Source: Candidatus Amesbacteria bacterium RIFCSPLOWO2_01_FULL_48_25
Lineage (GTDB): Bacteria; Patescibacteriota; Microgenomatia; CAZETR01; Amesbacteraceae
Assembly (NCBI GenBank): GCA_001773695.1
Contig: MEXN01000001.1
Coordinates: 41,903 to 105,902 of the forward strand
Direction of reading: 5' to 3'
Length of the DNA stretch: 64,000 nucleotides
Position numbers and translations under genes: made by a program. Of the stretch, positions 1 to 64,000 are shown in pieces (positions within the stretch are counted from its first letter, which is position 1; each line of letters starts with the position of its first letter). The notes beneath the pieces were generated by a model. It saw only the letters and a list, made by a program, of their open reading frames with translations, had not been told where the DNA came from and searched no databases.

Positions 1-788
1 GACAAACCGGATGCTTCCCACAATTTCGGGTACATAGAAATACTGGTAAACCCCGGCAGGGTATTAATTTCATTAATCACCAATTGTCCGTCTGGCCGCA
101 TAAACATATCCACTCTCGCCATCCCACCGCACTCCAAAACCTTAAACGCTCTTATCGCCAATTTTTGTATCTCGGACACCTGTTCCTTGGTTAATCTCGC
201 GGGTATTTTCAATTCCGCTCCATTTTCATCAATATATTTCGCTTCATAATCATAAAATTCATGCCTCTTAGCAATTACTTCTCCAGGAATCGACGCAATC
301 GGATCATCGTTTCCTAATACACTAACCTCTAACTCTCTCCCCTTCACCTCCTCCTCAATTATCGCCTTCGTATCATATTTAAAAGCCTGCTTTAAGCTAA
401 CGACTAACGACTTCTGACTAGCCGCTTTGCTTACTCCAACTGACGATCCCATATTCACCGGCTTCACAAATACAGGATACTTCAGCATTAATCTCTTAAT
501 TAACTCAATATCTTTCACTACTTCAAATTTAGCCACCGGAATTCCTGATTGCATTAGAAGTCTTTTTTGCACATCCTTATCCATCCCGACAGCCGACCCC
601 AGCACACCCGCCCCAACATACGCCACATCCATCAGCTCCAACAGTCCTTGTAAACTCCCATCCTCGCCATACGTCCCATGAATAATCGGGAACACTACAT
701 CCAACTTCTCATCTTGTGGCACCAACGACTTATCGCCAGACGGCAAACTTTTCATTTCAGATCCGCTCGGTAACCATTTCTGGTCCAT
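1..788 (-). CDS. ddl: D-alanine--D-alanine ligase (runs off window start; C-terminus missing)
   Basis: Own translation of the minus strand from the ATG at 786-788 gives MDQKWLPSGSEMK...VVFPIIHGTYGEDGSLQGLLELMDVAYVGAGVLGSAVGMDKDVQKRLL...PVFVKPVNMGSSVGVS..., an ATP-grasp Ddl pattern. Not in the ORF track because there is no stop inside the window. The listed 427..681 + ORF is its antisense shadow. Confidence 0.8.
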   Translation of the reverse strand, partial: MDQKWLPSGSEMKSLPSGDKSLVPQDEKLDVVFPIIHGTYGEDGSLQGLLELMDVAYVGAGVLGSAVGMDKDVQKRLLMQSGIPVAKFEVVKDIELIKRLMLKYPVFVKPVNMGSSVGVSKAASQKSLVVSLKQAFKYDTKAIIEEEVKGRELEVSVLGNDDPIASIPGEVIAKRHEFYDYEAKYIDENGAELKIPARLTKEQVSEIQKLAIRAFKVLECGGMARVDMFMRPDGQLVINEINTLPGFTSISMYPKLWEASGL

Positions 789-968
789 TCGATGCCACCT
801 CCCATTCTTATCCACTCCCAGCAAACTAACCTCATATTTATTCTTATCCAGCGCCCGATAAATACTCGCCGCCGACCGCACACTCACTTCATGCTCCCCA
901 CTCCTCCCCCCAAACACCACCCCCACCCTGATTTTTCCCATGCCTGGTTATTATATAATGGCCGCACA

Positions 969-1991
969 ATGCCTCTTTCTTTAATCCGCCTCTGGCTCGG
1001 GCCTTTACCTAAAGAAGAAATTTTCCCCGAGAAAAAACCAAATTTTTTCCTCCACTGGTTCGTCCATCCCATCAAACGCCGCCTGGCCAAATATTATTTA
1101 TTACTCCTCCAGAAAACCTTCGGACTGACTGTTATTGGCATCACCGGCTCAGTCGGAAAAACCACCACCAAAAGAATGCTCCAAGCCATTCTTCCCAATT
1201 CAATAGCTACAGCAGACAACATTACTCCCACCTACAACATCCCCACTACGATTTTGCATACTCCTCCTTGGACCAAATATTTAATCTTAGAAATGGGCGT
1301 CGAATATATTGGCGATATGGACTTTTACCTCTGGCTCGCCCGCCCAGATATCGCCATCATCACCCCCATCAATCTCACCCACACTGTTTATCTCAAAAAC
1401 CTAAAAACCATAACCAACGAAAAAGAAAAAATCACCAAATATGCTAAACATATAATCACCTACAAAGACGTCAAAGCCACGGGGTACGAGGTCAACAAAG
1501 CCTTAGTTACAAAGGTCGCCCACCTCCTCGGTATTACACCCAACTTCTCGTCTTACGCCCCCGCGCCTCACAGGATGAATTTCATCAATCTCAAAAACGG
1601 CAGCATCTTAATAGACGACACTTACAACGCCAACCCCCTGGCCACCCAAGAAGCCTTAAAAACCCTGGTCAGAACTGCCACAAATCACAAAAAGACCCCA
1701 GTTTTTGTTTTTGCCCAAATGAACGAGCTAGGCCAGTATGAAAAGAGTGCCCACCAAAAAATTGGTTTAGAAATTAGAAAATTAGGAATTAGAAATTTAT
1801 TTTGTCTCGGCCCGGCAACGAAACATACAATCCAGTCCGCCGGCTTCGGCGAATACTGCAAAAATCAAGAAAATTTATACAAAGCATTAATGAAAATTGG
1901 GATTTTGGATTTGGGATTTGTGACTTTGATTAAGGGTTCCCGCTCCTGGCACCTGGAAAATTTAGTCGAGAAACTCATTTTTTCTCCATAA
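969..1991 (+). CDS. murF: UDP-MurNAc-tripeptide--D-Ala-D-Ala ligase (MurF-like Mur ligase); start codon uncertain
   Basis: The Mur ligase central and C-terminal domains are readable (GITGSVGKTTTKRML P-loop; DDTYNANP). The proposed start is the ATG at 969 (MPLSLIRL). The listed ORF begins at 792 with implausible residues. The gene is divergent from ddl. Confidence 0.7.
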   Translation: MPLSLIRLWLGPLPKEEIFPEKKPNFFLHWFVHPIKRRLAKYYLLLLQKTFGLTVIGITGSVGKTTTKRMLQAILPNSIATADNITPTYNIPTTILHTPPWTKYLILEMGVEYIGDMDFYLWLARPDIAIITPINLTHTVYLKNLKTITNEKEKITKYAKHIITYKDVKATGYEVNKALVTKVAHLLGITPNFSSYAPAPHRMNFINLKNGSILIDDTYNANPLATQEALKTLVRTATNHKKTPVFVFAQMNELGQYEKSAHQKIGLEIRKLGIRNLFCLGPATKHTIQSAGFGEYCKNQENLYKALMKIGILDLGFVTLIKGSRSWHLENLVEKLIFSP

Positions 1992-2217
1992 TAATTTTCT
2001 TTTTCAAACTCAAAATCTCCCTTTTCAGTTCCAATTTACGGACAAACCACAAATTGTGCTGGTCCATAACCAGTTTAGCTCCTTCATTCTCCCGATAATC
2101 ATCCCCCATGTCCGCCAAGGTTCTTTTTATCCTGATTTCCTCCGCTCCCACAGTCTCCAGCTGATGCAGCTCCCCCCTCAACTTTTTCAACTTTTCTTCT
2201 AATTCTTGCAATTTCAT
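1975..2217 (-). CDS. GreA-like N-terminal coiled-coil domain protein (80 aa; function uncertain)
   Basis: The coiled-coil segment with MGDDYRENEGAKL resembles the GreA/GreB N-terminal domain motif (GDLSENAEY). There is no C-terminal FKBP-like domain. Confidence 0.3.
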   Translation of the reverse strand: MKLQELEEKLKKLRGELHQLETVGAEEIRIKRTLADMGDDYRENEGAKLVMDQHNLWFVRKLELKREILSLKKKIIMEKK

Positions 2218-2302
2218 GTCGCAATTTTACTATCTAAATTTGACTTGCTTCAATCCCCGTGGTTCAATATAGAATGTAAGCTGTTGAATAACAGCTTTAG
2301 AG

Positions 2303-2340
2303 GGGTCTGGAGACCCGAACCACCTGCAGGTGGTTTTTTA
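2303..2340 (+). terminator. Intrinsic terminator-like hairpins followed by a T-run
   Basis: GGGTCTGGAGACCC then ACCACCTGCAGGTGGT followed by TTTTTT. It is oriented for the plus strand although no plus-strand gene is annotated in the preceding 300 nt. Confidence 0.35.
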
Positions 2341-2527
2341 AACCAAAACAATGGAAACTTTAAAATCCGGTACACCCAAGCCCGAAGCCAAAAAAAACTT
2401 TTTTGAATCTCTCCCCATAGTTGGAATCGCAATAAACTGGATCATCACTCGATATTACAAATACAAAGCCTCTCAATTCGCAAAATACAATCCCGGATTC
2501 ATCGAATACGCAGATCACCTCTAACTA

Positions 2528-3868
2528 CTACCCTGCTTTCGTCAAGCTTTCCAAAAACTCATCATTATTTTTGGTCTTCTTCATTTTATTTATAAGAAGC
2601 TCGGTTCTCTCTTCAGCATCCAGAAGATCCAGCATTCGCCGCAGCTGATTAATTTTATCCAATCTCTTCCCCAAAAGCTTTTCTTCACCTCTAGTTCCTG
2701 ATACCAACAAATTAAACGATGGGTACACTCTCCGGTCGGCCAGCTTTCGGTCCAGATGCAACTCCATATTCCCCGTTCCTTTGAATTCCTCATATATGAG
2801 GTCATCCATCCGTGATCCCGTATCAACAAGGCATGTCCCAATAATCGTCAAGCTTCCCGCCCCGTCAATATTCCGAGCAGCGCCGAAGGCCTTCTTAGCA
2901 GGATAAATAGCCTCAGCCGAAAATCCACCCGACAGCATCCTTCCCGACTGTCCTCCAATCAGGTTATATGCCCGCGCCAGACGGGTTATGGAGTCCAAAA
3001 GCACGAACACGTCACGCCCCATCTCCACCAACCTCTTGGCCCTCTCCAAAGCCAGCTCGGCAATTCGCACCTGCTCCAGAGGTGGCTCATCAAAATGTGA
3101 TGCCGCCACTTCGCCCTTTAGGTTTCGCGTAATCTCCGTTACCTCTTCCGGTCGCTCGCCAATTAGTACCGCCATCAAATGCATTTTGGGATAATTCTTA
3201 GTGATCCCCTCGGCAATTTCGCGCATCAGCCAGGTTTTACCAGCCTTGGGTTGGGCCACAATCAAGCCCCGCTGTCCCCGACCAATCGGAGCAATCAAAT
3301 CAATAATCCGAGTAGAAAGCGGTTCTGGCCCAGTCTCCAGTATCACTTGTTCGTCCGGAAATATTGCCGTCATGGAATCAAAATCCGGCCGGCCGAGAGC
3401 CTCCTCAGGCGTCATTCCATTAATTTTTTCCACTTTTAGTAGACCCCAATACCTTTCGTTTTCTTTAGGCGCCCTGGCCTGACCTCCCACCATATCCCCA
3501 GGCCGAAGCGAAAACCGCCTCACCTGCGACGATGAAATATATACATCTTTAGACGACGGGATCATTTTGGGCCGCAAATATCCATGCCCGTCCGGCGTCA
3601 CATCCAGAAATCCCTCCACATATTCTGTCGGCAATCCCGCATCCGGAATAACCCGATCATCAACCGTGCCATCAAATTGCCCATATACCTGCCTACTCAC
3701 CGGCCTGGCAGCCCTTGGCGCTACTCTCCCAATCACTCGTACTACTCCCGGCCGCATCATCGACCTAATACCCGATCCCCCTGCCACCATTGGCCGGTCA
3801 TCCATGTTACTTTCACTGGACTCACTAGTAGCACTAGCCACGCCAGACACTTTGTCGTCGTCAGACAT
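2528..3868 (-). CDS. rho: Transcription termination factor Rho
   Basis: LIVAQPKAGKTWLMREIA...LIGERPEEVTEITR matches the Rho P-loop and core, and an OB-fold region lies upstream of it. There is an N-terminal extension. Confidence 0.9.
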   Translation of the reverse strand: MSDDDKVSGVASATSESSESNMDDRPMVAGGSGIRSMMRPGVVRVIGRVAPRAARPVSRQVYGQFDGTVDDRVIPDAGLPTEYVEGFLDVTPDGHGYLRPKMIPSSKDVYISSSQVRRFSLRPGDMVGGQARAPKENERYWGLLKVEKINGMTPEEALGRPDFDSMTAIFPDEQVILETGPEPLSTRIIDLIAPIGRGQRGLIVAQPKAGKTWLMREIAEGITKNYPKMHLMAVLIGERPEEVTEITRNLKGEVAASHFDEPPLEQVRIAELALERAKRLVEMGRDVFVLLDSITRLARAYNLIGGQSGRMLSGGFSAEAIYPAKKAFGAARNIDGAGSLTIIGTCLVDTGSRMDDLIYEEFKGTGNMELHLDRKLADRRVYPSFNLLVSGTRGEEKLLGKRLDKINQLRRMLDLLDAEERTELLINKMKKTKNNDEFLESLTKAG

Positions 3869-3949
3869 ACCAAGAAAAATTTAGAGGTTAGTCACAAAAT
3901 TTATAAGGAGAAATCAAGATATTTCCAGACAAACAGAAGAACCTAGAGC

Positions 3950-4678
3950 CTAGTATATCATTACCCGCCTGGCTGTCAATACCAGCCTTTTCCAAGCCGT
4001 CCCAGGGGGCCAGCAGGTCTGCAAAACCAAAATCTCTTCCTCATCCTGCGGCTTCAAATATCTCGTATCACTAGACGCTAGACGCTGAACGCTAGACACT
4101 TTGTATATAAACAACTTGCCCTTGTAAACCAACTGGACTTCATCACCCAGTATCAACCTATCAAGCAAATAAAACACCGCATTATATCTAGCAAAGTCAA
4201 TGGGTTGTGCCGAATGGGCAAACAAAAACGTCGTCCCCTTCTCCCCCGGATGAGCCAATCCTTTGGCCTGCGCCACCCCCAGCTTCAAAGCCGTCAAGTA
4301 CTCCTTCTCGCTCCCGGCATCTACATTCTCAATAACTTTAGATACAGCACCAATTTTGGGAATATATACCGAAAAATTCTCGTCCGGCACTTCCCATTTT
4401 GGGACTTGTGATTTAATTATTGGAATTTCACTGAGACTGGTGACTTGAGGTTTGGGATTTACGAAGTATCTAAATTCTTCTTTCGCTAATGGCCCAAATA
4501 TCACTATCATCGCTATAACCCCATATCCCACCATAACTATTCCCACAGCTTTCAACCCTCTCCCGACATTCTTCAAAACTGTCACCCTCTTCCCAATATC
4601 CACCACCCCCACCGCCCCTTTTCCATAAACTACCCCTGACTTCATTTCCAAACTCGTCTGGCCAATTTTTGAAACCAT
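3950..4678 (-). CDS. Sortase-family transpeptidase (probable true start at the Met near 4645)
   Basis: N-terminal TM segment; FLFAHS (His), LVLQTCWPPG (TLxTC Cys motif) and a C-terminal RR are sortase catalytic signatures. Confidence 0.75.
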   Translation of the reverse strand: MVSKIGQTSLEMKSGVVYGKGAVGVVDIGKRVTVLKNVGRGLKAVGIVMVGYGVIAMIVIFGPLAKEEFRYFVNPKPQVTSLSEIPIIKSQVPKWEVPDENFSVYIPKIGAVSKVIENVDAGSEKEYLTALKLGVAQAKGLAHPGEKGTTFLFAHSAQPIDFARYNAVFYLLDRLILGDEVQLVYKGKLFIYKVSSVQRLASSDTRYLKPQDEEEILVLQTCWPPGTAWKRLVLTARRVMIY

Positions 4679-5373
4679 AATCCAAAAACCACTACCCCCA
4701 CTGCCTCAGCAACCAACCACCCGCCCCCTCCAGTTTTAGGGGTCTTTTGGGCTACCGGGGAAAGTGTCGCACTGGGACTAGCAACTCCCGTTGATCTTAT
4801 GGTAACAGTCGGTCTAACCGTAAGCGTAGGCACGACTGTTGGTCGGAGTGTTGGTGTAGGGGTAGTCACGGTTGGCCGTATACTGGGCACAAGAGTGGGT
4901 ATAGTCTGTCTCGCTGTTGGAGAAACCGTCGGAACCTGCGTCAGCGTTGGAACCGCAGTTTGGATCTCACCTCCCGTACACTCCCCCGAATACCACACCA
5001 TATAATCCTTCAAATTGGCCTCATTACAAGTCCACCCCCCCACCCGGCAATTTTTATCAAAAACATTTAATGATACTGTCTTCCCGCACGGTATACCCGC
5101 TAGACTTTGGGAACTTGCCCAAGTCTCATTGTCTCCACACTCGGTCAGCTTTCCGTCACACACCCACTTGGCTACAAAAAAACTAGTAGCCTCACATTCT
5201 CCATTTACCGGATCACATTCTCCCGAACACCTGTGGACGTTGGCAGCTACTCCGCTCCCGCACAAATTAGTGTACACCCCCGCCCCGTAAGTGAGTGCCG
5301 GCCGACTTGGCCATTTCATTCCAAATACCGCCAGTATTGCGGTCAGTAGTGCCACAATTTTCGTCCTGATCAT
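4642..5373 (-). CDS. Secreted Cys-rich surface protein with Thr/Pro linker and C-terminal sorting-signal-like tail; candidate sortase substrate
   Basis: Signal peptide; about 12 Cys in the N-terminal domain; PT-rich linker. The C-terminus reads ...KTPKTGGGG-WLVAEAVGVVVFGLWF-QKLARRVWK (motif, hydrophobic span, basic tail). It overlaps the sortase gene immediately downstream on the same strand. Confidence 0.6.
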   Translation of the reverse strand: MIRTKIVALLTAILAVFGMKWPSRPALTYGAGVYTNLCGSGVAANVHRCSGECDPVNGECEATSFFVAKWVCDGKLTECGDNETWASSQSLAGIPCGKTVSLNVFDKNCRVGGWTCNEANLKDYMVWYSGECTGGEIQTAVPTLTQVPTVSPTARQTIPTLVPSIRPTVTTPTPTLRPTVVPTLTVRPTVTIRSTGVASPSATLSPVAQKTPKTGGGGWLVAEAVGVVVFGLWFQKLARRVWK

Positions 5374-5586
5374 ACCGAAATCTCGTGGGCTGGACTGGGA
5401 AGTGGTAAGCCTGCCCTACTCACCACCCCCCAGTTCAACCCGCGATCCTCACTCCACCCTCCCCGTGGCTAATTTATCCAAAATACAGCCGTGATTAGTC
5501 CTTATTTTTTCTTGACAAGCTTGTTTTATAAATGATATCACCATATCAAGTGACAATCGCCAGATCTGTCCAGGCGGTTTCATCCT

Positions 5587-5646
5587 AAAAGAGCATTGCT
5601 ACTCGTGGTCCTCATTTCCAGCGATGGCGATGCTCTTTTTTATCCA
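5587..5646. terminator. Hairpin AAAAGAGCATTGC...GCGATGCTCTTTT with flanking A- and T-runs (bidirectional terminator candidate)
   Basis: A roughly 13-bp stem with a long loop lies immediately 3' of small ORF A. A partial copy of the 3' arm (GGCGATGCTCTTTTTTT) also follows small ORF B at 5930-5948. Confidence 0.35.
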
Positions 5647-5852
5647 TTTCTTACCTTAGACAAATCGTGAGCATTTAAAGCCGCTGCGGAAACAGCTCCC
5701 AAAAGAGCGAGGAGAACCGCTGATTGCATCTTGCTTGAATATTCCGGAAAGGCAATCATCAATCCTAGTAACCCCAACTCCTCAGCCACAAATAAGACAG
5801 CCAACCCAGCTCTAAGTTTCATTCTTTTTATTATTTCAGTTTTTTCAATCAT
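5640..5852 (-). CDS. Small hydrophobic protein, paralogue A (about 71 aa from MIEKTEI)
   Basis: Two predicted TM helices. It is similar to the neighbouring ORF (KLRAGLAVLFVAEE / KMQSAVLLALLGAVSAAAL versus VRLVAGVMLALSGVE / PMQIAGVGAGVVAGPAL). A conserved 23-nt box lies about 20 nt upstream. Confidence 0.4.
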   Translation of the reverse strand: MIEKTEIIKRMKLRAGLAVLFVAEELGLLGLMIAFPEYSSKMQSAVLLALLGAVSAAALNAHDLSKVRNG

Positions 5853-5948
5853 ATTAGAAACGTCACCTCCCCACACTCATCGAAACAACTCCCTTGATGC
5901 ACTCTAACTTTGAATTCAACTTTACTCATGGCGATGCTCTTTTTTTGT

Positions 5949-6143
5949 CTAAATAAAACTTTTTAACACCCACAGGGCCCGCAAAACTAACGCTGGACCG
6001 GCAACCACACCCGCTCCCACTCCCGCAATCTGCATTGGCACATTACCCGCGTCCGCCCCCCACCTCACCATTTCCACACCCGAAAGCGCCAGCATCACCC
6101 CCGCTACCAACCTAACGCTCGGACTTCTTCTCCACCAGCCCAT
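5949..6143 (-). CDS. Small hydrophobic protein, paralogue B (about 65 aa from MGWWRR)
   Basis: Paralogous to 5640..5852; it shares the same upstream box CCRCACTCATCGAAAYAACTCCC (plus-strand reading). Confidence 0.4.
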   Translation of the reverse strand: MGWWRRSPSVRLVAGVMLALSGVEMVRWGADAGNVPMQIAGVGAGVVAGPALVLRALWVLKSFI

Positions 6144-6471
6144 ATTATCTACCCGCACTCATCGAAATAACTCCCAGGTTTCTTTTCAGCATCTTTACTA
6201 GCTGCCCACGCATCGATACTCCCGCTACTACCCTCCGCCCCCTGCGAACACCCCTTCTACCAAACAACGCGAGCAGTTTTTGCATATCTTGCTACTCTTT
6301 AGGTCCTCAATCAGTAGTTTATCACCGCTTGTCAACCCAGTCAACCTATAGTCAACTCATCACTTACCTATAGTAATATTAATATGCAAAATAATCCCGA
6401 AACAAGGGCCGATGTGTATAAACCCAACTTCAAACTTCGGACTTCAAATTTCAAATTTTGAAAGTGGATAA

Positions 6472-7767
6472 CTAGTGCAAAAGTTTCTTAATCGCCGCCG
6501 CCACACTTTTACCCGATTCCGCCGAGGCCACCCTATACCCCAGTTTTTTCGCCTCTTTCACCCTCTTTTCCAGCCCCCCCACCTTCCTCACTTCCCCCAA
6601 CAAGCCCACCTCCCCAACCGCCGCGATATTACCCGAAAGCGGTTTATTCAAAAACGCCGAGGCCACCGCCAGACATATTGCCAAGTCCACCCCCCGGTCA
6701 GCCAGTCTAATTCCGCTCGTCACATTTACATAAATGTCACTTGTCTCTAGATGTAATCCCGCCCGGCGGGTCAAAACCGCCACCAACATCTGAATTCTTG
6801 CCAGATCTACCCCAGTAGTCACCCTGCGAGGCACCACCAACTGACTCGGAACCACAAGTGATTGTATTTCCACCAAAAGCGGCCGCCTTCCCTCCAAAAC
6901 CACCGACACCACGCTCCCCGCAACCCCTATCACTCTCTCCGAAAGCAAAATTTCCGATGGGTTATTCACTCCACTCATTCCCTTCTCAGTCATATCAAAT
7001 ACTCCCACTTCATCCGTCGGTCCGAACCGATTTTTTACCGCCCGTACTACCCGCAAACGTTGCCCCCTTTCGCCCTCAAACCACAGCACGCAATCTACCA
7101 TGTGCTCAAGTACCCGCGGACCGGCAATACTCCCTTCCTTCGTCACGTGCCCAATTAAAAACAATGGCTTTCCGCGACTTTTTGCACTCGTCGCCAACCG
7201 CAAAGCACACTCCCTTACTTGCCCTACCGACCCCGCCGTTCCAGTCAAATCCGACGTTGTCAATGTCTGAATAGAATCTACAATTATCACCTCCGGACCC
7301 ACCTCCTCGATCTTTGCCACAATTGCATCCGCATCTGTACTCTCCAACAACAAAATATCCCCCTTCCCTCCCAATCTCTTCACTCTCAAAGCAACCTGCG
7401 ATGCAGACTCTTCACCACAGACATATAGTACCCGATTCAATTTCAAAGCCACTTGCGTTAGTAACGTCGATTTGCCTATCCCCGGCTCCCCAGCGACCAA
7501 AACAACCATACCTGGCACCAATCCTCCCCCCAACACGCTATCCAATTCTCTTTCCCCAGTTTTGATTCTTTCATTTTCATCAACTTTAATTTCTGATAAC
7601 TTGTAAATTTTTGAATTGTAATTTTGATTTTTGACTTTTGAGTTTTGAGCTTGCGATACAACAGTCTCGACAAGACTGTTCCATGTATCGCAGCTAGGGC
7701 ATCTCCCCGCCCACTGACTCTGTGCATATCCGCACTGCTGGCACACAAACTGAGATCGAGATTTCAT
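6472..7767 (-). CDS. radA: DNA repair protein RadA/Sms
   Basis: N-terminal C4 zinc finger (CQQCGYAQSQWAGRCPSCDTWN), Walker A GEPGIGKSTLL, the RadA-specific KNRFG motif, and a Lon-like C-terminal domain. It carries an in-frame low-complexity insert (QNSKVKNQNYNSKIYK). Confidence 0.9.
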   Translation of the reverse strand: MKSRSQFVCQQCGYAQSQWAGRCPSCDTWNSLVETVVSQAQNSKVKNQNYNSKIYKLSEIKVDENERIKTGERELDSVLGGGLVPGMVVLVAGEPGIGKSTLLTQVALKLNRVLYVCGEESASQVALRVKRLGGKGDILLLESTDADAIVAKIEEVGPEVIIVDSIQTLTTSDLTGTAGSVGQVRECALRLATSAKSRGKPLFLIGHVTKEGSIAGPRVLEHMVDCVLWFEGERGQRLRVVRAVKNRFGPTDEVGVFDMTEKGMSGVNNPSEILLSERVIGVAGSVVSVVLEGRRPLLVEIQSLVVPSQLVVPRRVTTGVDLARIQMLVAVLTRRAGLHLETSDIYVNVTSGIRLADRGVDLAICLAVASAFLNKPLSGNIAAVGEVGLLGEVRKVGGLEKRVKEAKKLGYRVASAESGKSVAAAIKKLLH

Positions 7768-7775
7768 AAGGATCT

Positions 7776-8897
7776 CTATTTATACCCTACAGGCTTCTCG
7801 GAAAGTACCACTCCCAAGCTCAGACGCCTTTTATCCAAATCCACCGACTCAACAAACGTCTCAACGGCCTGCCCTTCAGAAAAGGCCATATCAGCAGGCA
7901 TTTTAGACGCATGAATTAGTCCCTCAATCCCCTTATCCAGTTTGACCAGCACCCCATAAGGAGCAATCTTAGTCACCACTCCCTTGTGCTTACTGTCCGT
8001 CTTATACTTTTTAGCCACCACCAGCCACGGGTCATCTGACAACCGCTTCATAGACAAGGCCAATTTCCCACTCTCTTCATCCGTCCCGATTACCTGCACT
8101 TTTACTACATCGCCATCCTTTAAGGCTTTATTTACATCATCAACTTTTTCCCAAGATATCTCGGAAATATGCACCAACCCTTCCAATTTTTCCTCCCCAT
8201 CCAAGCCAATCTCCACGAACGCTCCAAACGGTACTATTCCCACTACCCGACCCTCATAACTCCCACCCATCTTCACTTTAGACAACGACGCCTTCCGTTT
8301 ACCGATCTCTTCTTCCTCGGTCACCGCCTTCTCACTCATTACCAATCGGTTTTGTCCCCGGTCCACCTCCACTACCTTCACCGCAAACGTCCGGCCCACC
8401 AGTCCCGCCACATTTCCCTCCCACTCGCGGGACAGCTGAGACGCTGGCACAAATCCGTAAATACCCTCCACATCGACAAGTAGTCCCCCCCGTGTCGCTT
8501 CCCGACCCACCACACTTACCACGTCACCCTCCTCAAACGCCTTATCCATAGCTTTCCACCGGCTGTCGGTAACTGCCCGCTTGAGAGACAAGACCACCTG
8601 CCCCGAGTCTGACTCCGGCACCACCACCACTCCCGTAACAGTATCCCCCACTTTCAAAGCCTTCAAATAATCCCGGGACAAATCGTATTCCTGGTCCGAA
8701 ACCGTCGCTTCCGCTTTGCCTCCAATATCAATCGAAATCGCCCGCCCGGCAATAGCCACCACCCGGCCAGTTACCACACTTCCTCGCCTAAAGCCCTTTA
8801 TTTTATACCCCGTCGAAGCCAGTAGCTCCTCCATCGTGGAGGGTTCTCCACTACCAGACCCGGTTTTGACTTTTGACTTTTGACTTTTGACTTTCAA
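7776..8897 (-). CDS. rpsA: S1 RNA-binding domain protein (ribosomal protein S1-like, about 4 S1 repeats)
   Basis: Repeated S1 domain pattern (G.VV.G.V..I...GAFV.I). The N-terminal MKVKSQKSKVKT is encoded by a TTTTGAC tandem repeat; the true start may be MEELL near 8834. Confidence 0.7.
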   Translation of the reverse strand: MKVKSQKSKVKTGSGSGEPSTMEELLASTGYKIKGFRRGSVVTGRVVAIAGRAISIDIGGKAEATVSDQEYDLSRDYLKALKVGDTVTGVVVVPESDSGQVVLSLKRAVTDSRWKAMDKAFEEGDVVSVVGREATRGGLLVDVEGIYGFVPASQLSREWEGNVAGLVGRTFAVKVVEVDRGQNRLVMSEKAVTEEEEIGKRKASLSKVKMGGSYEGRVVGIVPFGAFVEIGLDGEEKLEGLVHISEISWEKVDDVNKALKDGDVVKVQVIGTDEESGKLALSMKRLSDDPWLVVAKKYKTDSKHKGVVTKIAPYGVLVKLDKGIEGLIHASKMPADMAFSEGQAVETFVESVDLDKRRLSLGVVLSEKPVGYK

Positions 8898-8900
8898 GCC
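8862..8900. repeat. TTTTGAC x4 tandem repeat inside the S1-protein coding region
   Basis: ggttttgacttttgacttttgacttttgactttc encodes KVKSQKSKVK. Confidence 0.8.
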
Positions 8901-8969
8901 TCATTTCCGCCTTTCTTTAAGAATTAAGCAATTATATATCAACTTCCAATTCAAGTCTAATCCTCCTTC

Positions 8970-8998
8970 TTGACATCCCAATCCCTCGCCCTATAAAT
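8970..8998 (+). promoter_or_regulatory. Sigma70-like promoter TTGACA-16-TATAAA, 6 nt before the ATG at 9004 (leaderless mRNA)
   Basis: TTGACA at 8970-8975 and TATAAA at 8992-8997. Confidence 0.5.
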
Positions 8999-9003
8999 CT
9001 CCC

Positions 9004-9312
9004 ATGTCCCGCGTCCGCAAAGAACAGTTAACCGACATGGCCCTGACCAACCTGATTCAAGACATCCAACATCTCAGTCCGGAATCAGACCTCCAAAAAC
9101 TGAAAGCCATGAGCCCTGAAGCCCTTGTCGCTTACCTTCTTAGCCTGGAACATGAACAAGGTCTCCCTGCCATTTCCCAACCTGAACCTCTAGATCAACA
9201 CCTAATCGAAACCGCCGAAAAGGGCGGCGACGGCCTTCTCCTCCCCCACCGCGCCGGCAGCCCCGAAGACCGGCGGTTCACCCACTCTCCCCAAAAACGA
9301 AAGAGGAATTAA
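9004..9312 (+). CDS. Hypothetical protein (102 aa)
   Basis: The ORF is immediately preceded by a near-consensus promoter. No recognisable domain. Confidence 0.35.
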   Translation: MSRVRKEQLTDMALTNLIQDIQHLSPESDLQKLKAMSPEALVAYLLSLEHEQGLPAISQPEPLDQHLIETAEKGGDGLLLPHRAGSPEDRRFTHSPQKRKRN

Positions 9313-9586
9313 CCAAATCCACTTTCTCTCTCTCAAACTTCACCCCTTCCGCCACTAGTCTTTTCTTCTGCTCCTCTAGCCCCCCAAATGCATACCCTGG
9401 GGCCAAAGACCCGTCGGCAAAAACTACGCGATGACAAGGCACATTCCTGTCTTTATTCGCATGCAGCGCCTGCCCCACCCGTCTAGCGTCACGAGTCCCA
9501 ATTGCCCTCGCCACCTGCCCATACGTCATTATCTCCCCCTGAGGAATCTCTTTCACTACTCTATATACATCCTCAAAAAAACTCAT
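9278..9586 (-). CDS. ogt: Methylated-DNA--protein-cysteine methyltransferase, DNA-binding domain (MGMT/Ogt family)
   Basis: PCHRVV active-site motif in the context TYGQVARAIGTRDARRVGQALHANKDRNVPCHRVV. Confidence 0.75.
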   Translation of the reverse strand: MSFFEDVYRVVKEIPQGEIMTYGQVARAIGTRDARRVGQALHANKDRNVPCHRVVFADGSLAPGYAFGGLEEQKKRLVAEGVKFEREKVDLVNSSFVFGESG

Positions 9587-9590
9587 CGTT

Positions 9591-10424
9591 TCACCTCCAT
9601 AAATATATTAGCGCCAAACACGCTACCATCACCTGGGTCAACGGCTTGGTAAATCGAACATAACTTTGCATCGACTTCACCTGGACGTCCAGCGACGGCA
9701 TTTTCATCCACCGCCCATATTGCCACATTATATATGTTGTCAACAGTACAAAAGCCCACGACCACCAGGCCAACCTATCAATCCGCCCGACTAAAAATAA
9801 TATCCACGCCCCGACCCCCGTCATAAATCCCAAAATCAAACTTTTCCTCATTCCCAACCACACATGAGTAGGTTTCAGTCCGGCTTTCAAATCGGCTTTG
9901 ATATCTGCCATCTGATAAGGGAAAAACCCGCACCACATCACACATCCTCCAAAACCAGTCAACGTTACCAATTGCCATGGATCAACTTTTCCCCAGGTTA
10001 CGCCCAAAAACGGAATCGCCCACCATACCGCCTCCTGCGACAAAACATCCACCACTGGTCGGGCCTTAAGTCGAACCATCGGCAACGAATACATCATCGC
10101 CAATACATACATGCCCAATCCCCAAAAAAGTTTACCCGCAAAATAAGCCGTTGCCAAACCTGCTATCGATAATATCGCAAATAATAATCCAGCCAATGTC
10201 AGGCTAACTTCGTTTTTGACATGCACTTTGTTCCAGCTAAACCTATCCACATCTCCTCTGTCCACTAGTTCATTAACAATAAACGTCGGGCACGAAAGCA
10301 GCACTGTAGCCAAAAGCCACCACCACACTTCGCCACTTCCCCGCACCAGCCACCCCCCGGCCAACACCGCACCTACTTGGAAATACTGATCCCCAAGTCT
10401 CAGCAGCCTTATATATCTCAGCAT
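9591..10424 (-). CDS. UbiA-family prenyltransferase (polytopic membrane protein)
   Basis: About 8 TM helices; NELVDRGDVDR resembles the UbiA NDxxDxxxD motif, with a second D-rich motif (YQMADIKADLK). Confidence 0.55.
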   Translation of the reverse strand: MLRYIRLLRLGDQYFQVGAVLAGGWLVRGSGEVWWWLLATVLLSCPTFIVNELVDRGDVDRFSWNKVHVKNEVSLTLAGLLFAILSIAGLATAYFAGKLFWGLGMYVLAMMYSLPMVRLKARPVVDVLSQEAVWWAIPFLGVTWGKVDPWQLVTLTGFGGCVMWCGFFPYQMADIKADLKAGLKPTHVWLGMRKSLILGFMTGVGAWILFLVGRIDRLAWWSWAFVLLTTYIMWQYGRWMKMPSLDVQVKSMQSYVRFTKPLTQVMVACLALIYLWR

Positions 10425-10433
10425 TTTTCAATC

Positions 10434-12128
10434 TTACGTTAACTTCCCCGCCGCCTCAATAAATGATACAAATATTGGGTGCGGGGACAATGGCCGAGAT
10501 TTGTATTCAGGATGAAACTGCGTTCCTACAAAAAACGGATGGGTTTTTTGGGGCAACTCTATCGCCTCCACCAGCTTCCCATCCGGGCTCACTCCCGAAA
10601 CCACCAACCCCTTTTTCTCCAAAACCTCCCGATATTTATTATTTACCTCATATCTATGCCTATGCCTTTCATAAACTAAGTTTTGAATTTTGGATTTGGA
10701 ATTTGGGATTTGCTTAGAATTTAGATATTCGGATTTAGAGTTTTTATATGAATTAAAAATAATTGCTCCCTCTTTCAAAACGCACGGCCACGCCCCCAAC
10801 CGAATCGTCCCTCCATACTGGTGAGCATCTAAATATTTTTTTTGATCTGGCATGATATGAATCACTGGGAATTTTGTCTTTGCATCTACCTCCGTAGAAT
10901 TCGCACCCTTCATTCCACACATATTCCGGGCGTATTCGATAACCGCCATCTGCATTCCAAAACACAAGCCCAGATATGGCACCTTTTTCTCCCTGGCAAA
11001 TTTCACCGCTGCAATTTTCCCCTCCACCCCCCGGCTCCCCCACCCCTGCGGCACAATTACACCATCGAAGCCTTCCAACGCCTTACTCATATCGCCCACC
11101 TCATCACTGTTAAACCAATCCATAATCAGCTTTACTCCACACTTCGCCGCGGCGTGGTTAAGCGCTTCAATCACACAAATATACGAGTCTTTAAGCACAT
11201 AACTCCCAGTCGCAAAATATTTACCCACCATCGCAATCTTTACCTGTTTCTTTCCTCTCTCCAATTTCCTGACAAATGCTCCCCAGTCACCCAAATCCCG
11301 TTTTCCGGGTTTCATCGCCAACTTTTTCAATACCTTATCAGTCAACCCCTGCTCATCTAAAAACAACGGCACTTGATAAATATTGGTCAAATCCGGATTG
11401 GCAATGATATCTCCGTCATGCATATTACAAAACAACGCCAACCTTTCCCGACGTCTCGCATCTATCTCTTGTTCACTTCGAGCCACCAAAAAATCTGGCT
11501 GGATCCCCATAGAATTAAGCACATGTACCGACTGCTGAGTAGGCTTACTTTTAAGTTCTCCCACACTTCTAATCACCGGCAAATACGACACGTGCACATG
11601 CAACACATTCTCCGGCTCTCTTAACTTCATTATCCGGTTCGCTTCAAAAAACAGCCCATTTTGATATTCCCCCACCGTCCCCCCCAGTTCCACCACCACG
11701 ATCTGCGCCTGGTTCACCTCTCCCGCCCGCACAATCCGACCAATTATTTCATCGGTCACATGTGGAATAGCCTCCACATCCTCCCCGTTATATCCAAATG
11801 CCCTCTCCCGATCGATCACCGTTTTATATACTTGGCCCGTAGTCATATAGTTCTCCCGCTTCAACGACTCATTCAAAAACCGCTCGTAGTGGCCTATATC
11901 CTGATCCGTCTCAATCCCGTCGTCGGTTACAAATACTTCCCCGTGTTCCTGCGGCCTTATTGTTCCCGCATCCACATTCAAATACATATCAATCTTCACA
12001 TTCGTTACCCGAATCCCCCGGGATTTCAAAAGCATTCCAATAGACGCCGCTGTTATCCCCTTCCCCAGTCCGGAAATCACCCCCCCCGAAACAAAAATAT
12101 ACTTAGTCTTGCTCTTTACCCTAGGCAC
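10434..12128 (-). CDS. pyrG: CTP synthase
   Basis: N-terminal synthetase domain (KYIFVSGGVISGLGKGITAASIG) plus a C-terminal glutamine amidotransferase domain (GLCFGMQ; H-E pair). It contains an in-frame low-complexity insert (NSKSEYLNSKQIPNSKSKIQN). Confidence 0.92.
   Translation of the reverse strand: MPRVKSKTKYIFVSGGVISGLGKGITAASIGMLLKSRGIRVTNVKIDMYLNVDAGTIRPQEHGEVFVTDDGIETDQDIGHYERFLNESLKRENYMTTGQVYKTVIDRERAFGYNGEDVEAIPHVTDEIIGRIVRAGEVNQAQIVVVELGGTVGEYQNGLFFEANRIMKLREPENVLHVHVSYLPVIRSVGELKSKPTQQSVHVLNSMGIQPDFLVARSEQEIDARRRERLALFCNMHDGDIIANPDLTNIYQVPLFLDEQGLTDKVLKKLAMKPGKRDLGDWGAFVRKLERGKKQVKIAMVGKYFATGSYVLKDSYICVIEALNHAAAKCGVKLIMDWFNSDEVGDMSKALEGFDGVIVPQGWGSRGVEGKIAAVKFAREKKVPYLGLCFGMQMAVIEYARNMCGMKGANSTEVDAKTKFPVIHIMPDQKKYLDAHQYGGTIRLGAWPCVLKEGAIIFNSYKNSKSEYLNSKQIPNSKSKIQNLVYERHRHRYEVNNKYREVLEKKGLVVSGVSPDGKLVEAIELPQKTHPFFVGTQFHPEYKSRPLSPHPIFVSFIEAAGKLT
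10680..10750. repeat. Degenerate TTTGGRA/TTTAGA tandem repeats inside pyrG
   Basis: ttttgaattttggatttggaatttgggatttgcttagaatttagatattcggatttagag. Confidence 0.8.
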
Positions 12129-12137
12129 CTACAAGTT

Positions 12138-13145
12138 TTACCAGGATTTACGATAAAACTCAATTGCCCGATTAACCGCCTCCGTCCAACCCAGGCTCAA
12201 ATTATGATCCGCCCCGGGATACTCCACATATTCCACATTCTTCATTTTCCCAGCCAGACCCCGACTCCATCTCACTGGTACCTGGTCATCCGCAGTTCCT
12301 TGTTGCAACAAAACTGGAGCCGTAATCAGGTCTAAATAGTTCTGGAGAGAATATTGCTCCACATCATAATCCTTTTCAAATTGAGCCAATTCTTTCCTTA
12401 ATAACTTCCCGTGATCAAGAATATCATCTGTGTAGTAAAGCACGGAGTAAGGAAACGGGGCCGTCACCGGCGCCCACAAAACTGTCGGGTATTCCTTCCC
12501 CGAAATTTCCAAAACAGTCAGGGCAACTTGTCCTCCATTGCTGTGCCCCCAAATACCAATATTTTCGGTATTCTCCCATCTCTCAATTGCCGCCAGTAAA
12601 TTCAGAGCAGTTGTGTAGGTTTCAAATCTGGCCTCCCACACATTAGCCGATGGCGACGCTGATCCGCCGTACCCTAAAAAATCAGGGGCTAGGGAAATAA
12701 ACCCGGCCTCGGCAAACTTTTGCGCCGTTCGCCTCGTCCCATCCCCGGTTTTATATTTCTCTACATCCTGATACCCCCTAAACTGGGCTATCACGGGACA
12801 TTTCCGGGATATACACTGCTTGTCAGTGGATATAACCGGGCATTTATTGCAACTATTTGGTAAATGCGCTAGCCCGTTTACTCTTCTCCCATCGCTACTG
12901 AAATGAAATTTATAAACAGTAAAACCGGCTACGCCCGCCGTAGCCTTTGGCGAAGGCTGGGCTTCATCTAAAAATATCTCAGAATCATACACTCTCTTTC
13001 CCAAATTCCCAATCGTATATTTCAGAAACGGCAACTCTTTCCTAACCTCAACAATATCCGGTCTCTGCCAGCTCGCGTATCCCACCACCCCCAAAACTCC
13101 CACCAAAATTCCCAACAGAATAACCAACACTAATCTCACATCCAA
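12138..13145 (-). CDS. Alpha/beta hydrolase-fold esterase/peptidase (S9 or dienelactone-hydrolase-like)
   Basis: GHSNGG nucleophile elbow (GxSxG), N-terminal TM anchor, and D/H later in the sequence. Confidence 0.65.
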   Translation of the reverse strand: MDVRLVLVILLGILVGVLGVVGYASWQRPDIVEVRKELPFLKYTIGNLGKRVYDSEIFLDEAQPSPKATAGVAGFTVYKFHFSSDGRRVNGLAHLPNSCNKCPVISTDKQCISRKCPVIAQFRGYQDVEKYKTGDGTRRTAQKFAEAGFISLAPDFLGYGGSASPSANVWEARFETYTTALNLLAAIERWENTENIGIWGHSNGGQVALTVLEISGKEYPTVLWAPVTAPFPYSVLYYTDDILDHGKLLRKELAQFEKDYDVEQYSLQNYLDLITAPVLLQQGTADDQVPVRWSRGLAGKMKNVEYVEYPGADHNLSLGWTEAVNRAIEFYRKSW

Positions 13146-13173
13146 AAGTTTACCACCAAAAAAGCACGAATTT

Positions 13174-13288
13174 CCCGGCCACGACCTATTTTCACGGAGA
13201 GTTGCCCCTCAGCTATTGTCAGCGCTGGCGCGTTTTACGGTCCAGTTCGGAATGGGATGGAGTAGTTCCACGCCGCTCCAGTGACCGG
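13174..13288 (-). rRNA. rrf: 5S rRNA
   Basis: The minus-strand reading CCGGTCACTGGAGCGGCGTGGAACTACTCCATCCCATTCCGAACTGGACCGTAAAACGCGCCAGCG...GTCGTGGCCGGG has helix I end-pairing and the CCGAAC loop-C signature. Confidence 0.8.
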
Positions 13289-13506
13289 AAAATTCGTGCT
13301 TTCTTAAGTTTTCAACCAGGCGTTTATTCCCTGGAAAGTGAAGAGAATGTTTGTAATAGATCACGCAAATCTACTTCAATAAGACCGATTAGTACAGGTT
13401 CGCTAAACGCGTTACCGCGCTTACACGGCCTGCCTCTATTACGGGGTATTCTTCCCCGGGTCTTCTGTCCACCTTGCGGTGAACATGAGCTCCTTATCTT
13501 GGGTAG

Positions 13507-13539
<33 letters not shown>

Positions 13540-13678
13540 CGTAGGCACTTAGCTACCCGGCGATGCCGCAAGACGCGACAACCGGCACACCAGAGGTACC
13601 TCCACCCTGGTCCTCTCGTACTGAGGGCAGACCCCCTCAAGAGCTCCCCGACTCTACTGGATAGAGACCGACATTCAT

Positions 13679-14479
13679 CCCGCATATCACTATACGGATT
13701 CGACCATATCTTCACTTCATAGCTCATTCTGAGCATAGTAGTGTCTGACGTATGGCCTGTGAGGATTCTAGTCACCAAAGCTTCGGAGTATTTTTTCCCT
13801 TGAAAACTTTCGCTTACCCGTATTCATGGAATAGGCGATCTCCAAAACTTTAGCCATCCCCTTTCTATGTAAATGCTGTCTTGATTTTACTAGCTCAACG
13901 ACTCGACAAAATTTATCAAAGTCTTCAGCCTTTTTAGTCAGCAATTTATTTCGAAAAAATGGGATTACTTTATCGACAATGCTTGGCAAATCTCTTACAA
14001 CATAAGCCAAACTTTTATCGGTTTTATCAGTTAGACTATTCTGTTTAATATAGCCGCAGTCTAATTTTCGTTTAAGTTTTTCCAAAACTATCCTCCCAGA
14101 AGGGTTCTGTGAAACTTTGAAAAAATAAACCACTTGCCAATGGGTAATTGTTTCCTGGCTTCTAACTATTCCTACATAGAAACAACCTTCGCCTTCAACA
14201 AAACCCACCAAATAATCATCACTGATCATTCGACTAGTCTTTCCTGCTGATAATCTTGCCTTCGTTCTCACACAAAGTGGTTTTACATTTTTACTAGTAT
14301 ACAAATACTACACTAGTAGCAAAACATTTACAAGGTTTTCCAGCATATAGTCAAATTTTATCCACACTTGGGTTGGTGGAATCATCTAATAACAGTTTCT
14401 CGCATAATTTAAATTAACATTCAAAAACGGTGGATGATAGACAGCTCGAAATTGTCACCTATTAGAATTACTTTAGGTC
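13679..14479 (-). mobile_element. Group I intron in 23S rRNA domain V (insertion after ...GAGACAGT, before TCGGTC...)
   Basis: Exon continuity GTGAGACAGT | TCGGTCTCTATCC is broken by about 800 nt that contain a LAGLIDADG ORF. The 5' exon ends in U and the intron ends in G, as expected for group I introns. Confidence 0.75.
13768..14304 (-). CDS. LAGLIDADG homing endonuclease (intron-encoded)
   Basis: LVGFVEGEGCFYVGIV is a LAGLIDADG motif variant. The ORF lies entirely inside the 23S rRNA intron. Confidence 0.8.
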   Translation of the reverse strand: MYTSKNVKPLCVRTKARLSAGKTSRMISDDYLVGFVEGEGCFYVGIVRSQETITHWQVVYFFKVSQNPSGRIVLEKLKRKLDCGYIKQNSLTDKTDKSLAYVVRDLPSIVDKVIPFFRNKLLTKKAEDFDKFCRVVELVKSRQHLHRKGMAKVLEIAYSMNTGKRKFSREKILRSFGD

Positions 14480-14516
<37 letters not shown>

Positions 14517-15105
14517 CTTTTAACCGGCGAACAGCCGGACCTTTGGGAGGTACTGCCCCCCCTGGATAGGATGAGCCGACATCGAGGTGCCAAACCGCCG
14601 CGTCGATATGGACTCTTGGCGGCGATCAGCCTGTTATCCCTAGGGTAGCTTTTATCCGTTAAGCTCGCCGCCACCCACGTGGCATGCGAGGATCACTACG
14701 GCCTGCTTTCGCACCTGCTCGAGCTGACACTCTCACAGTCAAGCACACTTTTGCCGTTACACGACCCGTTCGATTTCCATCCGAACTTAAGTGTACCTTG
14801 GCACTCCTGCGTTACCTTTTAGCAGGATACCTCCCCAGTAAAACTGCCCCCCAGACCTTGTCCCCTCCGACGTTTCCAGTCGGAATAAGTAAGTCTTGAG
14901 ATTTTAAAACGAGAGGTGTTTCACTTTCTCCCAAAGCCTTGCGGCCAAAGGATACCTCCTACTCTAAACTATCTCAAAATCCAAAACAGGGCCTGAGTAC
15001 AGTAAAGCTCCATAGGGTCTTTTTGTCCTAGTAGAGTTAGGCCGCATCTTCACAGCCATTTCAATTTCGCCGGGTAACAGTTCAAGACAGTTGCTCTGTC
15101 GTTAA

Positions 15106-15141
<36 letters not shown>

Positions 15142-16700
15142 CTTCGCTACCATAGAACAGTTATAGTTACTGCTGCCGTTCACTCGAGCTTCATTTCAAG
15201 TCTTCGCCCTTGCGGGCTAAACCATCCACTTAACTTACGAGCACTGGGCAGGCTTCAGCCTGTATACTGCCTCTTTCGAGTTTGCACAGACCTGTGTTTT
15301 AGTTAAACAGTCGCAGAGCAATCTTTCGCTGCGGTCCGCCAAATGGCGGACAGGACATCTTGCTAACTTACGTCCAGCTTTTTTGCCGAGTTCCTTGAAC
15401 TGCCTTCTCCCGATCGCCTTGGTCTACTCGACCATCCCACCAGTGTCGGTTTGCGGTACGGCAAAGTAAACGTCTCGTCACGAACTTTTTCTCGAAAACA
15501 AAAACATTCCGGATCATCAACTCAATTTCTCAAGTCAACTCTTCATCACCACTCAATTAAACGCCATGCCGGATTTTCCAGGCACAACTGTTTCATGGCT
15601 TAAACGCGCATTCACTGCACACGCCCAGATGTTCTCGTTTTGTCTATCCCTGACTATTAACGACGTCCACTCTGTAGCCGAATATTCACGGCTCGTCCAT
15701 CAGCTACGGCCACTACGCCCTCGCCTTAGGTGCCGACTCACCCTGGGCCAAACAATGTCGCCCAGGAAACCTTGGGATTTCGGCGGTCCGAATTCTCATC
15801 GGACTTACGCTACTCATTCCGGCATTCTCACTTGAAACCGCTCCAAACCGGTTTACACCAGCCCTTCGCAGCAATTTCAACGCTCCCCTACCGATTCGTG
15901 CGCAGCACGAAAGTTACTAAGTATTCCAGTTAACCAGTTGCACAGTTGATTTAAACTGACAAACTGGAAAACTGTCGAACTGAATAACTTTTGTGCTACA
16001 CACAAATCCTGTGTCTTCGGCAAAACGCTTCAGCCTCGGTTCATTTTCCGCGCCAAACTCCAAATTCGACCAGTGAGCTGTTACGCTTTCTTTAAAGGAT
16101 GGCTGCTTCTGAGCCAACCTCCTGGCTGTCTGAGGAATTTGACTACGTTCAACACTAAGCGTTCATTTAGAGGCCTTAGACGACAGTCTGGGTTGTTTCC
16201 CTTTAGATCGGCCCGCTTAGCCGGGTCGTTCTGACTCCCTCGTAAGTTCTTACCAGCATTCGGAGTTTGATTGAATATTACAACTTGCGCTGCAACACCC
16301 ATCCAGTGCTCTACCTCTGATAAGTTTTTAACGAGAGGCTATACCTATATATATTTCGGGGAGAGCCAGCTATCTCCTGGTTCGATTGGCATATTACCCC
16401 TAATCACAAGTCGTCCCACAGGTTTGTAACCCTGACGGGTACGGGCCTCCCTCCGGTTTTCACCGGAGCTCACCCTGCTCATGATTAGCTCACCAGGTTT
16501 CGGGTCTTCCAGCTGCTGCTTTTCGCCCTATTCAGACTCGCTTTCGCTCCGCCTACTCCCGATTTAATCGGGATTAAACTCGCAACAACCGAAAACTCGC
16601 CGGATCATTCTTCAATAGGCACGCGATCATCCGCCAGATGGCGGACTCTCACTGCTTGTTAGCAGACAATTTCAGGTTCTATTTCACTCGGGTTTCGCCC

Positions 16701-16742
<42 letters not shown>

Positions 16743-17356
16743 ATGCCAAAGTATTTAGCCTTGGAGCGTGGTTGCCCCGGATTCCCACAAAGTATGTGCT
16801 TCATGGTACTTGGGAACAAGCTAGGGTGGATTTAGATTTCACCTACGCGGCTATCACGCGCTCTGGCCTGACTTTCCAGACAGTTCGGCTATCCAAAACC
16901 CAATCCCACATTACTTGCCCCGCAACACCACTCCATAGCCCTTACGGGCAACGGGTGGTTTAGGCTTTTCCGATTTCGCTCACCGCTACTCACGGAATCT
17001 CTTTGATTTATTTTCCAGTCCCTACTTAGATGTTTCAGTTCGAGACGTTCCCCCCACGTTCATTTAACTGAACGTGGTCTCCATATAGGAGGGGTTTCCC
17101 CATTCGGAAACCGCCGGATCAGCGCTTCTTGGCAGCTCCCCGACGACTATCGCGGCCCTGTACGTCCTTCTTCGGCTTTGACATCCTAGGCATCCATTGT
17201 CTGCATTACGGAAGTATAAAATGCGGCTCTACTACAAAATTCTCTTCACTTTTCAAAGAGCAAACATTCCTCAGCCGTTGATGGCTGATCTCGGCCTCCC
17301 CACGAAAGGGAAACCGGGATCAACTCTCAAAGCTTGCCCTGAGCACGGTCGAATGG

Positions 17357-17431
17357 GTGGACTCGGAGGGATTCGAACCCTCGACCTCATCATTGCAAAT
17401 GATGCGCTCTAGCCAACTAAGCTACGAGCCC
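17357..17431 (-). tRNA. tRNA-Ala (anticodon UGC)
   Basis: GGGCTCGTAGCTTAGTTGGCTAGAGCGCATCATTTGCAATGATGAGGTCGAGGGTTCGAATCCCTCCGAGTCCA has a G3:U70 pair, a UGC anticodon and a canonical T-loop. It sits immediately upstream of the 23S. Confidence 0.85.
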
Positions 17432-17442
17432 TCCGAATCTAA

Positions 17443-17471
17443 ATTGTCAAAAAAACACCTCCTTTCGGAGG
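17443..17471 (-). terminator. Intrinsic terminator (CCTCCGAAAGGAGG + U-run) upstream of tRNA-Ala
   Basis: Minus-strand hairpin followed by TGTTTTTTTG. It would separate the upstream protein genes from the tRNA-Ala-23S-5S unit. Confidence 0.45.
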
Positions 17472-17605
17472 CCACGATTACCTTGCTTTATAGGTGCTCT
17501 AGGACACGCCCGACACCAAGTTGATTAGATTTAAAAGCAAAGTCCTCATGAATTCAAACCACCCTCGAAAGGTAATCCTGATATTACCTTCCCCTTCCCT
17601 CCCTG

Positions 17606-17908
17606 TCAAGCCCGTCCACTATGGTTATGCATAAGTTTTGGCTGTGAAGCAAGTATCCTAACCAGTTCCCTCCTAGCCTTTTCGGCAACAAGTATGTTCG
17701 CATTGACCAACCTCCTATCAATATTTGCCTCCGAAACCCCTTCGGTAACCCCGGGATCCAACTCATAATAGTCACCGGATTTATCCTTTAATTCTTTCAG
17801 CCTGGCCAGCTTAACTGAATACGAAACCCCACTTAGTACATCGGCATCAAAAGATCCCAGCATCTCCTCACGTCTCATTCTTTCATCAAACTGAGCATCA
17901 GTTTCCAT
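17606..17908 (-). CDS. Hypothetical protein (100 aa), last gene of the HlyD/MacB-like cluster
   Basis: Acidic, non-repetitive composition; no motif recognised. Confidence 0.3.
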   Translation of the reverse strand: METDAQFDERMRREEMLGSFDADVLSGVSYSVKLARLKELKDKSGDYYELDPGVTEGVSEANIDRRLVNANILVAEKARRELVRILASQPKLMHNHSGRA

Positions 17909-17940
17909 GGCTATATTTTAAAATCCCTTCCAGTCAACTC

Positions 17941-19179
17941 TTATTCATACCTCAAGGCCTCAATCGGGTCTAAACGCGCGGCCCGTACCGCCGGCGCCAG
18001 TCCCGATACTATCCCCACCACGGCCGACACCCCAAAAGCCAAGAGTACCGATCCCAAGCTCACCTGAGTCTCGATAAACCTTCCCAAAATTAGAGAAAAC
18101 CCGGCCCCTATGCCTATTCCCATTCCCCCCCCCAGTACCGACAATACTATCGCCTCAATCAAAAATTGCAGCAGTATATCTCTTTTAGTCGCCCCCACCG
18201 CTTTGCGAAGTCCAATCTCCCGCGTCCTCTCCGTCACCGACACCAGCATAATATTGGCAATCCCAATTCCGCCCACAACCAGAGAAATTGCCGCAATCCC
18301 AGACAATGCCCCCGTCACCACCCCCAAAAATGAATTAATCGTCTCCAATAGTTCCTTAGGCTCAAGTATCGTAAAGTCGTCATCCGTCAAATTCTTGCGG
18401 TAAAAATAGTTTTTAATTTTCCGGGCAGCCACCGCCGTCCCCGCAGCATCCACTGTCCTCACCATTACTGCCGCCGGTTTTTTAATCCCCGTTACCCGAG
18501 ATGCCGTAGTCACCGGCATCAGCACAAAAGTATTTTCATCACTATTTCCTCCTATCCCCCCGCCTTTCTCCTTCAAAACTCCGACAATAGTCATCTGCGA
18601 TCCCACCACGTCAATCTCCTTTCCCACCGCATCGCCGACCCCGCCAAATAGTTCCTCATAAACCTTGTGTCCAATTACCACTACCATCTGGCTCCGTTCC
18701 AGCATACTTTTAGTAAAAAACCTGCCCATTTCCACCTCCACGTTGCCGTAATCCAAATACTCCTCGCTTACCCCCGCGATATTTCCGTAAAAGGTTTCAG
18801 AGCGGTATTTTAGTGTCCCCCCCCGGGAAATCATCCCCGACGCCTTCACTATCGGGTCTCCCAAATCGCCTATTTCTTTTATGTCGTTAAAATCAAACTT
18901 CGCCTCTACGTTTCTTGGCGGTCCGCCAGAAAAACTCACTTTCCCAGGCGATATCAAAAGGATATTCGACCCCAAGGACTCAAATTCACGCGTCACAAAT
19001 GCCTGCAGCCCGTTGCCAATAGACACCAAAAGAATGACCGACGCCACCCCGATAATAATCCCCAACGTAGTCAAAACCGACCGCGTTTTATTGGTTCTAA
19101 TAGCAATCCCGGCCGTCCTAAATAACTCGACTCTATCCATACTATCTGATGACGATCCTTTCGCCTTCTTTAAGCCCAA
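17941..19179 (-). CDS. ABC transporter permease, MacB/FtsX family (MacB periplasmic core domain + FtsX)
   Basis: N-terminal TM, a large periplasmic domain, then a C-terminal FtsX-type 3-TM bundle (TERTREIGLRKAVGATKRDIL). No ATPase gene is adjacent. Confidence 0.8.
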   Translation of the reverse strand: MGLKKAKGSSSDSMDRVELFRTAGIAIRTNKTRSVLTTLGIIIGVASVILLVSIGNGLQAFVTREFESLGSNILLISPGKVSFSGGPPRNVEAKFDFNDIKEIGDLGDPIVKASGMISRGGTLKYRSETFYGNIAGVSEEYLDYGNVEVEMGRFFTKSMLERSQMVVVIGHKVYEELFGGVGDAVGKEIDVVGSQMTIVGVLKEKGGGIGGNSDENTFVLMPVTTASRVTGIKKPAAVMVRTVDAAGTAVAARKIKNYFYRKNLTDDDFTILEPKELLETINSFLGVVTGALSGIAAISLVVGGIGIANIMLVSVTERTREIGLRKAVGATKRDILLQFLIEAIVLSVLGGGMGIGIGAGFSLILGRFIETQVSLGSVLLAFGVSAVVGIVSGLAPAVRAARLDPIEALRYE

Positions 19180-20137
19180 CTTTTACTTCTATCAAATCAT
19201 CCCCCTCAATCCCTATCTCCACTTTCCTCTTCCCTCCACCCTCCATCTCTGCCTCACCATCCACCACGGCTTCAATCGGCAACTTCAATACATTTTTCGC
19301 CTCCGAAACGACAAGTGTCGCATCCCCGTTCATCCCCACCCTTAATATCTCAATATCCTCTTCACTTATCTTGACTCTCACCGAAAACACTGTCGCCCCG
19401 GCATCTGAAATATGGGCCACAAACTCAATTATTTTTATTTCCCCTTCAAATTCTTTATCCGGATATGCATCCAGCTCAACCTTCACTTTCTTCCCAATAG
19501 TTACCATGGACAAATCCGCCTCATCTACCTCGGCCTCAAAATACAGCGAGTCGGGATCCACTACATCCACTCCATCGGTAACCCCCGCCGCCTGCCCTAC
19601 CACATTCACAGTCACCCTGGCCACAACCCCGTCAAATGGCGCGATCAAACTGGCATTATTCTTGGCCCGGATCGCGCTCTGCCACGTATCATAAGCTTTA
19701 TCCCTGACGGTCTGTGCCGCCACCCGCTTGTTTTTCAGAACAAATGTCTCGTCATTATCATGGCCTTTTACTTCGTCCTCCACCTGTTTGGCATTAGCAT
19801 CCGCCGCGATATAACTATAATAGGCGGCCGTTTCGGCAGCAGCCAAATCCCGCACGTCCAATCCCATCATAGCCGTCCCCTTTTTCACCTCGTCTCCCTC
19901 GCGGGCCTTCACATACCCCAGCTTACCCGGACTCAAGAATCGTAAATGCGCTTCTTTCTCCGCTTTGATTTTCCCCGATAGTGCCAGAGTCCTAACCACG
20001 TCACCCTTCTCCACGCTCACAATCCTTGTATTCTTGTTGTTGTTGCTTTTACTCCTCATCCACAACCACCACCCCGCCCCAACGACAAGTATTAAAATAG
20101 CAATCGCTATGTTGCGCCGCCTCATAGACTTACCCAT
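19142..20137 (-). CDS. Efflux/secretion periplasmic adaptor (HlyD/MacA family membrane fusion protein)
   Basis: N-terminal TM anchor, coiled-coil segment, lipoyl/beta-barrel segments. It overlaps the permease gene. Confidence 0.75.
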   Translation of the reverse strand: MGKSMRRRNIAIAILILVVGAGWWLWMRSKSNNNKNTRIVSVEKGDVVRTLALSGKIKAEKEAHLRFLSPGKLGYVKAREGDEVKKGTAMMGLDVRDLAAAETAAYYSYIAADANAKQVEDEVKGHDNDETFVLKNKRVAAQTVRDKAYDTWQSAIRAKNNASLIAPFDGVVARVTVNVVGQAAGVTDGVDVVDPDSLYFEAEVDEADLSMVTIGKKVKVELDAYPDKEFEGEIKIIEFVAHISDAGATVFSVRVKISEEDIEILRVGMNGDATLVVSEAKNVLKLPIEAVVDGEAEMEGGGKRKVEIGIEGDDLIEVKVGLKEGERIVIR

Positions 20138-20419
20138 TTTAACTCACCGTGCTAAACTTAAATAAGATTATGAAACCAACCACAGTCGTCTTTAGTCTCA
20201 TAGCCACCATCGCTGTCGTTTTTCTTGTGGCGGCCATTGGTTCCTTCCTCTACGGCATATTCATCCTCCCCAAACTCAACCGCGGCATTTTTTGTATTCA
20301 ATCCCTCTCCCGTTCCTGCTTTCTTGGTTCCACTATCTGTTACAATTTCCCCAATCCCTGCTCCGCCCCACCCCTCTGGTACCCCAGATCCCGCTAGTTA
20401 AGATATAATTCACCTGTTC

Positions 20420-20491
20420 GGGTCGCTGGTTCAGCGGTAGAACGTCGTCCTGATAAGACGAAAACGCCAGGTCCGACTCCTGGGCGACCCA
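20420..20491 (+). tRNA. tRNA-Ile (anticodon GAU)
   Basis: GGGTCGCTGGTTCAGCGGTAGAACGTCGTCCTGATAAGACGAAAACGCCAGGTCCGACTCCTGGGCGACCCA folds as a cloverleaf only on the plus strand. Anticodon loop CTGATAA; T-loop TCCGACT is non-canonical; a TATAAT box lies 10 nt upstream. Confidence 0.7.
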
Positions 20492-20504
20492 CTAAAACTA
20501 TCCA

Positions 20505-20741
20505 TCACTCTACTAGAGTAAATCCAATCATTCGCCCCTCTTTATTCACCACCTCATCAAACTTTCGGCCATTTGGTAATTGCCACCTTGTCTTTTTTTC
20601 CCCATCCTTATCTCTACACCAAACAGCCTCCCACCCCCACCGCTTCCTATCCTCAGCAATTGCAAACTCCTTTTCCAGCCGCCGCCTATTTATCAAGCCC
20701 ATAAGACGAAGATACTCCAAATCGCCTATCTCCTTCATCAA
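20505..20741 (-). CDS. Hypothetical small protein (78 aa)
   Basis: ORF between tRNA-Ile and the 16S; basic/acidic mix; no motif. Confidence 0.3.
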   Translation of the reverse strand: MMKEIGDLEYLRLMGLINRRRLEKEFAIAEDRKRWGWEAVWCRDKDGEKKTRWQLPNGRKFDEVVNKEGRMIGFTLVE

Positions 20742-20992
20742 ATATCTGTTTTTAAGCTCTTCCGTTTCTGTTCTCCAACCCGGAAATCTCCCTCTCGAGT
20801 CCCTCCACCATATCTTTATAAACCATAAATTCCGTATACCGCAGTTCGGAAAGAGAATTCTCGTGCCGCACGCCCCGGAATTTTCTCTTGGCCTCCAAAT
20901 ATTTCGGCTTATATTTCGCCAGCTGCTCCTCCAAATATTTCAGCCTCGTCTGAGTGTCCATACCCCATTTTAACCCTCCGACCAACAGTAAC

Positions 20993-21235
20993 CTACTGCC
21001 TAAAAAGCAACACACCCAAAAGGCGAGCCAACACCGACTCTCTTGGATTTACACGCATCCAATATCCCCTACGAACCCTATCTACTACTCCCCTCATGTG
21101 ACATTGGGTACAACTAAATTCTCTGCCCGCCAGCCCTTCCGCAGCTTTCTTCTTCAATATCTCAGGCAACGGACAATCGCTCTCTTGTTGACAACCCACA
21201 ATTACTAATGGCACTCCTAACCTCATTTCTATCAT
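20993..21235 (-). CDS. Hypothetical small Cys-containing protein (80 aa; C..C...C..C.H zinc-ribbon-like)
   Basis: CQQESDCPLPE...CTQCHMRG. It sits just after the bidirectional terminator that follows the 16S. Confidence 0.3.
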   Translation of the reverse strand: MIEMRLGVPLVIVGCQQESDCPLPEILKKKAAEGLAGREFSCTQCHMRGVVDRVRRGYWMRVNPRESVLARLLGVLLFRQ

Positions 21236-21261
21236 ACTCAGATTATATCAATAACAAGGCC

Positions 21262-21291
21262 AAAAAACCCGCCAAATAGGCGGGCTTTTTT
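21262..21291. terminator. Bidirectional intrinsic terminator AAAAAACCCGCCAAATAGGCGGGCTTTTTT
   Basis: Perfect 6-bp GC stem flanked by an A6 run and a T7 run, located about 180 nt past the 16S 3' end. Confidence 0.75.
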
Positions 21292-21470
21292 GCTTGTACT
21301 CTAAAAAGTGGTAGGAAATATAAGTAGCGGGAAACTGCTTTTGACGTGTGCTGCTTCCCCTACCTGCGGGTCCCGTTATTTTAATGTGGACGGTTTCCAA
21401 TGACCACAGGGTGATTTCCACTACGGCTCTGAAAAAATTAATTTTCTAAGCCTACCGTGATTAACTCCTA

Positions 21471-22965
<1,495 letters not shown>

Positions 22966-23200
22966 GAATTGCGTGTTTACGCAAATCATTAATTTCCTAT
23001 AACCAACACCCGTAAGGGTGGAGGTTATATCGAACCGAAAGGCGAATGCCATAAAGCTCTACCTAATGATTCGATACCACTTCTTAAAGTATAAGAAGTG
23101 TACCTTACTCATATAAACGCCAATTTTCAAAGAGCCACGATCCAGAAGCGAAGCCAATTCTACATCAATAATTTATAAATTACAACCGCCGCGGCCAGGC

Positions 23201-23449
23201 CTACTGATAGTGGTCATTTATATCTACCACTTCCACTTCGCCATCTCCGGTCACAATAAAAACCGCTCTGTATTTTCTATCAATTCTAAACGAATACAAC
23301 TTCAGACTTCTAGGTTCCAGTAATTCCGTGTTCAAAGACGGATAATTTTGGTCCATTTCAAACAAACCGCGCTGTTTTTCAAATTTTCTGGCCAACCCCC
23401 TCTTTTTCAAGTACTTTATCAAGTCGTCCCTCAACGGTCTAACTCGCAT
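23201..23449 (-). CDS. Type II toxin, RelE/ParE superfamily
   Basis: 82 aa with basic/hydrophobic RelE-like pattern (RKYRAVFIVTGDGEVEVVDI). It overlaps the upstream antitoxin gene by 11 nt. Confidence 0.65.
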   Translation of the reverse strand: MRVRPLRDDLIKYLKKRGLARKFEKQRGLFEMDQNYPSLNTELLEPRSLKLYSFRIDRKYRAVFIVTGDGEVEVVDINDHYQ

Positions 23450-23702
23450 AAGCGCTCGACTTCCCCAATCCTCTCACCACGCTATCTATAAACTTCTCAC
23501 TGTATCTGCCGGTCTTAGCTAGCTCCAGCTTTATCTCACCCAAAGGTCGTGCATCAAAACTCTCCAATTTCAATTGACCGGAAAAATATTTCCTTAATAA
23601 GTTCCTGAAAAACTCAGACCGTGTAGCAAATCTCCCCCGCTTAACTTCGGAGTCGATTTGCTGGGTAATCTGACTAGGTACAGAAATGGTCAATGTTGCC
23701 AT
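23439..23702 (-). CDS. Antitoxin, ribbon-helix-helix/ParD-like (start MATLTISVP)
   Basis: N-terminal beta-strand plus two helices, TISVPSQITQQIDSEVKRGRFATRSEFFRNLLRKY. Confidence 0.55.
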   Translation of the reverse strand: MATLTISVPSQITQQIDSEVKRGRFATRSEFFRNLLRKYFSGQLKLESFDARPLGEIKLELAKTGRYSEKFIDSVVRGLGKSSAYAS

Positions 23703-23708
23703 AAGAAC

Positions 23709-23737
23709 ATTTAAGAACATTTCTTATATTTTGTCAA
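23709..23737 (-). promoter_or_regulatory. Promoter TTGACA-17-TTAAAT for the toxin-antitoxin operon, with tandem AAATGTTCTT direct repeats (operator candidate); leaderless
   Basis: In minus-strand reading: cgcTTGACAaaatataagaaatgttcTTAAATgttcttATGGCAACA. The 10-nt direct repeat occurs twice, overlapping the -10 box and the start codon. Confidence 0.55.
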
Positions 23738-23799
23738 GCGTCTTATAAACCACAACCGCCGCCGCCACATACACATTCAGCGATTTACCCAAAATCAAA

Positions 23800-24009
23800 T
23801 CACCTATTTTTCCCCTGCTCAACACCCGGGCCCGACATCAAAGACAAGTCATCTCCTATTTCCACCTGCCCGTTAGCCACCATTCTCCACATCCTCCTTC
23901 TTACTTCTACCGATCTAACATTTAGCTCATCCGCCAATTCTCTAAACATTCCCACCACATCACTCACCGGGATGCGTTTAAGAATCCCCTTCTCAATCAG
24001 TAACCCCAT
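23800..24009 (-). CDS. Hypothetical small protein (69 aa)
   Basis: The ORF is bounded on both sides by duplicated spoU 3'-end remnants. Confidence 0.3.
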   Translation of the reverse strand: MGLLIEKGILKRIPVSDVVGMFRELADELNVRSVEVRRRMWRMVANGQVEIGDDLSLMSGPGVEQGKNR

Positions 24010-24018
24010 ACCAAAATA

Positions 24019-24564
24019 CTACATCCCTTCCAAAATTTTGTAAACCACCGCCGCCGCAGCCACATGCACATTCAGGCTTTTATTTATTCCATACATCGGT
24101 ATCTCTACAATCACATCCGCCATGTCCAAAACCTCCTCATAAATCCCCTCGGTCTCATGGCCAACCACGATGGCCACCGGCCATCCAGCTAATAGCTTAT
24201 GGCTAATAGCTGATAGCTGAATTGCCCTCGAATCTTGCTCTACGGCTATGATTTTAAGACTTGGGATTTGGGATTTGAGGCTTGCCAGCGCGGAAACCGC
24301 ATCCGGCTCGTACTTCCAGGGAACCCAGGTCTCGGTGCCAACCGCGGCTTTATGAATACGAGAGCTGGGTGGTCTCTCCGTCCCCCCACAAAGTATTACT
24401 TCACGAGCCGCCACCGCATCCGCCAGGCGAAACAACGACCCGATATTATATGTATCCAACACGTTATCCAAAACCAAATACATCGGTTTCCTCTCAATTT
24501 TGGCCAACTCTTCCTCCGTCGGCCTTCTCACCCTCAACTGCTTCGCATTCAACTTCATCCCCAA
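24019..24564 (-). CDS. SpoU/TrmH-family RNA 2'-O-methyltransferase
   Basis: SPOUT motifs (IVVGHETEGIYEEV...IVEIPMYGINKSLNVHVAAAAVVY). It contains an in-frame insert from GCTAATAGCT and TTGGGAT repeats. Confidence 0.8.
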   Translation of the reverse strand: MGMKLNAKQLRVRRPTEEELAKIERKPMYLVLDNVLDTYNIGSLFRLADAVAAREVILCGGTERPPSSRIHKAAVGTETWVPWKYEPDAVSALASLKSQIPSLKIIAVEQDSRAIQLSAISHKLLAGWPVAIVVGHETEGIYEEVLDMADVIVEIPMYGINKSLNVHVAAAAVVYKILEGM

Positions 24565-24614
24565 ATTCTACCACCACCTTGATTTAAAAAACCCATAGTA
24601 ATAAAATTGCATTC

Positions 24615-24926
24615 ATGAATCTTTCTAAAATCAAAGAAACCATAAATTCGGTTGATGCGGTCGAATCCCCGCTCAAACCAATTCTCAATTGTGGCTGTAT
24701 GGCAGCGGCATATCTCGGACTGTCCGCTTGTTGTGTAGTACCTGCAGCTACCGCCGTTTGGTCAGCATCCAATGAAGCTGTAAAAAGTCTGACTCCGAAT
24801 TTGCTTCCCCCAGGAACTGAGCTGCCCATGGCTACATTTATCGCTGCATTTGCCGTTATGATAGGTCTTCCCCTCGCGAAATTTACCGCTGAAGTGTTCT
24901 TTCCAACCCGAGTCAACGCCAAATAG
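24615..24926 (+). CDS. Hypothetical small Cys-containing membrane protein (strand uncertain; fully overlapped by an antisense ORF)
   Basis: The plus-frame product has a charged N-terminus and hydrophobic segments with CGC...CC. The antisense 24584..24922 ORF is Ala/Gly/Ser-rich and less gene-like. Confidence 0.25.
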   Translation: MNLSKIKETINSVDAVESPLKPILNCGCMAAAYLGLSACCVVPAATAVWSASNEAVKSLTPNLLPPGTELPMATFIAAFAVMIGLPLAKFTAEVFFPTRVNAK

Positions 24927-24947
24927 ACTCAATTCTCGCGTTCAACT

Positions 24948-25763
24948 TCACGTTTGCGGCAGGTTTGCCCACTGTGTCTGATCCTCAAACAATTTGTCAT
25001 GGAATTCCCAGAACTTTCCCTGATCCTTAGCACACTCTGCCGCTTCAGCAGACTTCTGAGCATTAGGATGAATCTGAGACAGTGGGAAGTGTTTATAAGC
25101 AAACAGGACTTTACCGCTATATTCTTTCAAAATCTGTTGCACCGTCGGAAACGCCCTGGAACAAAACGGGCATTGGAAGTCGGAATATTCTATCAAGGTG
25201 ATCGGCGCCCCCTTAGTCCCCTGCGTCGGCGCATTCCCCACACTCACCGTCGCCCGAGTCACCGACTTATCCGCTTTCCCAGTCAACTCCTCATCGATAA
25301 TCTTTTTAAACTCCTCAAACGGATACGCCCCCGCCAGAAGCCTGCCATTTATAAAAAACCCTGGCGTCCCCTGCACTCCCACCTTACCGCCTTCAGCCAA
25401 GTCCGCATCAACTATGGCCTTCTTACTCCCCGAGTTCACACAACTCATCAACTTATTTCCGTCCACGCTTGTCTGTTTAGCATAATCCTTCATCGCCTCG
25501 GCAAAACTCTTATATTTGGAATTGACATTTGGCGCAGCGACATTGCCCGCCTGTCCAGTCGTAGTCCCACTCGGAGCGGAGGAGGACTCCAGGTATTTAA
25601 GTTTGCTCCACATCGATCCCAACACAAACGCTCCAATCACGATAACCACAGCCATTACCGGCGCCATCTTTTCCAATAGACTCTTCTGCGGTATACCCCT
25701 CGAAGCTTCATCGTAGTAGGGCATCACTTCTGGTTCTACAACTTTTCTTGTTCTCACTGCCAT
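24948..25763 (-). CDS. DsbA-like thiol:disulfide oxidoreductase (membrane-anchored thioredoxin fold)
   Basis: N-terminal TM; CPFC active site (FQCPFCSRAFP). Confidence 0.75.
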   Translation of the reverse strand: MAVRTRKVVEPEVMPYYDEASRGIPQKSLLEKMAPVMAVVIVIGAFVLGSMWSKLKYLESSSAPSGTTTGQAGNVAAPNVNSKYKSFAEAMKDYAKQTSVDGNKLMSCVNSGSKKAIVDADLAEGGKVGVQGTPGFFINGRLLAGAYPFEEFKKIIDEELTGKADKSVTRATVSVGNAPTQGTKGAPITLIEYSDFQCPFCSRAFPTVQQILKEYSGKVLFAYKHFPLSQIHPNAQKSAEAAECAKDQGKFWEFHDKLFEDQTQWANLPQT

Positions 25764-25812
25764 GCCAGCCTTTATATCAAATAAATAGCCAACTATGCAA
25801 CTACCAATCTAA

Positions 25813-26721
25813 TTAACTTTTCTGCTCCTCCAACCACCTTTCCGCATCCAATGCTGCCTCACATCCATAACCGGCAGCCGTGACTGCTTGCCGGTATATA
25901 TGATCATGCACATCCCCGGACACAAATACTCCCGGCACATTACTCATCGTCCGATACTTATAGCCTTCCCTCTGGACATAACCCCTACTTCCCAAGTTAA
26001 CCTTGCCCGCAAAAATCTTCGTCGCCGGGCTATGCCCGATTGCTACAAACAATCCATCGGTCACCAATGTTTGCCCGTCAGACAATACTACTCCCTCCAC
26101 TTTATCCGCCCCCAATACATCTTTCACTTCCGCATTCCAAATTATCCGGATCTTAGGGTCAGCCATCACCCGATCCTGCATTATCTTGCTCGCCCGAAAC
26201 ATGTCTCTTCTGTGCACGATAACTATCTCTGTCGCGTGTCGAGACAAGACCAACGCCTCCTCCATCGCCGCGTCCCCCCCACCTACTACCACCACTTTTT
26301 TACCTTTAAAAAACGCCGCGTCGCATGTAGCGCAGCTGGAAACCCCCCTTCCAATCAATCTCTGCTCATTTGGTAAATTCAACCAATTAAACTCCGCCCC
26401 CGTGGCGATAATCACCGACCGCCCCAAATAGCCGTTGACCCTAAACGGCTTCACCCCAAAATCCACTTCGGTTGCGTTCTCCTCCTTCACCTCCACCCCA
26501 AATTTCTCCGCCTGTTTTCGCATAGCCGCCATCAAATCCGGCCCTTGAATCCCCTCAGAAAACCCCGGATAGTTTTCAACCAATGTAGTCAACATCAACT
26601 GTCCGCCCCATTTTTCCCCAGCCACACACAGCGTCTTCAAGTTCGCCCGGGATGTATACAACCCCGCCGTCAACCCCGCCGGCCCACTCCCAATAATAAT
26701 TACGTCATAAACCTCATTCAT
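25813..26721 (-). CDS. trxB: Thioredoxin reductase
   Basis: FAD-binding GSGPAG, redox-active CATCD, and NADPH-binding GGGDAAMEEA. Confidence 0.92.
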   Translation of the reverse strand: MNEVYDVIIIGSGPAGLTAGLYTSRANLKTLCVAGEKWGGQLMLTTLVENYPGFSEGIQGPDLMAAMRKQAEKFGVEVKEENATEVDFGVKPFRVNGYLGRSVIIATGAEFNWLNLPNEQRLIGRGVSSCATCDAAFFKGKKVVVVGGGDAAMEEALVLSRHATEIVIVHRRDMFRASKIMQDRVMADPKIRIIWNAEVKDVLGADKVEGVVLSDGQTLVTDGLFVAIGHSPATKIFAGKVNLGSRGYVQREGYKYRTMSNVPGVFVSGDVHDHIYRQAVTAAGYGCEAALDAERWLEEQKS

Positions 26722-26764
26722 ATTTAACAGTTTTTACAACTTTTTGAAGCTAATTTAACAAGTT

Positions 26765-27097
26765 TTAACCAGTTTTTACAAGCAAATTCACATACCCCTG
26801 GCGACCGGCATATCCCACTTGCCGAGCCACCTCAGCTCCATCCTTAAACAGGATCACGGTGGGAATGCTCATGGTATTAAACCTAGAAGCCAGATCGGGA
26901 TGGGCATCCACATCTACCTTAGCTACCAGAACTCGGCCCTGATATTGTGTCGCCAGTTCCTCGATTATCGGCGCCGCCATTTTGCACGGCCCGCACCACT
27001 CCGCCCAAAAGTCAACTAGAACCCACCCTGTCTTCACTTTGTCGTCAAAATCGTCCTTAGTTAGATTTACTGCCACTCCCATAACCAGACCCACCAT
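26765..27097 (-). CDS. trxA: Thioredoxin
   Basis: WAEWCGPCK active site. Confidence 0.9.
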   Translation of the reverse strand: MVGLVMGVAVNLTKDDFDDKVKTGWVLVDFWAEWCGPCKMAAPIIEELATQYQGRVLVAKVDVDAHPDLASRFNTMSIPTVILFKDGAEVARQVGYAGRQGYVNLLVKTG

Positions 27098-27107
27098 ACC
27101 ACACCTC

Positions 27108-27674
27108 CTATATTCTTATCAACGTCCACCCTTGCAGCCCGATCAGCCCCGCCCACATCCAAACCACTATCCTATTCTCAGTTGCCGTAAACTTCCGGGC
27201 AAACACCCAATACCACTTCTGGTAATCAGTTTCGTGAACCAGCCCTATCCATAGCCTTACAGACAACCCCAACACCACTCCCGCCCCCAAAAAACTCCCC
27301 GAGCTGGAAATCACCCACCAGCCCACAATTCCCACGACAAGACCAGTCAATATATTGTGAACCGGCAATTTTTCCCGCGAAGATCGCGTCACCATTACCA
27401 TCTCCCGTGCTTCCCGCCATTTGCCCGTTTTAAGCAGTCCCACCACCCGCTGGCTATCTAGTTCGTGCGGCCGGGTAATTAGCGCGTAATACCAATCATC
27501 CAAATCAGATAAAAAGTATCCGATCGCCCATCCCACAAACAACACCAGATTGTTCAAAAAAAATCCCAAACTTAGTACTTTATACTTAGCACTTAGCCCT
27601 CTCGCTATCATCAATACCAAGAGAGCGATACTCCTCATCCCAAATTTTCTCAGCTCAGGACTTACCTTCACCAT
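27108..27674 (-). CDS. Hypothetical polytopic membrane protein
   Basis: 5-6 hydrophobic helices; no motif. Confidence 0.45.
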   Translation of the reverse strand: MVKVSPELRKFGMRSIALLVLMIARGLSAKYKVLSLGFFLNNLVLFVGWAIGYFLSDLDDWYYALITRPHELDSQRVVGLLKTGKWREAREMVMVTRSSREKLPVHNILTGLVVGIVGWWVISSSGSFLGAGVVLGLSVRLWIGLVHETDYQKWYWVFARKFTATENRIVVWMWAGLIGLQGWTLIRI

Positions 27675-28399
27675 TACTTCAAGTATAACTCCTCTTCCGC
27701 CCTATCGCACAAGCTCTGTCCTCCTGCTTCCAACCATTCCTGCAATCGTCCGCTGTCTCCCGCGTAAATTCCGCTCCCCCAATAGACGTATCTTTTAGTC
27801 TCTTCCGGCCATAAAGAAGAGTCCTTGCCAATCTGGCTATGTCCCCCATTGTATCCCGCCAGTGCCAATTCTATATTTCCCCCCGCTCGTTCAAGTCCTA
27901 ATGCCAAATACGCCAACCCCTTATCCGCATTCGTATCCGGATCTAACATATCATCATCTTCATCAAAGTGAAACGGCATCACTTGGAAAATCCCTTGCGC
28001 CCCCGCCGAGGATACCGCACCAGGCAACCCGCACGATTCAATCTGCATGACAGTCGCCACCAAGTTCGGATCCAAGCCAAATTCACCCGCCCATTTTTTT
28101 ATATCCTGCCCCCAATACTGGACACTGGGCGTAAATATCAGTGAAATCGCCACCCCTTGCGCCTCCACCGCCAGTGCCGTCCCCGTCGCCGCCGCAGTTC
28201 TCTCCACTACCACCCGACCATTCCCCTCCGCCTCCTGTGCCACCAATAAAGCGGACACCGCCAAGACTGTCCAACCAAAAAGTAATGCTATTGCCTTATC
28301 ATTTCGTAGTTCTACCTCCCTCGCCATTGTGTCGCCCCCCATTTCAATAATTCGGTTCCCCCTCGCACCGTCGGTTCCACTCCTGCCATTATTCCCCAT
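27674..28399 (-). CDS. Lytic transglycosylase (SLT domain)
   Basis: GIFQVMPFHF...DPDTNADKGLAYL in an SLT catalytic-domain context, with an N-terminal TM/signal. The start is probably an internal Met (MGGDTM or MAREV). Confidence 0.72.
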   Translation of the reverse strand: MGNNGRSGTDGARGNRIIEMGGDTMAREVELRNDKAIALLFGWTVLAVSALLVAQEAEGNGRVVVERTAAATGTALAVEAQGVAISLIFTPSVQYWGQDIKKWAGEFGLDPNLVATVMQIESCGLPGAVSSAGAQGIFQVMPFHFDEDDDMLDPDTNADKGLAYLALGLERAGGNIELALAGYNGGHSQIGKDSSLWPEETKRYVYWGSGIYAGDSGRLQEWLEAGGQSLCDRAEEELYLK

Positions 28400-28983
28400 A
28401 GCCCAATTGGGATATATGCCAAAGACAGCGTCTGTAATGGATCCAGCTCCTCCAATCTTCCTGCATACTTCATCCCCTCCAACATCAACTTCCCTCCAAA
28501 CCCCACCGCTACCGGCCCCAAAATCCCGCCTTGTACCAATTCCTTACACATCATCTCGGAAGCTTTAGCTGCCGACCTCACATACAAATACACCGACCAA
28601 CCAACCATCTCTACGCCTGCCTCGGCTATTTTTCGTGCCCACCTCACCCCCGATATTTCTTTACCCTTCCCAATCGCCCCCAGTTCAGGCTGCGCCAACA
28701 CTTCCCCCTCAGAAGCTACTTCTACCTCTCCCGGGGGACTATGTCCATTGCCGTTTTTCAAGGCAGTCTTCTTCGCCCCCACTAACTAAATTATACCCCT
28801 TCCTTCAACTCCTTTCCCAACCATCTTTTTTATCCACACAATCTTGGCTCTCAATGCTGCTACACAAAGCGCCACCCATCTTTTTTCCGGATCCCGAGCC
28901 CCTTCCACCGGCTGCGTTTCTACTATACCGATATACGTCTCTAGCTCCTCAACACTCTTTCTTTTCAACTTTGCTTCTTTCAT
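28312..28983 (-). pseudogene. Single reading frame interrupted by one in-frame TAG (28786-28788): 65-aa and 156-aa ORFs in the same frame
   Basis: 28983 - 28782 = 201, so the two ORFs share a frame. The downstream part begins with GTG immediately after the stop. No homology recognised. Confidence 0.3.
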
Positions 28984-29051
28984 AGTTTATTTTAACCCTT
29001 GACTTCTCCTTCATCTAGTAGCTTAAACTGTCCCGATGCCCCAACTTTCCA

Positions 29052-31043
29052 ATGCTTGAAGCAGACACAACCACTCGCCCCATTTTTCAATTCGATCCCG
29101 GCGCTTTCACCCCCGAATCAGAAATCCACCAAGCCAGAAAAGAAAAGCTCAAAGCCGCCAGAAATTTAGCAATCCTCACCACCGGCAAGACCGAAGTTAC
29201 CGCCAGACTTTCTTCAGGCGGAGTCTGGCATATACTCAAAATTGGAGATATTCATGAAGGTGACACAGCCGTTGACCACGACGAGGTTGAAGAAATTGTC
29301 CCTTATTGTCATGAATCCCCCAAAAGACTTTTAGTCCTCCTGGGTGACGAGTACAACGGTGTCAACCCTGAACAACTGGGAACTACCATGAGACAACTTG
29401 CTCTAGCTCTCGAAGAACAAATTGCTCACTTCGAGGAAGGACTTCTTAAACCACTTGCTGGTCGCATTTTAGGCATGCCCTGGTTCTATCACGGTCATAC
29501 AGAATGGTCCAATAAAAAGGTCATGTTCGACAATTGGCGCGTTGGTACCCGAAACGGCATTCCCATTCTCATCCCTGGAGGTAATATTGTCACTCCATTT
29601 CCAACCGGCGAACAACTCCGATTCAAGGTTTTTCATAACGCCGGTCGAGCTCCCAAAGCCAATCCACTAGCCAGCGCTCTGGCCCACGGAGCCGTCTACC
29701 CACTCAATCACCCTTTCATTCCAGACGAAGTCTGCGTTGGCAACAGCCACTATAATAGCTGTGCTATCGTCACCCGCTCCGGGTCAATCCGCCAAGCTGC
29801 TTCCATGTGCGGCACCTACAAAGGCAGCACTCCCGAACTCAGAGACAGGTTCGCCATGGAAAGCCAAGCCGGCCGCATCTACGACCAACCAGGCGCCAAC
29901 ACTATTATCTGGACCAAAAACGGCCAACCCCGACTCTACCCCTGCACCGACTTAGACCGGGGAGAGCTTGTTTTTCAAGCTCTCACTTTTCGCGACAATC
30001 TCCCAGACTGGCTCGCCACAGAGCTTCAGAAAATGATCAATGCCGTTGAACCCCGGCCAGATATCTCCATTAACTCACAGTTTGGTGCCGCCTCCGATTC
30101 CCCCCACCCCGAGGCCCCGCCAGGCCAACAGACAACAGATCAGCCTTCCCAACAAGCCACTCAGTACGAAAAGGTCGTTATCGACGCTGCTTCATCTCGC
30201 CCGATTCTCTTCTTTCCATTCGGCAACACCCGTTTCGGTGCTGAAAATTCCCTCGCCTTCGAGACTCAAAATGCAGCGGAAATCGATTTTCTTCTAGCCC
30301 ATCCCCACTCCCTGGTTGCCATCCTCCGCCGCACCCTCGACCCAGACGTCCCGAGCGACGTTTCCCGCGTCTTCGTTCTGGACCACATTATTAACCTTTT
30401 CTCGTCCTTGGCCCAAAACCGGCAACTTGTAGCCATTATGCTAGACAAAGTCCTCCGCGACAAAAAATGGAAAAGGGGAGTCGGTGAAAAAGACAAGGAT
30501 GGAACCTTCGAAAGTTCACCGATCAAGCCTGGCACCTATCTTTCCGAAAGTCTCAATAATACTCCCCTCATGACAAATAATTATGGCCGAATTGAGGTAA
30601 ACATTCACCCGCCAGATTCAACCGTTAGTCAAAAGTACGTCATTATGTGCATGGATGGCACCGCCGGTTCAGGCTCCACTCACAACCCATTTCTCTCTCT
30701 CCGCCGGGCTTATGACTGGGGTGCCCAAGTCGACTTCCCTGACCTCACTATAGGCGGGCTCAACCCCAACGGCGGCTTCCAAACCTTCATGGATCGCCTC
30801 AACCTCAATACCCCCTGGCCCACCCTCATGTCTATGGGCTGGAGATCCAAAGTCGACAGTTGGGGCAAAGGCAACGTGAGAGCCGGTGCCGAAGCTGGCG
30901 TCGGCGCCATCCTCCTTCCCGACCGTCACATGCTCTTCCCAACTGCTTATTTTGAACAAACCAAAGAAATATTTGAAGCCCTCGACTTGTATCTGGGTGC
31001 CGGGCTTCTTGGCCTCGTTGAAAAAACTACAACCTCAAACTAA
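29052..31043 (+). CDS. Large hypothetical protein (663 aa) with a weak metallophosphoesterase-like N-terminal signature
   Basis: KIGDIHEGD ... LLGDEYNG ... FYHGHTEW resemble degenerate calcineurin-like phosphoesterase motifs I-III. There is a Gln/Pro-rich linker and no TM. Local GC (52-63%) is above the neighbourhood (about 45%). Confidence 0.55.
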   Translation: MLEADTTTRPIFQFDPGAFTPESEIHQARKEKLKAARNLAILTTGKTEVTARLSSGGVWHILKIGDIHEGDTAVDHDEVEEIVPYCHESPKRLLVLLGDEYNGVNPEQLGTTMRQLALALEEQIAHFEEGLLKPLAGRILGMPWFYHGHTEWSNKKVMFDNWRVGTRNGIPILIPGGNIVTPFPTGEQLRFKVFHNAGRAPKANPLASALAHGAVYPLNHPFIPDEVCVGNSHYNSCAIVTRSGSIRQAASMCGTYKGSTPELRDRFAMESQAGRIYDQPGANTIIWTKNGQPRLYPCTDLDRGELVFQALTFRDNLPDWLATELQKMINAVEPRPDISINSQFGAASDSPHPEAPPGQQTTDQPSQQATQYEKVVIDAASSRPILFFPFGNTRFGAENSLAFETQNAAEIDFLLAHPHSLVAILRRTLDPDVPSDVSRVFVLDHIINLFSSLAQNRQLVAIMLDKVLRDKKWKRGVGEKDKDGTFESSPIKPGTYLSESLNNTPLMTNNYGRIEVNIHPPDSTVSQKYVIMCMDGTAGSGSTHNPFLSLRRAYDWGAQVDFPDLTIGGLNPNGGFQTFMDRLNLNTPWPTLMSMGWRSKVDSWGKGNVRAGAEAGVGAILLPDRHMLFPTAYFEQTKEIFEALDLYLGAGLLGLVEKTTTSN

Positions 31044-31067
31044 TTTTTTCAACTCCCCATCTTTCGC

Positions 31068-31457
31068 TCACCTCTCCTTCCCCCGCCGTGATCGTCTTGT
31101 CCTCTCCTCTTCCGCAATAACCCCCGCCAGAATCTCTTCCCAATCGACATGAAGTTCCCTACTCTCCTCACCTCTTCTTCTCTTCTCTTCATCCCCATTA
31201 AATTTCTTACTCCCCCATAAAACGTCAACCCCTCCCACAGTATCACTCACCATGAAACGCTCATAGGTTCCCTTTCTATAAAAAACTGCATAGTCAAAAC
31301 AGTTAATGCGCGCATCGGGATCATACAGACTGACTCCGGATAGGCCATATTTCGTCCTGTTCTGATACCTGACCACACAATAAGCCATTCTGTCCCCCTT
31401 GTATCTCCCATTCCTTTCGACCAGCTCCTCAGCCAATTGTCTATTAATCGTTGCCAC
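31068..31457 (-). CDS. Hypothetical protein (129 aa)
   Basis: Long ORF with a charged C-terminal tail (EEKRRRGEESRE...RRSRRGKER); no motif. Confidence 0.35.
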   Translation of the reverse strand: MATINRQLAEELVERNGRYKGDRMAYCVVRYQNRTKYGLSGVSLYDPDARINCFDYAVFYRKGTYERFMVSDTVGGVDVLWGSKKFNGDEEKRRRGEESRELHVDWEEILAGVIAEEERTRRSRRGKER

Positions 31458-31478
31458 AAAAGTATTGTACCAGCCGTG

Positions 31479-31772
31479 TCAACCCAAAGATTTCCGACCT
31501 TTTTTTAACTCCCCCATCTTCCACATAAACAGCGCCCCTTTGTTATCCGCATTCGAATCTACCACAAATCTTCTCACCTGTTCCAATAGCGCCCGGTCAA
31601 CCGTCTTGGCCATCTTTATATATAAGGACTTATGCCCCTCATCCCCCAACTCCCGGGCCAGCCTATATCCATAGTCCTGAAACTCCCGCGTCACATACCT
31701 GCCTGCCGGCAGGCCAGGCTTATTCGTTTCGGGTTTAGCCCTCTCGTCGAAAATTTGTTTCAATGATTTCAT
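31479..31772 (-). CDS. Hypothetical protein (97 aa)
   Basis: Non-repetitive, gene-like composition; no motif. Confidence 0.35.
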   Translation of the reverse strand: MKSLKQIFDERAKPETNKPGLPAGRYVTREFQDYGYRLARELGDEGHKSLYIKMAKTVDRALLEQVRRFVVDSNADNKGALFMWKMGELKKGRKSLG

Positions 31773-31841
31773 AGCGAGGACAAAGTCCGAGATATATGAA
31801 AGGATCCCGAAGCGTCAGCGACAGGTAGTTCTCCCTTCATA

Positions 31842-32342
31842 TCAACTCAATCCCAAAATTATTCTTTCAAGTACTCCCTCCAACATTCCTTTCTCCTCAC
31901 TCGTAAACTTCCCCAACACATAATTTTCCCCATTCTCTCTATCTCTATCTCTATTCTCTATCCCTATCCGTATTCTCCAAAAATCCTTGGTTTTTAAAGC
32001 ATTCTCTACCGACTCCACTCCATTATGCTCCTTCGGCCCTTTACCATTTTGGATCTTATATTCCCCCAACTTTATATCCAAATCATCATGTGCCACCCAC
32101 AATTCACTTTCCGGCAGCCCCTGCAATAATCTCCCCGATTCGTTCATAAACACACCTTTCGTTTTTACTAACCACAAATCAGCAGTTTTAAATACCAAAG
32201 CATCATAATGCTTCCTCCACTCATAGTCGCTGTTCAACCTCTCCGCGAACTTCTCCACCAACATCACCCCCGCATTATGTCTTGTATTTTGATATTCCGC
32301 CCCCGGATTCCCCAGCCCAATAATCACCCTCATCGTTAGCAT
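31842..32342 (-). CDS. pth: Peptidyl-tRNA hydrolase
   Basis: GLGNPG...YQNTRHNAG N-terminal signature, plus HDDLD. Confidence 0.85.
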   Translation of the reverse strand: MLTMRVIIGLGNPGAEYQNTRHNAGVMLVEKFAERLNSDYEWRKHYDALVFKTADLWLVKTKGVFMNESGRLLQGLPESELWVAHDDLDIKLGEYKIQNGKGPKEHNGVESVENALKTKDFWRIRIGIENRDRDRENGENYVLGKFTSEEKGMLEGVLERIILGLS

Positions 32343-32369
32343 TATAGCTTAGTGTTCTCACCACCTCAG

Positions 32370-33032
32370 TCATTTCCCCACAACTTCCACTATTCCCTCA
32401 TCCCCCTCAGCCCTGACTAATACTCTCACGCCGTGAGGAATCCGTTTTGTGCCATTGCCAGTGCCCACTATCGCCACAATTCCCAGCTCTCTGGCAATAA
32501 TCGCCGGATGCGACATAATACCACCGTTGTCAGTCACCAACGCCCGCACTTGGCCAGCCAGCAAGAACTGGGTCTGATCAGGCTTGACAAACTCCGCCAC
32601 CAATACTCCCGTCCTAAAGTCCCCCAGCTCGTGCTCACCGGAAACAACATAAGATACATCTTCTACCCGTCCCGGCACTGCCACTCTTCCTTTAATCGGC
32701 CCACCGGAAGCGGCCTCTCTCCTCTTCCAATCCCTATCCTGCCAATTTTTCAGCCCCGCCTCCAAGGCCTCTTCATTTGAAACTCCCCTCGCCACGCTCA
32801 AGCTTAATGCTTGGATCAACAACTGCCCCAGGGCCAAAACCTCCTCTTGTCTCGATCCATGCGGTCGGGCCAAAGGATTTAACTTTTGGTCATGAGTAAC
32901 GTATTTAGTCGCATCTCCCAACTCAGTCAAAACGAGCAAGGCCCTGAAAAAAGCTTCCGGATGAGCCTCTTCCGCCATCAACTTCCTCACCTCGTTTTCC
33001 CACCATCCGATTGGTTTGTTCTCAAACGCCAT
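32370..33032 (-). CDS. PEP-utilizing enzyme mobile (phosphohistidine swivel) domain protein, stand-alone
   Basis: TDNGGIMSHPAIIARELGIVAIVGT matches the PEP-utilisers mobile domain. The probable start is MAFENK at 33032; the longer listed ORF has an implausible N-terminus. Confidence 0.6.
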   Translation of the reverse strand: MAFENKPIGWWENEVRKLMAEEAHPEAFFRALLVLTELGDATKYVTHDQKLNPLARPHGSRQEEVLALGQLLIQALSLSVARGVSNEEALEAGLKNWQDRDWKRREAASGGPIKGRVAVPGRVEDVSYVVSGEHELGDFRTGVLVAEFVKPDQTQFLLAGQVRALVTDNGGIMSHPAIIARELGIVAIVGTGNGTKRIPHGVRVLVRAEGDEGIVEVVGK

Positions 33033-33039
33033 TATTATT

Positions 33040-33067
33040 TGACAAAAATAAAATAAGCAATAGAATC
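33040..33067 (+). promoter_or_regulatory. Promoter TTGACA-16-TAGAAT for the 33095 gene
   Basis: tTTGACAaaaataaaataagcaaTAGAATcc. Two further TTGACA copies lie downstream at 33088 and 33109. Confidence 0.4.
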
Positions 33068-33094
33068 CATATACTCGCTTTATAAGACCGTTTC

Positions 33095-34156
33095 TTGACA
33101 AAAAGTTCCCTTGTTTTTGACATGTCTTTGACATCCACCAGTTTCGCCCAAAATCTTCCGCAGGATTTTTATTATCCCCAACTGGCAAAGGAAGTCCTGG
33201 ACAAGCTCTCCCTGTACGAAAATGTCCTCGTCGGTGGCATTTATGGTTGCGGCATTCACACTTTTCTTGATTGCTTCACCGCCCTCGCCCAACAGTCCCC
33301 GGCATTCAACTCCATCTCCATTCTCGAATCGACCAAGCCAATAAGCTCAATCAAAAAAACCACCGGTATATCAGGGAAAAAGCTTGTCGTTATCCACACC
33401 TTCGAGCAGATAGCTCATCCAAACAATTATCTCGAAAAACTTCACCGTCTCCGTCTGCCAGATCCGTCACTGCTCACATATCTAGTCATTTCCGATCACA
33501 CCGTAGTAACCCGACCATCACAATACTTCGCCACTACCACCGCTTTTTTCAACTATCGATTCCTCGTCACCCCTTTCGATCCTGCCCTCACCCACCGGAT
33601 GATCGAAATCGACACGCAATTCTTTGGCTGGAAAGTCCCCAAAGACCTCATCGATCAAATCTACACTCTCAGCGGTGGAGTCCAAAGGCTTACTAAGCAC
33701 ATCTGCAAGCTCACCCACAAAAACCAATCATCTATTCCCAGTACTGAAAAAATACTCGCCGACCCCTCAATCGGCTTCCAGCTCAAGATGCTTACCAACA
33801 TCCTCTGTCAGTCACCTTCACCCGCTCTCCACACACTGGGAATCACCGATCACAAAGGCCAAATCAAGTCAAAGCTCCTCCAGACATACATCCAGGATCA
33901 CTTCCGAACCGACGTCGCCAATTACTTCCCCACTCTTTCCGCCCTAGAGGGGAACCTCTTTGCGCTCCTTTATCAAAATCTGGATTCTCTCATCACCCTC
34001 GATCGAATCGGCGACGTAATGGAACTTCTGGGTCACGATTTCTCCCCCTGGGCCATTTACAAACTCATCTCTCGCCTCAAACTCAAAATAGCACCCCAAT
34101 TTACTATCAAATCATTCAAGAGTCGCGGCTATTTACTCTCCAAAGCGCTACACTAG
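33095..34156 (+). CDS. Hypothetical protein (353 aa)
   Basis: Long plus-strand ORF with its own promoter; no motif recognised. Confidence 0.5.
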   Translation: MTKSSLVFDMSLTSTSFAQNLPQDFYYPQLAKEVLDKLSLYENVLVGGIYGCGIHTFLDCFTALAQQSPAFNSISILESTKPISSIKKTTGISGKKLVVIHTFEQIAHPNNYLEKLHRLRLPDPSLLTYLVISDHTVVTRPSQYFATTTAFFNYRFLVTPFDPALTHRMIEIDTQFFGWKVPKDLIDQIYTLSGGVQRLTKHICKLTHKNQSSIPSTEKILADPSIGFQLKMLTNILCQSPSPALHTLGITDHKGQIKSKLLQTYIQDHFRTDVANYFPTLSALEGNLFALLYQNLDSLITLDRIGDVMELLGHDFSPWAIYKLISRLKLKIAPQFTIKSFKSRGYLLSKALH

Positions 34157-34753
34157 CGGCACGAAGCTAAAACTGCCCAGCTTCTCCCATATTATTTTCC
34201 CATCTCTTTTCTCCCCTCTCATCATCTCTCCCTTAACCGGAATTACTATTCTCCCCCCGCTGATTAACTGATTAACCAATTCACTTGGTACTTCATCTGC
34301 CATTGCCGCCACGATTATCCCGTCATACGGCGCGTATCTCGGCCATCCTTCCTTCCCATCCCCGACTTTTATTTTTACATTTTCAAATTTCAAATTTCTA
34401 ATTTCAAATTCCGCCCTTCGGGCTAGCTCTGGAACCACTTCCACGGAATAAACTTTATCAAACAATTTAGCTAGTAAGGCAGTTTGGTACCCGCTCCCCG
34501 TCCCAATTTCTAATACCCTTCCATATTTTTGACTTTTGCCTTTTGACTTTTGAATTAGTAATTCGCACATCCGTGCGACTGTATACGGCTGGCTTATCGT
34601 CTGCCCGTATCCAATCGGCAGTGGCCTATCCTCATATGCCAAGTGGCCGTATTCTTCCGGCACAAACGATCTTCTATCTACCTCCGCCATCGCCGCCAAC
34701 ACCCGCTCATCCCTCACTCCATATTCTCGAACCGTGTCCAACATCCTCTTCAT
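34148..34753 (-). CDS. pcm: Protein-L-isoaspartate O-methyltransferase
   Basis: VLEIGTGSGYQTALLA SAM-binding motif in PCMT architecture. It contains an in-frame insert (KSKGKSQKYG) from a TTTTGAC repeat. Confidence 0.88.
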   Translation of the reverse strand: MKRMLDTVREYGVRDERVLAAMAEVDRRSFVPEEYGHLAYEDRPLPIGYGQTISQPYTVARMCELLIQKSKGKSQKYGRVLEIGTGSGYQTALLAKLFDKVYSVEVVPELARRAEFEIRNLKFENVKIKVGDGKEGWPRYAPYDGIIVAAMADEVPSELVNQLISGGRIVIPVKGEMMRGEKRDGKIIWEKLGSFSFVPLV

Positions 34754-35160
34754 TTCACTATCTTATCCGCCCACGCCCCCAGTATCGGCAACCTTACTTT
34801 TTTTCCTTGATTCGTTTCCATTGCCATCCATAGCCACAACCCCAAAAATCCTACTCCCGACAGACCAGACACCAAAGCCGCCACAGGCACCAACACAATT
34901 GTCGCTCTCAGCATCGGCGCCACCGCCTGAGTAAGAGCCAAAAACACGCTATACGTCAAAAGCGACTGCACCCCGTGCCACCGCAACTCCCGATCTTTTT
35001 CCAGCGCCAACGCCACCACAGCCGCCATCCACCCCACAAACGGCACGTAAACCAAGGCAGACATAACTTTTACCGGCACCCCCAGAACCCCTTTTGCCCC
35101 ATCCTCACCTGGCATACTGCAAAGTATACAACCTTTTAAGTTCTTCCACACTAGTCGCAT
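34750..35160 (-). CDS. Hypothetical membrane protein (DUF4870-like, 3 TM)
   Basis: Hydrophobic helices of the MSALVYVPFVGWMAAVVAL type; the N-terminus may be over-extended. Confidence 0.4.
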   Translation of the reverse strand: MRLVWKNLKGCILCSMPGEDGAKGVLGVPVKVMSALVYVPFVGWMAAVVALALEKDRELRWHGVQSLLTYSVFLALTQAVAPMLRATIVLVPVAALVSGLSGVGFLGLWLWMAMETNQGKKVRLPILGAWADKIVK

Positions 35161-36793
35161 CCTCAGGCTTTTTCTTTCTAAAGCTCACTAGCCTTGGAAA
35201 CCTCAAGGCGTATCCCGCTGTATGCATAGGCGAGCTGGTTATCTCGTCCGCCTTAATCTCCACGACCAGTTTCGGCTCCACCCAAAAGTCACAATTCATC
35301 TGCTTGCCCACTTCATAATTTTCCGGCTTTACTGTCAACTGATAATTGTCAACTGTCAACTTAATTTTCCGCCACTCCTCATCAGTGAGTCCCGTCCCGA
35401 TCTTGGCTACAGTCAAATACTTGTCAGCCTCTGGCTGATACACTCCCGCCAAAAAATCCCCAATTCCAAACCCTGCTCTTTTCCCCTGACCCACGTCGTA
35501 CCCCAAGACCACCAGGTCCAACGTGTCCGAAAGTGCCGATTTATCATAACTTTTCTTGTACTTTATCCAGTTAAAATCCCGTGCCCCCGCCGCATATACC
35601 CCGTCCAGTTTCTTGGCAATTACCCCCTCGCACCCGTCAGCGAGTGCTTTTCTAAAAAACCTCTCTATCTCCGTCTCATTCTCTACTTTCTCCATCGGCA
35701 TCAGTTTCACGATATTTCCCGCATTCACCAGCTTTTCCAGTTCACCCCTTCTCTCCATATACGTCTTATTTGTCATATTTGTCCTATCCGTCATAAGTAC
35801 ATCAAATAAATATATTGTCAGGGGAACTTTTTCAGCCATTTCCGCAATACCATATTTCCGCTTTCTTTGCACTGTCTCCTGAAACGGCAAAAACTTTCCG
35901 TTTTTACCCAGGGCGATCATCTCCCCCTCCACAATGCAATCTTTTTTAATTTGTTTTTTCAGCCCCTCCACCACATCCGGGTACATGCTCGTCACATTCT
36001 CCAACCCCCGTGAAAACAAGCTCACTGAGCGCTGAATATGCGCTTGAATTCTCAATCCATCCAACTTGTATTCCACAGCGCACTCCCCATTCCTTTTCCA
36101 AATCTCCGCTGCATCTTTCGCCCTTTCACATCTGGCCATCAGTACCGGCGTCCCGATCTCCGGTTCAATTTTCCTTGGCTTCTTGTGCCTAACTATTTCT
36201 TCTGCTATTTCGCCCAAATCCGCCCTGACATTATACATATTCTCTATTGCGGGACGCAATTTTTTATCTCCTCCAATCATCCACGACAACGCATCCAGTA
36301 CCGTCATATCCGAAAACCCCGTTCGCAATTTCCCCAACACCATCTTCACCGCGTACTTGGCCTCTTTCCCACTTAACCGATTAACTAATTCACCGATCAA
36401 CTTTACTTTAAGTTCCTGGCTCCCCTCCCCCCCCGCAAGTGCAATTTCCATCAATTGCTTGTAAACTTGTGAAATTGTTAAGTTGTGATTTGTTTGGGAT
36501 TTGTGGCTTGAGTCTTGAGACTTAATTGTTTCTACAGTTCTCCCCAAATCCCCAGTCTTCTTAAAATTTTCTCCCGCTCCTTCCCCCAACGCCCGAATCA
36601 TCATCTTGTCTGCAACCCCAAAGTCAGGACTACGATATGCCGGCCCCAACCTCCCTTGCGTCATATACGCTACCAGTCTGGCATCCTCGGGACTCGTCTC
36701 CCTGAAAAGCTGCGCCAAAATCCGCGTCATTTCCAGTCTGCTCGCCGTCCCCTCCAACTTCTCCAAATACCCCGCCAGTTCCGAAAACAACAT
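35105..36793 (-). CDS. ATP-dependent DNA ligase
   Basis: KxDG adenylation motif (EYKLDGLRIQAH), followed by OB-fold region motifs. In-frame low-complexity insert (SQDSSHKSQTNHNLTISQ). Confidence 0.88.
   Translation of the reverse strand: MLFSELAGYLEKLEGTASRLEMTRILAQLFRETSPEDARLVAYMTQGRLGPAYRSPDFGVADKMMIRALGEGAGENFKKTGDLGRTVETIKSQDSSHKSQTNHNLTISQVYKQLMEIALAGGEGSQELKVKLIGELVNRLSGKEAKYAVKMVLGKLRTGFSDMTVLDALSWMIGGDKKLRPAIENMYNVRADLGEIAEEIVRHKKPRKIEPEIGTPVLMARCERAKDAAEIWKRNGECAVEYKLDGLRIQAHIQRSVSLFSRGLENVTSMYPDVVEGLKKQIKKDCIVEGEMIALGKNGKFLPFQETVQRKRKYGIAEMAEKVPLTIYLFDVLMTDRTNMTNKTYMERRGELEKLVNAGNIVKLMPMEKVENETEIERFFRKALADGCEGVIAKKLDGVYAAGARDFNWIKYKKSYDKSALSDTLDLVVLGYDVGQGKRAGFGIGDFLAGVYQPEADKYLTVAKIGTGLTDEEWRKIKLTVDNYQLTVKPENYEVGKQMNCDFWVEPKLVVEIKADEITSSPMHTAGYALRFPRLVSFRKKKPEDATSVEELKRLYTLQYAR
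36463..36525. repeat. Degenerate TTGTGR/TTGRGA repeats inside the DNA ligase gene
   Basis: aaacttgtgaaattgttaagttgtgatttgtttgggatttgtggcttgagtcttgagactt. Confidence 0.8.
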
Positions 36794-37026
36794 GAGCCAA
36801 TAATAACTTATACTCTTACACTCTTCTACTCTCCCGCTCTACTTCACATACCCCACTAGGTAAAAATACCCAAACGCCACGCCGGCTAAAAATATCACTC
36901 CCAACACCACGTTTATCCACCCCTCTTGGTAATGCGATATTTTATATACCCCTTCACCCATCAGGGTCAACCCAAAAAGAGTAGGCAAAACGAGCATTAC
37001 ATACAAAAATTCGGCGTTAATCATAA

Positions 37027-38112
37027 TTATTTTTTCAGAAAATATTTTGCCGCCTTAGTCGACCCTCTCTTAACTATCACTCCTTTTTGCAGCAGATATT
37101 TAAACTCCCGCAAAATCGTGTCTTCGGATACCATAGACAACATTTTCCTCGCCTCGGCCATTGTAATTTGCCCGTTGCTGTTTAAATACTCGACCAGCTT
37201 CATCTGCCGCGGCGACAGCGCCACCTGCTGCCCCACCCTCTCTTTAATTTTTATGTCGACAGATAACTCCTTCACTTTCAGCTTTATCCGTGTCAATTCA
37301 TCAGCCAGTGCCTTGGTAAAAACAGTCAGCCAAGCCGTCAAATCCCGGTCTTCCAGCCTAGGGGCCAGGTTAGACACCTCCATCAAAGCCCCGAAGTAAT
37401 CATCCGCATGCTGGTCAAAGTATTCCTCCAGGGCAAAAAATCTCCTGATGTCGTACCCTTCCCGATGCAGCATCAGCGTTGCAAACGCCCTAGCTGTCCG
37501 TCCGTTACCCTCCGTAAACGGGTGTACCGCCGCCACCACATAATGAGCCACCCCAGCCCGCAAAATCGGGTGTTCCCGCCCCCCCAGTTCGCTATTTATA
37601 TACCGGAAAAAATCATCCATCAGATACGGCACTTCCATAGCCAGGGGAGGCCGGAAACCCACCTCCCCCGTCACCGAGTTTCTCAAAACCACTTGCACCT
37701 GCCGGTACTTGCCCACCTGCTCAGCCGGCACAATTTTATCGACAACCAGCCTGTGGATCTCCCACAACTCCTCGCGCGTATACGCATTCACCCCACTCTT
37801 TTCCAAATACTCCAACACTTTCCTATAATTAATTACTTCCTGCACGTCCCGTTCTCGGGCAGCCACTCCCTCGGCAGCCGCTTCAGCCGGCGTCTCCACT
37901 TCCCGCTCCAAAATAATCTTCGCCTCTCCCAAGCTTAAATCATTGCCTTCCAAAGCAGTCCCATAATGCACCGCCCGCAGTCTGGCATCATCCCGGAACT
38001 TTGCCTCCCACATAGGCACCAGCGGCGCATTTTCAATTACTTCCCTGGCCGCCTCAATCTGCCCAATGTTCTTCAAAATATCGGTGATAATGATATATTT
38101 AGGTGTATACAT
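37027..38112 (-). CDS. Fic-family protein (AMPylator/Doc family) with C-terminal winged-helix
   Basis: HPFTEGNGRTARAF matches the Fic core motif HPFx[DE]GNGR. The probable start is MYTPKY at 38112; the listed N-terminal extension is translation of the leader element. Confidence 0.8.
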   Translation of the reverse strand: MYTPKYIIITDILKNIGQIEAAREVIENAPLVPMWEAKFRDDARLRAVHYGTALEGNDLSLGEAKIILEREVETPAEAAAEGVAARERDVQEVINYRKVLEYLEKSGVNAYTREELWEIHRLVVDKIVPAEQVGKYRQVQVVLRNSVTGEVGFRPPLAMEVPYLMDDFFRYINSELGGREHPILRAGVAHYVVAAVHPFTEGNGRTARAFATLMLHREGYDIRRFFALEEYFDQHADDYFGALMEVSNLAPRLEDRDLTAWLTVFTKALADELTRIKLKVKELSVDIKIKERVGQQVALSPRQMKLVEYLNSNGQITMAEARKMLSMVSEDTILREFKYLLQKGVIVKRGSTKAAKYFLKK

Positions 38113-38130
38113 TCCTAAAAATTCGGTGCA

Positions 38131-38205
38131 GGCGAGATGCAAAATGCGCCCGCAGCCGGACGCCGGCAAACGCCAGGCAGTCGAGGACGTAATTTTGCGC
38201 TCGCC
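38131..38205 (-). promoter_or_regulatory. Conserved GC-rich leader element copy 1 (structured RNA or operator candidate), about 25 nt upstream of fic
   Basis: It shares the core GCAGCCGGACRCCGGCAAACGMCCAGGCAGTCGAGSACG with 58421..58493. Outer arms GGCGAG/CTCGCC and GCAAAAT/ATTTTGC bracket the core. Confidence 0.45.
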
Positions 38206-38252
38206 GAACCGACCCTGCGTTAATTCTACGGTTAATATGCGGGAAATACAAT

Positions 38253-38507
38253 ATGGCTAGTAAAAAACTCCACCTGGAAATCATCACCCAGATGCTGTCC
38301 CTTTCCTCCTCCGCCTTCGGTTTAGTCGCCGCCCTAGCCTGGAACACCGTCATCCAAACTTTCATAAACGACTTTATAAAGCCCTTTTTACCAGCCGGCG
38401 GCTCACTTATTATTTCCCAACTCATCTATGCCACCGTCATTACCATGCTAGTCGTCACCATCACTCTCAAGCTCTCCCAAATCAAAGACCGCCTAGAATC
38501 TAATTGA
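38253..38507 (+). CDS. Small membrane protein (84 aa, 2 TM)
   Basis: Two clear hydrophobic helices. The ATG is 25 nt downstream of the conserved element, so that element could alternatively be its leader. Confidence 0.4.
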   Translation: MASKKLHLEIITQMLSLSSSAFGLVAALAWNTVIQTFINDFIKPFLPAGGSLIISQLIYATVITMLVVTITLKLSQIKDRLESN

Positions 38508-39035
38508 CTTTTTAAACTTTAGAAGTGCCCGGGATCGCATTGAAAATTTGTTCTTTTCTTGCAAATCCATCTCCCCAAAAGTCTTTTTAGAACCTCTTGG
38601 CATAAAGATCGGGTCCCAGCCAAAACCCCCACCTCGCAGCTCCCAGGCAATATCACCCATGGTTTTACCCACAAATAAGTGCTCACCGCCTTTCTCATCC
38701 ACGTAAACAATCGTCGTTTGTGCGGTCGCAGTTCTCAATTTATAGCCTTTGAGCATTTCCAAAATTCCTTCATTACCCAGCGCCTTCATAAACGCGTCTA
38801 TGTATGTCCCCGGCAATCCATTAATTGAGTCAATAAAAAGTGCCACATCTTCAACAAATAATGGTTTTTTAAGGGCGGACCAGTAACTTCGGGCCTTTTT
38901 TACCGCCACTTCAATCGGGTCCAACGATTGTATTTCATCTATTTCTAGTGGTATCCCCACCACATCAACGTCCAGGATTGCCCCAGCTTCTTTTAACTTT
39001 CCTTTATTCGTGGTTGCAAAATATATCGTCTCCAT
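38493..39035 (-). CDS. rdgB: Non-canonical purine NTP pyrophosphatase (Ham1/RdgB family)
   Basis: IYFATTNKGKLKE N-terminal motif and FGWDPIF signature. Start at METIYF. Confidence 0.8.
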   Translation of the reverse strand: METIYFATTNKGKLKEAGAILDVDVVGIPLEIDEIQSLDPIEVAVKKARSYWSALKKPLFVEDVALFIDSINGLPGTYIDAFMKALGNEGILEMLKGYKLRTATAQTTIVYVDEKGGEHLFVGKTMGDIAWELRGGGFGWDPIFMPRGSKKTFGEMDLQEKNKFSMRSRALLKFKKSIRF

Positions 39036-40578
39036 TAATATTACTGATGATATCATCGTGACCACCAAATCCGAAACTAACCACCTAGAAAATCTTAGAG
39101 CAGATTTTTTTAAACTTCTCGACCCAGAATATGGCACCAGCCATATTACAAAACTCCTGAGGAAACAAGAAAACGATGGTTCGTATCTCCAAAGATGGTA
39201 CAGCTTCAGCCGGAAGGCCCAGGACGTTTATCCCAGCCAGGGACTTCTCCAAACTCCGTACGACTACCTCGACTATCAAATGAGCCAGGTCCTCCCACAG
39301 GATATTTTGATCGAAACCTTAAGGATCAGAAGGTATTTTCTTGAAATTTCCAATCACCCCTACCGACTCCATTTTTTAAAAAAAGTCAACGATTCAAAAT
39401 TCATCGCCCCCCCAAAAATCAGCTGTCTTCCTATCGAATCCGCCATAAAAAACGGTTTGTCGCTAGCCATCGGCGATCTGGGAGCTACCCCGGCCGGCTC
39501 CCAAAATCCCAGAATAAGCCGTAGAGAAAGATACGCCCAAGGGCCTTTCGTCAAGCTCGGTAAACAAGCCAGAGCCCTATTTATAGGCTCCTCATCTCCG
39601 GACGTCTGGAACAGTTCAGCCGCCATTGCCACTATGGCCGCCTGCCACTGTCTCACCGCGATCCCCAGAAACGGTCTCCTTTCTGATATCAAAAGACAGT
39701 CGGATTTAGCCAAAGATGTTTTTAAATGGCTTGAAAATATGGCAGACGAACTACTTGCCGGCAGGCAAGACAGGCAAGAAATAAGTAAATATTGGGAAAA
39801 CAACGTCATGGGCACGCTGGAAGCGTCCGAAGAAAAAGCTCTAAAAAGAGCCGAATCGCTAATAAAAGCCGGAGTGAGGGTCTTTAGAATTTATTCCCCC
39901 GAACCAGGCACCGGAACGGTTGACACTGTAAAAAAGCTGCGCCAACATTTCGGCCGCAAAATTGAGATCTTCACCAGTCTTATTGTCAGCACAACACAAG
40001 CAAAAAGCGCCCAAGAAGCCGGTGCAGATGGAATATTTGTAGGCATTGGCGGCGGTGGGAGATGCACGACGGGTGTCAGAAGCGGAAGTGCAATTGACTG
40101 GCCGGAACTTGTATACAAACTGCGAGGTGAAATAGAGATCCCCATAATTGTCGAGGGGGGAGCAACCGATCACGTCGCCGTGTCCCTCCTTTTAGGCGCC
40201 AGCGGCATAAGCGTATCCCGGGCTGTCGCGGGCGGAACCATCGAATCGCCCGGAGGCGCCATGTTTCTGTCCGACGATAAGGGCCAACTATTCAAGCCAT
40301 ACGGGGGCGAAGCCTCAGCCAGAGCCAAATTCATTGAAGGAAAACTCTTAGCTTTCAACATTCCCTCATTCATAGAGGGCGAAACCGGTAAGGCCTATTT
40401 AAACTTTAGTAAGCACTCATTTCCCACACTCACGCTAAATCTACATACTCTTGCTGAAGATGCGACCCTGGCCATGGTATTCAAAGGTGTAGCTAATATC
40501 CACGAATTACATGCCATCAATCCTTCCCCTTTAAGGCAAATCACTACCTTCGGCGACTTTCAAAGAAACTCACACTAA
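39010..40578 (+). CDS. IMP dehydrogenase/GMP reductase-family protein with a divergent N-terminal half (start uncertain; an alternative Met lies at 39280)
   Basis: C-terminal half: AGADGIFVGIGGGGRCTTGVRSG...IIVEGGATDHV...ESPGG matches the IMPDH catalytic loop GIGxGSICTT and the flap. The N-terminal 260 aa do not resemble the IMPDH N-terminus or CBS domains. Confidence 0.55.
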   Translation: MVAKYIVSINITDDIIVTTKSETNHLENLRADFFKLLDPEYGTSHITKLLRKQENDGSYLQRWYSFSRKAQDVYPSQGLLQTPYDYLDYQMSQVLPQDILIETLRIRRYFLEISNHPYRLHFLKKVNDSKFIAPPKISCLPIESAIKNGLSLAIGDLGATPAGSQNPRISRRERYAQGPFVKLGKQARALFIGSSSPDVWNSSAAIATMAACHCLTAIPRNGLLSDIKRQSDLAKDVFKWLENMADELLAGRQDRQEISKYWENNVMGTLEASEEKALKRAESLIKAGVRVFRIYSPEPGTGTVDTVKKLRQHFGRKIEIFTSLIVSTTQAKSAQEAGADGIFVGIGGGGRCTTGVRSGSAIDWPELVYKLRGEIEIPIIVEGGATDHVAVSLLLGASGISVSRAVAGGTIESPGGAMFLSDDKGQLFKPYGGEASARAKFIEGKLLAFNIPSFIEGETGKAYLNFSKHSFPTLTLNLHTLAEDATLAMVFKGVANIHELHAINPSPLRQITTFGDFQRNSH

Positions 40579-41385
40579 AAATACTTCTTCTGCCAGGTCA
40601 TCGGCGTTGAAGTTATATCCCACTTTCTTGTACAGCTTTTCAGCTGTTTTTTTAACCAGATATGTTCCGGCCGCCGCGGCCAAAAGTGGCGGATTTTTAG
40701 CCGCCAAGCCCACTATCACCCCCGCCAACACATCTCCCGTCCCGCCTTTGGTCAACCCCGCATTTCCCCCAGTTACCTCATAAGTCGTCTCCCCATCACT
40801 CACATACGCCACCGGCCCCTTATACACAATTATGCATTTATATTTTTGGGAAATTGATTTCAAATTTCGCTCGCGAAGCGCTGGCTCCGCCAGCAATTCA
40901 AATTTCAAATTAAAGAGCATTTCGTACTCCTTGCTGTTGGGGGTAATAATTGCCCCCTTCGGTATCCACCCCGCTTCCATTACCTGCAAACTTCCCCCAT
41001 CTATTACCCATTTTTTCTCCGGAAATTTTCTCAATAAGTTTTCTGTCACCTTTTTTGTCTCATCTCCCCCTCCATCTCCGATCTCCATCCGATATCTCAT
41101 CATCCCCGGTCCAATTAATACCGCGTCTGATTTAGCCACATAATCTTCAACTTCCCCCCACGGCACCCACACAAACGAATTCAACTTAGCGATCTTTTCC
41201 AAATCCCGCTCGGTAGATCCAAAAAAAACCATATCCACCAATCTGGATGCTGCCTTTACCGCCAACATCGGTGCGCCATGAAACAAAGCTGATCCCCCAA
41301 TTATCGTTACCTGCCCATTATCCTCGCCACTGGAATCCTCCCTCGGCCTCCACAATTTTTTCAAGTCGTCAGGTCCAAAAATCAT
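40570..41385 (-). CDS. nnrD: ADP-dependent NAD(P)H-hydrate dehydratase (YjeF C-terminal/Nnr family)
   Basis: GGTGDVLAGVIVGLAA motif in a carbohydrate-kinase fold. Confidence 0.75.
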   Translation of the reverse strand: MIFGPDDLKKLWRPREDSSGEDNGQVTIIGGSALFHGAPMLAVKAASRLVDMVFFGSTERDLEKIAKLNSFVWVPWGEVEDYVAKSDAVLIGPGMMRYRMEIGDGGGDETKKVTENLLRKFPEKKWVIDGGSLQVMEAGWIPKGAIITPNSKEYEMLFNLKFELLAEPALRERNLKSISQKYKCIIVYKGPVAYVSDGETTYEVTGGNAGLTKGGTGDVLAGVIVGLAAKNPPLLAAAAGTYLVKKTAEKLYKKVGYNFNADDLAEEVFLV

Positions 41386-42353
41386 AGCTTAATCACTTTA
41401 AAATCTTTCTCCCCAGGAATCAAATGTTCATCGGCACTAGTAATAACCGCCTGTCCCCCATAATTCTCCGCTAACTTCATCACTTCCTCCCGATGTTTAT
41501 GGTCCAACTCCGAAAATATATCGTCAAGAAGTAATATTGGGCTTCCCCCCAAGTATTCTATTTCCCTCCGCTTCAACCCCAACACCGTCATCCTCTGCTC
41601 TCCCCGACTCCCGTATTTAGATACGTCACGCCCACCAGCCATCAAAACAAAGTCATCCCTATGGGGTCCCACCAAAGTACTCCCCGCCAGCACTTCTTGT
41701 TGTTCATACTGCTTTAATCTTGCCTCCGAGATAACACTTTTGTCATAGAGAAACTCCATCGCCGCCAAAAACTCGGCCCTTTTTTGCGTCAAATACTCGC
41801 CATTTTTAATCAGAAGTTTATCCCAAAAAAATAGTTGGCTCCTACCCGCCCTACCGTCTCTAATCAAATCTAGAAGCCTATTCCTCTGGCGCAATCCCTT
41901 TTCGTAGCTCACCGCCGCTCTTCTATATTCCCGGTCCACCTGGGCTATCACAAAATCCAAATACCTGCGCCTTACAGAAGGACTTCCGGTAACCAACTCC
42001 ATATCCCCAGGCCCGAAACAAACTGCTCGCAAATTCCCCACAAAATCCATCATTCTCCGTGGAACCCCATTCACTTCAAACTTTTTTCTATCAGTGATTG
42101 TGACTTGTAAACTTATAATTTGGTCATCCATTGAGACTTGTGACTTGAGAATTGTAAATTGTTCCCCATATCTCACCATCTCGAAATCCCTCTCCGCCCT
42201 AAAACTCTTCCCCGTAGCCAACAGATAAACAGCCTCAACCAAATTACTCTTCCCACTCCCATTCTCTCCCAACACCAAAGTCCTCCTACCCAGCTCAAAC
42301 TCCCCCCTCCCATAGCTCCTGAAGTTAACCAGTCTGACACTTCGGACATACAT
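41382..42353 (-). CDS. recF: DNA replication and repair protein RecF
   Basis: N-terminal Walker A LVLGENGSGKSNL, SMC-like signature, and the C-terminal D-loop LLLDDIFSELD. In-frame low-complexity insert. Confidence 0.9.
   Translation of the reverse strand: MYVRSVRLVNFRSYGRGEFELGRRTLVLGENGSGKSNLVEAVYLLATGKSFRAERDFEMVRYGEQFTILKSQVSMDDQIISLQVTITDRKKFEVNGVPRRMMDFVGNLRAVCFGPGDMELVTGSPSVRRRYLDFVIAQVDREYRRAAVSYEKGLRQRNRLLDLIRDGRAGRSQLFFWDKLLIKNGEYLTQKRAEFLAAMEFLYDKSVISEARLKQYEQQEVLAGSTLVGPHRDDFVLMAGGRDVSKYGSRGEQRMTVLGLKRREIEYLGGSPILLLDDIFSELDHKHREEVMKLAENYGGQAVITSADEHLIPGEKDFKVIKL
42094..42163. repeat. Degenerate TTGTGAC/TTGAGA repeats inside recF
   Basis: gtgattgtgacttgtaaacttataatttggtcatccattgagacttgtgacttgagaattgtaaattg. 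Confidence 0.8.
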
Positions 42354-43155
42354 ACGTCCCCCTGCCTCCTAACTCAAATTTCTTAATTACACCCTTACAC
42401 CGTCTACACTCTTGCCCCTCCCGGTCGTACACCCGAAAGTGCTCCTGGTAATGCCCACCCAACCCGTGCAAGTCGATGTATTTAGCGTCGGCCGCAGTCG
42501 CCCCCCCGTATTTAATTCCTTCGCTCAATACGAGTTTTATTTTCTCCAGCAAAACTGTCAACTGTTCCCCTTGGAGCTTGTGGCTTGGGGTTTGTGGATT
42601 GGTTTTGGCTTCCCAAAGCGCGTCATTTGCATAAATATTCCCCACCCCAGATATTACTTCCTGGTCCATAATCGCAACCTTAATAGGTTTTCTTAATCTA
42701 CCTAATCTCTTAATAAACTCAGTCTCGTTTATCTCAAACGGTTCCGGCCCCAGCTTTTCCACAAATTTCGGATTCACCTCCACCCACCCGAACAATCTCT
42801 GGTCATTGAAATAAAGTGTCCCCTTACTGAAATAAAATATCGCCCTTGTGTGTCCGCTTGGCATCCTGGCCACAAAATCCTCCGTCGGATGCCCGCCTAC
42901 CACTCTCTTGCCTTTTTCTTCATATATTAATTGGCCAGTCATTTTGAAATGAAAACCTAGTTTTAATCCCGGACCAAAATTTATCAATAACACCTTCCCC
43001 CTTCTCTCGACACCTTTTACACCTTTATGCTTTATGCTATCGAGATTCCCCTTAATCACTTTATGATTTAATATCTTAATATCTTTGCAAACCTGTCCCA
43101 TCAGCACCCTCCCCAACTGCACCCTCACCGTCTCAATCTCAGGCAATTCCGGCAT
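42325..43155 (-). CDS. mutM: Formamidopyrimidine-DNA glycosylase
   Basis: MPELPEIETV N-terminus (Pro2/Glu3 catalytic), H2TH, and a C-terminal zinc finger CRRCKG...CPKCQ. Confidence 0.9.
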   Translation of the reverse strand: MPELPEIETVRVQLGRVLMGQVCKDIKILNHKVIKGNLDSIKHKGVKGVERRGKVLLINFGPGLKLGFHFKMTGQLIYEEKGKRVVGGHPTEDFVARMPSGHTRAIFYFSKGTLYFNDQRLFGWVEVNPKFVEKLGPEPFEINETEFIKRLGRLRKPIKVAIMDQEVISGVGNIYANDALWEAKTNPQTPSHKLQGEQLTVLLEKIKLVLSEGIKYGGATAADAKYIDLHGLGGHYQEHFRVYDREGQECRRCKGVIKKFELGGRGTYVCPKCQTG

Positions 43156-43167
43156 GAACCAATCTTA

Positions 43168-43668
43168 TCACTGCTCCCCCATTATCCTGCCTATCACTCC
43201 CAAAGCTTCTTTATCTTTCTCTCTCAACCCCCTAAACCCGATATATCTACTCCGAGCTGAACTCTCTTCAGAGTCTGGTGGCCTGCCCAACCTATCCAAC
43301 AACCCCCCAACCCGAAAACTAAATGGCACTCCTTTAAATTCGTCTCTAATCCTATCGCCATACTCCCCCTGAATAAACACATCGTTGGCACTTATCAAGC
43401 ACTCGATCCCTTTCTCCCCCTGATACAAATGACCGCTCAGTTTCACTCCTCCCTCATGTCTTTTTTTGTCAATGACACTAAAACCCCCGTGACCCATCGT
43501 TATCCTCTTCCAATAACACCACCCACCTACCCCCAACATCACTAACATCATGTTCAGACTTTTTTTTAACTCTACGCGACTCTCGATCAGGTGCATATCC
43601 ATATCGATCCAATATCCCCCCAATCTTCTCCCACAATTCCACCGTCGCCTCTTCAGGCAATGGCTCAC
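43168..43668 (-). CDS. Hypothetical membrane-anchored protein
   Basis: Probable start at MDMH or MMLVML; one TM; no motif. Confidence 0.35.
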   Translation of the reverse strand: MSHCLKRRRWNCGRRLGGYWIDMDMHLIESRVELKKSLNMMLVMLGVGGWCYWKRITMGHGGFSVIDKKRHEGGVKLSGHLYQGEKGIECLISANDVFIQGEYGDRIRDEFKGVPFSFRVGGLLDRLGRPPDSEESSARSRYIGFRGLREKDKEALGVIGRIMGEQ

Positions 43669-43813
43669 CCCACTTCTTTGTCAATATATCCTCCTTTATT
43701 TTATTTCTCCTCGCCATCAAACCCCGCAGCTCTTCTTCCCTATTTATCCCCCTTAAACGGTCAGCAACCTGACCCAATTTCTGATCGATTTCCCCACCAA
43801 TATACCTAAACAT
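43478..43813 (-). CDS. Hypothetical protein (111 aa); overlaps the downstream ORF in another frame
   Basis: Charged helical composition. The overlap suggests a mis-called start or a frameshift. Confidence 0.3.
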   Translation of the reverse strand: MFRYIGGEIDQKLGQVADRLRGINREEELRGLMARRNKIKEDILTKKWGEPLPEEATVELWEKIGGILDRYGYAPDRESRRVKKKSEHDVSDVGGRWVVLLEEDNDGSRGF

Positions 43814-44939
43814 ATCCCTTCACCAATTCTACCATATCGTTCTTAAATCTCTCTTTCGAAAATTTTCCCGCCCATTTTCTAATCTCTGTTTTGTCCCACT
43901 CCACCCCCCTTGCCTCTTTTATCGCCTTCCACAATCCCTCCGGTGTCAACTCGTCAAAAAATATTCCGGTTGCCCGCCCTGAGCCCGTCGAAGGGTCTAC
44001 CACCGTCTCCAAATATCCTCCATTCCTAAAAGCAATCGCCGGGGTTCCATACATCATCGGCTCGACCGTAGTCATCCCAAAGTCAGATTCAGACTCCAAT
44101 GCCAAAAATCCCTTCGCGCCAGCCAATAATTCCTGTTTCTGTTCCTCCGTTACTTCTCCTAAATACTCGACAGTCGGCCCCTTTATTTCAGAAGCAATTT
44201 TTTCACCCGCCGACCCAATCGGTCTCCCCGCCACTTTAAGTTTAAATTTATATTTATTAGCAGCCATCACCGCCAGCTCAATATTCTTACTCCCCACAAT
44301 TCTTGAGACAATTAGATAATAATCCCCATAATCATTCTCACCTCTTAGATTAAGAGGGGGGGAGGGGGGCGTTATGGGTGGATATACAACTCTTGCTTCC
44401 CTCCTATAAAACTTTCTTATCCTATTTGCCACGTTCTTAGAATTTGCCACAAACACGCCAGGCCTCTGGGCCCATTTAAAATCCACCATCCGCAACACAT
44501 GATCTACAATCAGGGAAATCGGCCGGAAATACCATTTATTTCTTTCCTGCCGCGCAGTCGGGTACCCGTACAAAAATCGCGGTGGCGTATGACAGTAAGT
44601 AATAATTTTAGTCCCACTCCCCACCTTAATACCGTTGGGAAAATACCCACCCGTCGCCGAAATTATCACCACGTCGTAACTAGACAAATCTAAGTATTTA
44701 AAAAATAACGGCGAAATTATCGTGTAATAGCTCAATAGTTTATCGGCCCATGGTAAATATCCTCCCCAACTCTCTCTAATATCCCAACTCTCCAATATCG
44801 CTCGGTATTCTCCCCAATACTTCGGGAATTTATAAGCCGTAAAAACCGGTGCCTCAGGCCAAATTTCCTTTAACGCCATCAGCACCTTCTCCGCCCCTCC
44901 AACTTCCTTCAAATAATCATGGACCAATGCCACCTTCAT
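43806..44939 (-). CDS. Glycosyltransferase family 4 (GT-B, group 1)
   Basis: C-terminal EX7E-type motif ESDFGMTTVEPMMYGTPAIAFRNGGYLE. Confidence 0.8.
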   Translation of the reverse strand: MKVALVHDYLKEVGGAEKVLMALKEIWPEAPVFTAYKFPKYWGEYRAILESWDIRESWGGYLPWADKLLSYYTIISPLFFKYLDLSSYDVVIISATGGYFPNGIKVGSGTKIITYCHTPPRFLYGYPTARQERNKWYFRPISLIVDHVLRMVDFKWAQRPGVFVANSKNVANRIRKFYRREARVVYPPITPPSPPLNLRGENDYGDYYLIVSRIVGSKNIELAVMAANKYKFKLKVAGRPIGSAGEKIASEIKGPTVEYLGEVTEEQKQELLAGAKGFLALESESDFGMTTVEPMMYGTPAIAFRNGGYLETVVDPSTGSGRATGIFFDELTPEGLWKAIKEARGVEWDKTEIRKWAGKFSKERFKNDMVELVKGYV

Positions 44940-45820
44940 GTCCCAACCCTTTCAAACAAACTTCCCTGAGTATCTACTTTTATTTCTTCACCCGTCATCC
45001 TTTTAACTAACGATTTATATCCCAGCTCTTTAAAAACTTCTGTAATTTTATCCACGCTTGGCACTTCGCACTTAGTCCTATCAAGCCTCACCGGTGCATC
45101 GGTCCTAATCTCCGCTAGTCTTTTAGATAGTTCTCCCCCCTCATACCCATCGATCACTTTCTGGTTTCCCGATTTTTTCACCACATTTTCAAACGTTTTG
45201 AAATTTTCCAGCAGCTTTACTGCCGTCTTAGGGCCTATTCCAACTACTCCGGGATAATTATCGCTTGAATCCCCAACTAACGCTTTATAATCAACCACCT
45301 GCTCGGGCCACACCCCAAGTCGTTCCTTTACTTTATCCCTATCAACAATTATCCCATCGGATAGTCCCTTCTGCGGCATATACAGACTGACATTATCATC
45401 AACAAGCTGCATAAGGTCTCTATCACCGGTAATAATAATTACCCCTTGTTTACTTTTCTTTGCAATCGTCCCAATGACATCGTCGGCCTCAAAACTGGGT
45501 ATAGCATATACGGGCACTCCCATTTTTTCAAAAACGGTCTTTAGCTTCTCCACTTGTCCCCAGATATCCTCACTTATCTGCCTATCTTTTTCTCTATTCG
45601 TCTGGTACCCCACATACATGTTGTGCCGAAAAGTCGGCTCCGGACAATCAAACACTACCGCCAAATGCGTCGGTTTCAGTTCTTCAATCGCCTTCAAAAG
45701 CATAGACAAAAATCCATAAACTCCCGCCGTCGCCTCACCTGAGCGGTTCCGCCAATCCGGCAGGGCATAATACGCCCTATGCAACACCGAATTCCCATCC
45801 AATATCAGCAACTTACTCAT
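44936..45820 (-). CDS. 5'-3' exonuclease (stand-alone Pol I N-terminal/FEN-like domain)
   Basis: LLILDGNSVLHRAYYAL N-terminus, metal-binding acidic clusters, H3TH region. Confidence 0.85.
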   Translation of the reverse strand: MSKLLILDGNSVLHRAYYALPDWRNRSGEATAGVYGFLSMLLKAIEELKPTHLAVVFDCPEPTFRHNMYVGYQTNREKDRQISEDIWGQVEKLKTVFEKMGVPVYAIPSFEADDVIGTIAKKSKQGVIIITGDRDLMQLVDDNVSLYMPQKGLSDGIIVDRDKVKERLGVWPEQVVDYKALVGDSSDNYPGVVGIGPKTAVKLLENFKTFENVVKKSGNQKVIDGYEGGELSKRLAEIRTDAPVRLDRTKCEVPSVDKITEVFKELGYKSLVKRMTGEEIKVDTQGSLFERVGT

Positions 45821-46061
45821 TACTCAATTCTACTCCCGACGGAACAAAATCTCCCCCACCACGGCCTATCCACATTTCAGGATGGTTAATGTCGGTTCTC
45901 ATTCTACAAACGGCCATAGCAGCTCCACATCCTGTACCACCTCCACACCGCTTCAACATCTTGATTGCAGCCGCATACTCAAGCAAGTCTGGGTCAACCC
46001 CCAATAATCTATCTAACCAGCTTCCTTCTCCACTCAGGCCACAGGTTTCACATTTAATCAT
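45813..46061 (-). CDS. Small Cys-containing protein, DUF1858/redox-disulfide-like (tentative)
   Basis: CETCG...CGGGTGCGAAMAVC pattern; it overlaps the exonuclease gene by 8 nt. Confidence 0.35.
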   Translation of the reverse strand: MIKCETCGLSGEGSWLDRLLGVDPDLLEYAAAIKMLKRCGGGTGCGAAMAVCRMRTDINHPEMWIGRGGGDFVPSGVELSNE

Positions 46062-46065
46062 TAAA

Positions 46066-46105
46066 AATTGTTTAGAAATTAGAAATTAAGATTTAGAAAT
46101 TTTAT
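46066..46105. repeat. TAGAAAT-type tandem repeats in the intergenic region downstream of ftsH
   Basis: tttagaaattagaaattaagatttagaaatttta. Confidence 0.7.
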
Positions 46106-48003
46106 TAAGCCTTCATCATTTTCTCAAACTCATCTCCATCCATATTCTCAATCTCCAAAAGCCGCATCGATACCTCATCCAACTTCTTCCGGTATTTCTT
46201 TAGCAACTTCACCGCCGTATCGTACCCAGCATCCACAAATCTCTTAACTTCCATATCGATTTTGCCTTGCATATCCTGAGATACCTGCGCCGGCTCATAA
46301 AACGCTTTCCCCCACTCCACTACGTCCTGTCGCGACCCGTAATTAATCGGCCCTAAATCACTCATCCCATACTCCATTACCATGTTCCTGGCTACTTCTG
46401 TCGCCTTATCAATGTCATTAGCCGCCCCCGTAGTCGTCTCCGAAAACACCAGTTCCTCAGCCGCCCGCCCCCCCAGCATCATGGCAATCTGGGCAATCAA
46501 TCGCTTTTTCGTCTCATGCACCCGGTCCGTCGCCGGCGGAATCAACGTGTGACCCAAAGTCATCCCCCGCGACACAATAGAAATCCGATGCACCGGATCC
46601 ATTCCCGGCTGCGCCCAAGACACAACGGCGTGCCCTACTTCATGATACGCCGTCATCTTCCGGTCTTCCTCGCTTTGCAATCTCTTTTTTTGCGGCCCCA
46701 GCTTCACTTTAGTCGCCGCTTCCTCAATATCTTTCATTTCAATCAGCTTCTTGTTCTCGCGAGCGGCAGTAATCGCCGCCTCATTAAGCATGTTTTCCAA
46801 ATCTGCCCCAGAAAATCCTACCGTCCGCTTGGCCACCGCCTCCCAATTTACTTCACCGGCAAACGGCTTGTTTTTAGCGTATATCCCCAAAATAGCTTTT
46901 CTACCTTCAATATCAGGCATATCCACAACCACCCGCCTATCAAACCTCCCTGGCCTAAGAAGTGCCGGGTCCAAAAGATCACCGCGATTCGTGGCTGCCA
47001 AAACTACCACATTATCATTTGGCGTAAACCCGTCCATCTCCACCAATATCTGATTCAAAGTTTGCTCCCGTTCGTCATGTCCACCCATAATCCCATATCC
47101 CCTCTGCCGTCCGATGGCATCAATTTCATCAATAAAAATTATGGCCGGTGCCGTTTTTTTAGCCGTAGCAAACAAATCCCTTACCCGAGCCGATCCCACC
47201 CCGACCAACATCTCCATAAATTCAGATCCGGCCATAGAGTAAAACGGCACATTGGCCTCACCCGCCACGGCTTTTGCCAACAGCGTTTTCCCCACTCCGG
47301 ACGGACCCACCAACAATGCTCCCTTGGGCGTCCTCGCCCCCACTGCTTTATATTTAGCCGGGTTTTTCAAAAAGTCCACCACCTCTTCCAGCTCTTTTTT
47401 TGCCTCATCCACTCCGGCCACATCAACAAATTTTACCGATGGTTTCCCCTTATCAAATAACTTCGCCCGCGATTGGCCAAACGAAAACAGGCTATCCTGC
47501 GCTCCTCTGGCTTGCCGGAACATATACAACAGTACGACCAAAACTATTCCAGTCCCAATAATTGATGGCAAAACCGCCAGCATCAATTGCCCCAGAGTCT
47601 GATCGCGAATCTCGTAAGAAACCGTAGTCGGGTCGATCTTCGCCCGGTCCAATATCTCCGTAAAACTTTCATTACCCTCTTTGCGGGAGAAAAATATCTG
47701 GTCGTCTCCGCCTTTATACTTAAGCATCAACCGGTCGGCATAGACCTCGATTTTTTCCACCTTCCCATCCTTAATGTCCAAAAGAGCCTGGGACAATTGC
47801 ACTTCCTGGTTCGCCTGTTTACCCGTATTCCACAGTTCAAAAAGCGACAACATCATTAATATCACCACTCCCAGCCAAAGAAGCTTCTGCAAATCAAAAT
47901 GCATCTGGATAAACAGCCCCTTCACCGGCAATTTCTTCTTGCCGTTCACGCCTCCGTTCTTCTTCGGCAACTCCGGTAACTTCAACTTTTGCTCACTCGC
48001 CAT
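46105..48003 (-). CDS. ftsH: ATP-dependent zinc metalloprotease FtsH
   Basis: Two N-terminal TM helices, AAA+ Walker [22 protein letters not shown], and HEVGHAVV zinc motif. Confidence 0.95.
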
Positions 48004-48015
48004 AACCCGTCAATT

Positions 48016-48345
48016 TTACCTTACTTTGCTTCCAACTACCACCTCCTCCGCAGGAATCACAAAGATGGGTTTCTCTTCCCCCACCGCCAAAATCATCCCC
48101 CGGCTCTCTTCACCCGTGATCTTCTTGTACTCCAAATTCGTCACGAAAATAAACTTTTTGTTCAAAAAATATTCCGGCGTATACCCAAACAGCCTCACCG
48201 CCGTAAAAATAACTCGCTTATCATCCAAGCCAAAATCAACAATTAACTTAATCAACTTAGTACTCTTCTCTACTTCACTTGCCTCCACCACCAGCCCCAC
48301 CCGCATTTCTACCTGTTTAAATTGGTCTATTGAGATTTGGGCCAT
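48016..48345 (-). CDS. tRNA-binding protein (CsaA/Trbp111/EMAP-like OB-fold)
   Basis: Myf-domain pattern VGLVVEA...KLIKLIVDFG...IFVTNL. Confidence 0.72.
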   Translation of the reverse strand: MAQISIDQFKQVEMRVGLVVEASEVEKSTKLIKLIVDFGLDDKRVIFTAVRLFGYTPEYFLNKKFIFVTNLEYKKITGEESRGMILAVGEEKPIFVIPAEEVVVGSKVR

Positions 48346-48351
48346 TGAAAA

Positions 48352-49362
<1,011 letters not shown>

Positions 49363-49495
49363 TTACCAAACTATTTATTTTCGTGATCATTTCTTGAATC
49401 TCATGCTCATCGGGGTGTTTTCTATCTCTGAGAATCTGTTCGATCAAATACATAGTTCTAATTTTATCTCCTATGCAAAAATCACCTGTACCATC

Positions 49496-49876
49496 TCAAT
49501 ACGGCACAATCAAGTCCAAACGCGGAATACCCCTAAAATGCCTGCTGTTTTTCGTAACTAACTCCTCCCCTCTCACCATCGCCGTCGCCCCAATAAATGA
49601 ATCTATTATCCCCAAACTCTGAGAAAACCAATATTGGGAAAAAATTTCCCCCGCCACAACTGATATCTCCCCGTCCACCTCCACTACCTCTACCGGTCCC
49701 AACGCTTTCAATTGGCGCATCAACTTATTTAACTCCACCATTGATTTAGCTCCTTTTATCAATTCCATCACCGTCAACCTGCTAACCCTGATGGATCCCT
49801 GCACACCCAAAATATAATCAGCGGCTCTTGACTCTCCCCTAATCACATCCACCAACACTCCCGTGTCAACCACCAT
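49496..49876 (-). CDS. PIN-domain ribonuclease toxin (VapC-like); start MVVDTG
   Basis: An N-terminal acidic Asp (VVDTGVLV) and later conserved D/E residues in a PIN fold of about 125 aa. Confidence 0.65.
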   Translation of the reverse strand: MVVDTGVLVDVIRGESRAADYILGVQGSIRVSRLTVMELIKGAKSMVELNKLMRQLKALGPVEVVEVDGEISVVAGEIFSQYWFSQSLGIIDSFIGATAMVRGEELVTKNSRHFRGIPRLDLIVPY

Positions 49877-50132
49877 AGCTTCGCATCTCTTCCTTTCGTC
49901 TCCACTCATCCACAATGTCCACCGAGGACTTACTTGCCGGCCACCTGTCTTTCCACATCCCAAAAACCTCAGGCAAGATCCTTCTTTTCACTATCTTTTT
50001 CTCCTTTCTTACGGGGGATATCCGGGCCATCACTATCCTGTTTTTAGTCACCAGAAACTCTTCCCCAGCGTATGCTCGGTTCAAAATTTGTAAGAAATCC
50101 TGCCTAGCCTGGGAAGCGTTAATCTGTGTCAT
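49866..50132 (-). CDS. Antitoxin, Phd/YefM-like
   Basis: SQARQDFLQILNRAYAGEEFLVTKNRIVMARI matches the Phd/YefM N-terminal fold. It lies upstream of and overlapping the PIN gene. Confidence 0.55.
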   Translation of the reverse strand: MTQINASQARQDFLQILNRAYAGEEFLVTKNRIVMARISPVRKEKKIVKRRILPEVFGMWKDRWPASKSSVDIVDEWRRKEEMRSYGG

Positions 50133-50156
50133 GCCTCAATTGTACACTTTTGTACA

Positions 50157-50732
50157 CTACTTGTCAAGCAGTCTCTTCTCATACTTCAACTCTCCCCTGT
50201 CTTTATATACTTCGACCCCAGCCAACCCTGTCCTGACCATCTCCTCTTGCACCAGTTTCCCCTTTTTGCACCCCTCGGGGTTTTCTTTTAACCCCTCCCG
50301 CGAACGGTTATAAGTCAAATGCATATAATCTGCAGGTAAAAACTTAGGATTTTGACACCCTACCCATACCCAGGCCAAAATTCGTCCAAACTTATCATCC
50401 AGATACCTGTCGTACTCCAACCAAACTTTTTTATTTTTTATTAGATCACCTAATTTATTTTTGCTTTCTTCGTCATTCGTGGGAGCGTTGATCCCAACCA
50501 TTCTTACTCTCACCCCGTTTTGCAGCTCAAACGTATCCCCGTCAGTTATTACTCTTACTACCCCGCTATCCGGAAAGGCCTGTTTATTTTTATAAATATC
50601 AGGCCCCAAATCCCGCCAGTTTTTCACTCCCAACACTGCCACCGTGACTATAATCCCCGGTATCAGCACCTCTTTCACTCCAATCTTTCGTAGCCAGTCA
50701 GCCGTCAATCTCTTGGGCGTTATTTTTTTCAT
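50157..50732 (-). CDS. Thermonuclease (staphylococcal nuclease, SNase-like), membrane-anchored
   Basis: VVRVITDGDTFELQNGVRVRMVGINAP matches the SNase core (DGDT...R..GIDAPE), with an N-terminal TM. Confidence 0.75.
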   Translation of the reverse strand: MKKITPKRLTADWLRKIGVKEVLIPGIIVTVAVLGVKNWRDLGPDIYKNKQAFPDSGVVRVITDGDTFELQNGVRVRMVGINAPTNDEESKNKLGDLIKNKKVWLEYDRYLDDKFGRILAWVWVGCQNPKFLPADYMHLTYNRSREGLKENPEGCKKGKLVQEEMVRTGLAGVEVYKDRGELKYEKRLLDK

Positions 50733-51360
50733 CCGGAATCACCACCTCCCCCACCATTCCCACCATCAATCCCTCCCAACTATCCAAACTCGCATCAACT
50801 ACCAATTTTTTCCCATCCGGCCTTGGCAAACCCGTCTTCCCGGCTAACTCTTTACCATTGATTTTTACCATCACCTCCCCTGGTTCCATAAACCCGTCCA
50901 GTTCTGTCTCAAATCTCAAAGCGTCCAAATCCAATATTTTAAAGGCGTTCGAGGCTGGACTCACATTCAGTCCGACTCTATTTCCCCCATCGTCCACCAC
51001 CGTCCCATTTACCGGCGATATCAACGTCGCCTGATCCATTTTGGCTTTAGCGATTTCTACTTCTTTGACGCTGGCATTCAATTGCGCCTGCTCAATCTGC
51101 TTAGCATACTTGGTCAGATCATCACCCGGATTAGGATTTCTCTTGGCAAATATCTCAAACTCAGCTCTTTTCCTTTCGTAATCGGCCAGCTGTAAATCCA
51201 GCTCCATCTGTAACATCTTGGTATCCAAAGCCGCCAGCACTTCACCTTTCTTAACCGTATCCCCCCTCTTCTTCTTCACCACCGCCACCTTTCCCGAAAA
51301 CGCATACCGCACCTCAATCTCATCAGCGGTCACCATCCCCAACCTTCCCTTCCCAACCAT
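50698..51360 (-). CDS. HlyD-like periplasmic adaptor fragment/short paralogue
   Basis: Lipoyl-like and coiled-coil segments similar to membrane-fusion proteins; no N-terminal TM. Confidence 0.5.
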   Translation of the reverse strand: MVGKGRLGMVTADEIEVRYAFSGKVAVVKKKRGDTVKKGEVLAALDTKMLQMELDLQLADYERKRAEFEIFAKRNPNPGDDLTKYAKQIEQAQLNASVKEVEIAKAKMDQATLISPVNGTVVDDGGNRVGLNVSPASNAFKILDLDALRFETELDGFMEPGEVMVKINGKELAGKTGLPRPDGKKLVVDASLDSWEGLMVGMVGEVVIPDEKNNAQEIDG

Positions 51361-51440
51361 CTACTAAATATTACCACTCCCGCGAGGACTTCATGAAATC
51401 AATTTTTGGAATCCGCAAAGCCAGCTTCGAATGGTATAAT

Positions 51441-51446
51441 AAGAAT
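51441..51446 (+). promoter_or_regulatory. -10 box TATAAT about 10 nt upstream of the GC-rich ORF-free region
   Basis: cttcgaatggTATAATaagaattg. Confidence 0.35.
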
Positions 51447-51454
51447 TGTTCTTT

Positions 51455-51745
51455 CAAAAAGACGTGCGGGGTAGTGTAGAGTTGCACGGAAGGCTAGTAG
51501 TATGGGCCCCGCCGACAGTAATGTCGGTGTGCAAACTTGGCTATATCGGTGGACACCCCGGTGTAATACCGGGACAATACCGAGGCAATCCCGAAAGGGC
51601 GAGTCCGTAGAGACTAAACGCCAAGTCCCCCCGAAGCTTCATGCGAAGGGGGAATGATATAGTCCGACACTCAAAGTAATTTGAGATTACAGATCAGCAT
51701 AATCTTCCAGGCCGGGCGCGACTCCCGGCCCCGCAACAAGTAAAA
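51455..51745 (+). ncRNA. Unidentified structured RNA candidate (about 290 nt, GC-rich, ORF-free)
   Basis: No ORF in any frame across about 350 nt, and GC markedly above the flanks. Many local hairpins with GNRA-type loops: GCGGGG...CCCCGC, CCGACA-GTAA-TGTCGG, CCGGT-GTAAT-ACCGG, CCC-GAAA-GGG, CTCAAA-GTAAT-TTGAG, GCCGGG...CCCGGC. Confidence 0.35.
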
Positions 51746-51806
51746 TTTAGCTTCAAAAACCGAGAGATGGGAGTGATAGGATCACGCCTGGTGTATAATT
51801 TAACAG

Positions 51807-52178
51807 GTGAAGCTTAAGAAAATTCTGGATAAATTACTCGAAATATACTTTTTGGGAATGGGAGTGTTCTTTGTGTTCGGGTCTGTGGTATCTTTCTTTG
51901 TATTTCTTTCCCAAAAGGTCGAAGTAGGCCTTATAACACCCGTTAAAACCCTAGTATTTGGACTCCTTTTTCTTTATTCAGGTGTTAGTTTAATGAGAAA
52001 GAAAGCCCACGGATACCAATATTGTCTTCTGGCATTGGCGATAGTTTTCCTTGTATCAACCCTGCATAGATTGTTTTTTGTAACAAGTTTCAGATTAGAG
52101 CGGGTGGATTTTAATAACTTACTTTTGTTTGGAATCCCGTTCCTGGTCACCCTCCTCTCGAATAAATTAGAAATATGA
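51807..52178 (+). CDS. Hypothetical membrane protein (123 aa, 4 TM), GTG start
   Basis: Hydrophobic helices; GTGTATAAT lies about 10 nt upstream. Confidence 0.4.
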   Translation: MKLKKILDKLLEIYFLGMGVFFVFGSVVSFFVFLSQKVEVGLITPVKTLVFGLLFLYSGVSLMRKKAHGYQYCLLALAIVFLVSTLHRLFFVTSFRLERVDFNNLLLFGIPFLVTLLSNKLEI

Positions 52179-52195
52179 TCGTATCGGTTTTGATA

Positions 52196-52225
52196 AAAAC
52201 CAGGTTCTGATTTCATCCAACCCCC
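52196..52225. repeat. Direct repeat copy 1 (AAAACCAGGTTCTGATTTCATCCAACCCCC)
   Basis: About 30 nt with 27/30 identity to 53236..53267; it lies immediately 3' of the fic gene. Confidence 0.7.
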
Positions 52226-52228
52226 AAA

Positions 52229-53188
52229 TTAGGTTGACAATTTTCGCTGCCTTTGCCGCCCTTTAACATATCTTTCTATAGCTTCTTGAGTGGCAACCCA
52301 AATGCGCTTTTCCTTGTGTGCTTCGATTTTTCCGAAACGGGCCAAAAGATTGAGATATTTCTTTGAGTAAGGAGTTAAATTTACCAACGAAGACAGTGGT
52401 TGATATTTTTTCCCGGCATCTACTTCGGGAGACAGGGTTTTTAGGTAAATATTCAACGATCGTTCTATCGCTTGGGCCACAAAGCGAATCAACGGAGCAA
52501 GCTTCCCTTTGTCCGCATCTGCCAAAACCCGATAATATTTTTGCCTGTCGTTTTTTAGAATAACCACCAGAGGATAGCCTCTGTTTAGTAAGACAAGGTT
52601 CATAACCAAACGGGCAGTTCGTCCGTTACCATCCACAAAGGGGTGGATGTAAACCAGTTTGTGATGCAGAATAGCCGCGAATTCAACAGGATGGAGCTTT
52701 TGAATATTCTCCCCGGCCCAGGATATCAAATCGCTCATCTCAAACGAAACTTCACTCGAATCCGGTGGTAAATGGTCGGAACCGGTAATCATGACATTGG
52801 TTTGTCTATAACTTCCGGCTTGGTCCGCTTCCGTTTCCCGAACTACCAGCTTGTGCAGGTTTCTGATTAAAACTTCCGAAATTGTTTGTTGGGAGTTTTT
52901 TTCAACTAACTCATAGAGGTAATCCAACGCGTCGTAATGATCACGTGCTTCCAGATGGTCTTTAAGCGGTTTACCCTTGATAGTCAGGCCGTCTTTAATA
53001 ACCCAAGCCGTTTCTTTGAGAGTTAAGGAATTGCCCTCAATCGCGTTGGAATTGTAAGTCATTTCTATGGCAAACTGTTCCCGCAGCTTAGCCACAGCAG
53101 ATGTAGACAACGGTCTTTGAGGGTTAAGTTTGGCCAGTTTTTCATCAATTCTAGCCTGAATTCGAGAGTCTAATATGGTATAGACCAT
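52229..53188 (-). CDS. Fic-family protein
   Basis: HPFVDGNGRTARLV core motif; C-terminal helical domain. Confidence 0.8.
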   Translation of the reverse strand: MVYTILDSRIQARIDEKLAKLNPQRPLSTSAVAKLREQFAIEMTYNSNAIEGNSLTLKETAWVIKDGLTIKGKPLKDHLEARDHYDALDYLYELVEKNSQQTISEVLIRNLHKLVVRETEADQAGSYRQTNVMITGSDHLPPDSSEVSFEMSDLISWAGENIQKLHPVEFAAILHHKLVYIHPFVDGNGRTARLVMNLVLLNRGYPLVVILKNDRQKYYRVLADADKGKLAPLIRFVAQAIERSLNIYLKTLSPEVDAGKKYQPLSSLVNLTPYSKKYLNLLARFGKIEAHKEKRIWVATQEAIERYVKGRQRQRKLST

Positions 53189-53235
53189 ATTTCTTCTTAT
53201 ACCATGTTAAGAACTGGATTGCAAGCAGGTAGTGA

Positions 53236-53267
53236 GAGAAAATAGGTTCTGATTTCATCCAATCCCC
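53236..53267. repeat. Direct repeat copy 2 (AAAATAGGTTCTGATTTCATCCAATCCCCG)
   Basis: Matches 52196..52225; it lies immediately 5' of the fic gene. Confidence 0.7.
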
Positions 53268-53276
53268 GCAACCAAG

Positions 53277-53304
53277 TCAAAACCCGCTTCACGGCGGGTT
53301 TTTT
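53277..53304. terminator. Bidirectional intrinsic terminator AAAACCCGCTTCACGGCGGGTTTTTT
   Basis: GC stem CCCGC/GCGGG flanked by an A-run and a T-run. Confidence 0.6.
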
Positions 53305-53322
53305 AGTCCCTCATCCTAAGGT

Positions 53323-53328
53323 ATAATC
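53323..53328 (+). promoter_or_regulatory. -10 box TATAAT, 11 nt upstream of the tRNA 5' fragment
   Basis: cctaaggTATAATcaaggctaaatcGGCTACG. Confidence 0.4.
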
Positions 53329-53339
53329 AAGGCTAAATC

Positions 53340-53358
53340 GGCTACGTAGCTCAATGGT
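53340..53358 (+). repeat. Duplicated tRNA-Met 5' segment (acceptor and D-arm, 19 nt: GGCTACGTAGCTCAATGGT)
   Basis: 17/19 identical to positions 1-19 of the intact tRNA at 54095; tRNA-like sequence does not continue beyond it. Confidence 0.7.
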
Positions 53359-53426
53359 GTATTTTAAAAACGTTGGTTGTAAGAAATGCGAACCGATGAT
53401 ACAATAAACCATAGATATCGTTTTCT

Positions 53427-54104
53427 ATGGCAAAATCGTACCTTAAAAACAGGGCCATCGAGCTTCGTAAATCCGGCCTGAGTGTCAAGAATATCGCTGA
53501 ATCCCTAGGAGTCTCCAAAAGCACCGCAAGTTTGTGGGTCAGAGACATAGTCCTTTCTCTTGAACAAGAGGAGTCTCTAAAACAAAGATCCTTAAAAGGA
53601 GCGGAAAAGGGTCGCACAATCGGATCGCTAGTTCAAAAACAAAGACGGCTCAAACTGCTAGAAACAGAGAAAAAAATCGGGATAAAAGAGGTGGGGCAAC
53701 TCACCAAAAATGAGCTTAAAGTCGGCGGCTTAGCTCTGTACTGGGCCGAAGGATCCAAAAAGAACCGCAGAGTCGAACTTTGCAACTCGGATCCCTTCGT
53801 TATCAAGTTCTTCATCAACTGGCTCATTAATACTTTCGACATACCCATAAAGGAACTCTCTTGCTATGTCGGTATTAATGAGGCTCACAGGGCTAGAGAA
53901 GTCAAAGTGAAAAAATACTGGTCGCTCTTAACGAAAATTCCCCTCACCAGCTTCACTAAAACTAGCTTCAAAAAGTATCCCCTCAAAAAAGAATATCCAA
54001 ACTTTGACGAACACTATGGCACACTTTCAGTTCGTGTGCGGAAACCGGCACGAATTTACTATAAAATCCTAGGTGGAATCCACGGACTGTCCATGGCTAC
54101 GTAG
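53427..54104 (+). CDS. HTH + LAGLIDADG-like putative homing endonuclease (225 aa)
   Basis: N-terminal HTH (LRKSGLSVKNIAESLGVSKSTASLWV) and a LAGLIDADG-like motif GGLALYWAEGSK. The stop codon TAG lies within nucleotides 8-10 of the downstream tRNA (GGCTACGTAG). Confidence 0.45.
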   Translation: MAKSYLKNRAIELRKSGLSVKNIAESLGVSKSTASLWVRDIVLSLEQEESLKQRSLKGAEKGRTIGSLVQKQRRLKLLETEKKIGIKEVGQLTKNELKVGGLALYWAEGSKKNRRVELCNSDPFVIKFFINWLINTFDIPIKELSCYVGINEAHRAREVKVKKYWSLLTKIPLTSFTKTSFKKYPLKKEYPNFDEHYGTLSVRVRKPARIYYKILGGIHGLSMAT

Positions 54105-54167
54105 CTCAGCGGTTAGAGCGCACGCTTCATAAGCGTGATGTCGCTGGTCCGATCCCAGCCGTAGCCA
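54095..54167 (+). tRNA. tRNA-Met (anticodon CAU; elongator type or tRNA-Ile-lysidine, not initiator-like)
   Basis: GGCTACGTAGCTCAGCGGTTAGAGCGCACGCTTCATAAGCGTGATGTCGCTGGTCCGATCCCAGCCGTAGCCA is a complete cloverleaf. G1-C72 and the absence of three G-C pairs in the anticodon stem argue against an initiator. T-loop TCCGATC. Confidence 0.85.
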
Positions 54168-54431
54168 CATGTCCAAAGATATTCTGTTCCGGATCCGCCA
54201 ACCCCAAAAACCAGGGCCAACAACTTTTCTCAATGGTATCCCATACTCACGAATAAGACACGCATACAATCTAAGCAATCAAGCCCCTGTTGAAGAATCA
54301 CCCTCCTCAATAACCCTTTTCGAGAGAGTTGTTACTAGTAAAACCAGTTGGATAAGGCCATGTCGCGTAATTACGCCACGCGAATGGCTGGTATCTCAAT
54401 TAATCAAACTCTTTCCCAACGAAAAAGTGGT

Positions 54432-54776
54432 CTAAATCCCCACATACAACTCCCACCATTTGCGCCAATTTGCCTCGGTATTGGAATTTGTGGCTTGAGA
54501 TTTAAGATTTGGAGGACTTGGTACAATCACAACAACCTCTCCTAGCTTTCCCAAGCCTAGTTTCTCCCTCGCCTCCCGCTCCACAAAATCATCCGATTTT
54601 ACCTCCTCTAACTTCTGCTGCAGCTGCTTGTTTTCAACCTCAGCCGCCGCCACTTCAGACTGGGCTCGTTTCACCCTCTCCCCCGCCCGGATTAGTCTCC
54701 ACACATTCCCCCCCAGCCTCACCGTGACACCAATACTCAATATCAATACCAGCCATCTAACCCATCTCTTTCCCAT
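54432..54776 (-). CDS. Septum formation initiator (FtsB/DivIC-like)
   Basis: Single TM plus a coiled coil (RAQSEVAAAEVENKQLQQKLEEVKSDDFVEREAREKLGL). Start at MGKRW. The C-terminus contains a repeat-derived insert. Confidence 0.5.
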   Translation of the reverse strand: MGKRWVRWLVLILSIGVTVRLGGNVWRLIRAGERVKRAQSEVAAAEVENKQLQQKLEEVKSDDFVEREAREKLGLGKLGEVVVIVPSPPNLKSQATNSNTEANWRKWWELYVGI

Positions 54777-54803
54777 ATTTCCATTGTACCAGGCACGACT
54801 CTC

Positions 54804-55742
54804 TTGCAATCTCCACCCCAACCAGGTACAATTCATCAATTAACCTGTCCCATAGTCAATTTACAAATGGCCTCACTTCCCGACCCAATTAGCTTTGATA
54901 CTGCCCTGGAGAAATTTACCAGCCACCTTAAAAGTCAACACCGCTCTTCCTCCACCTCAATAGCCTATATCGGCGACCTGGCCCAACTCCGCTCCTACCT
55001 GGAAACTCACCGCATTACCCAAGCTACTACCGTCCAAACCCAGCACTTAGAGGAGTTTGTCACCCAGCTGGGAGAAAAAAACTACACTCCCAAGTCTATA
55101 AGCCGCAAGATCAACTCACTCAAGACTTTTTTCAAATTCCTCCATCAAACCGGCCTCCACAACTCCAACCCCGCCTCTCCCCTCACCCACCCCAAATACA
55201 CCACTCCCCCACCCCGCATATTAACCCAAGAAGAATACTCCAAGCTGCGCGACGCCTGCCGACTGGATATTAGGGTTTGCGCCATCGTCGAGATCCTTCT
55301 CCAAACCGGCATGCGCATTTCCGAGCTGGCCAACCTCAGGCTGGAAGACATCAAGAAAAACGAGCTTTTCATCCGCCCTCTAGAAAACAATCCGGAGCGT
55401 TCCATCCCCTTAAACCGCCAGGCTACCATCGCCATTCAGAACTACCTGAGCCTGCGTCCCACCACTGCCGATACCCATCTTTTCGTCACCAAAACCGGCC
55501 GGCCGCTACTGATTAGAAATATCAGAACCAGTATCGATCGCTATTTCAAAAAGGCCGGCCTGAGCAACATCAAAGTCAACGATCTTCGGCACACCTTTAT
55601 AGCCCACCAGCTAAGTAACGGCGTCCTGCCCGAAGTCATCCACAAACACGTCGGTCACCGCCGGATCAGTTCCACCGAAAAATACCTCGAATTTATAAAG
55701 ATCACCGCCACTACCACCTCCTCCAAACTCCTGGAATTGTAA
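54804..55742 (+). CDS. Tyrosine site-specific recombinase (XerC/XerD/integrase family); likely start MASLPD near 54870
   Basis: N-terminal SAM-like core-binding domain; catalytic R...HxxR...Y (LRHTFIAHQL, HVGHRRISSTEKYLEF). Confidence 0.8.
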   Translation: MQSPPQPGTIHQLTCPIVNLQMASLPDPISFDTALEKFTSHLKSQHRSSSTSIAYIGDLAQLRSYLETHRITQATTVQTQHLEEFVTQLGEKNYTPKSISRKINSLKTFFKFLHQTGLHNSNPASPLTHPKYTTPPPRILTQEEYSKLRDACRLDIRVCAIVEILLQTGMRISELANLRLEDIKKNELFIRPLENNPERSIPLNRQATIAIQNYLSLRPTTADTHLFVTKTGRPLLIRNIRTSIDRYFKKAGLSNIKVNDLRHTFIAHQLSNGVLPEVIHKHVGHRRISSTEKYLEFIKITATTTSSKLLEL

Positions 55743-55751
55743 ATTAACTAA

Positions 55752-55889
55752 TTAACCAATCACCTTTCTAATCTTCTTCCGTTCTTTGCTCCTAAACGCC
55801 CAGATCCCAACTAGCAGTATCAGTATCACCACAATCGTCCATCCCCCCGCCTTAAATAATTTAAACGCCAGCTTCCAAAAACCCAACAT
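55752..55889 (-). CDS. Small membrane protein (about 45 aa from MLGFWK)
   Basis: One TM plus a basic tail; the longer listed ORF abuts the tRNA. Confidence 0.25.
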   Translation of the reverse strand: MLGFWKLAFKLFKAGGWTIVVILILLVGIWAFRSKERKKIRKVIG

Positions 55890-55949
55890 CTTATAGTCCA
55901 AAGACAAATCTGTCAGCGATTGGGTTATGAAATGAGCCAAACGTATCAT

Positions 55950-56024
55950 TGGTGACTCGACGGGGAATCGGACCCCGATTACGGGGATGAAAGCCCCGTG
56001 TCCTAGCCGTTAGACGATCGAGCC
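55950..56024 (-). tRNA. tRNA-Glu (anticodon UUC), CCA encoded
   Basis: The minus-strand read GGCTCGATCGTCTAACGGCTAGGACACGGGGCTTTCATCCCCGTAATCGGGGTCCGATTCCCCGTCGAGTCACCA has anticodon loop CTTTCAT and T-loop TCCGATT. Confidence 0.8.
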
Positions 56025-56043
56025 GTAGAAGCTAATTTTACCA

Positions 56044-58389
56044 TTACAGCTTCGCTCTCGCCGCAATCTCACTCTCGACCAGGCGCACATCCCGACCATA
56101 TTTCAGTCTCGACAGCTGCTTTATAGCTTCGGCCAGCTTCTCATTGCGCATCCCCCGCTCAGCCGTTATATCCTTAGTCACGTCCATAGTAAACGGCGTC
56201 ACCGGCTCGTTTCTCACAATAGTTTTGATAAACACGTTAAACCTCTCAATATTCAGTAAGTCCGCCTCGTTAAAAGTAGGCGTATACTCATGCTGCAAAT
56301 AGTTAGCGTCCCCCACTCCCACCCGGAAGGAAACCAAAGTTCCCACATTCCCAAACACCGCGTTTTTCACCTCGTCCTCCATCTGAGAAGTAAACTGGTT
56401 GGCTACGATCAAATTCAGCTTGTATTTCCTAGCTTCCGACAAAATAGTAGCAAAATCCGGCGTGGCAAAATTCTGAAACTCGTCCACGTACAAGTAAAAC
56501 GGCCGTCTGTCTTTTTCTAAAATATCAGCTCTACTCATAGCCGCAGACAAAAGTCTGGGTACCAATACCAACCCCAGAAAATTACTATTTTCCTCTCCCA
56601 ATTTTCCCTTGGACAAATTGACAATCAAAATTTTCCCCTCGTCCATCACCGCCCGGAAATCAAATGCCGATTGAGGCTGGCCGATAATATTTCTTATCGT
56701 CCGGTTAGTCACGAACCGGCCAAACTTGGACACAATATAATCCAGCACTTCGGATTTATGAAAGTCGGAGGTTTGGGCAATCTGGTCGGTCCAATACCGC
56801 CTCACAATTGGGTCTTTCACCCGCGGCAACATCTCCTGGACAAACTCAGGTCGCTGCAGCGCCTGCACCACCTCGATAAACGTTCCCCCCGGCACTGCGT
56901 CCATGACGGTCAACATTGCATTCCTGATCGCGTGTTCAAACCTCGGCCCAATAATCCCGGTTTTATGTGGATCGTACAGCTTGTACATCATCCCAATCAC
57001 GGCATTAGTAGCCATATGCCGCTCCTGGTCGGACCTGGCCTCGATCAAGTTCAACCCCATCGGCCGCTCCGTATCCGACGGATCAAAAAAGACCACATCC
57101 TCCGCCCGCTCGGGCGGGATATAACCAAGCAAGTCCTCTGCTAGATCATGCGGGTCGATGACACAAACTCCCTTCCCCGCCCGGATATCCTGGAGAATCA
57201 TCGTCTTCAAAAATTCCGTCTTTCCCGTCCCCGTCCGCCCGATAATATATATGTGCCGTTCCCGGTCCATATCTGAGGTATAAACCGGCCGTGTCACTCC
57301 TCTAAAAACTGACTTGCCTAAATACAGCCCTTCCGTAGGTATCCCCTGCGGCGCCGGCGCCCGCTTGGCATTCAGCCAAAAAATATGCGGCGTCTCCACG
57401 GATTTATTCGGGAAGTGGTAAATAGTAGCCAGCTCCTCGGAATTTAATACCGTCCAATTTCCCCACCAGACCATCGGCTGATACCTGTAGATAAAGTCCA
57501 CCATAAAGCTGGTTTTCAGTCGGATTTTCTTGCCCTTAAATCCATTCAAATCCCCATTAAACTGCTCAAACGCCGCCTTAATATTGGCCAAGTGCGCACG
57601 GGCCGAGTCACGGTTAACCGAAGACACCACAATCCGTATTGTCGTGGCAAATCCGTTTTTAGACACTTTGTTATCCACTGCCTCCAGAACTTTAGGGTCC
57701 ACTTTATAACTGGCCTTCTCCGGATCGGACTCGCTCTTTTTAGTCTTTCCAATCCACGTCCTACCTTTTTTCTTCCATCCCGCCTCGGCCGGTGCCAACA
57801 CTATCTGCACGTGCGCTCCCTCCCCATCTCCCATTTTAGCCAGCGCCGAGGTCACAGCCGCCATGGGATCCGTCGTCAAATTTTTAAATATCTGGATAGG
57901 ATAATACGACGCGTTTCGTAGTATCAGCCAAGCAAACTCCACACGGCCGTCAACTGTAAATATATTCGGCTCCTCCACCACCTTAATTTCAGCCCCCGAA
58001 TACCCGCCATGGATTTGCTTCTCTACCAAGTCCCGCAATTTCTCAGGCAGCATGATATAAAACCGGATGTCTTCCTTTCGGGCCAATATTTCAAAAGAGA
58101 TATGTGGCTGCACCTGCAAAAATGAAAACCACCCAAACGGCCCCAATCCCCCCCTCTTGATCGAATACAGGCTGCTAATTATCTGTTCCATGGCATCAAT
58201 TTTTATTTCGTTATCCCGCGGCACCGCCACCTGCAGGCACACCATCTCCAGACTCTTATCTTCCCTGTCCCGGTGCCGGTACCACACCACCAGCAAATAC
58301 CCCACCAATGTCATCAGCACCACAAACACACCCAAAATAACGACCAGTAATACTATCGGCCCAATCAAACTCGCCACATACGGATTCAT
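56044..58389 (-). CDS. VirB4/TraG-like (AAA_10/DUF87-type) membrane-anchored P-loop ATPase, type IV secretion/conjugation-like
   Basis: N-terminal TM; Walker A IIGRTGTGKTEF followed by VIDPHDLAEDL (the hDP+GE-like signature of VirB4/TraC/TraG ATPases); Walker B LYVDEFQNF. Confidence 0.65.
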   Translation of the reverse strand: MNPYVASLIGPIVLLVVILGVFVVLMTLVGYLLVVWYRHRDREDKSLEMVCLQVAVPRDNEIKIDAMEQIISSLYSIKRGGLGPFGWFSFLQVQPHISFEILARKEDIRFYIMLPEKLRDLVEKQIHGGYSGAEIKVVEEPNIFTVDGRVEFAWLILRNASYYPIQIFKNLTTDPMAAVTSALAKMGDGEGAHVQIVLAPAEAGWKKKGRTWIGKTKKSESDPEKASYKVDPKVLEAVDNKVSKNGFATTIRIVVSSVNRDSARAHLANIKAAFEQFNGDLNGFKGKKIRLKTSFMVDFIYRYQPMVWWGNWTVLNSEELATIYHFPNKSVETPHIFWLNAKRAPAPQGIPTEGLYLGKSVFRGVTRPVYTSDMDRERHIYIIGRTGTGKTEFLKTMILQDIRAGKGVCVIDPHDLAEDLLGYIPPERAEDVVFFDPSDTERPMGLNLIEARSDQERHMATNAVIGMMYKLYDPHKTGIIGPRFEHAIRNAMLTVMDAVPGGTFIEVVQALQRPEFVQEMLPRVKDPIVRRYWTDQIAQTSDFHKSEVLDYIVSKFGRFVTNRTIRNIIGQPQSAFDFRAVMDEGKILIVNLSKGKLGEENSNFLGLVLVPRLLSAAMSRADILEKDRRPFYLYVDEFQNFATPDFATILSEARKYKLNLIVANQFTSQMEDEVKNAVFGNVGTLVSFRVGVGDANYLQHEYTPTFNEADLLNIERFNVFIKTIVRNEPVTPFTMDVTKDITAERGMRNEKLAEAIKQLSRLKYGRDVRLVESEIAARAKL

Positions 58390-58420
58390 ATATTCATGAT
58401 ATCAAAATAACAAAGGCACA

Positions 58421-58493
58421 GGCATGCTAGCAAAGTCGCGCGCAGCCGGACACCGGCAACGACCAGGCAGTCGAGCACGACCTTTGCGCATGC
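58421..58493 (-). promoter_or_regulatory. Conserved GC-rich leader element copy 2, about 32 nt upstream of the ATPase gene
   Basis: Same core as 38131..38205, with compensatory outer arms GGCATGC/GCATGCC and GCAAAG/CTTTGC. Confidence 0.45.
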
Positions 58494-58507
58494 CGAGCCT
58501 GATAACT

Positions 58508-59029
58508 CTACTTCTTAGTTTTTACAGGTATCGGCATTCCCAATTTTTTCATCTGCCGGATGCACCACACTGCCAACCACCTGATCGCCTCCCACACTTT
58601 GTGATGTAACCCCTGGGTAATCTGGTCATCGGTCAGGGGTATGGTAACTTTAGGGTTTTGGGGGTTGGCCGATCCCATCAGTACCTGCCCCACATAGTCG
58701 TCCGTCCCAGCTTGTCCCAGCTCTGCCTCCTTCTCCACTTTTTCTATCCACCCCTCCCGCTCAAGTTTCGGCTCCACCTCCGGCTCTGCCGGTACTTCCT
58801 CCACCTCTTCAATAACTCTCTCCTTTCTTATTCTCCCAGCAGCGACCTCCAGCTGCTCTTTAAAATGCCCTCCCGCGTTGTACATCGCCTGCGGATCCCA
58901 TTGTTTCTCCTCGTACTCCTCCACATCATCTGCCATACTTGGCACCGGATTGGCAGTCAGCTCATCCAGATCCTGCGCGGCTTGTGGTTTACTTGGAACT
59001 TGTGGCTTGGGATTTGGGATTTGATTCAT
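58508..59029 (-). CDS. Hypothetical acidic protein (173 aa)
   Basis: Glu-rich central region; the N-terminus is encoded by a TTGGGAT/CTTGTGG repeat; no motif. Confidence 0.4.
   Translation of the reverse strand: MNQIPNPKPQVPSKPQAAQDLDELTANPVPSMADDVEEYEEKQWDPQAMYNAGGHFKEQLEVAAGRIRKERVIEEVEEVPAEPEVEPKLEREGWIEKVEKEAELGQAGTDDYVGQVLMGSANPQNPKVTIPLTDDQITQGLHHKVWEAIRWLAVWCIRQMKKLGMPIPVKTKK
58981..59026. repeat. CTTGTGG/TTTGGGA repeats at the 5' end of the acidic-protein ORF
   Basis: cttgtggtttacttggaacttgtggcttgggatttgggatttgattc. Confidence 0.8.
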
Positions 59030-59245
59030 CCCCCCATCTTACCAACTTGACACCCCCAAGAACAAGAAATAACATCTCCTTATGCCTCCCAGCCTTGATG
59101 CACCACAGACTCAAACATCTTTTCCTGACCAACTGGCAAACCCGAGGCTCAGGTCAAAAGCAAGATATGGCCCCATCGGCCACTTGCTAGACCAAGAAAA
59201 TCAGAAAAAGAACCTCGCCCAAGATTCAACTCCACTCTGAAAGAT

Positions 59246-59623
59246 ATGGCCGACCGGATCGCCAACACCAAGCCCTCTGGACTGGACACAACCACAAATC
59301 CCAGCTGGAGTAATAATCCGGAATCTACAATCCAAGAATACGGTGGGTATTACGATTGTTACTATCATGGAGCTACTGAAGAACAAATTTTCCGCGTTTT
59401 CAAAAATAGCTCCTTGGCAGAGGTTTGGAGAAGACCAAAAGAGAACAACCTGGAAAAAAGGCCGGAATGGACTAGAGATCTTCAAACTAAAGGAGCACCC
59501 AACAACAAAATCAAAGTTTGGAGTGAGACCCCCCTCCCCACCCAAATCGCTTTAAACATTGTACACGACCTTGTCACTCAAATCACCCACAAGCCTCCAA
59601 TCCCTCAGAAGGTTAGTCTTTAA
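59246..59623 (+). CDS. Hypothetical protein (125 aa); the antisense 59201..59545 ORF is rejected
   Basis: The plus frame has gene-like composition; the minus frame is Phe/Ser-rich and repetitive. Confidence 0.3.
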   Translation: MADRIANTKPSGLDTTTNPSWSNNPESTIQEYGGYYDCYYHGATEEQIFRVFKNSSLAEVWRRPKENNLEKRPEWTRDLQTKGAPNNKIKVWSETPLPTQIALNIVHDLVTQITHKPPIPQKVSL

Positions 59624-59697
59624 AGGAGTATCCCTTTAAATCCACCGCATTCAAGCCGGCAATTGACAACACGTACCATTAGATGTACGATATCCAC

Positions 59698-59967
59698 ATG
59701 ACCCAATTAAGTACCACCCTCACCGCCAGTAATGCTCGCTCAAATTTCTACCAAATCCTTGCCAACGCAGTCGACAATTTAAATCGATTCACAATAAAAA
59801 TACGCGGCAAGGGCGATGCAATCATCATGTCAAAAGAAGAGCTCGAAAGCTGGGAAGAGACACTGGATATCTTATCCAACAAAAAACTTGCAAACAGTTT
59901 ACGAAAGGCCCTGAGATCCAAAAAAACCTATACCCAAGAAGAAGTTTACAAAAAACTGGGGTGGTAA
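59698..59967 (+). CDS. Antitoxin Phd/YefM family
   Basis: LTASNARSNFYQILANAVDNLNRFTIKIRGKGDAIIMSKEELESWEETLDIL matches the Phd/YefM fold. Confidence 0.7.
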   Translation: MTQLSTTLTASNARSNFYQILANAVDNLNRFTIKIRGKGDAIIMSKEELESWEETLDILSNKKLANSLRKALRSKKTYTQEEVYKKLGW

Positions 59968-59976
59968 TACAAACCC

Positions 59977-60225
59977 GTGAAACTAATTTTCAAGTCTGAG
60001 GCTGAAAAGAAGATGGCCAAGATTGGAGCCAGGGATATACCCAAAATCAAACGAAAACTCGCCTCGCTATTAGATGATCCTCTCTCCGGCAAATTGCTAT
60101 CGGGAGAATTTTCAGGCATTCGCAGTATACGAGCCTGGCCACTGCGTATACTTTATTCTTTTAATCCAAAATCCCAGACAATCACCATCGAAGCCGTCGA
60201 CTACCGCGGCCAGGTCTATAAATAA
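59977..60225 (+). CDS. Toxin, RelE/ParE (YoeB/Txe-like) family; GTG start
   Basis: 82 aa; ...RAWPLRILYSFNPKSQTITIEAVDYRGQVYK has the RelE-like C-terminal pattern. It is immediately downstream of the Phd-like gene. Confidence 0.65.
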   Translation: MKLIFKSEAEKKMAKIGARDIPKIKRKLASLLDDPLSGKLLSGEFSGIRSIRAWPLRILYSFNPKSQTITIEAVDYRGQVYK

Positions 60226-60732
60226 TCATCCTCTCCATACCTCCTCCGGAATTTTGAGCTTGTGGTTTATCCACCTCCCCATCACAAACAGCGCGTCGGA
60301 CAACCTGTTTAAATATTTCAACGTGTTTTTTTCTTTTATCCCCAATGCCACCACCCTACGCTCCGCTCTTCTGCACACACTTCTGGCTACTTGTAGCTCC
60401 CCCACCGGATAAACAAAATTGGCCAATTTCGGTAAATCCCGGGTCCACTTATCAATCTTATTCTCTAAATTCTTAATTTCCTGATATCTTAACTTCAATC
60501 CGCTCCCCGCCAATCCCGACCCAATAGTCAGTAAATTTGTTTGAATTCTTTTTAATTCTTTTTCAATGACTGAATCTTGAATTTTGAATCTTGAATTTTC
60601 CCTGCATGTTCCCACCCATGAATTTAATTCATCAATTGCTCCCAGCGCCTCCGCCAATTGGTCGCCCTTACCCATCCGCCCATAAAACGTCCCCGTCCTC
60701 CCTCGATCCCCAGTTTTAGTGTAAATTTTCAT
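60226..60732 (-). CDS. PduO-type ATP:cob(I)alamin adenosyltransferase family protein
   Basis: MKIYTKTGDRGRTGTFYG N-terminal signature. A repeat-derived insert is present. Confidence 0.72.
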   Translation of the reverse strand: MKIYTKTGDRGRTGTFYGRMGKGDQLAEALGAIDELNSWVGTCRENSRFKIQDSVIEKELKRIQTNLLTIGSGLAGSGLKLRYQEIKNLENKIDKWTRDLPKLANFVYPVGELQVARSVCRRAERRVVALGIKEKNTLKYLNRLSDALFVMGRWINHKLKIPEEVWRG

Positions 60733-61369
60733 TCTTCTTCAATATCTTCAGCGCTTCTACCAAATAGTGATGAATTTCACTGTGTACTCCCTCCACATAT
60801 CCATAATGATCAACCGGTACCAAAACTGGCACGTCCACTATTTTCAGCATTTTTCCCCCGGAAAATCCCAACAATCCCGCCGTCGTCGCCCCAACCTCGT
60901 TGGCATATTCGATCGCCTTCACCACATTCATACTATTTCCACTCCCGGAAATTCCCACTACCACGTCTCCCTTTTTTACAAAATTTTTCAACTGTTCCAC
61001 AAAAATATCTTCATAAGACAGATCATTTCCCAACGCCGTCATCCATGCCACGTTGTCAGTCAGCGCCACCGTCTTAAATCTCCTTTTACTATTACTATTT
61101 ACTATTACTGTGTTCTTACCTATATCAGCGGCCAAATGGGTAGCGGTACTCGCACTCCCCCCATTACCCATAAAAAATATCGTCTTGTCAGATTTGTATG
61201 CTTTCCAAATCACATTCACCATCTTCTCCATTTGCTTATAATCCAGCTTGTCCAACACTCCCCTCAGCTCTCTAAAATACTCTTCAGAAAATCCCAACTT
61301 TTGATTTTTGAGTAGTGTTTTTGCTCGCATGCGAAGATGTTTTTGACTTTTAATTCTTGACTTGGTCAT
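60716..61369 (-). CDS. gmhA: Phosphoheptose isomerase (SIS domain, GmhA-like)
   Basis: IFFMGNGGSASTATHLAADI SIS motif. In-frame insert (NSNSKRRFKT) from a TACTATT repeat. Confidence 0.78.
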   Translation of the reverse strand: MTKSRIKSQKHLRMRAKTLLKNQKLGFSEEYFRELRGVLDKLDYKQMEKMVNVIWKAYKSDKTIFFMGNGGSASTATHLAADIGKNTVIVNSNSKRRFKTVALTDNVAWMTALGNDLSYEDIFVEQLKNFVKKGDVVVGISGSGNSMNVVKAIEYANEVGATTAGLLGFSGGKMLKIVDVPVLVPVDHYGYVEGVHSEIHHYLVEALKILKKNENLH

Positions 61370-62343
61370 CGGTTAATGTTGAATATAACCTTACTTCCGT
61401 CTTTTGCCAAGCCCACCGGCATTTCCCGAAGGCCATTCATAGCCCTTCGGACCGAGTCCCGCTTACTAGTGGGGACAAATAAAGTCATAAATCCCCCACC
61501 CCCCGCTCCAGAAATCTTCCCCCCAAACGCCCCGGCCTTTTTAGCCGCCGCATACATCTTATCAATCTCACTATCAGTAATTTTACTAGCCAACGTCTTT
61601 TTCAGTTTCCATCCCTCATCAAGTAGCTTACCCAGCTGGGCAATTTTTCCATTCTGTAAAAGCCTCCTCCCGGCTCTAGCCTGCTGGGCCATCTCGGACA
61701 AAACCTCATTCTTTTTATCGATGTTTTCCTTCTGTTCTTTCAAAACTACGTCGGCCTTCCTAGTCTTGCCGGTAAAAAATATCATCATGGACGATTCCAG
61801 GTCGGCCCTCAACTCTTCCGGTAGGCCCAACGGTTCTACCGATACGACGCCGTCTTTGCGAAACTCTATAAAATCCACTCCCCCATACGCCGCAATATAT
61901 TGATCCTGCACCCCTATCGGCTTACCCAAAATCTCAATCTCAATTTCACACGCCTCCCGGGCTAACCTCTCCGCTTCTATCGCCCGCCCGGTATATTGAT
62001 ACAGCGCGTTCAGAACCCCCACCGTCACGCTCGAAGACGACCCCAATCCCGTCCCGGCCGCCGGCACGTCAGACAAAAACGTTATCTCCACCCCCCGGTC
62101 TACCCCCGTCCTCTTCATCGCCTCCCGCACCAGTTCGTGTTCCAGCATATCTACTTTCTCCACCCACTCTTTTTTGGAATACCCGACAACAATCATCTCA
62201 TCAAATCTTTTCTGGACTATGCAATACACATACTTATCAATTGCCGTCGTCAACACGCACCCGCCATGCTCCCGATAAAACTGGAGAAAGTCCGTCCCCC
62301 CTCCCAAAAAACTTATCCGCAGCGGCGTCTGCGTAATAATCAT
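61366..62343 (-). CDS. hddA: GHMP kinase, D-glycero-D-manno-heptose 7-phosphate kinase-like (HddA)
   Basis: PLRISFLGGGTDF N-terminus and PAAGTGLGSSSS GHMP motif. It is adjacent to gmhA. Confidence 0.72.
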   Translation of the reverse strand: MIITQTPLRISFLGGGTDFLQFYREHGGCVLTTAIDKYVYCIVQKRFDEMIVVGYSKKEWVEKVDMLEHELVREAMKRTGVDRGVEITFLSDVPAAGTGLGSSSSVTVGVLNALYQYTGRAIEAERLAREACEIEIEILGKPIGVQDQYIAAYGGVDFIEFRKDGVVSVEPLGLPEELRADLESSMMIFFTGKTRKADVVLKEQKENIDKKNEVLSEMAQQARAGRRLLQNGKIAQLGKLLDEGWKLKKTLASKITDSEIDKMYAAAKKAGAFGGKISGAGGGGFMTLFVPTSKRDSVRRAMNGLREMPVGLAKDGSKVIFNINR

Positions 62344-62678
62344 AAAAATTTCAAAATTTTAAATCTTATTATTTTCACCAGAGTATCTCGTTCCACTTTT
62401 CTCCCATAATAATCGCTGTAAGCTCTATACATATCAGGATATTGTTCATGTCCCATAAAATCGTTGTCATTCTCACGAATTTGCCCAAACAATTTTTCCT
62501 TCACATTTACTAATTCAGCTTCAGCGAATGGCAGCATTTCCGGCTTTTTAATAAATATCACCACGTCGCCCACCTGAAAATCTTTATCGTCCCACAATCT
62601 CCACGTTGCGGTTTTTTCTCCGGAAATAATCAGAGGTACTAATTGGGAACTAAATTTGATGGTTTTCCCACCGTTCAT
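62340..62678 (-). CDS. ASCH-domain protein
   Basis: LIISGEKTATWRL matches the ASCH beta-barrel N-terminal motif. Confidence 0.55.
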   Translation of the reverse strand: MNGGKTIKFSSQLVPLIISGEKTATWRLWDDKDFQVGDVVIFIKKPEMLPFAEAELVNVKEKLFGQIRENDNDFMGHEQYPDMYRAYSDYYGRKVERDTLVKIIRFKILKFL

Positions 62679-62685
62679 GCGCCGA

Positions 62686-63105
62686 TTATACCCCAGTCAC
62701 CAGATCAAACCCCCGTTTTCTATAAAAACTGTCAAAGCTAAAAATCTCCTTTGTGTCGTGTCTATCCGCGACTGCTGCTACTATGCAATCGAAGACGGTA
62801 TTTTTTTTGGTTCCTAAAGAGTTAAAGTAATTTCTGACCGCTCGTTCCAAATCGCGGCGTTCAATCTCATATACTAAAACGTGTGGATAAAAAAATGAAC
62901 TCATCACCGCTTGCGATAATCTCCCATTACCCAGTACTCTCTGAATAAACGCTCCAGCTTCGACGATCGCCGTGATTGGATATACCAACTTTGCTTCTCT
63001 TAAACTCAGCTTTTTAGCAATCTCAACAGCCTTAATGTGATTGGGGTCATCGACACACGTCTGAGCCACAATCGCATCCGCATCCACAACTACCACATTC
63101 TTCAT
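62686..63105 (-). CDS. vapC: PIN-domain toxin (VapC)
   Basis: VVVDADAIVA with N-terminal Asp, plus FDCIVAAVA and FSFD acidic residues. Confidence 0.7.
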   Translation of the reverse strand: MKNVVVVDADAIVAQTCVDDPNHIKAVEIAKKLSLREAKLVYPITAIVEAGAFIQRVLGNGRLSQAVMSSFFYPHVLVYEIERRDLERAVRNYFNSLGTKKNTVFDCIVAAVADRHDTKEIFSFDSFYRKRGFDLVTGV

Positions 63106-63106
63106 C

Positions 63107-63367
63107 TTATATTTCCCATTTATCCCACAAATATTTATCCATGTTCCCAGATCCGTCTCTAGGACCTTTCAACCTATACTTCTTGCCCAACTCAGTCAAT
63201 TTAAATAACACATCGATGGAAGCTTTCCTGCCAATGTCGTCAGTTTCTACGATACCCCTCTCTATCGCATCACGAATCACTTTCGCCTTGCTCGTTTTTC
63301 TAGCCGCAACTGCCCTATCGATCTTCTCCTCCAACTCCTCCGGCAAATACACATAAGTTCTCAGCAT
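63107..63367 (-). CDS. vapB: Antitoxin, ribbon-helix-helix (VapB/CopG-like)
   Basis: TYVYLPEELEEKIDRAVAARKTSKAKVIRDAIERGI is an RHH pattern, immediately upstream of the PIN gene. Confidence 0.6.
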   Translation of the reverse strand: MLRTYVYLPEELEEKIDRAVAARKTSKAKVIRDAIERGIVETDDIGRKASIDVLFKLTELGKKYRLKGPRDGSGNMDKYLWDKWEI

Positions 63368-63398
63368 AAAACTATCCTATCATGTGATATCACATGTG

Positions 63399-63626
63399 TC
63401 AATACCTAAATTCAATCTCTCCTATTTCTTGCCCATTCTTAATCAACTTTGCCAACTGATAAACAATTCCCCCGCGCTTTACCGGGGTTAATAACTCTCC
63501 GACAGTAATCCCCTGAACCGCATAATGTTTATATATTTCCCTTGGATTATCTGGAGCAACTGCAACTACGTGAACATTTGGGGACTTGTCAAAAGTAGTT
63601 GTCACTATTCTCGGCCTTTCAGCCAT
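63399..63626 (-). CDS. Hypothetical protein (75 aa)
   Basis: Gene-like composition; no motif. Confidence 0.3.
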   Translation of the reverse strand: MAERPRIVTTTFDKSPNVHVVAVAPDNPREIYKHYAVQGITVGELLTPVKRGGIVYQLAKLIKNGQEIGEIEFRY

Positions 63627-63761
63627 GTCCTCATCTTAGCGCGTATAATTTCCTCATGTCAAAAACAACCACCCACCTAAAACAAATCCTCCAATTCACC
63701 CACCTGCTATACCAAACCAATCTTCTCGAATCCGAAGGACTAAAAATGATTAGGCCAAATC

Positions 63762-63965
63762 CTAAACCACCTGAAACCTCTTGACGCTTTTCCCATCAAT
63801 TTCTACCCCTTCCAAAAAATTCTCCAGTGTTCTCACCCACAAAATCCCCTTGCCATACAACGCTCTATATCCCACGCACACTTCTTCCGAATTTTCCAAT
63901 ACCCCCACGAACTCCACCACATAATACTTTTCCGGATGTTTGTAGTGGTAATACATCCCTCCCAC
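63762..63965 (-). CDS. DUF1653-like small protein
   Basis: YYHYKHPEKYYVVEFVGVLENSEE...ALYGKGILWVRTLENF matches the DUF1653 pattern. Confidence 0.5.
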   Translation of the reverse strand: MGGMYYHYKHPEKYYVVEFVGVLENSEEVCVGYRALYGKGILWVRTLENFLEGVEIDGKSVKRFQVV

Positions 63966-64000
63966 TTTTACCTCCCCCAGGGCTACCTCAACCCCTTTTT

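What the first reader, a model, noticed from the sequence alone, without database searches (positions are those of the whole stretch)
38131..58493. Two copies of a ~75-nt GC-rich element with a conserved core and compensatory outer stems, in the 5' leaders of a Fic gene and a VirB4/TraG-like ATPase gene
The copies are 38131-38205 and 58421-58493. Both share an almost identical core, GCAGCCGGAC(G/A)CCGGCAA(A)CG(C/A)CCAGGCAGTCGAG(G/C)ACG. The core includes an internal hairpin GCCGG-AC(G/A)-CCGGC whose loop varies while the stem is conserved.

The flanking arms differ in sequence but keep complementarity. Copy 1 has GGCGAG...CTCGCC and GCAAAAT...ATTTTGC; copy 2 has GGCATGC...GCATGCC and GCAAAG...CTTTGC.

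Covarying stems around an invariant core argue for a structured RNA (riboswitch-like or other cis-regulatory RNA) rather than MITE terminal repeats. Both copies sit 25-35 nt upstream of minus-strand start codons: fic at 38112 and the 781-aa ATPase at 58389. Copy 1 is also 25 nt upstream of a plus-strand small membrane ORF, so its operative strand is ambiguous. GC content (~65%) is far above the local average. I could not match it to any RNA family I know.
Basis: seen in the sequence. Interest (0 to 1): 0.85.

Follow-up and report, generated by a model that had tools for sequence, protein, structure and literature searches.

The report
Mobile palindromic hairpin element in Amesbacteria
The two GC-rich hairpins are real and their stems do covary, but they are copies of a small inserted palindromic element, comparable to the Rickettsia palindromic elements, that also sits in frame inside the murB gene of related bacteria; they are not a conserved regulatory leader of the fic and ATPase genes.

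Summary
There are two about 87-nt copies, at 38124-38211 and 58414-58500, in direct orientation. They share a nearly identical 33-nt apical core, and their stems differ in sequence but stay complementary. No Rfam family matches.

The riboswitch or cis-regulatory reading does not hold. The window comes from a Candidatus Amesbacteria (CPR) chromosome. Seven orthologous loci of the coupling-ATPase gene in other Amesbacteria (69-87% aa identity) have a spacer too short for the element or lack the core, so copy 2 is a lineage-specific insertion of about 90 nt placed just after a stop codon.

Other copies exist elsewhere. One is intergenic. One lies in frame inside murB of a distant Microgenomates genome, in the opposite orientation relative to the host gene. 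Six of 120 MurB homologues, which do not form a clade, carry a 24-33 aa insert at that same site. One of them translates the core in a different frame, and another, read as DNA, is a rearranged copy.

My best reading is a small non-autonomous palindromic insertion element, like RPEs or MITEs, with an unusual conserved core and variable arms, and probably a preference for particular sites. How it moves is unknown. It is a new variant of a known kind, of moderate interest.

The parts
38124..38211 (.). Copy 1, whole element (88 nt). Layout: P0 CGGT/ACCG, loop GCA/GA, P1 GGCGAG/CTCGCC, loop AT/G, P2 GCAAAAT/ATTTTGC, P3 GCG/CGT, C and A bulges, CC/GG, then the core. It lies between divergent genes: fic (ATG at 38112, minus strand) and DUF5654 (38253, plus strand).
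   Evidence: Sequence. Fold. CM hit of 85.7 bits, E=1.7e-22.
38152..38184 (.). Copy 1 apical core, GCAGCCGGACGCCGGCAAACGCCAGGCAGTCGA. It contains the hairpin GCCGG-ACG-CCGGC. The second hairpin is disrupted here (AAACGC where the other copies have AACGAC).
58414..58500 (.). Copy 2, whole element (87 nt). Layout: P0 AGGC/GCCT, loop ACA/GA, P1 GGCATGC/GCATGCC, loop TA, P2 GCAAAG/CTTTGC, P3 TCG/CGA, bulges, GC/GC, then the core. It starts 7-8 nt after the stop codon (58510-58508, minus strand) of a 173-aa ORF and ends 24 nt before the ATG (58389) of the 781-aa coupling-protein-like ATPase.
   Evidence: Sequence. CM hit of 97.9 bits. Insertion status from comparison with L162, L165, L166 and L124.
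58442..58474 (.). Copy 2 apical core, GCAGCCGGACACCGGCAACGACCAGGCAGTCGA. It is predicted to form a three-way junction with the hairpins GCCGG-ACA-CCGGC and CGAC-CAGGCA-GUCG.
37027..38112 (-). Neighbouring gene: Fic-domain protein with a C-terminal HTH (361 aa from the ATG at 38112). It is not part of the element.
   Evidence: Pfam Fic, E=2.8e-19.
56044..58389 (-). Neighbouring gene: 781-aa DUF8128/TraG-D_C coupling-protein-like ATPase. It is syntenic and conserved across Amesbacteria, so it is a chromosomal gene rather than a conjugative-island gene. It is not part of the element.

Best explanation
The two copies belong to a family of short (about 72-100 nt) non-autonomous palindromic insertion elements of Microgenomates (CPR) genomes.

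Each copy is a roughly 20-bp interrupted hairpin (P0, GA loop, P1, internal loop, P2/P3). The hairpin presents a conserved apical module of about 33-44 nt: GCA, then hairpin GCCGG-ACR-CCGGC, AA, then hairpin CGAC-CAGGCA-GUCG.

Copies are gained at new sites in individual lineages. They survive where they do little harm: in intergenic spacers, often directly after a stop codon or in a divergent promoter region, and in frame and stop-free in a surface linker of MurB. This is the pattern described for Rickettsia palindromic elements.

Shown here:
- The element is present in this lineage and absent at orthologous sites.
- An in-frame coding copy exists.
- The element occurs recurrently at one murB site in non-sister lineages.
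- The arms covary, and at least one core has decayed or been rearranged.

Inferred, not shown:
- The element moves, or moved, as a folded single strand whose conserved apical module is what a trans-acting enzyme recognises. The arms would then need only to pair, which would explain a constant core with free arms.
- It prefers targets of the form ..RCA^GAR(C)C.. or short palindromes.
- In the window its effect on fic and the ATPase gene is incidental: a strong hairpin in the 5' UTR or operon spacer that may terminate, insulate or stabilise transcripts.
For: Insertion status of copy 2:
- Five orthologous ATPase loci have spacers of 0-26 nt with no element (L124, L127, L162, L165, L166; 69-87% aa identity). 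The two longer spacers (L125, 229 nt; L126, 96 nt) hold unrelated sequence without the core.
- The AT-rich 25 nt that follow copy 2 align with the whole 26-nt spacer of L162.

Further canonical copies from the metagenome scan:
- L149 is intergenic and starts 10 nt after a stop codon.
- L157/L159 lies inside murB.

The murB insert:
- A 15-sequence MurB alignment shows a clean 24-aa (72-nt) insert, QALQKKHAQPDAGNDQAVEHVFSK. This equals the hairpin.
- Against P. aeruginosa MurB (4jay), 40 query residues span a gap of 11 chain residues.
- The AlphaFold model keeps the MurB fold (pLDDT 83). Part of the insert scores below 50.
- 6 of 120 MurB homologues carry 24-33 aa at the same site. Five of the six have an insert-free MurB as nearest relative, at 59-70% identity, so they are not a clade.
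- P0125 contains RSRTPATTRQS, which is the core read in frame +2. P0121 reads it in frame +1.
- P0161, read as DNA (L169:2459-2556), is a rearranged copy that still forms a hairpin and lies in the same sense orientation.

Structure and origin of the arms:
- 12 of 22 pairs have compensatory changes; 0 of 500 shuffles reach this.
- Arm pairing is far beyond shuffled arms, 0 of 1000.
- The arms are not copied from flanking DNA.

No match to Rfam, plasmids or phages.

RPE precedent: about 150-bp palindromic elements inserted in frame into unrelated genes (PMC10969869).
Against: - No transposase, RAYT, reverse transcriptase or other mobilising gene was found in the window.
- No target-site duplication is evident.
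- Copy number looks low. There are 2 copies in about 73 kb of this genome. CM and nhmmer searches found no further copy in the held loci of related genomes.
- Only 3 true hits came from one strict metagenome pattern. A six-frame core-peptide search of 5.8 billion proteins gave nothing.
- A conserved centre with variable arms is the reverse of MITEs, REPINs and attC sites, where the ends are the conserved part.
- Such strong conservation of 15 unconstrained core positions across organisms whose MurB proteins are only about 50-57% identical would also fit a core with a cellular function.
- Repeated occurrence at one murB site in one orientation could reflect function or ancestry rather than targeting.
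- Only five copies were read as DNA. Two of them were found with a pattern that itself required 23 core bases to match.
Confidence: 0.6

Rival explanations
1. A functional structured nucleic-acid module, RNA or folded DNA. The conserved three-way-junction core would bind a cellular protein or ligand, or act catalytically. It would be recruited repeatedly, or retained under selection, at several loci, including inside the murB mRNA. On this reading the element is not merely selfish.
For: - The core is essentially invariant at positions my search pattern did not constrain, while all stems covary.
- The architecture is constant: about 20-21 bp of stem, an internal loop at a similar distance from the core, and an invariant GA on the 3' side of the outer loop.
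- All murB copies whose orientation could be read are sense-oriented: two as DNA and one from its reading frame.
- In the + orientation the junctions and loops are A- and G-rich, and there are G.U pairs in copies 1 and L149.
Against: - Orientation relative to host genes is inconsistent. Three intergenic copies are antisense to the flanking genes, while the murB copies are sense.
- The copy in L169 has lost half of the core yet persists. Copy 1 has a disrupted second hairpin.
- There is one A.C mismatch that would be a G.U pair on the other strand.
- No Rfam family matches, even at E<=10.
- The element is absent from orthologous sites in close relatives.
Confidence: 0.2
2. One reading: a riboswitch-like or other cis-regulatory leader RNA, transcribed with and controlling the downstream minus-strand genes fic and the coupling-protein ATPase.
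For: - Both window copies lie 11-24 nt upstream of minus-strand start codons.
- A -10-like GTAGAATTA / GTAGAGTTA sits just upstream of each copy on the minus strand, and U-rich tracts follow.
- Stems covary around an invariant core.
Against: - The element is not conserved at any of seven orthologous ATPase loci.
- The TAG within the -10-like motif of copy 2 is the stop codon of the upstream gene. The U-rich tract is native spacer, homologous to the spacer of L162.
- The promoter/terminator scan found no promoter on the minus strand at either copy.
- Other copies lie inside murB in the opposite orientation, or between unrelated ORFs.
- No Rfam hit.
Confidence: 0.05
3. An ancient single insertion, at least in murB, inherited vertically and lost many times. 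On this reading the window copies would be old relics and not products of recent mobility.
For: - The arms are saturated with changes while the hairpin is kept.
- P0185 and P0214 are each other's closest insert-bearing relatives and share related insert peptides.
Against: - Insert-free MurBs keep a conserved IAKEPYT-type motif that imprecise deletions would not regenerate.
- Insert-bearing proteins are scattered among insert-free neighbours that are closer relatives.
- The P0126 and P0161 inserts are visibly more alike than their host proteins, which are 56% identical.
- Copy 2 is missing even from relatives at 86-87% identity.
Confidence: 0.1

Closest known systems
Rickettsia palindromic elements (RPEs)
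   Same: Both are short palindromic repeats in a small, reduced genome. Both are found in intergenic DNA and inserted in frame, free of stop codons, into unrelated housekeeping genes, where they add a tolerated peptide segment. Neither has an associated transposase, and hairpin potential is maintained in both (PMC10969869).
   Different: There is no sequence relationship and the phylum is different (CPR/Microgenomates). This element is shorter (about 72-88 nt against about 100-150 nt). Conservation is concentrated in a central core while the arms are free to vary. The same murB site is hit in several non-sister lineages, which suggests site preference. Observed copy number is low.
Bacterial MITEs and REP/REPIN-type repeats (ERIC, Correia, BOX, REPIN-RAYT)
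   Same: Small, non-coding and hairpin-forming. Dispersed, lineage-specific insertions, often just downstream of stop codons. They can act as terminators or as mRNA stabilisers.
   Different: MITEs and REPINs conserve their terminal inverted repeats, which the transposase or RAYT recognises, and vary in the middle. Here it is the reverse. No target-site duplication, no GTAG-type REP head common to all copies and no RAYT or IS parent were found.
Yeast mitochondrial GC clusters (own knowledge, not checked here)
   Same: GC-rich palindromic mini-elements in a lower-GC genome. They are mobile and occasionally sit in frame within a coding gene (var1).
   Different: They belong to a eukaryotic organelle, are shorter (30-60 bp) and have AT-rich target flanks. 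There is no sequence similarity.
Riboswitch / cis-regulatory leader RNAs
   Same: An invariant junction core with covarying stems, and several copies per genome that differ in stem sequence.
   Different: There is no conserved gene association, no conserved orientation, no orthologous conservation and no Rfam match. One copy is translated within murB.

Membership tests
Riboswitch / cis-regulatory leader RNA | Conserved position upstream of orthologous genes in related genomes | tested here: not met
   Seven orthologous ATPase loci lack it. Five spacers are 0-26 nt, and the two longer ones (96 and 229 nt) have no core.
Riboswitch / cis-regulatory leader RNA | Fixed orientation relative to the regulated gene, and a coherent regulon | tested here: not met
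   The element is antisense-oriented relative to fic, the ATPase gene and the L149 ORFs, but sense-oriented inside murB. The host genes are unrelated.
Riboswitch / cis-regulatory leader RNA | Covarying helices around a conserved core | tested here: met
   12 of 22 pairs show compensatory changes and 92.5% of cells are paired. No shuffle out of 500 reaches this.
Any Rfam 15 family | Covariance-model match | tested here: not met
   No hit at the gathering threshold, nor any real hit at E<=10 with lax filters.
MITE | Terminal inverted repeats conserved in sequence among copies and matching a parent IS | tested here: not met
   The arms differ completely between copies. No IS or transposase is present in the window.
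MITE | Target-site duplication | tested here: inconclusive
   No direct repeat flanks any copy. The flanks share only ..RCA | GAR(C)C.., and these flanks pair with each other as helix P0.
MITE / mobile repeat in general | Presence/absence polymorphism at orthologous sites | tested here: met
   Copy 2 against L162, L165, L166 and L124. The murB insert is present in 6 of 120 homologues, which do not form a clade.
RPE-like palindromic element | In-frame, stop-free insertion into a housekeeping ORF with the fold preserved | tested here: met
   A 24-aa insert in the MurB linker. The AlphaFold model keeps the MurB fold, and part of the insert scores pLDDT below 50.
RPE-like palindromic element | Many copies per genome | tested here: inconclusive
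   There are 2 copies in about 73 kb. The rest of the genome could not be read.
REP/REPIN-RAYT | GTAG-headed REP pairs plus a RAYT gene | tested here: not met
   GTAG lies near copies 1 and 2 only, and in copy 2 it is part of a stop codon. No Y1 transposase was found.
Intrinsic terminator | GC-rich stem directly followed by a U tract, in every member | tested here: not met
   Only copy 2 (minus strand) has a good U tract, and that tract is native spacer. L149 and the murB copy have none.
Integron attC | Conserved R''/L''...L'/R' ends, a variable centre and a nearby IntI | tested here: not met
   The conservation pattern is the opposite. The only tyrosine recombinase (54804-55742) is the syntenic XerC/D-like gene present in relatives that lack the element.

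The most novel reading that the evidence does not exclude
The element is a homing-type hairpin element. Its conserved three-way-junction core would be an active or recognition module, for example a small ribozyme or the binding site of an unknown single-strand-specific enzyme. It would insert in an orientation-specific way into loops of short palindromes (..RCA^GAR..). This would explain repeated hits at the same murB codon in non-sister CPR lineages. Alternatively, the murB copy is removed from the transcript, making it a new class of tiny intervening sequence in CPR.
Probability: 0.1. Interest if true: 0.85.

Novelty: new variant of a known kind. Interest (0 to 1): 0.5.

Why it matters
CPR bacteria have tiny, streamlined genomes. 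My four full-text literature searches found no description of small palindromic mobile repeats in them.

An RPE-like element in Microgenomates would be a second, independent case of selfish hairpin DNA colonising essential genes of a reduced genome, because it reaches even the coding sequence of murB. Its conserved core with free arms, and its apparent preference for one murB site, hint at a mobilisation mechanism that recognises a folded apex and not the element's ends.

There is also a practical point. Such elements can be mistaken for riboswitch candidates, because they show textbook covariation.

Tried and rejected
1. The genome-contig scan with GCAGN{12,24}CCAGGCAGTCGAGNACG was wasted.
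2. A viral-contig scan with a 20-base pattern gave 17 chance hits in contigs of 53-71% GC.
3. A search of the 5.8-billion-protein database with the core translated in all six frames found 11 word-sharing candidates, none with E<=10.
4. BLASTN of copy 2 against plasmids and phages gave only chance fragments, with E>=0.06.
5. I tested whether the arms are inverted copies of flanking host DNA, or whether the core had inserted into a pre-existing palindrome. Only 7-8-mer chance matches turned up, and in murB the whole hairpin is the insert.
6. Strand assignment from G.U pairs is mixed. Two copies favour the + orientation and the L169 copy favours the - orientation. Minimum free energies are similar on both strands.
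7. An SRP RNA, tRNA-like RNA or known ribozyme was considered. There is no Rfam support.
8. The similarity GTAGARTTA upstream of both copies on the minus strand was considered as a promoter or part of the element. It is absent from L149 and L157, and in copy 2 its TAG is a stop codon.
9. The other inverted repeats in the window (I7, I8, and 20841-20901) lie in coding sequence or lack the core.
10. A look-up to extend the genome to the left failed because the protein is not on record. The extension to the right added 9 kb with no new copy.
Full report
**Observation**

Each half of the shared core occurs exactly twice in 64 kb, even with 3 mismatches allowed. Chance expectation is 0.04.

Both copies fold into long interrupted hairpins as RNA or DNA on either strand, with z-scores from -1.8 to -5.4. 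Read carefully, each element is larger than reported:
- an outer 4-bp helix, P0
- an internal loop with an invariant 3' GA
- P1, then a 2-nt internal loop, then P2/P3
- single C and A bulges and a 2-bp closing helix
- a 33-nt apex, predicted to be a three-way junction: GCA, GCCGG-ACR-CCGGC, AA, CGAC-CAGGCA-GUCG, A

The full spans are 38124-38211 and 58414-58500. GC content is 0.64 against 0.477 for the window. Rfam 15 has no match at gathering thresholds, nor at E<=10 with lax filters.

**Context**

The window is chromosomal DNA of a Candidatus Amesbacteria (Microgenomates, CPR) population from Rifle groundwater. The same sequence is present in MAG GCA_001773615.1 and in JGI sample 3300025323.

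Housekeeping genes lie between the two copies: FtsH, a class I aaRS, Fpg, RecF-like, a 5'-3' exonuclease and XerC/D-like. The copies therefore do not bound an island.

The '781-aa ATPase' is a DUF8128/TraG-D_C coupling-protein-like gene. It is syntenic across Amesbacteria.

**Test of the leader hypothesis**

I fetched the orthologous ATPase locus from seven other Amesbacteria (69-87% aa identity).
- In L124, L127, L162, L165 and L166 the spacer to the upstream gene is 0-26 nt.
- In L125 and L126 the spacer is longer (229 and 96 nt) but holds unrelated sequence.
- None has the core.

The 25 AT-rich nucleotides between copy 2 and the ATG align with the entire 26-nt spacer of L162. Copy 2 is therefore an insertion of about 90 nt placed right after the stop codon of the upstream gene. 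It was gained after divergence from relatives that are 86-87% identical. The -10-like motif and the U tract that made the minus strand look like a leader are, respectively, partly a stop codon and native spacer.

**More copies**

One strict metagenome pattern returned copy 2 again (L145) and two new canonical copies.

L149 comes from the same sample as the window organism. Its copy is intergenic and starts 10 nt after a stop codon.

L157/L159 is a 41-42% GC contig. Its copy lies inside murB, in frame and without a stop codon. The window '+' orientation is the sense strand there.

All arms differ in sequence and length but pair in every copy. Pairing is far beyond shuffled arms, 0 of 1000. On a model-based alignment of five copies, 12 of 22 pairs show compensatory changes and 92.5% of cells pair. 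No shuffle out of 500 reaches this, and slid registers pair only 27-38%. The arms are not copies of flanking DNA.

**The murB site**

Against 14 Microgenomates MurBs, the L157 protein has a clean 24-aa (72-nt) insert that equals the hairpin. Against P. aeruginosa MurB (4jay), 40 query residues span a gap of 11 chain residues. An AlphaFold model keeps the MurB fold (pLDDT 83), with part of the insert scoring below 50.

Among 120 homologues, six carry 24-33 extra residues at this same site, replacing the conserved AKEP. Five of the six have an insert-free MurB as nearest relative, at 59-70% identity, so they do not form a clade.
- P0125 contains RSRTPATTRQS, which is the canonical core read in a different frame from P0121.
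- P0161, read as DNA (L169:2459-2556), is a rearranged copy in the same sense orientation. It keeps GCAGCCGGA...AGTTCGAGGACG and the long hairpin, but has lost half of the core. It scores only 13.7 bits with the covariance model.

So diverged members exist and are hard to detect. My copy counts are lower bounds.

**Searches for further copies**

nhmmer with a core profile, and a covariance model (R1) with filters off, found no further copy in the window. Nor did they in the held loci of related genomes. A six-frame core-peptide search of the protein database, and BLASTN against plasmids and phages, found nothing. No transposase, RAYT or reverse transcriptase is encoded in the window.

**Interpretation**

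The data fit a small non-autonomous palindromic insertion element. The features that point this way are:
- lineage-specific gain
- unrelated contexts
- either orientation relative to host genes
- tolerated in-frame coding copies
- decay of some cores

The closest analogue is the Rickettsia palindromic element (PMC10969869). The element differs from MITEs, REPINs and attC sites because the centre is conserved and the ends are free.

I infer, but have not shown, that a trans-acting factor recognises the folded apex on a single strand, and that the arms need only pair. Recurrent, orientation-consistent insertion at one murB codon, together with the shared flanks ..RCA|GAR(C)C.. (which also pair as P0), suggests target preference.

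A genuine cellular function of the core cannot be excluded (about 0.2). The riboswitch or leader reading is largely refuted (about 0.05). The strand that matters is unresolved: wobble pairs point both ways.

**Limits**

Only five copies were read as DNA. Two of them were found with a pattern that required 23 core bases to match. The genome-contig scan was lost to chance hits. The rest of the source genome, the insert-free murB DNA and the fic orthologous loci could not be read. No expression data are available.

Noticed in passing
window 51428-51686 (+), with ORF 51807-52178 (+): Rfam Group I intron hit (62 bits, full length). No tRNA is called there. An unannotated 123-aa ORF lies downstream. 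Which gene hosts the intron is unclear.
   Followed up: no
window 13768-14304 (-): A LAGLIDADG homing-endonuclease ORF (Pfam E=1.3e-19) lies between the 5S (13173-13289) and 23S (14406-17220) rRNA genes.
   Followed up: no
window 17220-21472: The 16S and 23S rRNA genes are separated by about 4.2 kb. This spacer holds tRNA-Ala, MacB/FtsX-like and HlyD-like genes (17941-20137), and a tRNA-Ile on the opposite strand. The rRNA operon is therefore unlinked or interrupted.
   Followed up: no
window 52229-53188 (-): A second Fic-domain gene (319 aa) lies 14 kb from the first. It has no copy of the element upstream.
   Followed up: partly
window 59.2-63.4 kb; L119/L167: A cluster of toxin-antitoxin-like genes (ParE/PhD, PIN/RHH, HEPN) lies next to the ATPase locus. 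Its content varies between the Amesbacteria loci.
   Followed up: no
MurB homologues P0125, P0126, P0161, P0185, P0214, P0121 (site ..LQKI|AKEP|YT..): The same MurB linker site carries 24-33 aa palindrome-derived inserts of at least three sequence types in non-sister Microgenomates lineages. This looks like an insertion hotspot.
   Followed up: partly
L159 4289-5208 (-): D-Ala-D-Ala ligase is called as two adjacent ORFs (140 and 159 aa) next to the murB gene that carries the element. This could be a frameshift or a split gene.
   Followed up: no
L126 9900-9970; L125 9830-9930: Two other Amesbacteria carry unrelated inverted repeats in the same spacer upstream of the ATPase gene: an AT-rich one in L126 and a GC-rich one in L125. 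Their folds are not significant (z -1.3 to -1.6) and there is no Rfam hit.
   Followed up: partly

Follow-up and report, generated by a model that had tools for sequence, protein, structure and literature searches.

Does the stretch between about 51.4 and 59.1 kb of the window (the window being the whole 64,000 nucleotides analysed, from a genome of Candidatus Amesbacteria, which belong to the Microgenomates within the CPR) represent the remains of one mobile element? The initial annotation took it for an accessory/mobile region bounded by tRNAs and resembling a degraded integrative or conjugative element. The genes it listed exist, yet they make up no single element. Mobile DNA is limited to about 2.7 kb (about 51.46-54.11 kb), in the form of small inserts with two methionine tRNA genes as their targets, whereas the recombinase and the ATPase are parts of a gene order widely kept in Microgenomates and not of a decayed conjugative element. 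The 7.7-kb span is thus quite probably a vertically inherited Microgenomates backbone together with a mosaic, of ~2.7 kb, of tiny inserts aimed at tRNA(CAU) genes. GC skew, proposed earlier as a check, divides the span accordingly: it is ~0 only in about 51.46-54.11 kb, where content also varies in presence among relatives, whilst the backbone genes, including the recombinase on the forward strand, have the native skew of the genome (-0.27 to -0.48) on either strand. An accessory nature therefore holds for the first part, by its skew, variable content, repeats and match to a SoFic defence model, and fails for the syntenic remainder.

The features of the remainder are the following.

54095-54168, + strand: elongator-type tRNA-Met(CAU), backbone; in the same place in related loci L081, L083, L085 and L092
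54432-54839, - strand: DivIC/FtsB-like septum protein, backbone (Pfam DivIC, 40 bits)
54804-55742, + strand: Xer-type tyrosine recombinase, backbone (Phage_integrase, 104 bits, and a SAM-like N domain)
55752-55949, - strand: 65-aa ORF with one hydrophobic segment, without family match
55950-56024, - strand: tRNA-Glu(UUC); relatives have tRNA-Ile(UAU) at this spot
56044-58389, - strand: membrane-anchored protein of 781 aa, DUF8128 plus coupling-protein-like P-loop ATPase, backbone
58400-58513, - strand: imperfect hairpin repeat of ~110 nt, one of two copies
58508-59029, - strand: acidic 173-aa partner ORF preceding the ATPase, backbone

The backbone order runs from PduO through the acidic ORF, the ATPase, a tRNA, the Xer-type recombinase (opposite strand) and DivIC/FtsB, and continues with elongator tRNA-Met, an initiator-type tRNA(CAU), TrpRS, a tRNA-binding protein and FtsH. 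From the acidic ORF to tRNA-Met, again with Xer on the opposite strand, it is found in Amesbacteria L081, L083 and L085, and L092 keeps Xer, DivIC and tRNA-Met in this order. All close relatives with enough flank have it, and so does roughly every second one of the 43 wider Microgenomates loci whose flanks suffice: Xer is found downstream on the opposite strand, within 6 kb, in 24 of these, and DivIC follows in 22. That this synteny reaches only about half of the wider loci is a point against the backbone reading. In the compact loci L013, L039 and L061 the tRNA pair directly adjoins TrpRS, with nothing between. Both annotated tRNAs, tRNA-Met and tRNA-Glu(UUC), are real, but they bound no element: tRNA-Met and the tRNA just downstream of the ATPase belong to the conserved order. 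Also confirmed are the neighbours reported around the segment, i.e., the toxin-antitoxin pairs (PIN/Phd and YefM/ParE), the thermonuclease (SNase) and the short HlyD-like fragment (220 aa).

The tyrosine recombinase, likewise correctly recognized, probably starts at the ATG at 54867, which gives 291 aa, and its orthologues in the same place have 291-292 aa; the DivIC/FtsB protein probably starts at an internal Met near 54776. Xer has the native GC skew (-0.38), scores far under the XerC/XerD equivalog cut-offs, and shows NDLR in place of HxxR in 42 of 42 orthologues. At each of the 43 loci with this gene, no second tyrosine recombinase lies within 10 kb.

The ATPase matches TrwB_AAD_bind, TraG-D_C and DUF87, with Walker A at residues 384-391, Walker B at 632-637 and a single N-terminal hydrophobic segment. 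Of its former label, VirB4/TraG-like membrane ATPase, the membrane ATPase and the TraG-D_C part stand and VirB4 gives way to a coupling-protein-like assignment. Identity is 75-87% among Amesbacteria-type proteins and only 41-47% to orthologues of Doudnabacteria, Saccharibacteria and WWE3. The homologues exceed 5,800; since distant ones are located on phages and plasmids, the family may have an ancient mobile origin. Its closest full-length relatives outside CPR belong to Bacillus phages and non-mobilizable plasmids. Its family suggests a translocase driven by NTP, anchored in the membrane and probably hexameric; it is paired with the acidic low-complexity protein. The acidity noted for the latter is genuine (31 D+E against 21 K+R); relatives of it stand upstream of the ATPase at 35 loci (tblastn and jackhmmer), and most other loci with an upstream ORF have a similar low-complexity ORF before the ATPase. 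What had been called a conserved leader element, on the other hand, is the two-copy hairpin repeat, whose second copy (38110-38222) is 79% identical and of which none of 85 related loci has a copy before its ATPase orthologue.

These data bear on two other views of the ATPase. If the whole of 51.4-59.1 kb were a degraded integrative/conjugative element, with the tyrosine recombinase as integrase and the 781-aa protein as transfer ATPase, one could point to the TrwB_AAD_bind and TraG-D_C domains, to weak TraD/VirD4 matches, to the recombinase and tRNA genes adjoining the ATPase and to the homologues on plasmids and phages. We find this highly improbable: recombinase and ATPase share conserved synteny and native skew with the acidic ORF, a direct-repeat search found no repeats flanking the whole block, and 257 of the 308 plasmids with ATPase homologues are classed as non-mobilizable. 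As to the additional T4SS components sought since the initial annotation, the ORFs scanned in 49.5-59 kb yielded no relaxase domain, and neither VirB4 nor any further T4SS domain came up in the 20 largest of the window's other ORFs. Conservation in relatives had been named beforehand as the refuting observation, and because the ATPase-Xer-DivIC block is syntenic and conserved, rather than present or absent as an island, in close relatives with enough flank, the conjugative-element reading is refuted for most of the span. A second view, that ATPase and acidic partner form the coupling-protein module of a dispersed patescibacterial T4SS with VirB4 and other parts elsewhere (near dnaA in Microgenomatia), is possible though doubtful. 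It is a matter of function alone and can stand beside the backbone reading. Coupling-protein genes are often distant from virB4, and 2,417 of 3,035 Patescibacteria genomes have VirB4 (PMC12102498), which, with the coupling-protein domains of the ATPase, agrees with such a system; the protein, however, misses all curated coupling-protein cut-offs by a wide margin, and its phage and non-mobilizable-plasmid relatives outside CPR also argue against it.

The mobile part of the span contains the following features.

51465-51495, + strand: 5' exon of tRNA(CAU), positions 1-33, ending at U33
51496-51697, + strand: group I intron of 202 nt, without ORF, between U33 and C34 (Rfam RF00028)
51698-51736, + strand: 3' exon of tRNA(CAU), ending in the 9 nt CCCCGCAAC, the core common to the cassette repeats
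51807-52178, + strand: cargo of cassette 1, 123-aa ORF with several hydrophobic segments (GC skew +0.07)
52186-52225, + strand: repeat DR-A, end of cassette 1, with degenerate core CCCCCAAAT (aligned with the L086 and L087 copies)
52229-53188, - strand: cargo of cassette 2, Fic protein (Pfam Fic, 81 bits; GC skew -0.01)
53228-53272, + strand: repeat DR-B, end of cassette 2, terminating in CCCCGCAAC as does the tRNA-fMet 3' end
53279-53304, + strand: terminator-like hairpin, AAAACCCGC-loop-GCGGGTTTT, then a T run (fold -14 kcal/mol)
53340-53358, + strand: 19-nt relic of a tRNA-Met 5' end, matching 54095-54113 at 17 of 19 positions
53427-54104, + strand: 225-aa protein with N-terminal HTH (HTH_23 match) and possibly a LAGLIDADG-like C-terminal domain

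The element first listed as an ncRNA candidate is the group I intron, lying within the tRNA(CAU) gene at 51465-51736. Joined, the exons give 70 nt, called tRNA-Met(cat) by ARAGORN. The intron scores 62 bits against RF00028 (gathering score 50), and the same intron occupies the same site in L019, L023, L034 and L070 (66-81 bits); the alignment, with L051 included, gives six intron-bearing copies with one common site. L081, L083 and L085 have nearly identical genes without interruption, and from such intron-less orthologues the junction can be placed to the nucleotide. The guide 5'-AUGGGCC pairs with GGCU/CAU, i.e., with both exon ends, and the intron is predicted to be self-splicing. Four tRNA(CAU) orthologues have the acceptor stem CGCGGGG/CCCCGCA-A with a C1xA72 mismatch, which agrees with E. 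coli tRNAfMet. Amesbacteria have U1-A72, without mismatch, and the anticodon stem differs from typical bacterial initiators in lacking their three G-C pairs; the label "initiator" hence rests on acceptor stem and orthology.

In the other methionine tRNA, a 755-bp unit, with a promoter-like site (TTGTAA-17-TACAAT, 53377-53405) ahead of the HTH gene, would have inserted into the D-loop region and supplied replacement first 19 nt, leaving the 19-nt relic upstream; the stop codon of the gene lies inside tRNA-Met. Between the two tRNAs, this gene is present in some loci and absent in others, and its family counts about 430 CPR proteins. The insertion described initially as homing-endonuclease-like is borne out by the 19-nt duplication, whilst the endonuclease fold is only possible. 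On AF2 models (pLDDT 87 and 92), Foldseek matches to I-DmoI are best in probability (0.95), TM-score (0.47) and rmsd (2.9 A), but at an E-value of 0.17, with other folds having lower E-values; no sequence-profile match to LAGLIDADG was obtained, and hhalign against I-CreI found nothing. Homing could be how the unit moves.

Directly 3' of the initiator-type tRNA stand two cassettes of one gene each, the first for a membrane protein and the second for a SoFic-like Fic, both closing with a ~30-nt repeat that resembles, in length and end sequence, the 3' part of the tRNA from variable loop to discriminator. The first cargo, with a TATAAT box 7 nt before its GTG start (TGTATAAT at 51792), has no match in Pfam, NCBIfam, PADLOC or PHROG. 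The second upholds the annotated Fic gene: an intact HPFVDGNGRTAR motif at residues 182-193, a SNAIEG motif near the N-terminus, 116 bits against the PADLOC SoFic defence model and homologues of 63-65% identity in Parcubacteria-type CPR; it lies between 40-nt direct repeats. This identity, set beside the mere 41-47% of the ATPase to its Doudnabacteria, Saccharibacteria and WWE3 orthologues, speaks for the cassette reading. The degenerate core of DR-A is a point against the cassette reading. The hairpin after DR-B was read from the sequence and is not listed by the consensus scan.

At 10 of the 25 related loci, tRNA-fMet has similar tRNA-end repeats after it. The same repeat occurs one to three times per locus in L081, L086, L087, L091 and L092, always on the strand of the tRNA, and extra CCCCGCAAC cores at most 4 kb downstream on that strand number 13 in the 25 loci, against 0.34 expected (P about 1e-16). 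The 21 nt following the tRNA in the window stand after a repeat copy in L086. The cargo genes are of many kinds (Fic, GIY-YIG, PIN, radical SAM, EEP nuclease, DUF4268, membrane proteins), and the inner, non-tRNA part of the repeat, AGGTTCTGATTTCATCC, is common to genomes with different cargo and partly kept in the distant L002. Since its inner 20 nt differ from the T arm of the resident tRNA, the repeat cannot simply be a duplicate of the target, which also counts against the cassette reading. As no cassette carries a recombinase gene, and neither a circular intermediate nor a clean empty site was observed, we infer cassette movement only from the repeats and the comparison. Recombination in series, site-specific for the tRNA 3' end, would restore the tRNA each time and shift the older junction downstream, with the adjoining Xer-like gene as a candidate recombinase.

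An integron-like platform, in which Xer moves cassettes between a fixed site, the tRNA-fMet 3' end, and the ~30-nt cassette-borne site, goes further and seems unlikely. Cassettes without a recombinase of their own, Xer as the only tyrosine recombinase nearby, its Microgenomates-wide linkage to the tRNA(CAU) pair, the NDLR motif that marks a distinct subfamily, and the low XerC/XerD scores would suit it. But the linkage also exists in repeat-free loci and so is not array-specific, and chromosome dimer resolution by a single Xer is an adequate ordinary role. Quite unlikely, in turn, is that the repeats are decayed tRNA-fMet duplicates, or 3'-end processing/termination signals, with the variable genes entering by ordinary homologous recombination in the conserved flanks. 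Their length equals that of the tRNA 3' part, a terminator-like hairpin follows one of them, and CPR may plausibly undergo natural transformation, with replacement mediated by the flanks; yet the conservation of AGGTTCTGATTTCATCC despite differing cargo suggests selection rather than decay, the repeats lie at cassette boundaries in one orientation, and one right-hand flank joins the tRNA in one genome and a repeat in another.

Compared with known systems, two further points speak against an integron-like platform: the 291-aa Xer has no space for the extra domain of IntI, and the repeats are without attC-type R boxes or a dif-like dyad. The ATPase, for its part, resembles the coupling proteins TraD, VirD4, TrwB and CedB, and not VirB4. 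VirD4-like homologues number 5,713 in 2,918 of 3,035 Patescibacteria genomes (~96%), with only 148 of the 5,713 near virB4 (PMC12102498), and the ATPase described here is one of these near-universal "orphan" VirD4-like genes rather than a conjugative remnant.

ORF listing, tRNA scanning and Pfam/NCBIfam searches confirmed the genes that the initial annotation had listed for this region, so that the observation was largely right as far as the genes are concerned. Together with the elements discussed below, they are as follows.

Features of the region (source in brackets)
58400-58513 and 38110-38222, minus strand: ~110-nt imperfect hairpin repeat in two copies that share 79% identity and can fold on either strand
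49496-50132: PIN/Phd pair (ORF listing, Pfam/NCBIfam)
50157-50732: SNase (ORF listing, Pfam/NCBIfam)
50698-51360: HlyD-like fragment, 220 aa (ORF listing, Pfam/NCBIfam)
51465-51495: 5′ exon of tRNA(CAU) (read from flanks, confirmed after joining)
51698-51736: 3′ exon of tRNA(CAU) (read from flanks, confirmed after joining)
52229-53188: Fic (ORF listing, Pfam/NCBIfam)
53427-54104: HTH protein, 225 aa, overlapping tRNA-Met (ORF listing, Pfam/NCBIfam)
54095-54168: tRNA-Met (tRNA scan)
54432-54839: DivIC/FtsB (ORF listing, Pfam/NCBIfam)
54804-55742: tyrosine recombinase (ORF listing, Pfam/NCBIfam)
55950-56024: tRNA-Glu (tRNA scan)
56044-58389: ATPase, 781 aa (ORF listing, Pfam/NCBIfam)
58508-59029: acidic ORF, 173 aa (ORF listing, Pfam/NCBIfam)
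59683-60225: YefM/ParE pair (ORF listing, Pfam/NCBIfam)

The grouping of these genes into one degraded conjugative or integrative element was wrong, as the block formed by the ATPase, the Xer-like recombinase and DivIC is syntenic in relatives. This emerged from 80 loci around ATPase homologues from species-representative genomes (mostly 40-66% identical, among the matches listed), to which Amesbacteria contigs were added through identical-protein look-ups. The order PduO, acidic ORF, ATPase, tRNA, Xer (on the opposite strand), DivIC and tRNA-Met is repeated in three Amesbacteria loci (L081, L083 and L085), PduO directly adjoining the acidic ORF in the first and the last of these, and its Xer-DivIC-tRNA-Met portion is repeated in a fourth (L092). 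Among the matches listed, 43 loci extended 4 kb or more past an ATPase that was at least 55% identical; downstream of the ATPase, Xer is present in 24 of these 43 and DivIC in 22, and in L013, L039 and L061 the tRNA pair is followed directly by TrpRS, a tRNA-binding protein and FtsH. The ATPase itself has more than 5,800 homologues and is 75-87% identical to proteins named from Candidatus Amesbacteria, which assigns the window to the Microgenomates (CPR/Patescibacteria). Presence of the block as a whole does not vary among close relatives in the manner of an ICE. Neither a relaxase, nor VirB4, nor other mating-pair proteins were found among the ORFs scanned in 49.5-59 kb and the 20 largest other ORFs of the window, and no att repeats surround a whole element, the repeats bracketing only the Fic cassette and the HTH gene. 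Judged from these comparisons, the recombinase and the ATPase appear to be backbone genes and not parts of a mobile element, and conservation of the block across relatives is the outcome that the initial annotation itself had named as contradicting its interpretation.

Two peculiarities accompany this backbone. In nearly all of L001-L085 the ATPase is directly followed by tRNA-Ile(UAU), a tRNA rare in bacteria, whereas in the window this spot (55950-56024) is taken by an unrelated tRNA-Glu(UUC) and the whole 64 kb has no tRNA-Ile(UAU). In a Levybacteria genome (L023), the PduO-type adenosyltransferase gene that lies upstream of the ATPase is closely followed by an AdoCbl-II riboswitch match (8249-8325; 39.8 bits versus a gathering score of 36.5).

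GC skew, also proposed as a check, gave a divided answer: it is native in Xer, ATPase and DivIC, and near zero in the stretch from tRNA-fMet to the HTH gene. Across its 64 kb the window has a mean skew of -0.33, reaching -0.58 locally, and the sign never changes, which places the replication terminus elsewhere, and the skew is largely independent of gene orientation (e.g., -0.34 in a Mur ligase on the plus strand). It is equally strand-independent in the backbone (Xer -0.38, ATPase -0.27, DivIC -0.48). Per-gene values range from +0.07 to -0.04 for the intron-bearing tRNA, a 123-aa ORF, Fic, the spacer and the HTH gene; all flanking genes, the PIN/Phd pair, SNase and the HlyD fragment among them, lie between -0.27 and -0.53. 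Fic is 63-65% identical to Parcubacteria-type CPR proteins; the ATPase is only 41-47% identical to its Doudnabacteria, Saccharibacteria and WWE3 orthologues (among the matches listed). What remains of the proposed island is a mosaic of ~2.7 kb, made of small inserts aimed at two tRNA(CAU) genes. By comparison with L081 and L085, the YefM/ParE pair and ~650 nt beside it appear to have entered separately, as a small insertion that parts PduO from the acidic ORF; these ~650 nt (59030-59682) hold no recognisable gene, a 125-aa ORF on the plus strand (59246-59623) being without Pfam or PHROG match.

Elsewhere in the window, the 16S and 23S rRNA genes (14406-22965) lie 4.2 kb apart, their spacer holding tRNA-Ala, a MacB/FtsX-type permease (17941-19179), a full HlyD-type adaptor (19142-20137) and, on the opposite strand, tRNA-Ile(GAU). 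Two ORFs of 663 aa (29052-31043) and 353 aa (33095-34156), both on the plus strand and thus opposite to most genes, had no Pfam match at E 1e-5.

The ATPase had been called VirB4/TraG-like; it is not VirB4-like, its matches being to coupling proteins. Walker A (384-391) and Walker B (632-637) are present, as are a DUF8128 region, known from precomputed Pfam, and a single hydrophobic segment at the N-terminus, and the protein exceeds the gathering scores of both TrwB_AAD_bind (28.0 versus 20.5) and TraG-D_C (26.0 versus 22), so that a membrane anchor and a P-loop are combined with coupling-protein Pfam domains. Its best PDB sequence matches, though weak (E 0.003-0.03), are TrwB and DotL, with other weak matches to TraD, a VirD4-like family and CedB; no curated NCBIfam coupling-protein cut-off was reached, the best being SXT_TraD with 53.9 bits versus 366. 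These matches identify it as a probable homologue of VirD4/TraD/TrwB-type coupling proteins, and its family points to a membrane-anchored, NTP-driven translocase. Full-length distant homologues (20-30% identity, DUF8128 part included) occur in Bacillus phage G, 0305phi8-36 and SPO1-like phages and in phrog_5156 (function not assigned; 295 bits), and others are on plasmids of Bacillus, Streptomyces and haloarchaea that are mostly classed as non-mobilizable. According to a 2025 survey, 2,918 of 3,035 Patescibacteria genomes hold 5,713 VirD4-like homologues, only 148 of which are near virB4, and exaptation is raised there as a possibility (PMC12102498). These orphan homologues share with the window ATPase the same domains, a near-universal presence and a location far from virB4, and nothing sets it apart from them; it belongs to the same set. 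Neither the pairing with an acidic ORF nor the Xer/DivIC/tRNA neighbourhood is mentioned in the passages of the survey consulted here. An acidic or low-complexity short ORF precedes the ATPase in most of our loci, those of Saccharibacteria, Dojkabacteria and WWE3 included.

The position of the ATPase beside Xer and DivIC could suggest a substitute for FtsK, an idea that was set aside because the conserved block also contains unrelated genes (PduO, TrpRS, FtsH) and because FtsK turns up in a listing of papers on Saccharibacteria strain TM7x. The ‘conserved leader element’ ascribed to the ATPase is the hairpin repeat found in the gap between the acidic ORF and the ATPase and again upstream of a second Fic gene (37027-38169); with these two copies in the window, none in 85 related loci and no Rfam match, it was rejected as a family-wide regulatory RNA.

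The ‘ncRNA candidate’ of the initial annotation is a group I intron inside a tRNA(CAU) gene, as indicated by Rfam and by joining of the exons. Rfam places the intron at 51428-51686 (62 bits versus a gathering score of 50), with a 5′ boundary ~68 nt too far upstream when compared to the junction derived from intron-less orthologues and aligned copies. ARAGORN, intron mode included, detected no split host tRNA here; the exons were located by reading the flanks by hand, and once joined they were recognized by ARAGORN as a 70-nt tRNA-Met(CAU). Since L081, L083 and L085 have an uninterrupted and nearly identical tRNA at the corresponding place, the intron can be fixed at 51496-51697, between U33 and C34. 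It is 202 nt long, has no ORF, and occupies the same site in L019, L023, L034, L051 and L070. Rfam searches of all of these but L051 gave scores of 66-81 bits. In the six aligned copies a conserved intron motif, AUGGGCC, pairs with the exon ends GGCU and CAU in the arrangement GGCU/…AUGGGCC…G/CAU (slashes marking the junctions), where the exon-end U is paired to a guide G and the intron ends in G, as in group I. Covariance model and guide pairing thus both indicate a group I intron, the splicing of which is predicted. The intron also accounts for the failure of standard tRNA finders to recover the initiator tRNA of such genomes.

That the host is initiator-type was judged by a CAU anticodon, a mismatch or weak pair at 1:72, and G2-C71, C3-G70 and G4-C69. 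All aligned copies share the acceptor stem xGCGGGG/CCCCGCA; L019, L023, L034 and L070 have CGCGGGG/CCCCGCA with C1 opposite A72, a hallmark of bacterial initiator tRNA, and the window and L051 have U1-A72, as Amesbacteria do. The three successive G-C pairs expected at the foot of an initiator's anticodon stem are not kept, the window having A29-U41, G30-C40 and G31-U39. Some tRNAs of the window also have unusual loops: position 55 of the T-loop, a near-universal U, is C (loop TCCGAYY) in those at 20420-20492, 54095-54168 and 55950-56024, and in the initiator-type tRNA the T-loop reads CGCGACT and the D-loop contains no GG. The loop of tRNA-Ala is normal.

The second methionine tRNA gene is joined by the HTH gene, whose ORF is preceded by a promoter-like site with a TG extension and has its stop codon within tRNA-Met. 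The first 19 nt of tRNA-Met are also present as a copy located 755 nt before the intact tRNA gene. Homologues stand between the intron-bearing tRNA-fMet and tRNA-Met in L019, L023 and L070, and adjoin these tRNAs in L081 and L087 also; in other loci nothing separates the two tRNAs. The protein family has ~430 members of uniform length. AF2 models are confident, and in Foldseek searches with the C-terminal domain I-DmoI had the highest probability (0.95), the highest TM (0.47) and the lowest rmsd (2.9 Å), with an E-value of 0.17, other folds having lower E-values. PDB sequence and profile searches, Pfam to E 1, hhalign against I-CreI and full-length Foldseek found nothing beyond the HTH, the sequence tests for LAGLIDADG (Pfam, PDB sequence/profile and hhalign against I-CreI) being all negative. 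Given the weak E-value and these failed tests, the description as homing-endonuclease-like is plausible, though unproven.

The recombinase-less cassette array at the 3′ end of the initiator tRNA is the part of the region that deserves follow-up. Fic is bracketed by 40-nt direct repeats (52186-52225 and 53228-53267) that are 83% identical, the second extending into CCCCGCAAC, which is the tRNA's last nine bases; a terminator-like hairpin comes next. In length the consensus of the repeat, yAGGTTCTGATTTCATCCArTCCCCGCAAC, equals the part of the tRNA that runs from the variable loop to the discriminator, and its T-arm portion is unpaired. Copies, always on the strand of the tRNA, number three in L081, three in L086, one in L087 and two in L091/L092, the clearest case being L092, with Xer, DivIC, tRNA-Met, tRNA-fMet, a 134-aa ORF, a repeat, a 179-aa ORF, another repeat, SNase and TrpRS in succession. 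In the window the tRNA is followed by 21 bases that in L086 come after a repeat copy. More distant Microgenomates (L002, L006, L015, L034, L040 and L062) have extra copies of the core downstream of tRNA-fMet, in most cases with a GTTCT motif ~20 nt upstream, and several of these copies are identical to the resident tRNA over 16-18 nt; in 25 loci with 90 kb of same-strand downstream sequence, 13 extra cores were observed versus 0.34 expected. The units measure 0.3-2.2 kb, except for two ~0.1-kb duplications of the tRNA end and one 3-kb interval, and usually consist of a single ORF with varied cargo. A metagenome scan with the exact repeat pattern returned two near-identical contigs only. The arrays probably arose by recurrent, site-specific insertion at the 3′ end of the tRNA, catalysed in trans.

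The neighbouring Xer-like protein is only hypothetically that enzyme. In 43 loci that carry it, no other tyrosine recombinase is present within 10 kb. The protein has both the catalytic domain (PF00589, 104 bits) and the SAM-like N domain (PF02899, 53 bits), while staying below the XerC/XerD equivalog level (XerD 161.5 versus 329.6, XerC 156.6 versus 335). Its orthologues (the window copy taken as 54867-55742) have Asn for the first catalytic His, NDLR in place of HxxR, in 42 out of 42 cases; R171, R262, H285 and Y294 are present, the full R-H-R-H-Y signature is not. The family's invariant NDLR slightly favours a role in cassette recombination, which is weakened by the fact that linkage of the enzyme to the tRNA pair is not specific to the loci with arrays. 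With the integron-integrase model it scores 67.8 versus a cut-off of 265, and the repeats, read by eye, have neither the RYYYAAC…GTTRRRY arrangement nor a hairpin; attC-type boxes or a dif-like dyad were also looked for in them by eye, and none were seen. It is improbable that Microgenomates possess a small integron-like platform for gene capture, in which the tRNA-fMet 3′ end would be the fixed site, the ~30-nt end sites of the cassettes would mimic the tRNA, and the NDLR Xer-like enzyme would insert and excise. Such a platform would be comparable to integrons but assembled from other parts, and its hosts have very small genomes.

CPR bacteria have tiny genomes, and their gain of accessory genes is poorly understood. 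The genes that seemed to speak for conjugation and integration are here ordinary, conserved content of the chromosome, which cautions against over-calling CPR mobile elements from domain names alone. The region also shows that two methionine tRNA genes are a reproducible hot spot for very small units: an intron, an endonuclease-like gene, and single-gene cassettes that lack a recombinase and have defence- or toxin-type cargo. Should a host recombinase move the cassettes, genes would be captured here by a new route.

Known systems can be set beside these units. The tRNA-fMet gene of Synechocystis holds a 655-nt group I intron with the 150-aa endonuclease I-Ssp6803I (PMC1995217), and a metagenome-assembly study mentioning CPR remarks briefly on group I introns in tRNA genes (PMC8172020). 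Both the Synechocystis intron and that of the window interrupt the anticodon loop of a tRNA(CAU) with initiator-type acceptor stem, and introns of both types are present or absent among relatives, although that of the window is only 202 nt, has no ORF and has a CPR host; in L019, L023, L070 and L087 a possible endonuclease gene stands free beside it, not inside it. The HTH protein may be compared with LAGLIDADG enzymes of the I-DmoI type for its motif GLALYWAEG at a helix end (E-G invariant) and for a gene that comes and goes beside tRNA genes; it differs from I-DmoI in its N-terminal HTH, its long helix and its free-standing gene. The window Fic matches the PADLOC model SoFic (PDLC03963, 116 bits over residues 15-267) and has, like SoFic-type defence proteins, intact HxFx(D/E)GNGRxxR and N-terminal (S/T)xxxE(G/N) motifs; its defence role is putative, and it differs in being carried by a 1-kb repeat-bounded cassette.

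As for the cassettes, they resemble the tycheposons of Prochlorococcus, tandem tRNA-targeting genomic islands whose integration restores the tRNA gene and which leave partial copies between stacked elements. Unlike tycheposons, however, no unit encodes an integrase, they measure only 0.3-2.2 kb, and the inner part of their repeat differs from the resident tRNA and is nevertheless conserved among genomes. With integrons they have in common single-gene units each closed by a conserved site-like repeat, an array adjoining a fixed site with a tyrosine recombinase near, and cargo of toxin, nuclease and defence-type genes. They depart from integrons, of which the attC hairpin, the R boxes and the IntI insertion are characteristic, in that the recombinase (the role of which is putative) lacks the IntI-type insertion, neither an attC hairpin nor R-box motifs occur in the repeats, an array comprises only 1-3 units, and a tRNA gene provides the fixed site with its 3′ end.

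What the first reader, a model, noticed from the sequence alone, without database searches (positions are those of the whole stretch)
51441..51745. GC-rich ~300-nt ORF-free segment with its own -10 box: candidate structured non-coding RNA of unknown family
No ORF is reported in any frame across about 350 nt, and GC is clearly above the flanking DNA. A TATAAT box sits about 10 nt before the GC-rich start.

The sequence is packed with short GC helices capped by GNRA-like loops: GCGGGG...CCCCGC, CCGACA-GTAA-TGTCGG, CCGGT-GTAAT-ACCGG, CCC-GAAA-GGG, CTCAAA-GTAAT-TTGAG and GCCGGG...CCCGGC.

Its size would fit RNase P RNA, tmRNA or a large riboswitch-like leader. I could not recognise the RNase P P4 boxes or a tmRNA tRNA-like end, so the family is unassigned.
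Basis: seen in the sequence. Interest (0 to 1): 0.6.

Follow-up and report, generated by a model that had tools for sequence, protein, structure and literature searches.

The report
Self-splicing intron inside a tRNA gene
The GC-rich, ORF-free segment is a tRNA(CAU) gene, most likely the start-codon (initiator) tRNA of an ultra-small groundwater bacterium, split in its anticodon loop by a 202-nt self-splicing group I intron; this is a well-known kind of element, not a new RNA family.

Summary
Rfam's group I intron model (RF00028) hits 51428-51686 at 62 bits (gathering score 50). The flanks are two halves of a tRNA. Joining 51465-51495 to 51698-51736 gives a 70-nt cloverleaf with anticodon CAU. 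The intron (51496-51697) follows U33 and ends in G. Its guide sequence UAUG|GGCC pairs with both exons (P10 and P1, with a U.G wobble).

In 21 relatives from CPR/Microgenomates genomes, P3, P4, P6, P7 and P9 are 99-100% paired, with many compensatory changes. Of 111 metagenomic copies of the same tRNA, 74 have no intron and read AGGCU-CAUAA straight through, which confirms the junction. The insertion site and intron type are already catalogued (fMet.2Ug, Ile2.2Ug; Williams 2020).

The host tRNA looks like an initiator. Its acceptor stem is (C/U)GCGGGG/CCCCGCA-A. Relatives also carry an elongator tRNA-Met and a tRNA-Ile(UAU) nearby. It is non-canonical, though: U1-A72 in this copy, an AU/GC/GU anticodon stem, U11:A24, and an A18/G55 elbow that co-varies across 108 variants.

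Verdict: a new member of a known kind, of low to moderate interest. The odd initiator tRNA is the only part worth following up.

The parts
51432..51440 (+). Extended -10 promoter element TGgTATAAT, 24 nt upstream of tRNA position 1 (inferred promoter; implies a leader of roughly 18 nt removed by RNase P)
   Evidence: Sequence. An exact TATAAT lies within 60 nt upstream in 65 of 135 distinct family upstream regions, 36 of them with TGn. Not called by the -35/-10 consensus scan.
51465..51495 (+). 5' exon, tRNA positions 1-33: acceptor 5' strand UGCGGGG, D arm GUGU-AGAGUU-GCAC, anticodon-stem 5' strand GAAGG, loop C32 U33. Its last 4 nt (GGCU, 51492-51495) also form the exon strand of intron helix P1.
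   Evidence: ARAGORN calls tRNA(CAU) on the spliced sequence. The exon is conserved in 21 genome loci and 119 metagenome loci.
51496..51697 (+). Group I intron, 202 nt, no ORF. Guide sequence UAUG (P10, 51501-51504) and GGCC (P1, 51505-51508). P2/L2 GUAA 51510-51529. P3 51536-51541 with 51620-51625. P4 51546-51551 with 51578-51583. P5 51557-51573. J5/4 ACAA 51574-51577. P6/P6a 51584-51606. J6/7 plus P7 5' strand GUAGAGACUA 51607-51616. P8 51628-51652. J8/7 51653-51659. P7 3' strand UAGUCC 51660-51665. P9/L9 GUAA 51670-51685. Terminal omega-G at 51697.
   Evidence: RF00028 at 62 bits against a gathering score of 50, E 2.5e-15. Helix pair counts and covariation. Per-sequence hairpins for P2, P5, P6a and P8. 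MFE z = -4.4. 85% identity over aligned columns to the published seed Gba28.Ile2.2Ug.
51698..51736 (+). 3' exon, tRNA positions 34-73: anticodon CAU (51698-51700), A37 A38, anticodon-stem 3' strand UCUUC, variable region CAGG, T arm CCGGG-CGCGACU-CCCGG, acceptor 3' strand CCCCGCA, discriminator A73. No CCA is encoded.
   Evidence: Intron-less alleles with almost the same exons read ...AGGCU-CAUAA... without a break (L215, L217, L223, 97% identical).
54095..54168 (+). Context: a separate, canonical G1-C72 elongator-type tRNA-Met(CAU) 2.4 kb downstream. The same pairing of genes is seen in almost every relative.
   Evidence: ARAGORN and Rfam.

Best explanation
The segment is one transcription unit: a tRNA(CAU) gene whose anticodon loop is split between U33 and C34 by a 202-nt group I self-splicing intron of the short bacterial tRNA-intron type (IC3-like).

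Proposed mechanism. The anatomy is shown here; the chemistry is inferred from the established group I pathway.
1. Transcription starts a few nt after the extended -10 element at 51432-51440.
2. The intron folds into the P3-P9 core. L2 and L9 are GUAA tetraloops, presumably used for docking.
3. The last four exon nucleotides, GGCU, pair with the guide GGCC to form P1, placing U33 in a U.G wobble.
4. Free guanosine bound in P7 attacks after U33 (51495).
5. The adjacent guide bases UAUG pair with the 3' exon CAUA (P10), and the terminal G (51697) enters the G site.
6. The exons are ligated, giving the anticodon loop CU-CAU-AA.
7. RNase P, 3' trimming and CCA addition finish a 70-nt tRNA.

The tRNA is most likely this organism's initiator tRNA (confidence about 0.75-0.8). 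It has the initiator acceptor stem (G2-C71, C3-G70, G4-C69, A73) and a weak or absent 1:72 pair across the family. Relatives also encode an ordinary elongator tRNA-Met and a tRNA-Ile(UAU), so no other role for a CAU tRNA is left unfilled.

The intron is optional in this lineage. Two thirds of related alleles lack it, and it has no endonuclease gene. It therefore behaves as a tolerated selfish or relic insertion rather than a regulator.
For: Intron identity:
- RF00028 scores 62 bits (gathering 50) with high posterior probability across P3-P9.

Exons:
- ARAGORN finds tRNA(CAU) only when 51496-51697 is removed. This is the only junction that also has U at -1 and G at omega.
- P1 GGCU/GGCC and P10 UAUG/CAUA are adjacent on one guide sequence.

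Comparative support (22 sequences, alignment A1):
- Cells paired: P3 100% (4 of 6 pairs changed on both sides), P4 99%, P6 100%, P7 100% (invariant), P9 99% (4 of 6), T stem 100% (4 of 5), anticodon stem 100%.
- Covariation score 0.294 against 0.151 for shuffles (0 of 500 reach it) and 0.123 or less for slid controls.
- The U.G wobble at the splice site is present in 22 of 22.
- P2, P5, P6a and P8 fold as hairpins in all 22 sequences despite different sequence and length (mean z -3.4 to -5.4).
- All 58 distinct introns have the P7 motifs and end in G.

Junction validation:
- 74 of 111 metagenomic alleles are uninterrupted at exactly AGGCU|CAUAA.

Prior art:
- Position 2 (CU/CAUAA) is the classical fMet.2Ug site.
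- The seed Gba28.Ile2.2Ug is 85% identical to this intron.

Initiator assignment:
- 1:72 is CxA in 44 variants, U-A in 61 and AxA in 3 of 108; it is never G-C.
- 2:71 and 3:70 match the Fmt determinants, and au/GC/gu is a documented natural initiator variant with only G30-C40 essential (PMC5389676).
- An elongator tRNA-Met lies next to the gene in nearly all relatives, and tRNA-Ile(UAU) is present in 5 relatives' 8-kb loci.
Against: There is no expression or splicing data, so self-splicing is inferred from conserved anatomy only.

The window copy's P1 is short (4 bp). It lacks the 2-bp intron-side extension (CA/UG) that most relatives have; only L077 shares the AGUAG start.

For the initiator reading:
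- This copy has a Watson-Crick U1-A72 pair rather than a mismatch.
- The three G-C pairs are reduced to AU/GC/GU.
- 11:24 is U:A, the elongator type.
- The closest published seed was labelled Ile2, presumably by tRNAscan-SE.
- I could not survey the whole genome for another initiator gene, Fmt or TilS.
Confidence: 0.9

Rival explanations
1. Same intron, but the host is tRNA-Ile2 (CAU, modified to lysidine by TilS to read AUA) rather than the initiator.
For: The closest published intron seed is named Gba28.Ile2.2Ug. The anticodon stem lacks the three G-C pairs. 11:24 is U:A as in elongators. This copy has a closed U1-A72 pair, which is compatible with EF-Tu binding.
Against: 44 of 108 family variants have the CxA mismatch at 1:72 and 3 have AxA, which would be odd for an elongator. 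The acceptor stem matches the initiator and formylase determinants. Five relatives carry tRNA-Ile(UAU) within 8 kb, which already reads AUA. I could not read the exons of Gba28 itself, because it is absent from the loci I hold.
Confidence: 0.12
2. The gene is a decaying pseudo-tRNA. The non-canonical D and T loops (no GG, no UUC) and the intron mark a non-functional copy.
For: Rfam's tRNA model and ARAGORN miss the gene in the unspliced sequence. The T loop is CGCGACU and the D loop is AGAGUU.
Against: The same loop pair recurs in 38 distinct variants and always switches together (A18 with G55; 0 discordant of 108). All stems stay paired with compensatory changes. A conserved upstream -10 element is present. 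Every intron core element equals the family consensus.
Confidence: 0.04
3. One reading: a novel structured RNA such as an RNase P RNA, tmRNA, or large riboswitch/leader of unknown family.
For: Size of about 300 nt, GNRA-capped helices, own promoter (finding text).
Against: A permissive cmscan of 51300-51900 (E up to 1) returns only RF00028 plus one chance lncRNA fragment. The flanks make a tRNA. There is no downstream gene in the leader position on a shared helix. Intron-less alleles show that the middle 202 nt is dispensable.
Confidence: 0.01

Closest known systems
Williams 2020 (bioRxiv 10.1101/2020.01.27.920355) catalogue types Ile2.2Ug, Met.2Ug and fMet.2Ug; seed Gba28.Ile2.2Ug
   Same: Same insertion point (after the 2nd anticodon-loop nucleotide, CU/CAUAA), with U at -1 and G at omega. 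Same core strings: CAAA-P3-UAUAUCGGU, CAAUACCGA, GUAGAGACUA, AUGAUAUAGUCCGACA, and P9 with a GUAA loop. 85% identity over aligned columns.
   Different: P2, P5, P6a and P8 have different sequences (compensated). This intron starts AGUAG rather than CA, so its P1 is 4 bp instead of 6. I assign the host tRNA as initiator-like rather than Ile2.
Cyanobacterial tRNA-fMet group I intron (e.g. Synechocystis PCC 6803; Tpc1.fMet.2Ug seed)
   Same: Same host class (initiator tRNA, CAU), same insertion site 33/34, and the same guide core AUGGGC pairing with GCU|CA.
   Different: The cyanobacterial host has a canonical anticodon stem. The Synechocystis intron is 655 nt and encodes the PD-(D/E)XK homing endonuclease I-Ssp6803I (PMC1995217). 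This one is 202 nt with no ORF and has a single short P9. Intron identity is 76% over aligned columns.
Azoarcus tRNA-Ile(CAU) group I intron (IC3; Aol6.Ile2.5Ug)
   Same: About 200 nt, no P5abc extension, no ORF, GNRA loops on P2 and P9, same J6/7-P7 string GUAGAGACUA and J8/7-P7 AUAGUCC. 75% identity over aligned columns.
   Different: The Azoarcus intron is inserted after the anticodon (position 5, CAU|), not before it, and has a different guide sequence.
Natural initiator tRNAs with au/GC/gu anticodon stems (some mycoplasmas and alpha-proteobacteria; PMC5389676)
   Same: A29-U41 / G30-C40 / G31.U39, with the essential G30-C40 invariant in 22 of 22.
   Different: This lineage also has U11:A24, often a U1-A72 pair, a very short D loop, and in one sub-clade an A18/G55 elbow.

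Membership tests
Group I catalytic intron (Rfam RF00028) | Covariance-model score at or above the curated gathering score | tested here: met
   62.0 bits against 50, E 2.6e-13 for the whole window and 2.5e-15 locally.
Group I catalytic intron (Rfam RF00028) | Conserved core helices P3-P4-P6 and P7-P8-P9, with the P3/P7 pseudoknot, supported by covariation | tested here: met
   P3, P4, P6, P7 and P9 are 99-100% paired in 22 sequences. P3 and P9 each have 4 pairs with changes on both sides. P8, P5, P2 and P6a form hairpins in every sequence.
Group I catalytic intron (Rfam RF00028) | 5' splice site after a U that forms a U.G wobble in P1 with an internal guide sequence | tested here: met
   GGCU/GGCC. 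The U.G wobble is present in 22 of 22 sequences, and P1 cells are 98.9% paired.
Group I catalytic intron (Rfam RF00028) | Terminal guanosine (omega-G) before the 3' splice site, and P10 pairing of the guide with the 3' exon | tested here: met
   G at 51697. All 58 distinct family introns end in G. P10 AUG/CAU is present in 19-21 of 22.
Group I catalytic intron (Rfam RF00028) | Guanosine-binding P7 with a bulged A (G-A-GACUA / UAGUCC) | tested here: met
   Sequence present and invariant in 22 of 22. Binding itself was not assayed.
Group I catalytic intron (Rfam RF00028) | Precise excision restores a functional host gene | tested here: met
   The spliced product is a tRNA(CAU). 74 natural alleles are uninterrupted at the identical junction.
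Group I catalytic intron (Rfam RF00028) | GTP-dependent self-splicing activity | not testable with these tools
   Needs in-vitro transcription and splicing, or RNA-seq.
Subgroup IC3 (bacterial tRNA introns) | Compact architecture without P5abc; P2 and P9 capped by GNRA loops; similarity to reference IC3 introns | tested here: inconclusive
   The architecture matches, with 75% identity to Azoarcus and 85% to Gba28. L2 and L9 are mostly GUAA. No formal subgroup classifier was available.
tRNA (general cloverleaf) | Four-arm cloverleaf with a 7-nt anticodon loop (U33, purine 37), recognised by a tRNA finder | tested here: met
   ARAGORN on the spliced sequence gives a 70-71-nt tRNA with loop CU-CAU-AA. 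All stems are conserved or compensated.
tRNA (general cloverleaf) | Canonical elbow nucleotides G18 G19 (D loop) and U54 U55 C56 (T loop) | tested here: not met
   This copy has the D loop AGAGUU (A at 18, G19 kept) and the T loop CGCGACU (C54, G55, C56 kept). The change is coupled: A18 with G55 in 38 of 38 variants, G18 with U or C at 55 in 70 of 70.
Bacterial initiator tRNA (tRNA-fMet) | Anticodon CAU and discriminator A73 | tested here: met
Bacterial initiator tRNA (tRNA-fMet) | No Watson-Crick pair at 1:72 (C1xA72) | tested here: not met
   The window copy is U1-A72. Across the family: CxA 44, AxA 3, U-A 61 of 108, never a G-C pair. I therefore describe the tRNA as working like an initiator, not as a canonical tRNA-fMet.
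Bacterial initiator tRNA (tRNA-fMet) | G2-C71 and C3-G70 (formyltransferase determinants) | tested here: met
   G2-C71 in 21 of 22 and C3-G70 in 22 of 22. Determinants as stated in PMC5389676.
Bacterial initiator tRNA (tRNA-fMet) | Three consecutive G-C pairs at 29:41, 30:40 and 31:39 | tested here: not met
   A-U / G-C / G.U, invariant in 22 of 22. This matches the natural au/GC/gu exceptions, and the essential G30-C40 is kept.
Bacterial initiator tRNA (tRNA-fMet) | A11:U24 (purine 11 : pyrimidine 24) | tested here: not met
   U11:A24, invariant. The feature definition is from my own knowledge of initiator tRNA reviews, not from a tool.
Bacterial initiator tRNA (tRNA-fMet) | It is the genome's only candidate for the initiator role; it is formylated and binds the P site | not testable with these tools
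   Only 64 kb plus flanks of the genome were accessible. Indirect support: an elongator tRNA-Met and tRNA-Ile(UAU) lie beside it in relatives.
tRNA-Ile2 (CAU, lysidine) | Needed to read AUA, i.e. no tRNA-Ile(UAU) in the genome and TilS present | tested here: inconclusive
   tRNA-Ile(UAU) is found in 5 relatives' loci. It was not seen in the 64-kb window itself, and TilS was not searched for.
   No hit even at E up to 1 over 51300-51900. ARAGORN finds no tmRNA.

The most novel reading that the evidence does not exclude
In a large Microgenomates-group CPR clade, the initiator tRNA breaks several near-universal rules at once: an AU/GC/GU anticodon stem, U11:A24, often a closed U1-A72 pair, and a 5-6-nt D loop. 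In one sub-clade, which includes this window, the universally conserved elbow contact G18-Psi55 has been replaced by a co-varying A18-G55 (with C or U at 54). Other tRNAs of these organisms show C55. If real and unreported, this would be a natural re-engineering of the tRNA elbow and of initiator identity in reduced genomes. In about a third of alleles, every translation start would also depend on a ribozyme splicing the initiator tRNA.
Probability: 0.3. Interest if true: 0.5.

Novelty: new member of a known kind. Interest (0 to 1): 0.25.

Why it matters
For annotation, standard tRNA finders miss this gene. The genome would therefore appear to lack an initiator tRNA and to contain an unexplained structured RNA. 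Recognising the intron fixes both problems. Others have already noted that CPR tRNAs are hard to detect because of group I introns (PMC8172020), and the intron type is catalogued (Williams 2020).

Biologically, the intron itself is ordinary. The host tRNA family is mildly interesting as a natural experiment on which initiator-tRNA and tRNA-elbow rules are really indispensable. The many intron-bearing and intron-less allele pairs, with no homing endonuclease, could also inform how ORF-less group I introns are gained and lost.

Tried and rejected
(1) The Rfam alignment's 5' end (51428-51495, model P1/P2) has low posterior probability and spills into the promoter and 5' exon. I rejected it and mapped P1, P2 and P10 by hand.

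(2) The genome-contig scan used ATAGTCCGACAN{15,45}GCATAA, which was too permissive (17 fixed bases with a 31-wide gap). Most of the 120 returned loci were chance hits. Only about 25 had a group I core, and 21 gave clean exons. L051, L082, L095 and L113 were dropped because no tRNA(CAU) was recovered.

(3) MAFFT could not register the length-variable hairpins, so P2, P5, P6a and P8 scored only 37-76% paired. I replaced that with anchor-delimited per-sequence folding.

(4) The sigma-70 consensus scan found no promoter at the TATAAT box (no -35) and no intrinsic terminator downstream. The promoter therefore rests on the extended -10 element and its recurrence in relatives.

(5) I looked for the published Gba28 intron in my loci to read its exons. 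It is not present; the best match is 76% (L031).

(6) I tested whether intron similarity tracks exon subtype, as a sign of horizontal transfer. The result was indecisive. The nearest intron (77%, L179) is in the same exon subtype, but the three nearest exon relatives are intron-less.

(7) I could not retrieve the organism name for GCA_001773615.1 with the available tools.

(8) I did not build a covariance model, because the evidence was already sufficient.

Full report
**Observation.** I read the segment and scanned the whole window against Rfam. Apart from rRNAs and four tRNAs, the only hit at gathering threshold is RF00028, the group I catalytic intron, at 51428-51686 (+): 62 bits against a gathering score of 50. 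A permissive rescan of 51300-51900 (E up to 1) returned nothing else of substance, so no RNase P RNA, tmRNA, SRP, 6S or riboswitch. In that alignment the core from P3 onward has high posterior probability. The model's P1/P2 part is stretched with low confidence over upstream DNA, so the hit's 5' end is not the intron's 5' end. The intron alone folds to -72.8 kcal/mol against -54.6 +/- 4.2 for shuffles (z = -4.4). Three details need correcting. ORFs of 33-54 aa do overlap the segment. GC (0.52) exceeds the downstream flank (0.37) but hardly the upstream gene (0.49). The TATAAT box is at 51435-51440, 24 nt before the first structured base, and is preceded by TG, which makes it an extended -10 element.

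**What it is.** The outermost helix (UGCGGGG...CCCCGCA) and the last hairpin look like a tRNA acceptor stem and T arm. I removed every candidate internal stretch and ran ARAGORN on the joined flanks. A tRNA is called whenever about 200 nt are removed. The only junction that also satisfies the group I rules (exon ends in U, intron ends in G) joins 51495 to 51698 and gives tRNA(CAU). The intron is therefore 51496-51697 (202 nt, no ORF), inserted between U33 and C34. Its 5' region carries one continuous guide, UAUG|GGCC. GGCC pairs with the last exon bases GGCU (P1, with U33 in a U.G wobble), and UAUG pairs with the first 3'-exon bases CAUA (P10). P2 to P9 can be laid out as in the published bacterial tRNA-intron alignment.

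**Relatives.** The window matches the metagenome-assembled genome GCA_001773615.1 (contig MEXG01000011.1) and identical contigs in other metagenomes. A motif scan of the species-representative genome collection was too loose and returned mostly chance hits. It still yielded 21 loci with a group I core, from Levy-, Gottesman-, Roizman- and Woesebacteria, 'Microgenomates group', and some MAGs labelled Gammaproteobacteria or Pseudomonadales. Each has a unique U-1/omega-G junction giving a tRNA(CAU) of the same family.

**Covariation.** I counted pairs on the 22-sequence alignment A1. P3 is 100% paired, with 4 of 6 pairs changed on both sides. P4 is 99% paired, P6 100%, and P7 100% (invariant). 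P9 is 99% paired (4 of 6 pairs changed on both sides). The tRNA T stem is 100% paired (4 of 5) and the anticodon stem 100%. The overall covariation score is 0.294 against 0.151 in column shuffles (0 of 500 reach it) and at most 0.123 when partners are slid by 1-3 columns. The splice-site U.G is present in 22 of 22, and P10 is 3 bp in about 20 of 22. MAFFT cannot register the length-variable P2, P5, P6a and P8, so I cut them out between conserved anchors and folded each alone. All 22 sequences form the expected hairpin (mean z -3.4 to -5.4), and L2 and L9 are mostly GUAA.

**Independent proof of the junction.** A metagenome scan with a pattern specific to this tRNA's 5' exon returned 119 loci. 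Of 111 with a readable 3' exon, 74 are uninterrupted and read ...AGGCU-CAUAA... directly. The other 37 carry 176-258 nt at that very point. L215, L217 and L223 have exons 97% identical to the window's and no intron. All 58 distinct introns carry the P7 motifs and end in G. The intron is thus an optional insertion in a real gene. It occurs in nearly every exon subtype and never includes an endonuclease ORF.

[quoted passage not shown] The classical types are Leu.3Ug, Arg.5Ug, fMet.2Ug and Ile2.5Ug. There are 17 further types, which are frequent in metagenomic assemblies from unnamed phyla. Position 2 is CU/CAUAA, the site found here. The seed Gba28.Ile2.2Ug is 85% identical to this intron over aligned columns. 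Azoarcus is 75% identical and a cyanobacterial fMet.2Ug seed 76%. The Synechocystis tRNA-fMet intron at the same site is 655 nt and encodes I-Ssp6803I (PMC1995217); this one has no ORF. Lui et al. (PMC8172020) also noted that CPR tRNAs are hard to find because of group I introns. The element is therefore a further member of a described kind.

**Which tRNA?** Evidence for an initiator:
- The acceptor stem (C/U)GCGGGG/CCCCGCA with A73 equals the bacterial initiator's. The E. coli sequence is recalled from memory. The determinants C1xA72, 2:71 and 3:70 are stated in PMC5389676.
- Among 108 distinct variants, 1:72 is CxA in 44, AxA in 3 and U-A in 61, and never a strong pair.
- The anticodon stem is invariantly A29-U41 / G30-C40 / G31.U39. 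This is the au/GC/gu pattern known from natural mycoplasmal and alpha-proteobacterial initiators, and only G30-C40 is essential in E. coli.
- Almost every relative has an ordinary G1-C72 tRNA-Met(CAU) next to it (in the window at 54095-54168). Five relatives carry tRNA-Ile(UAU) within 8 kb, so a lysidine-type tRNA-Ile2 is not needed.

Evidence against:
- The window copy has a closed U1-A72 pair.
- 11:24 is U:A.
- The three G-C pairs are incomplete.
- The nearest published seed was labelled Ile2. I could not read its exons.

I therefore say that the tRNA most likely works as the initiator (about 0.75-0.8), but I do not file it as a canonical tRNA-fMet.

**Mechanism.** Shown here: the anatomy, the conservation and the natural ligated-exon alleles. 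Inferred from the established group I pathway: transcription from the extended -10 element (present in exact form in 65 of 135 family upstream regions, 36 with TGn), folding of the core, attack by guanosine after U33, the exchange of P1 for P10, attack of the U33 3'-OH after omega-G, and exon ligation. RNase P cleavage, 3' trimming and CCA addition follow; no CCA is encoded.

**Side observation.** The host tRNA's elbow is unusual. Where the D loop keeps GG, the T loop starts UUC or UCC (70 variants). Where the first G is A (CAG, GAG or AAG), the T loop starts CGC or UGC (38 variants). There are no discordant cases, and G19 and C56 are constant. This looks like covariation of the tertiary 18:55 contact. 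The number of independent switches is unknown, so its weight is limited. C55 also occurs in three other tRNAs of the window and in 7 of 29 tRNAs in the CPR loci, against 0 of 10 in the non-CPR loci.

**Verdict.** The finding is real and is explained by known biology: a group I intron inside a tRNA(CAU) gene. Novelty is low (a new member of a known kind). The only part that may deserve follow-up is the non-canonical initiator-like tRNA family itself.

Noticed in passing
window 51478-51483 and 51717-51723; loci L005-L243 (family of 108 variants): D-loop position 18 and T-loop position 55 of this tRNA family switch together: G with U in 65 variants, G with C in 5, A with G in 38, and none discordant. 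G19 and C56 stay constant. This looks like covariation of the normally invariant G18-Psi55 elbow contact.
   Followed up: partly
window 20420-20492 (+), 54095-54168 (+), 55950-56024 (-): Three of the four ordinary tRNAs in the window have T loops starting UCC (C at position 55 instead of the near-universal U/Psi55). The same is seen in 7 of 29 tRNAs in related CPR loci and 0 of 10 tRNAs in unrelated bacterial loci (small sample).
   Followed up: partly
window 13173-22965: The rRNA genes are spread out. The 16S (21472-22965, -) is separated from tRNA-Ala and the 23S (14406-17431, -) by HlyD-like (19142-20137) and MacB/FtsX (17941-19179) efflux genes. A tRNA-Ile(GAU) sits on the opposite strand (20420-20492, +).
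   Followed up: partly
window 13768-14304 (-): A LAGLIDADG homing-endonuclease ORF (Pfam PF00961, E 1.3e-19) lies in the roughly 1.1-kb gap between the 3' end of the 23S match (14406) and the 5S (13173-13289). No group I intron was detected around it by Rfam.
   Followed up: no
L017, L018, L022, L036, L047, L067, L087, L114, L119: Several MAGs labelled Gammaproteobacteria, Pseudomonadales or Lysobacterales (including a 615-kb 'chromosome', OZ246397.1) carry the same CPR-type initiator-like tRNA and intron. This suggests mislabelled taxonomy or mis-binned contigs.
   Followed up: no
L215, L217, L223 versus window 51465-51736: The nearest exon relatives (97% identical) lack the intron, while the nearest intron relative is only 77% identical (L179). 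There is an intron presence/absence polymorphism among very similar tRNA alleles, and no endonuclease gene in any of the 58 introns.
   Followed up: partly
window 49496-50132 (-), L001 1136-1678: Toxin-antitoxin-like pairs (PIN-domain with a small upstream ORF; ParE/PhdYeFM), a Fic-domain gene (52229-53188, -) and a phage-type integrase lie around the tRNA genes, which suggests an island-rich neighbourhood.
   Followed up: no
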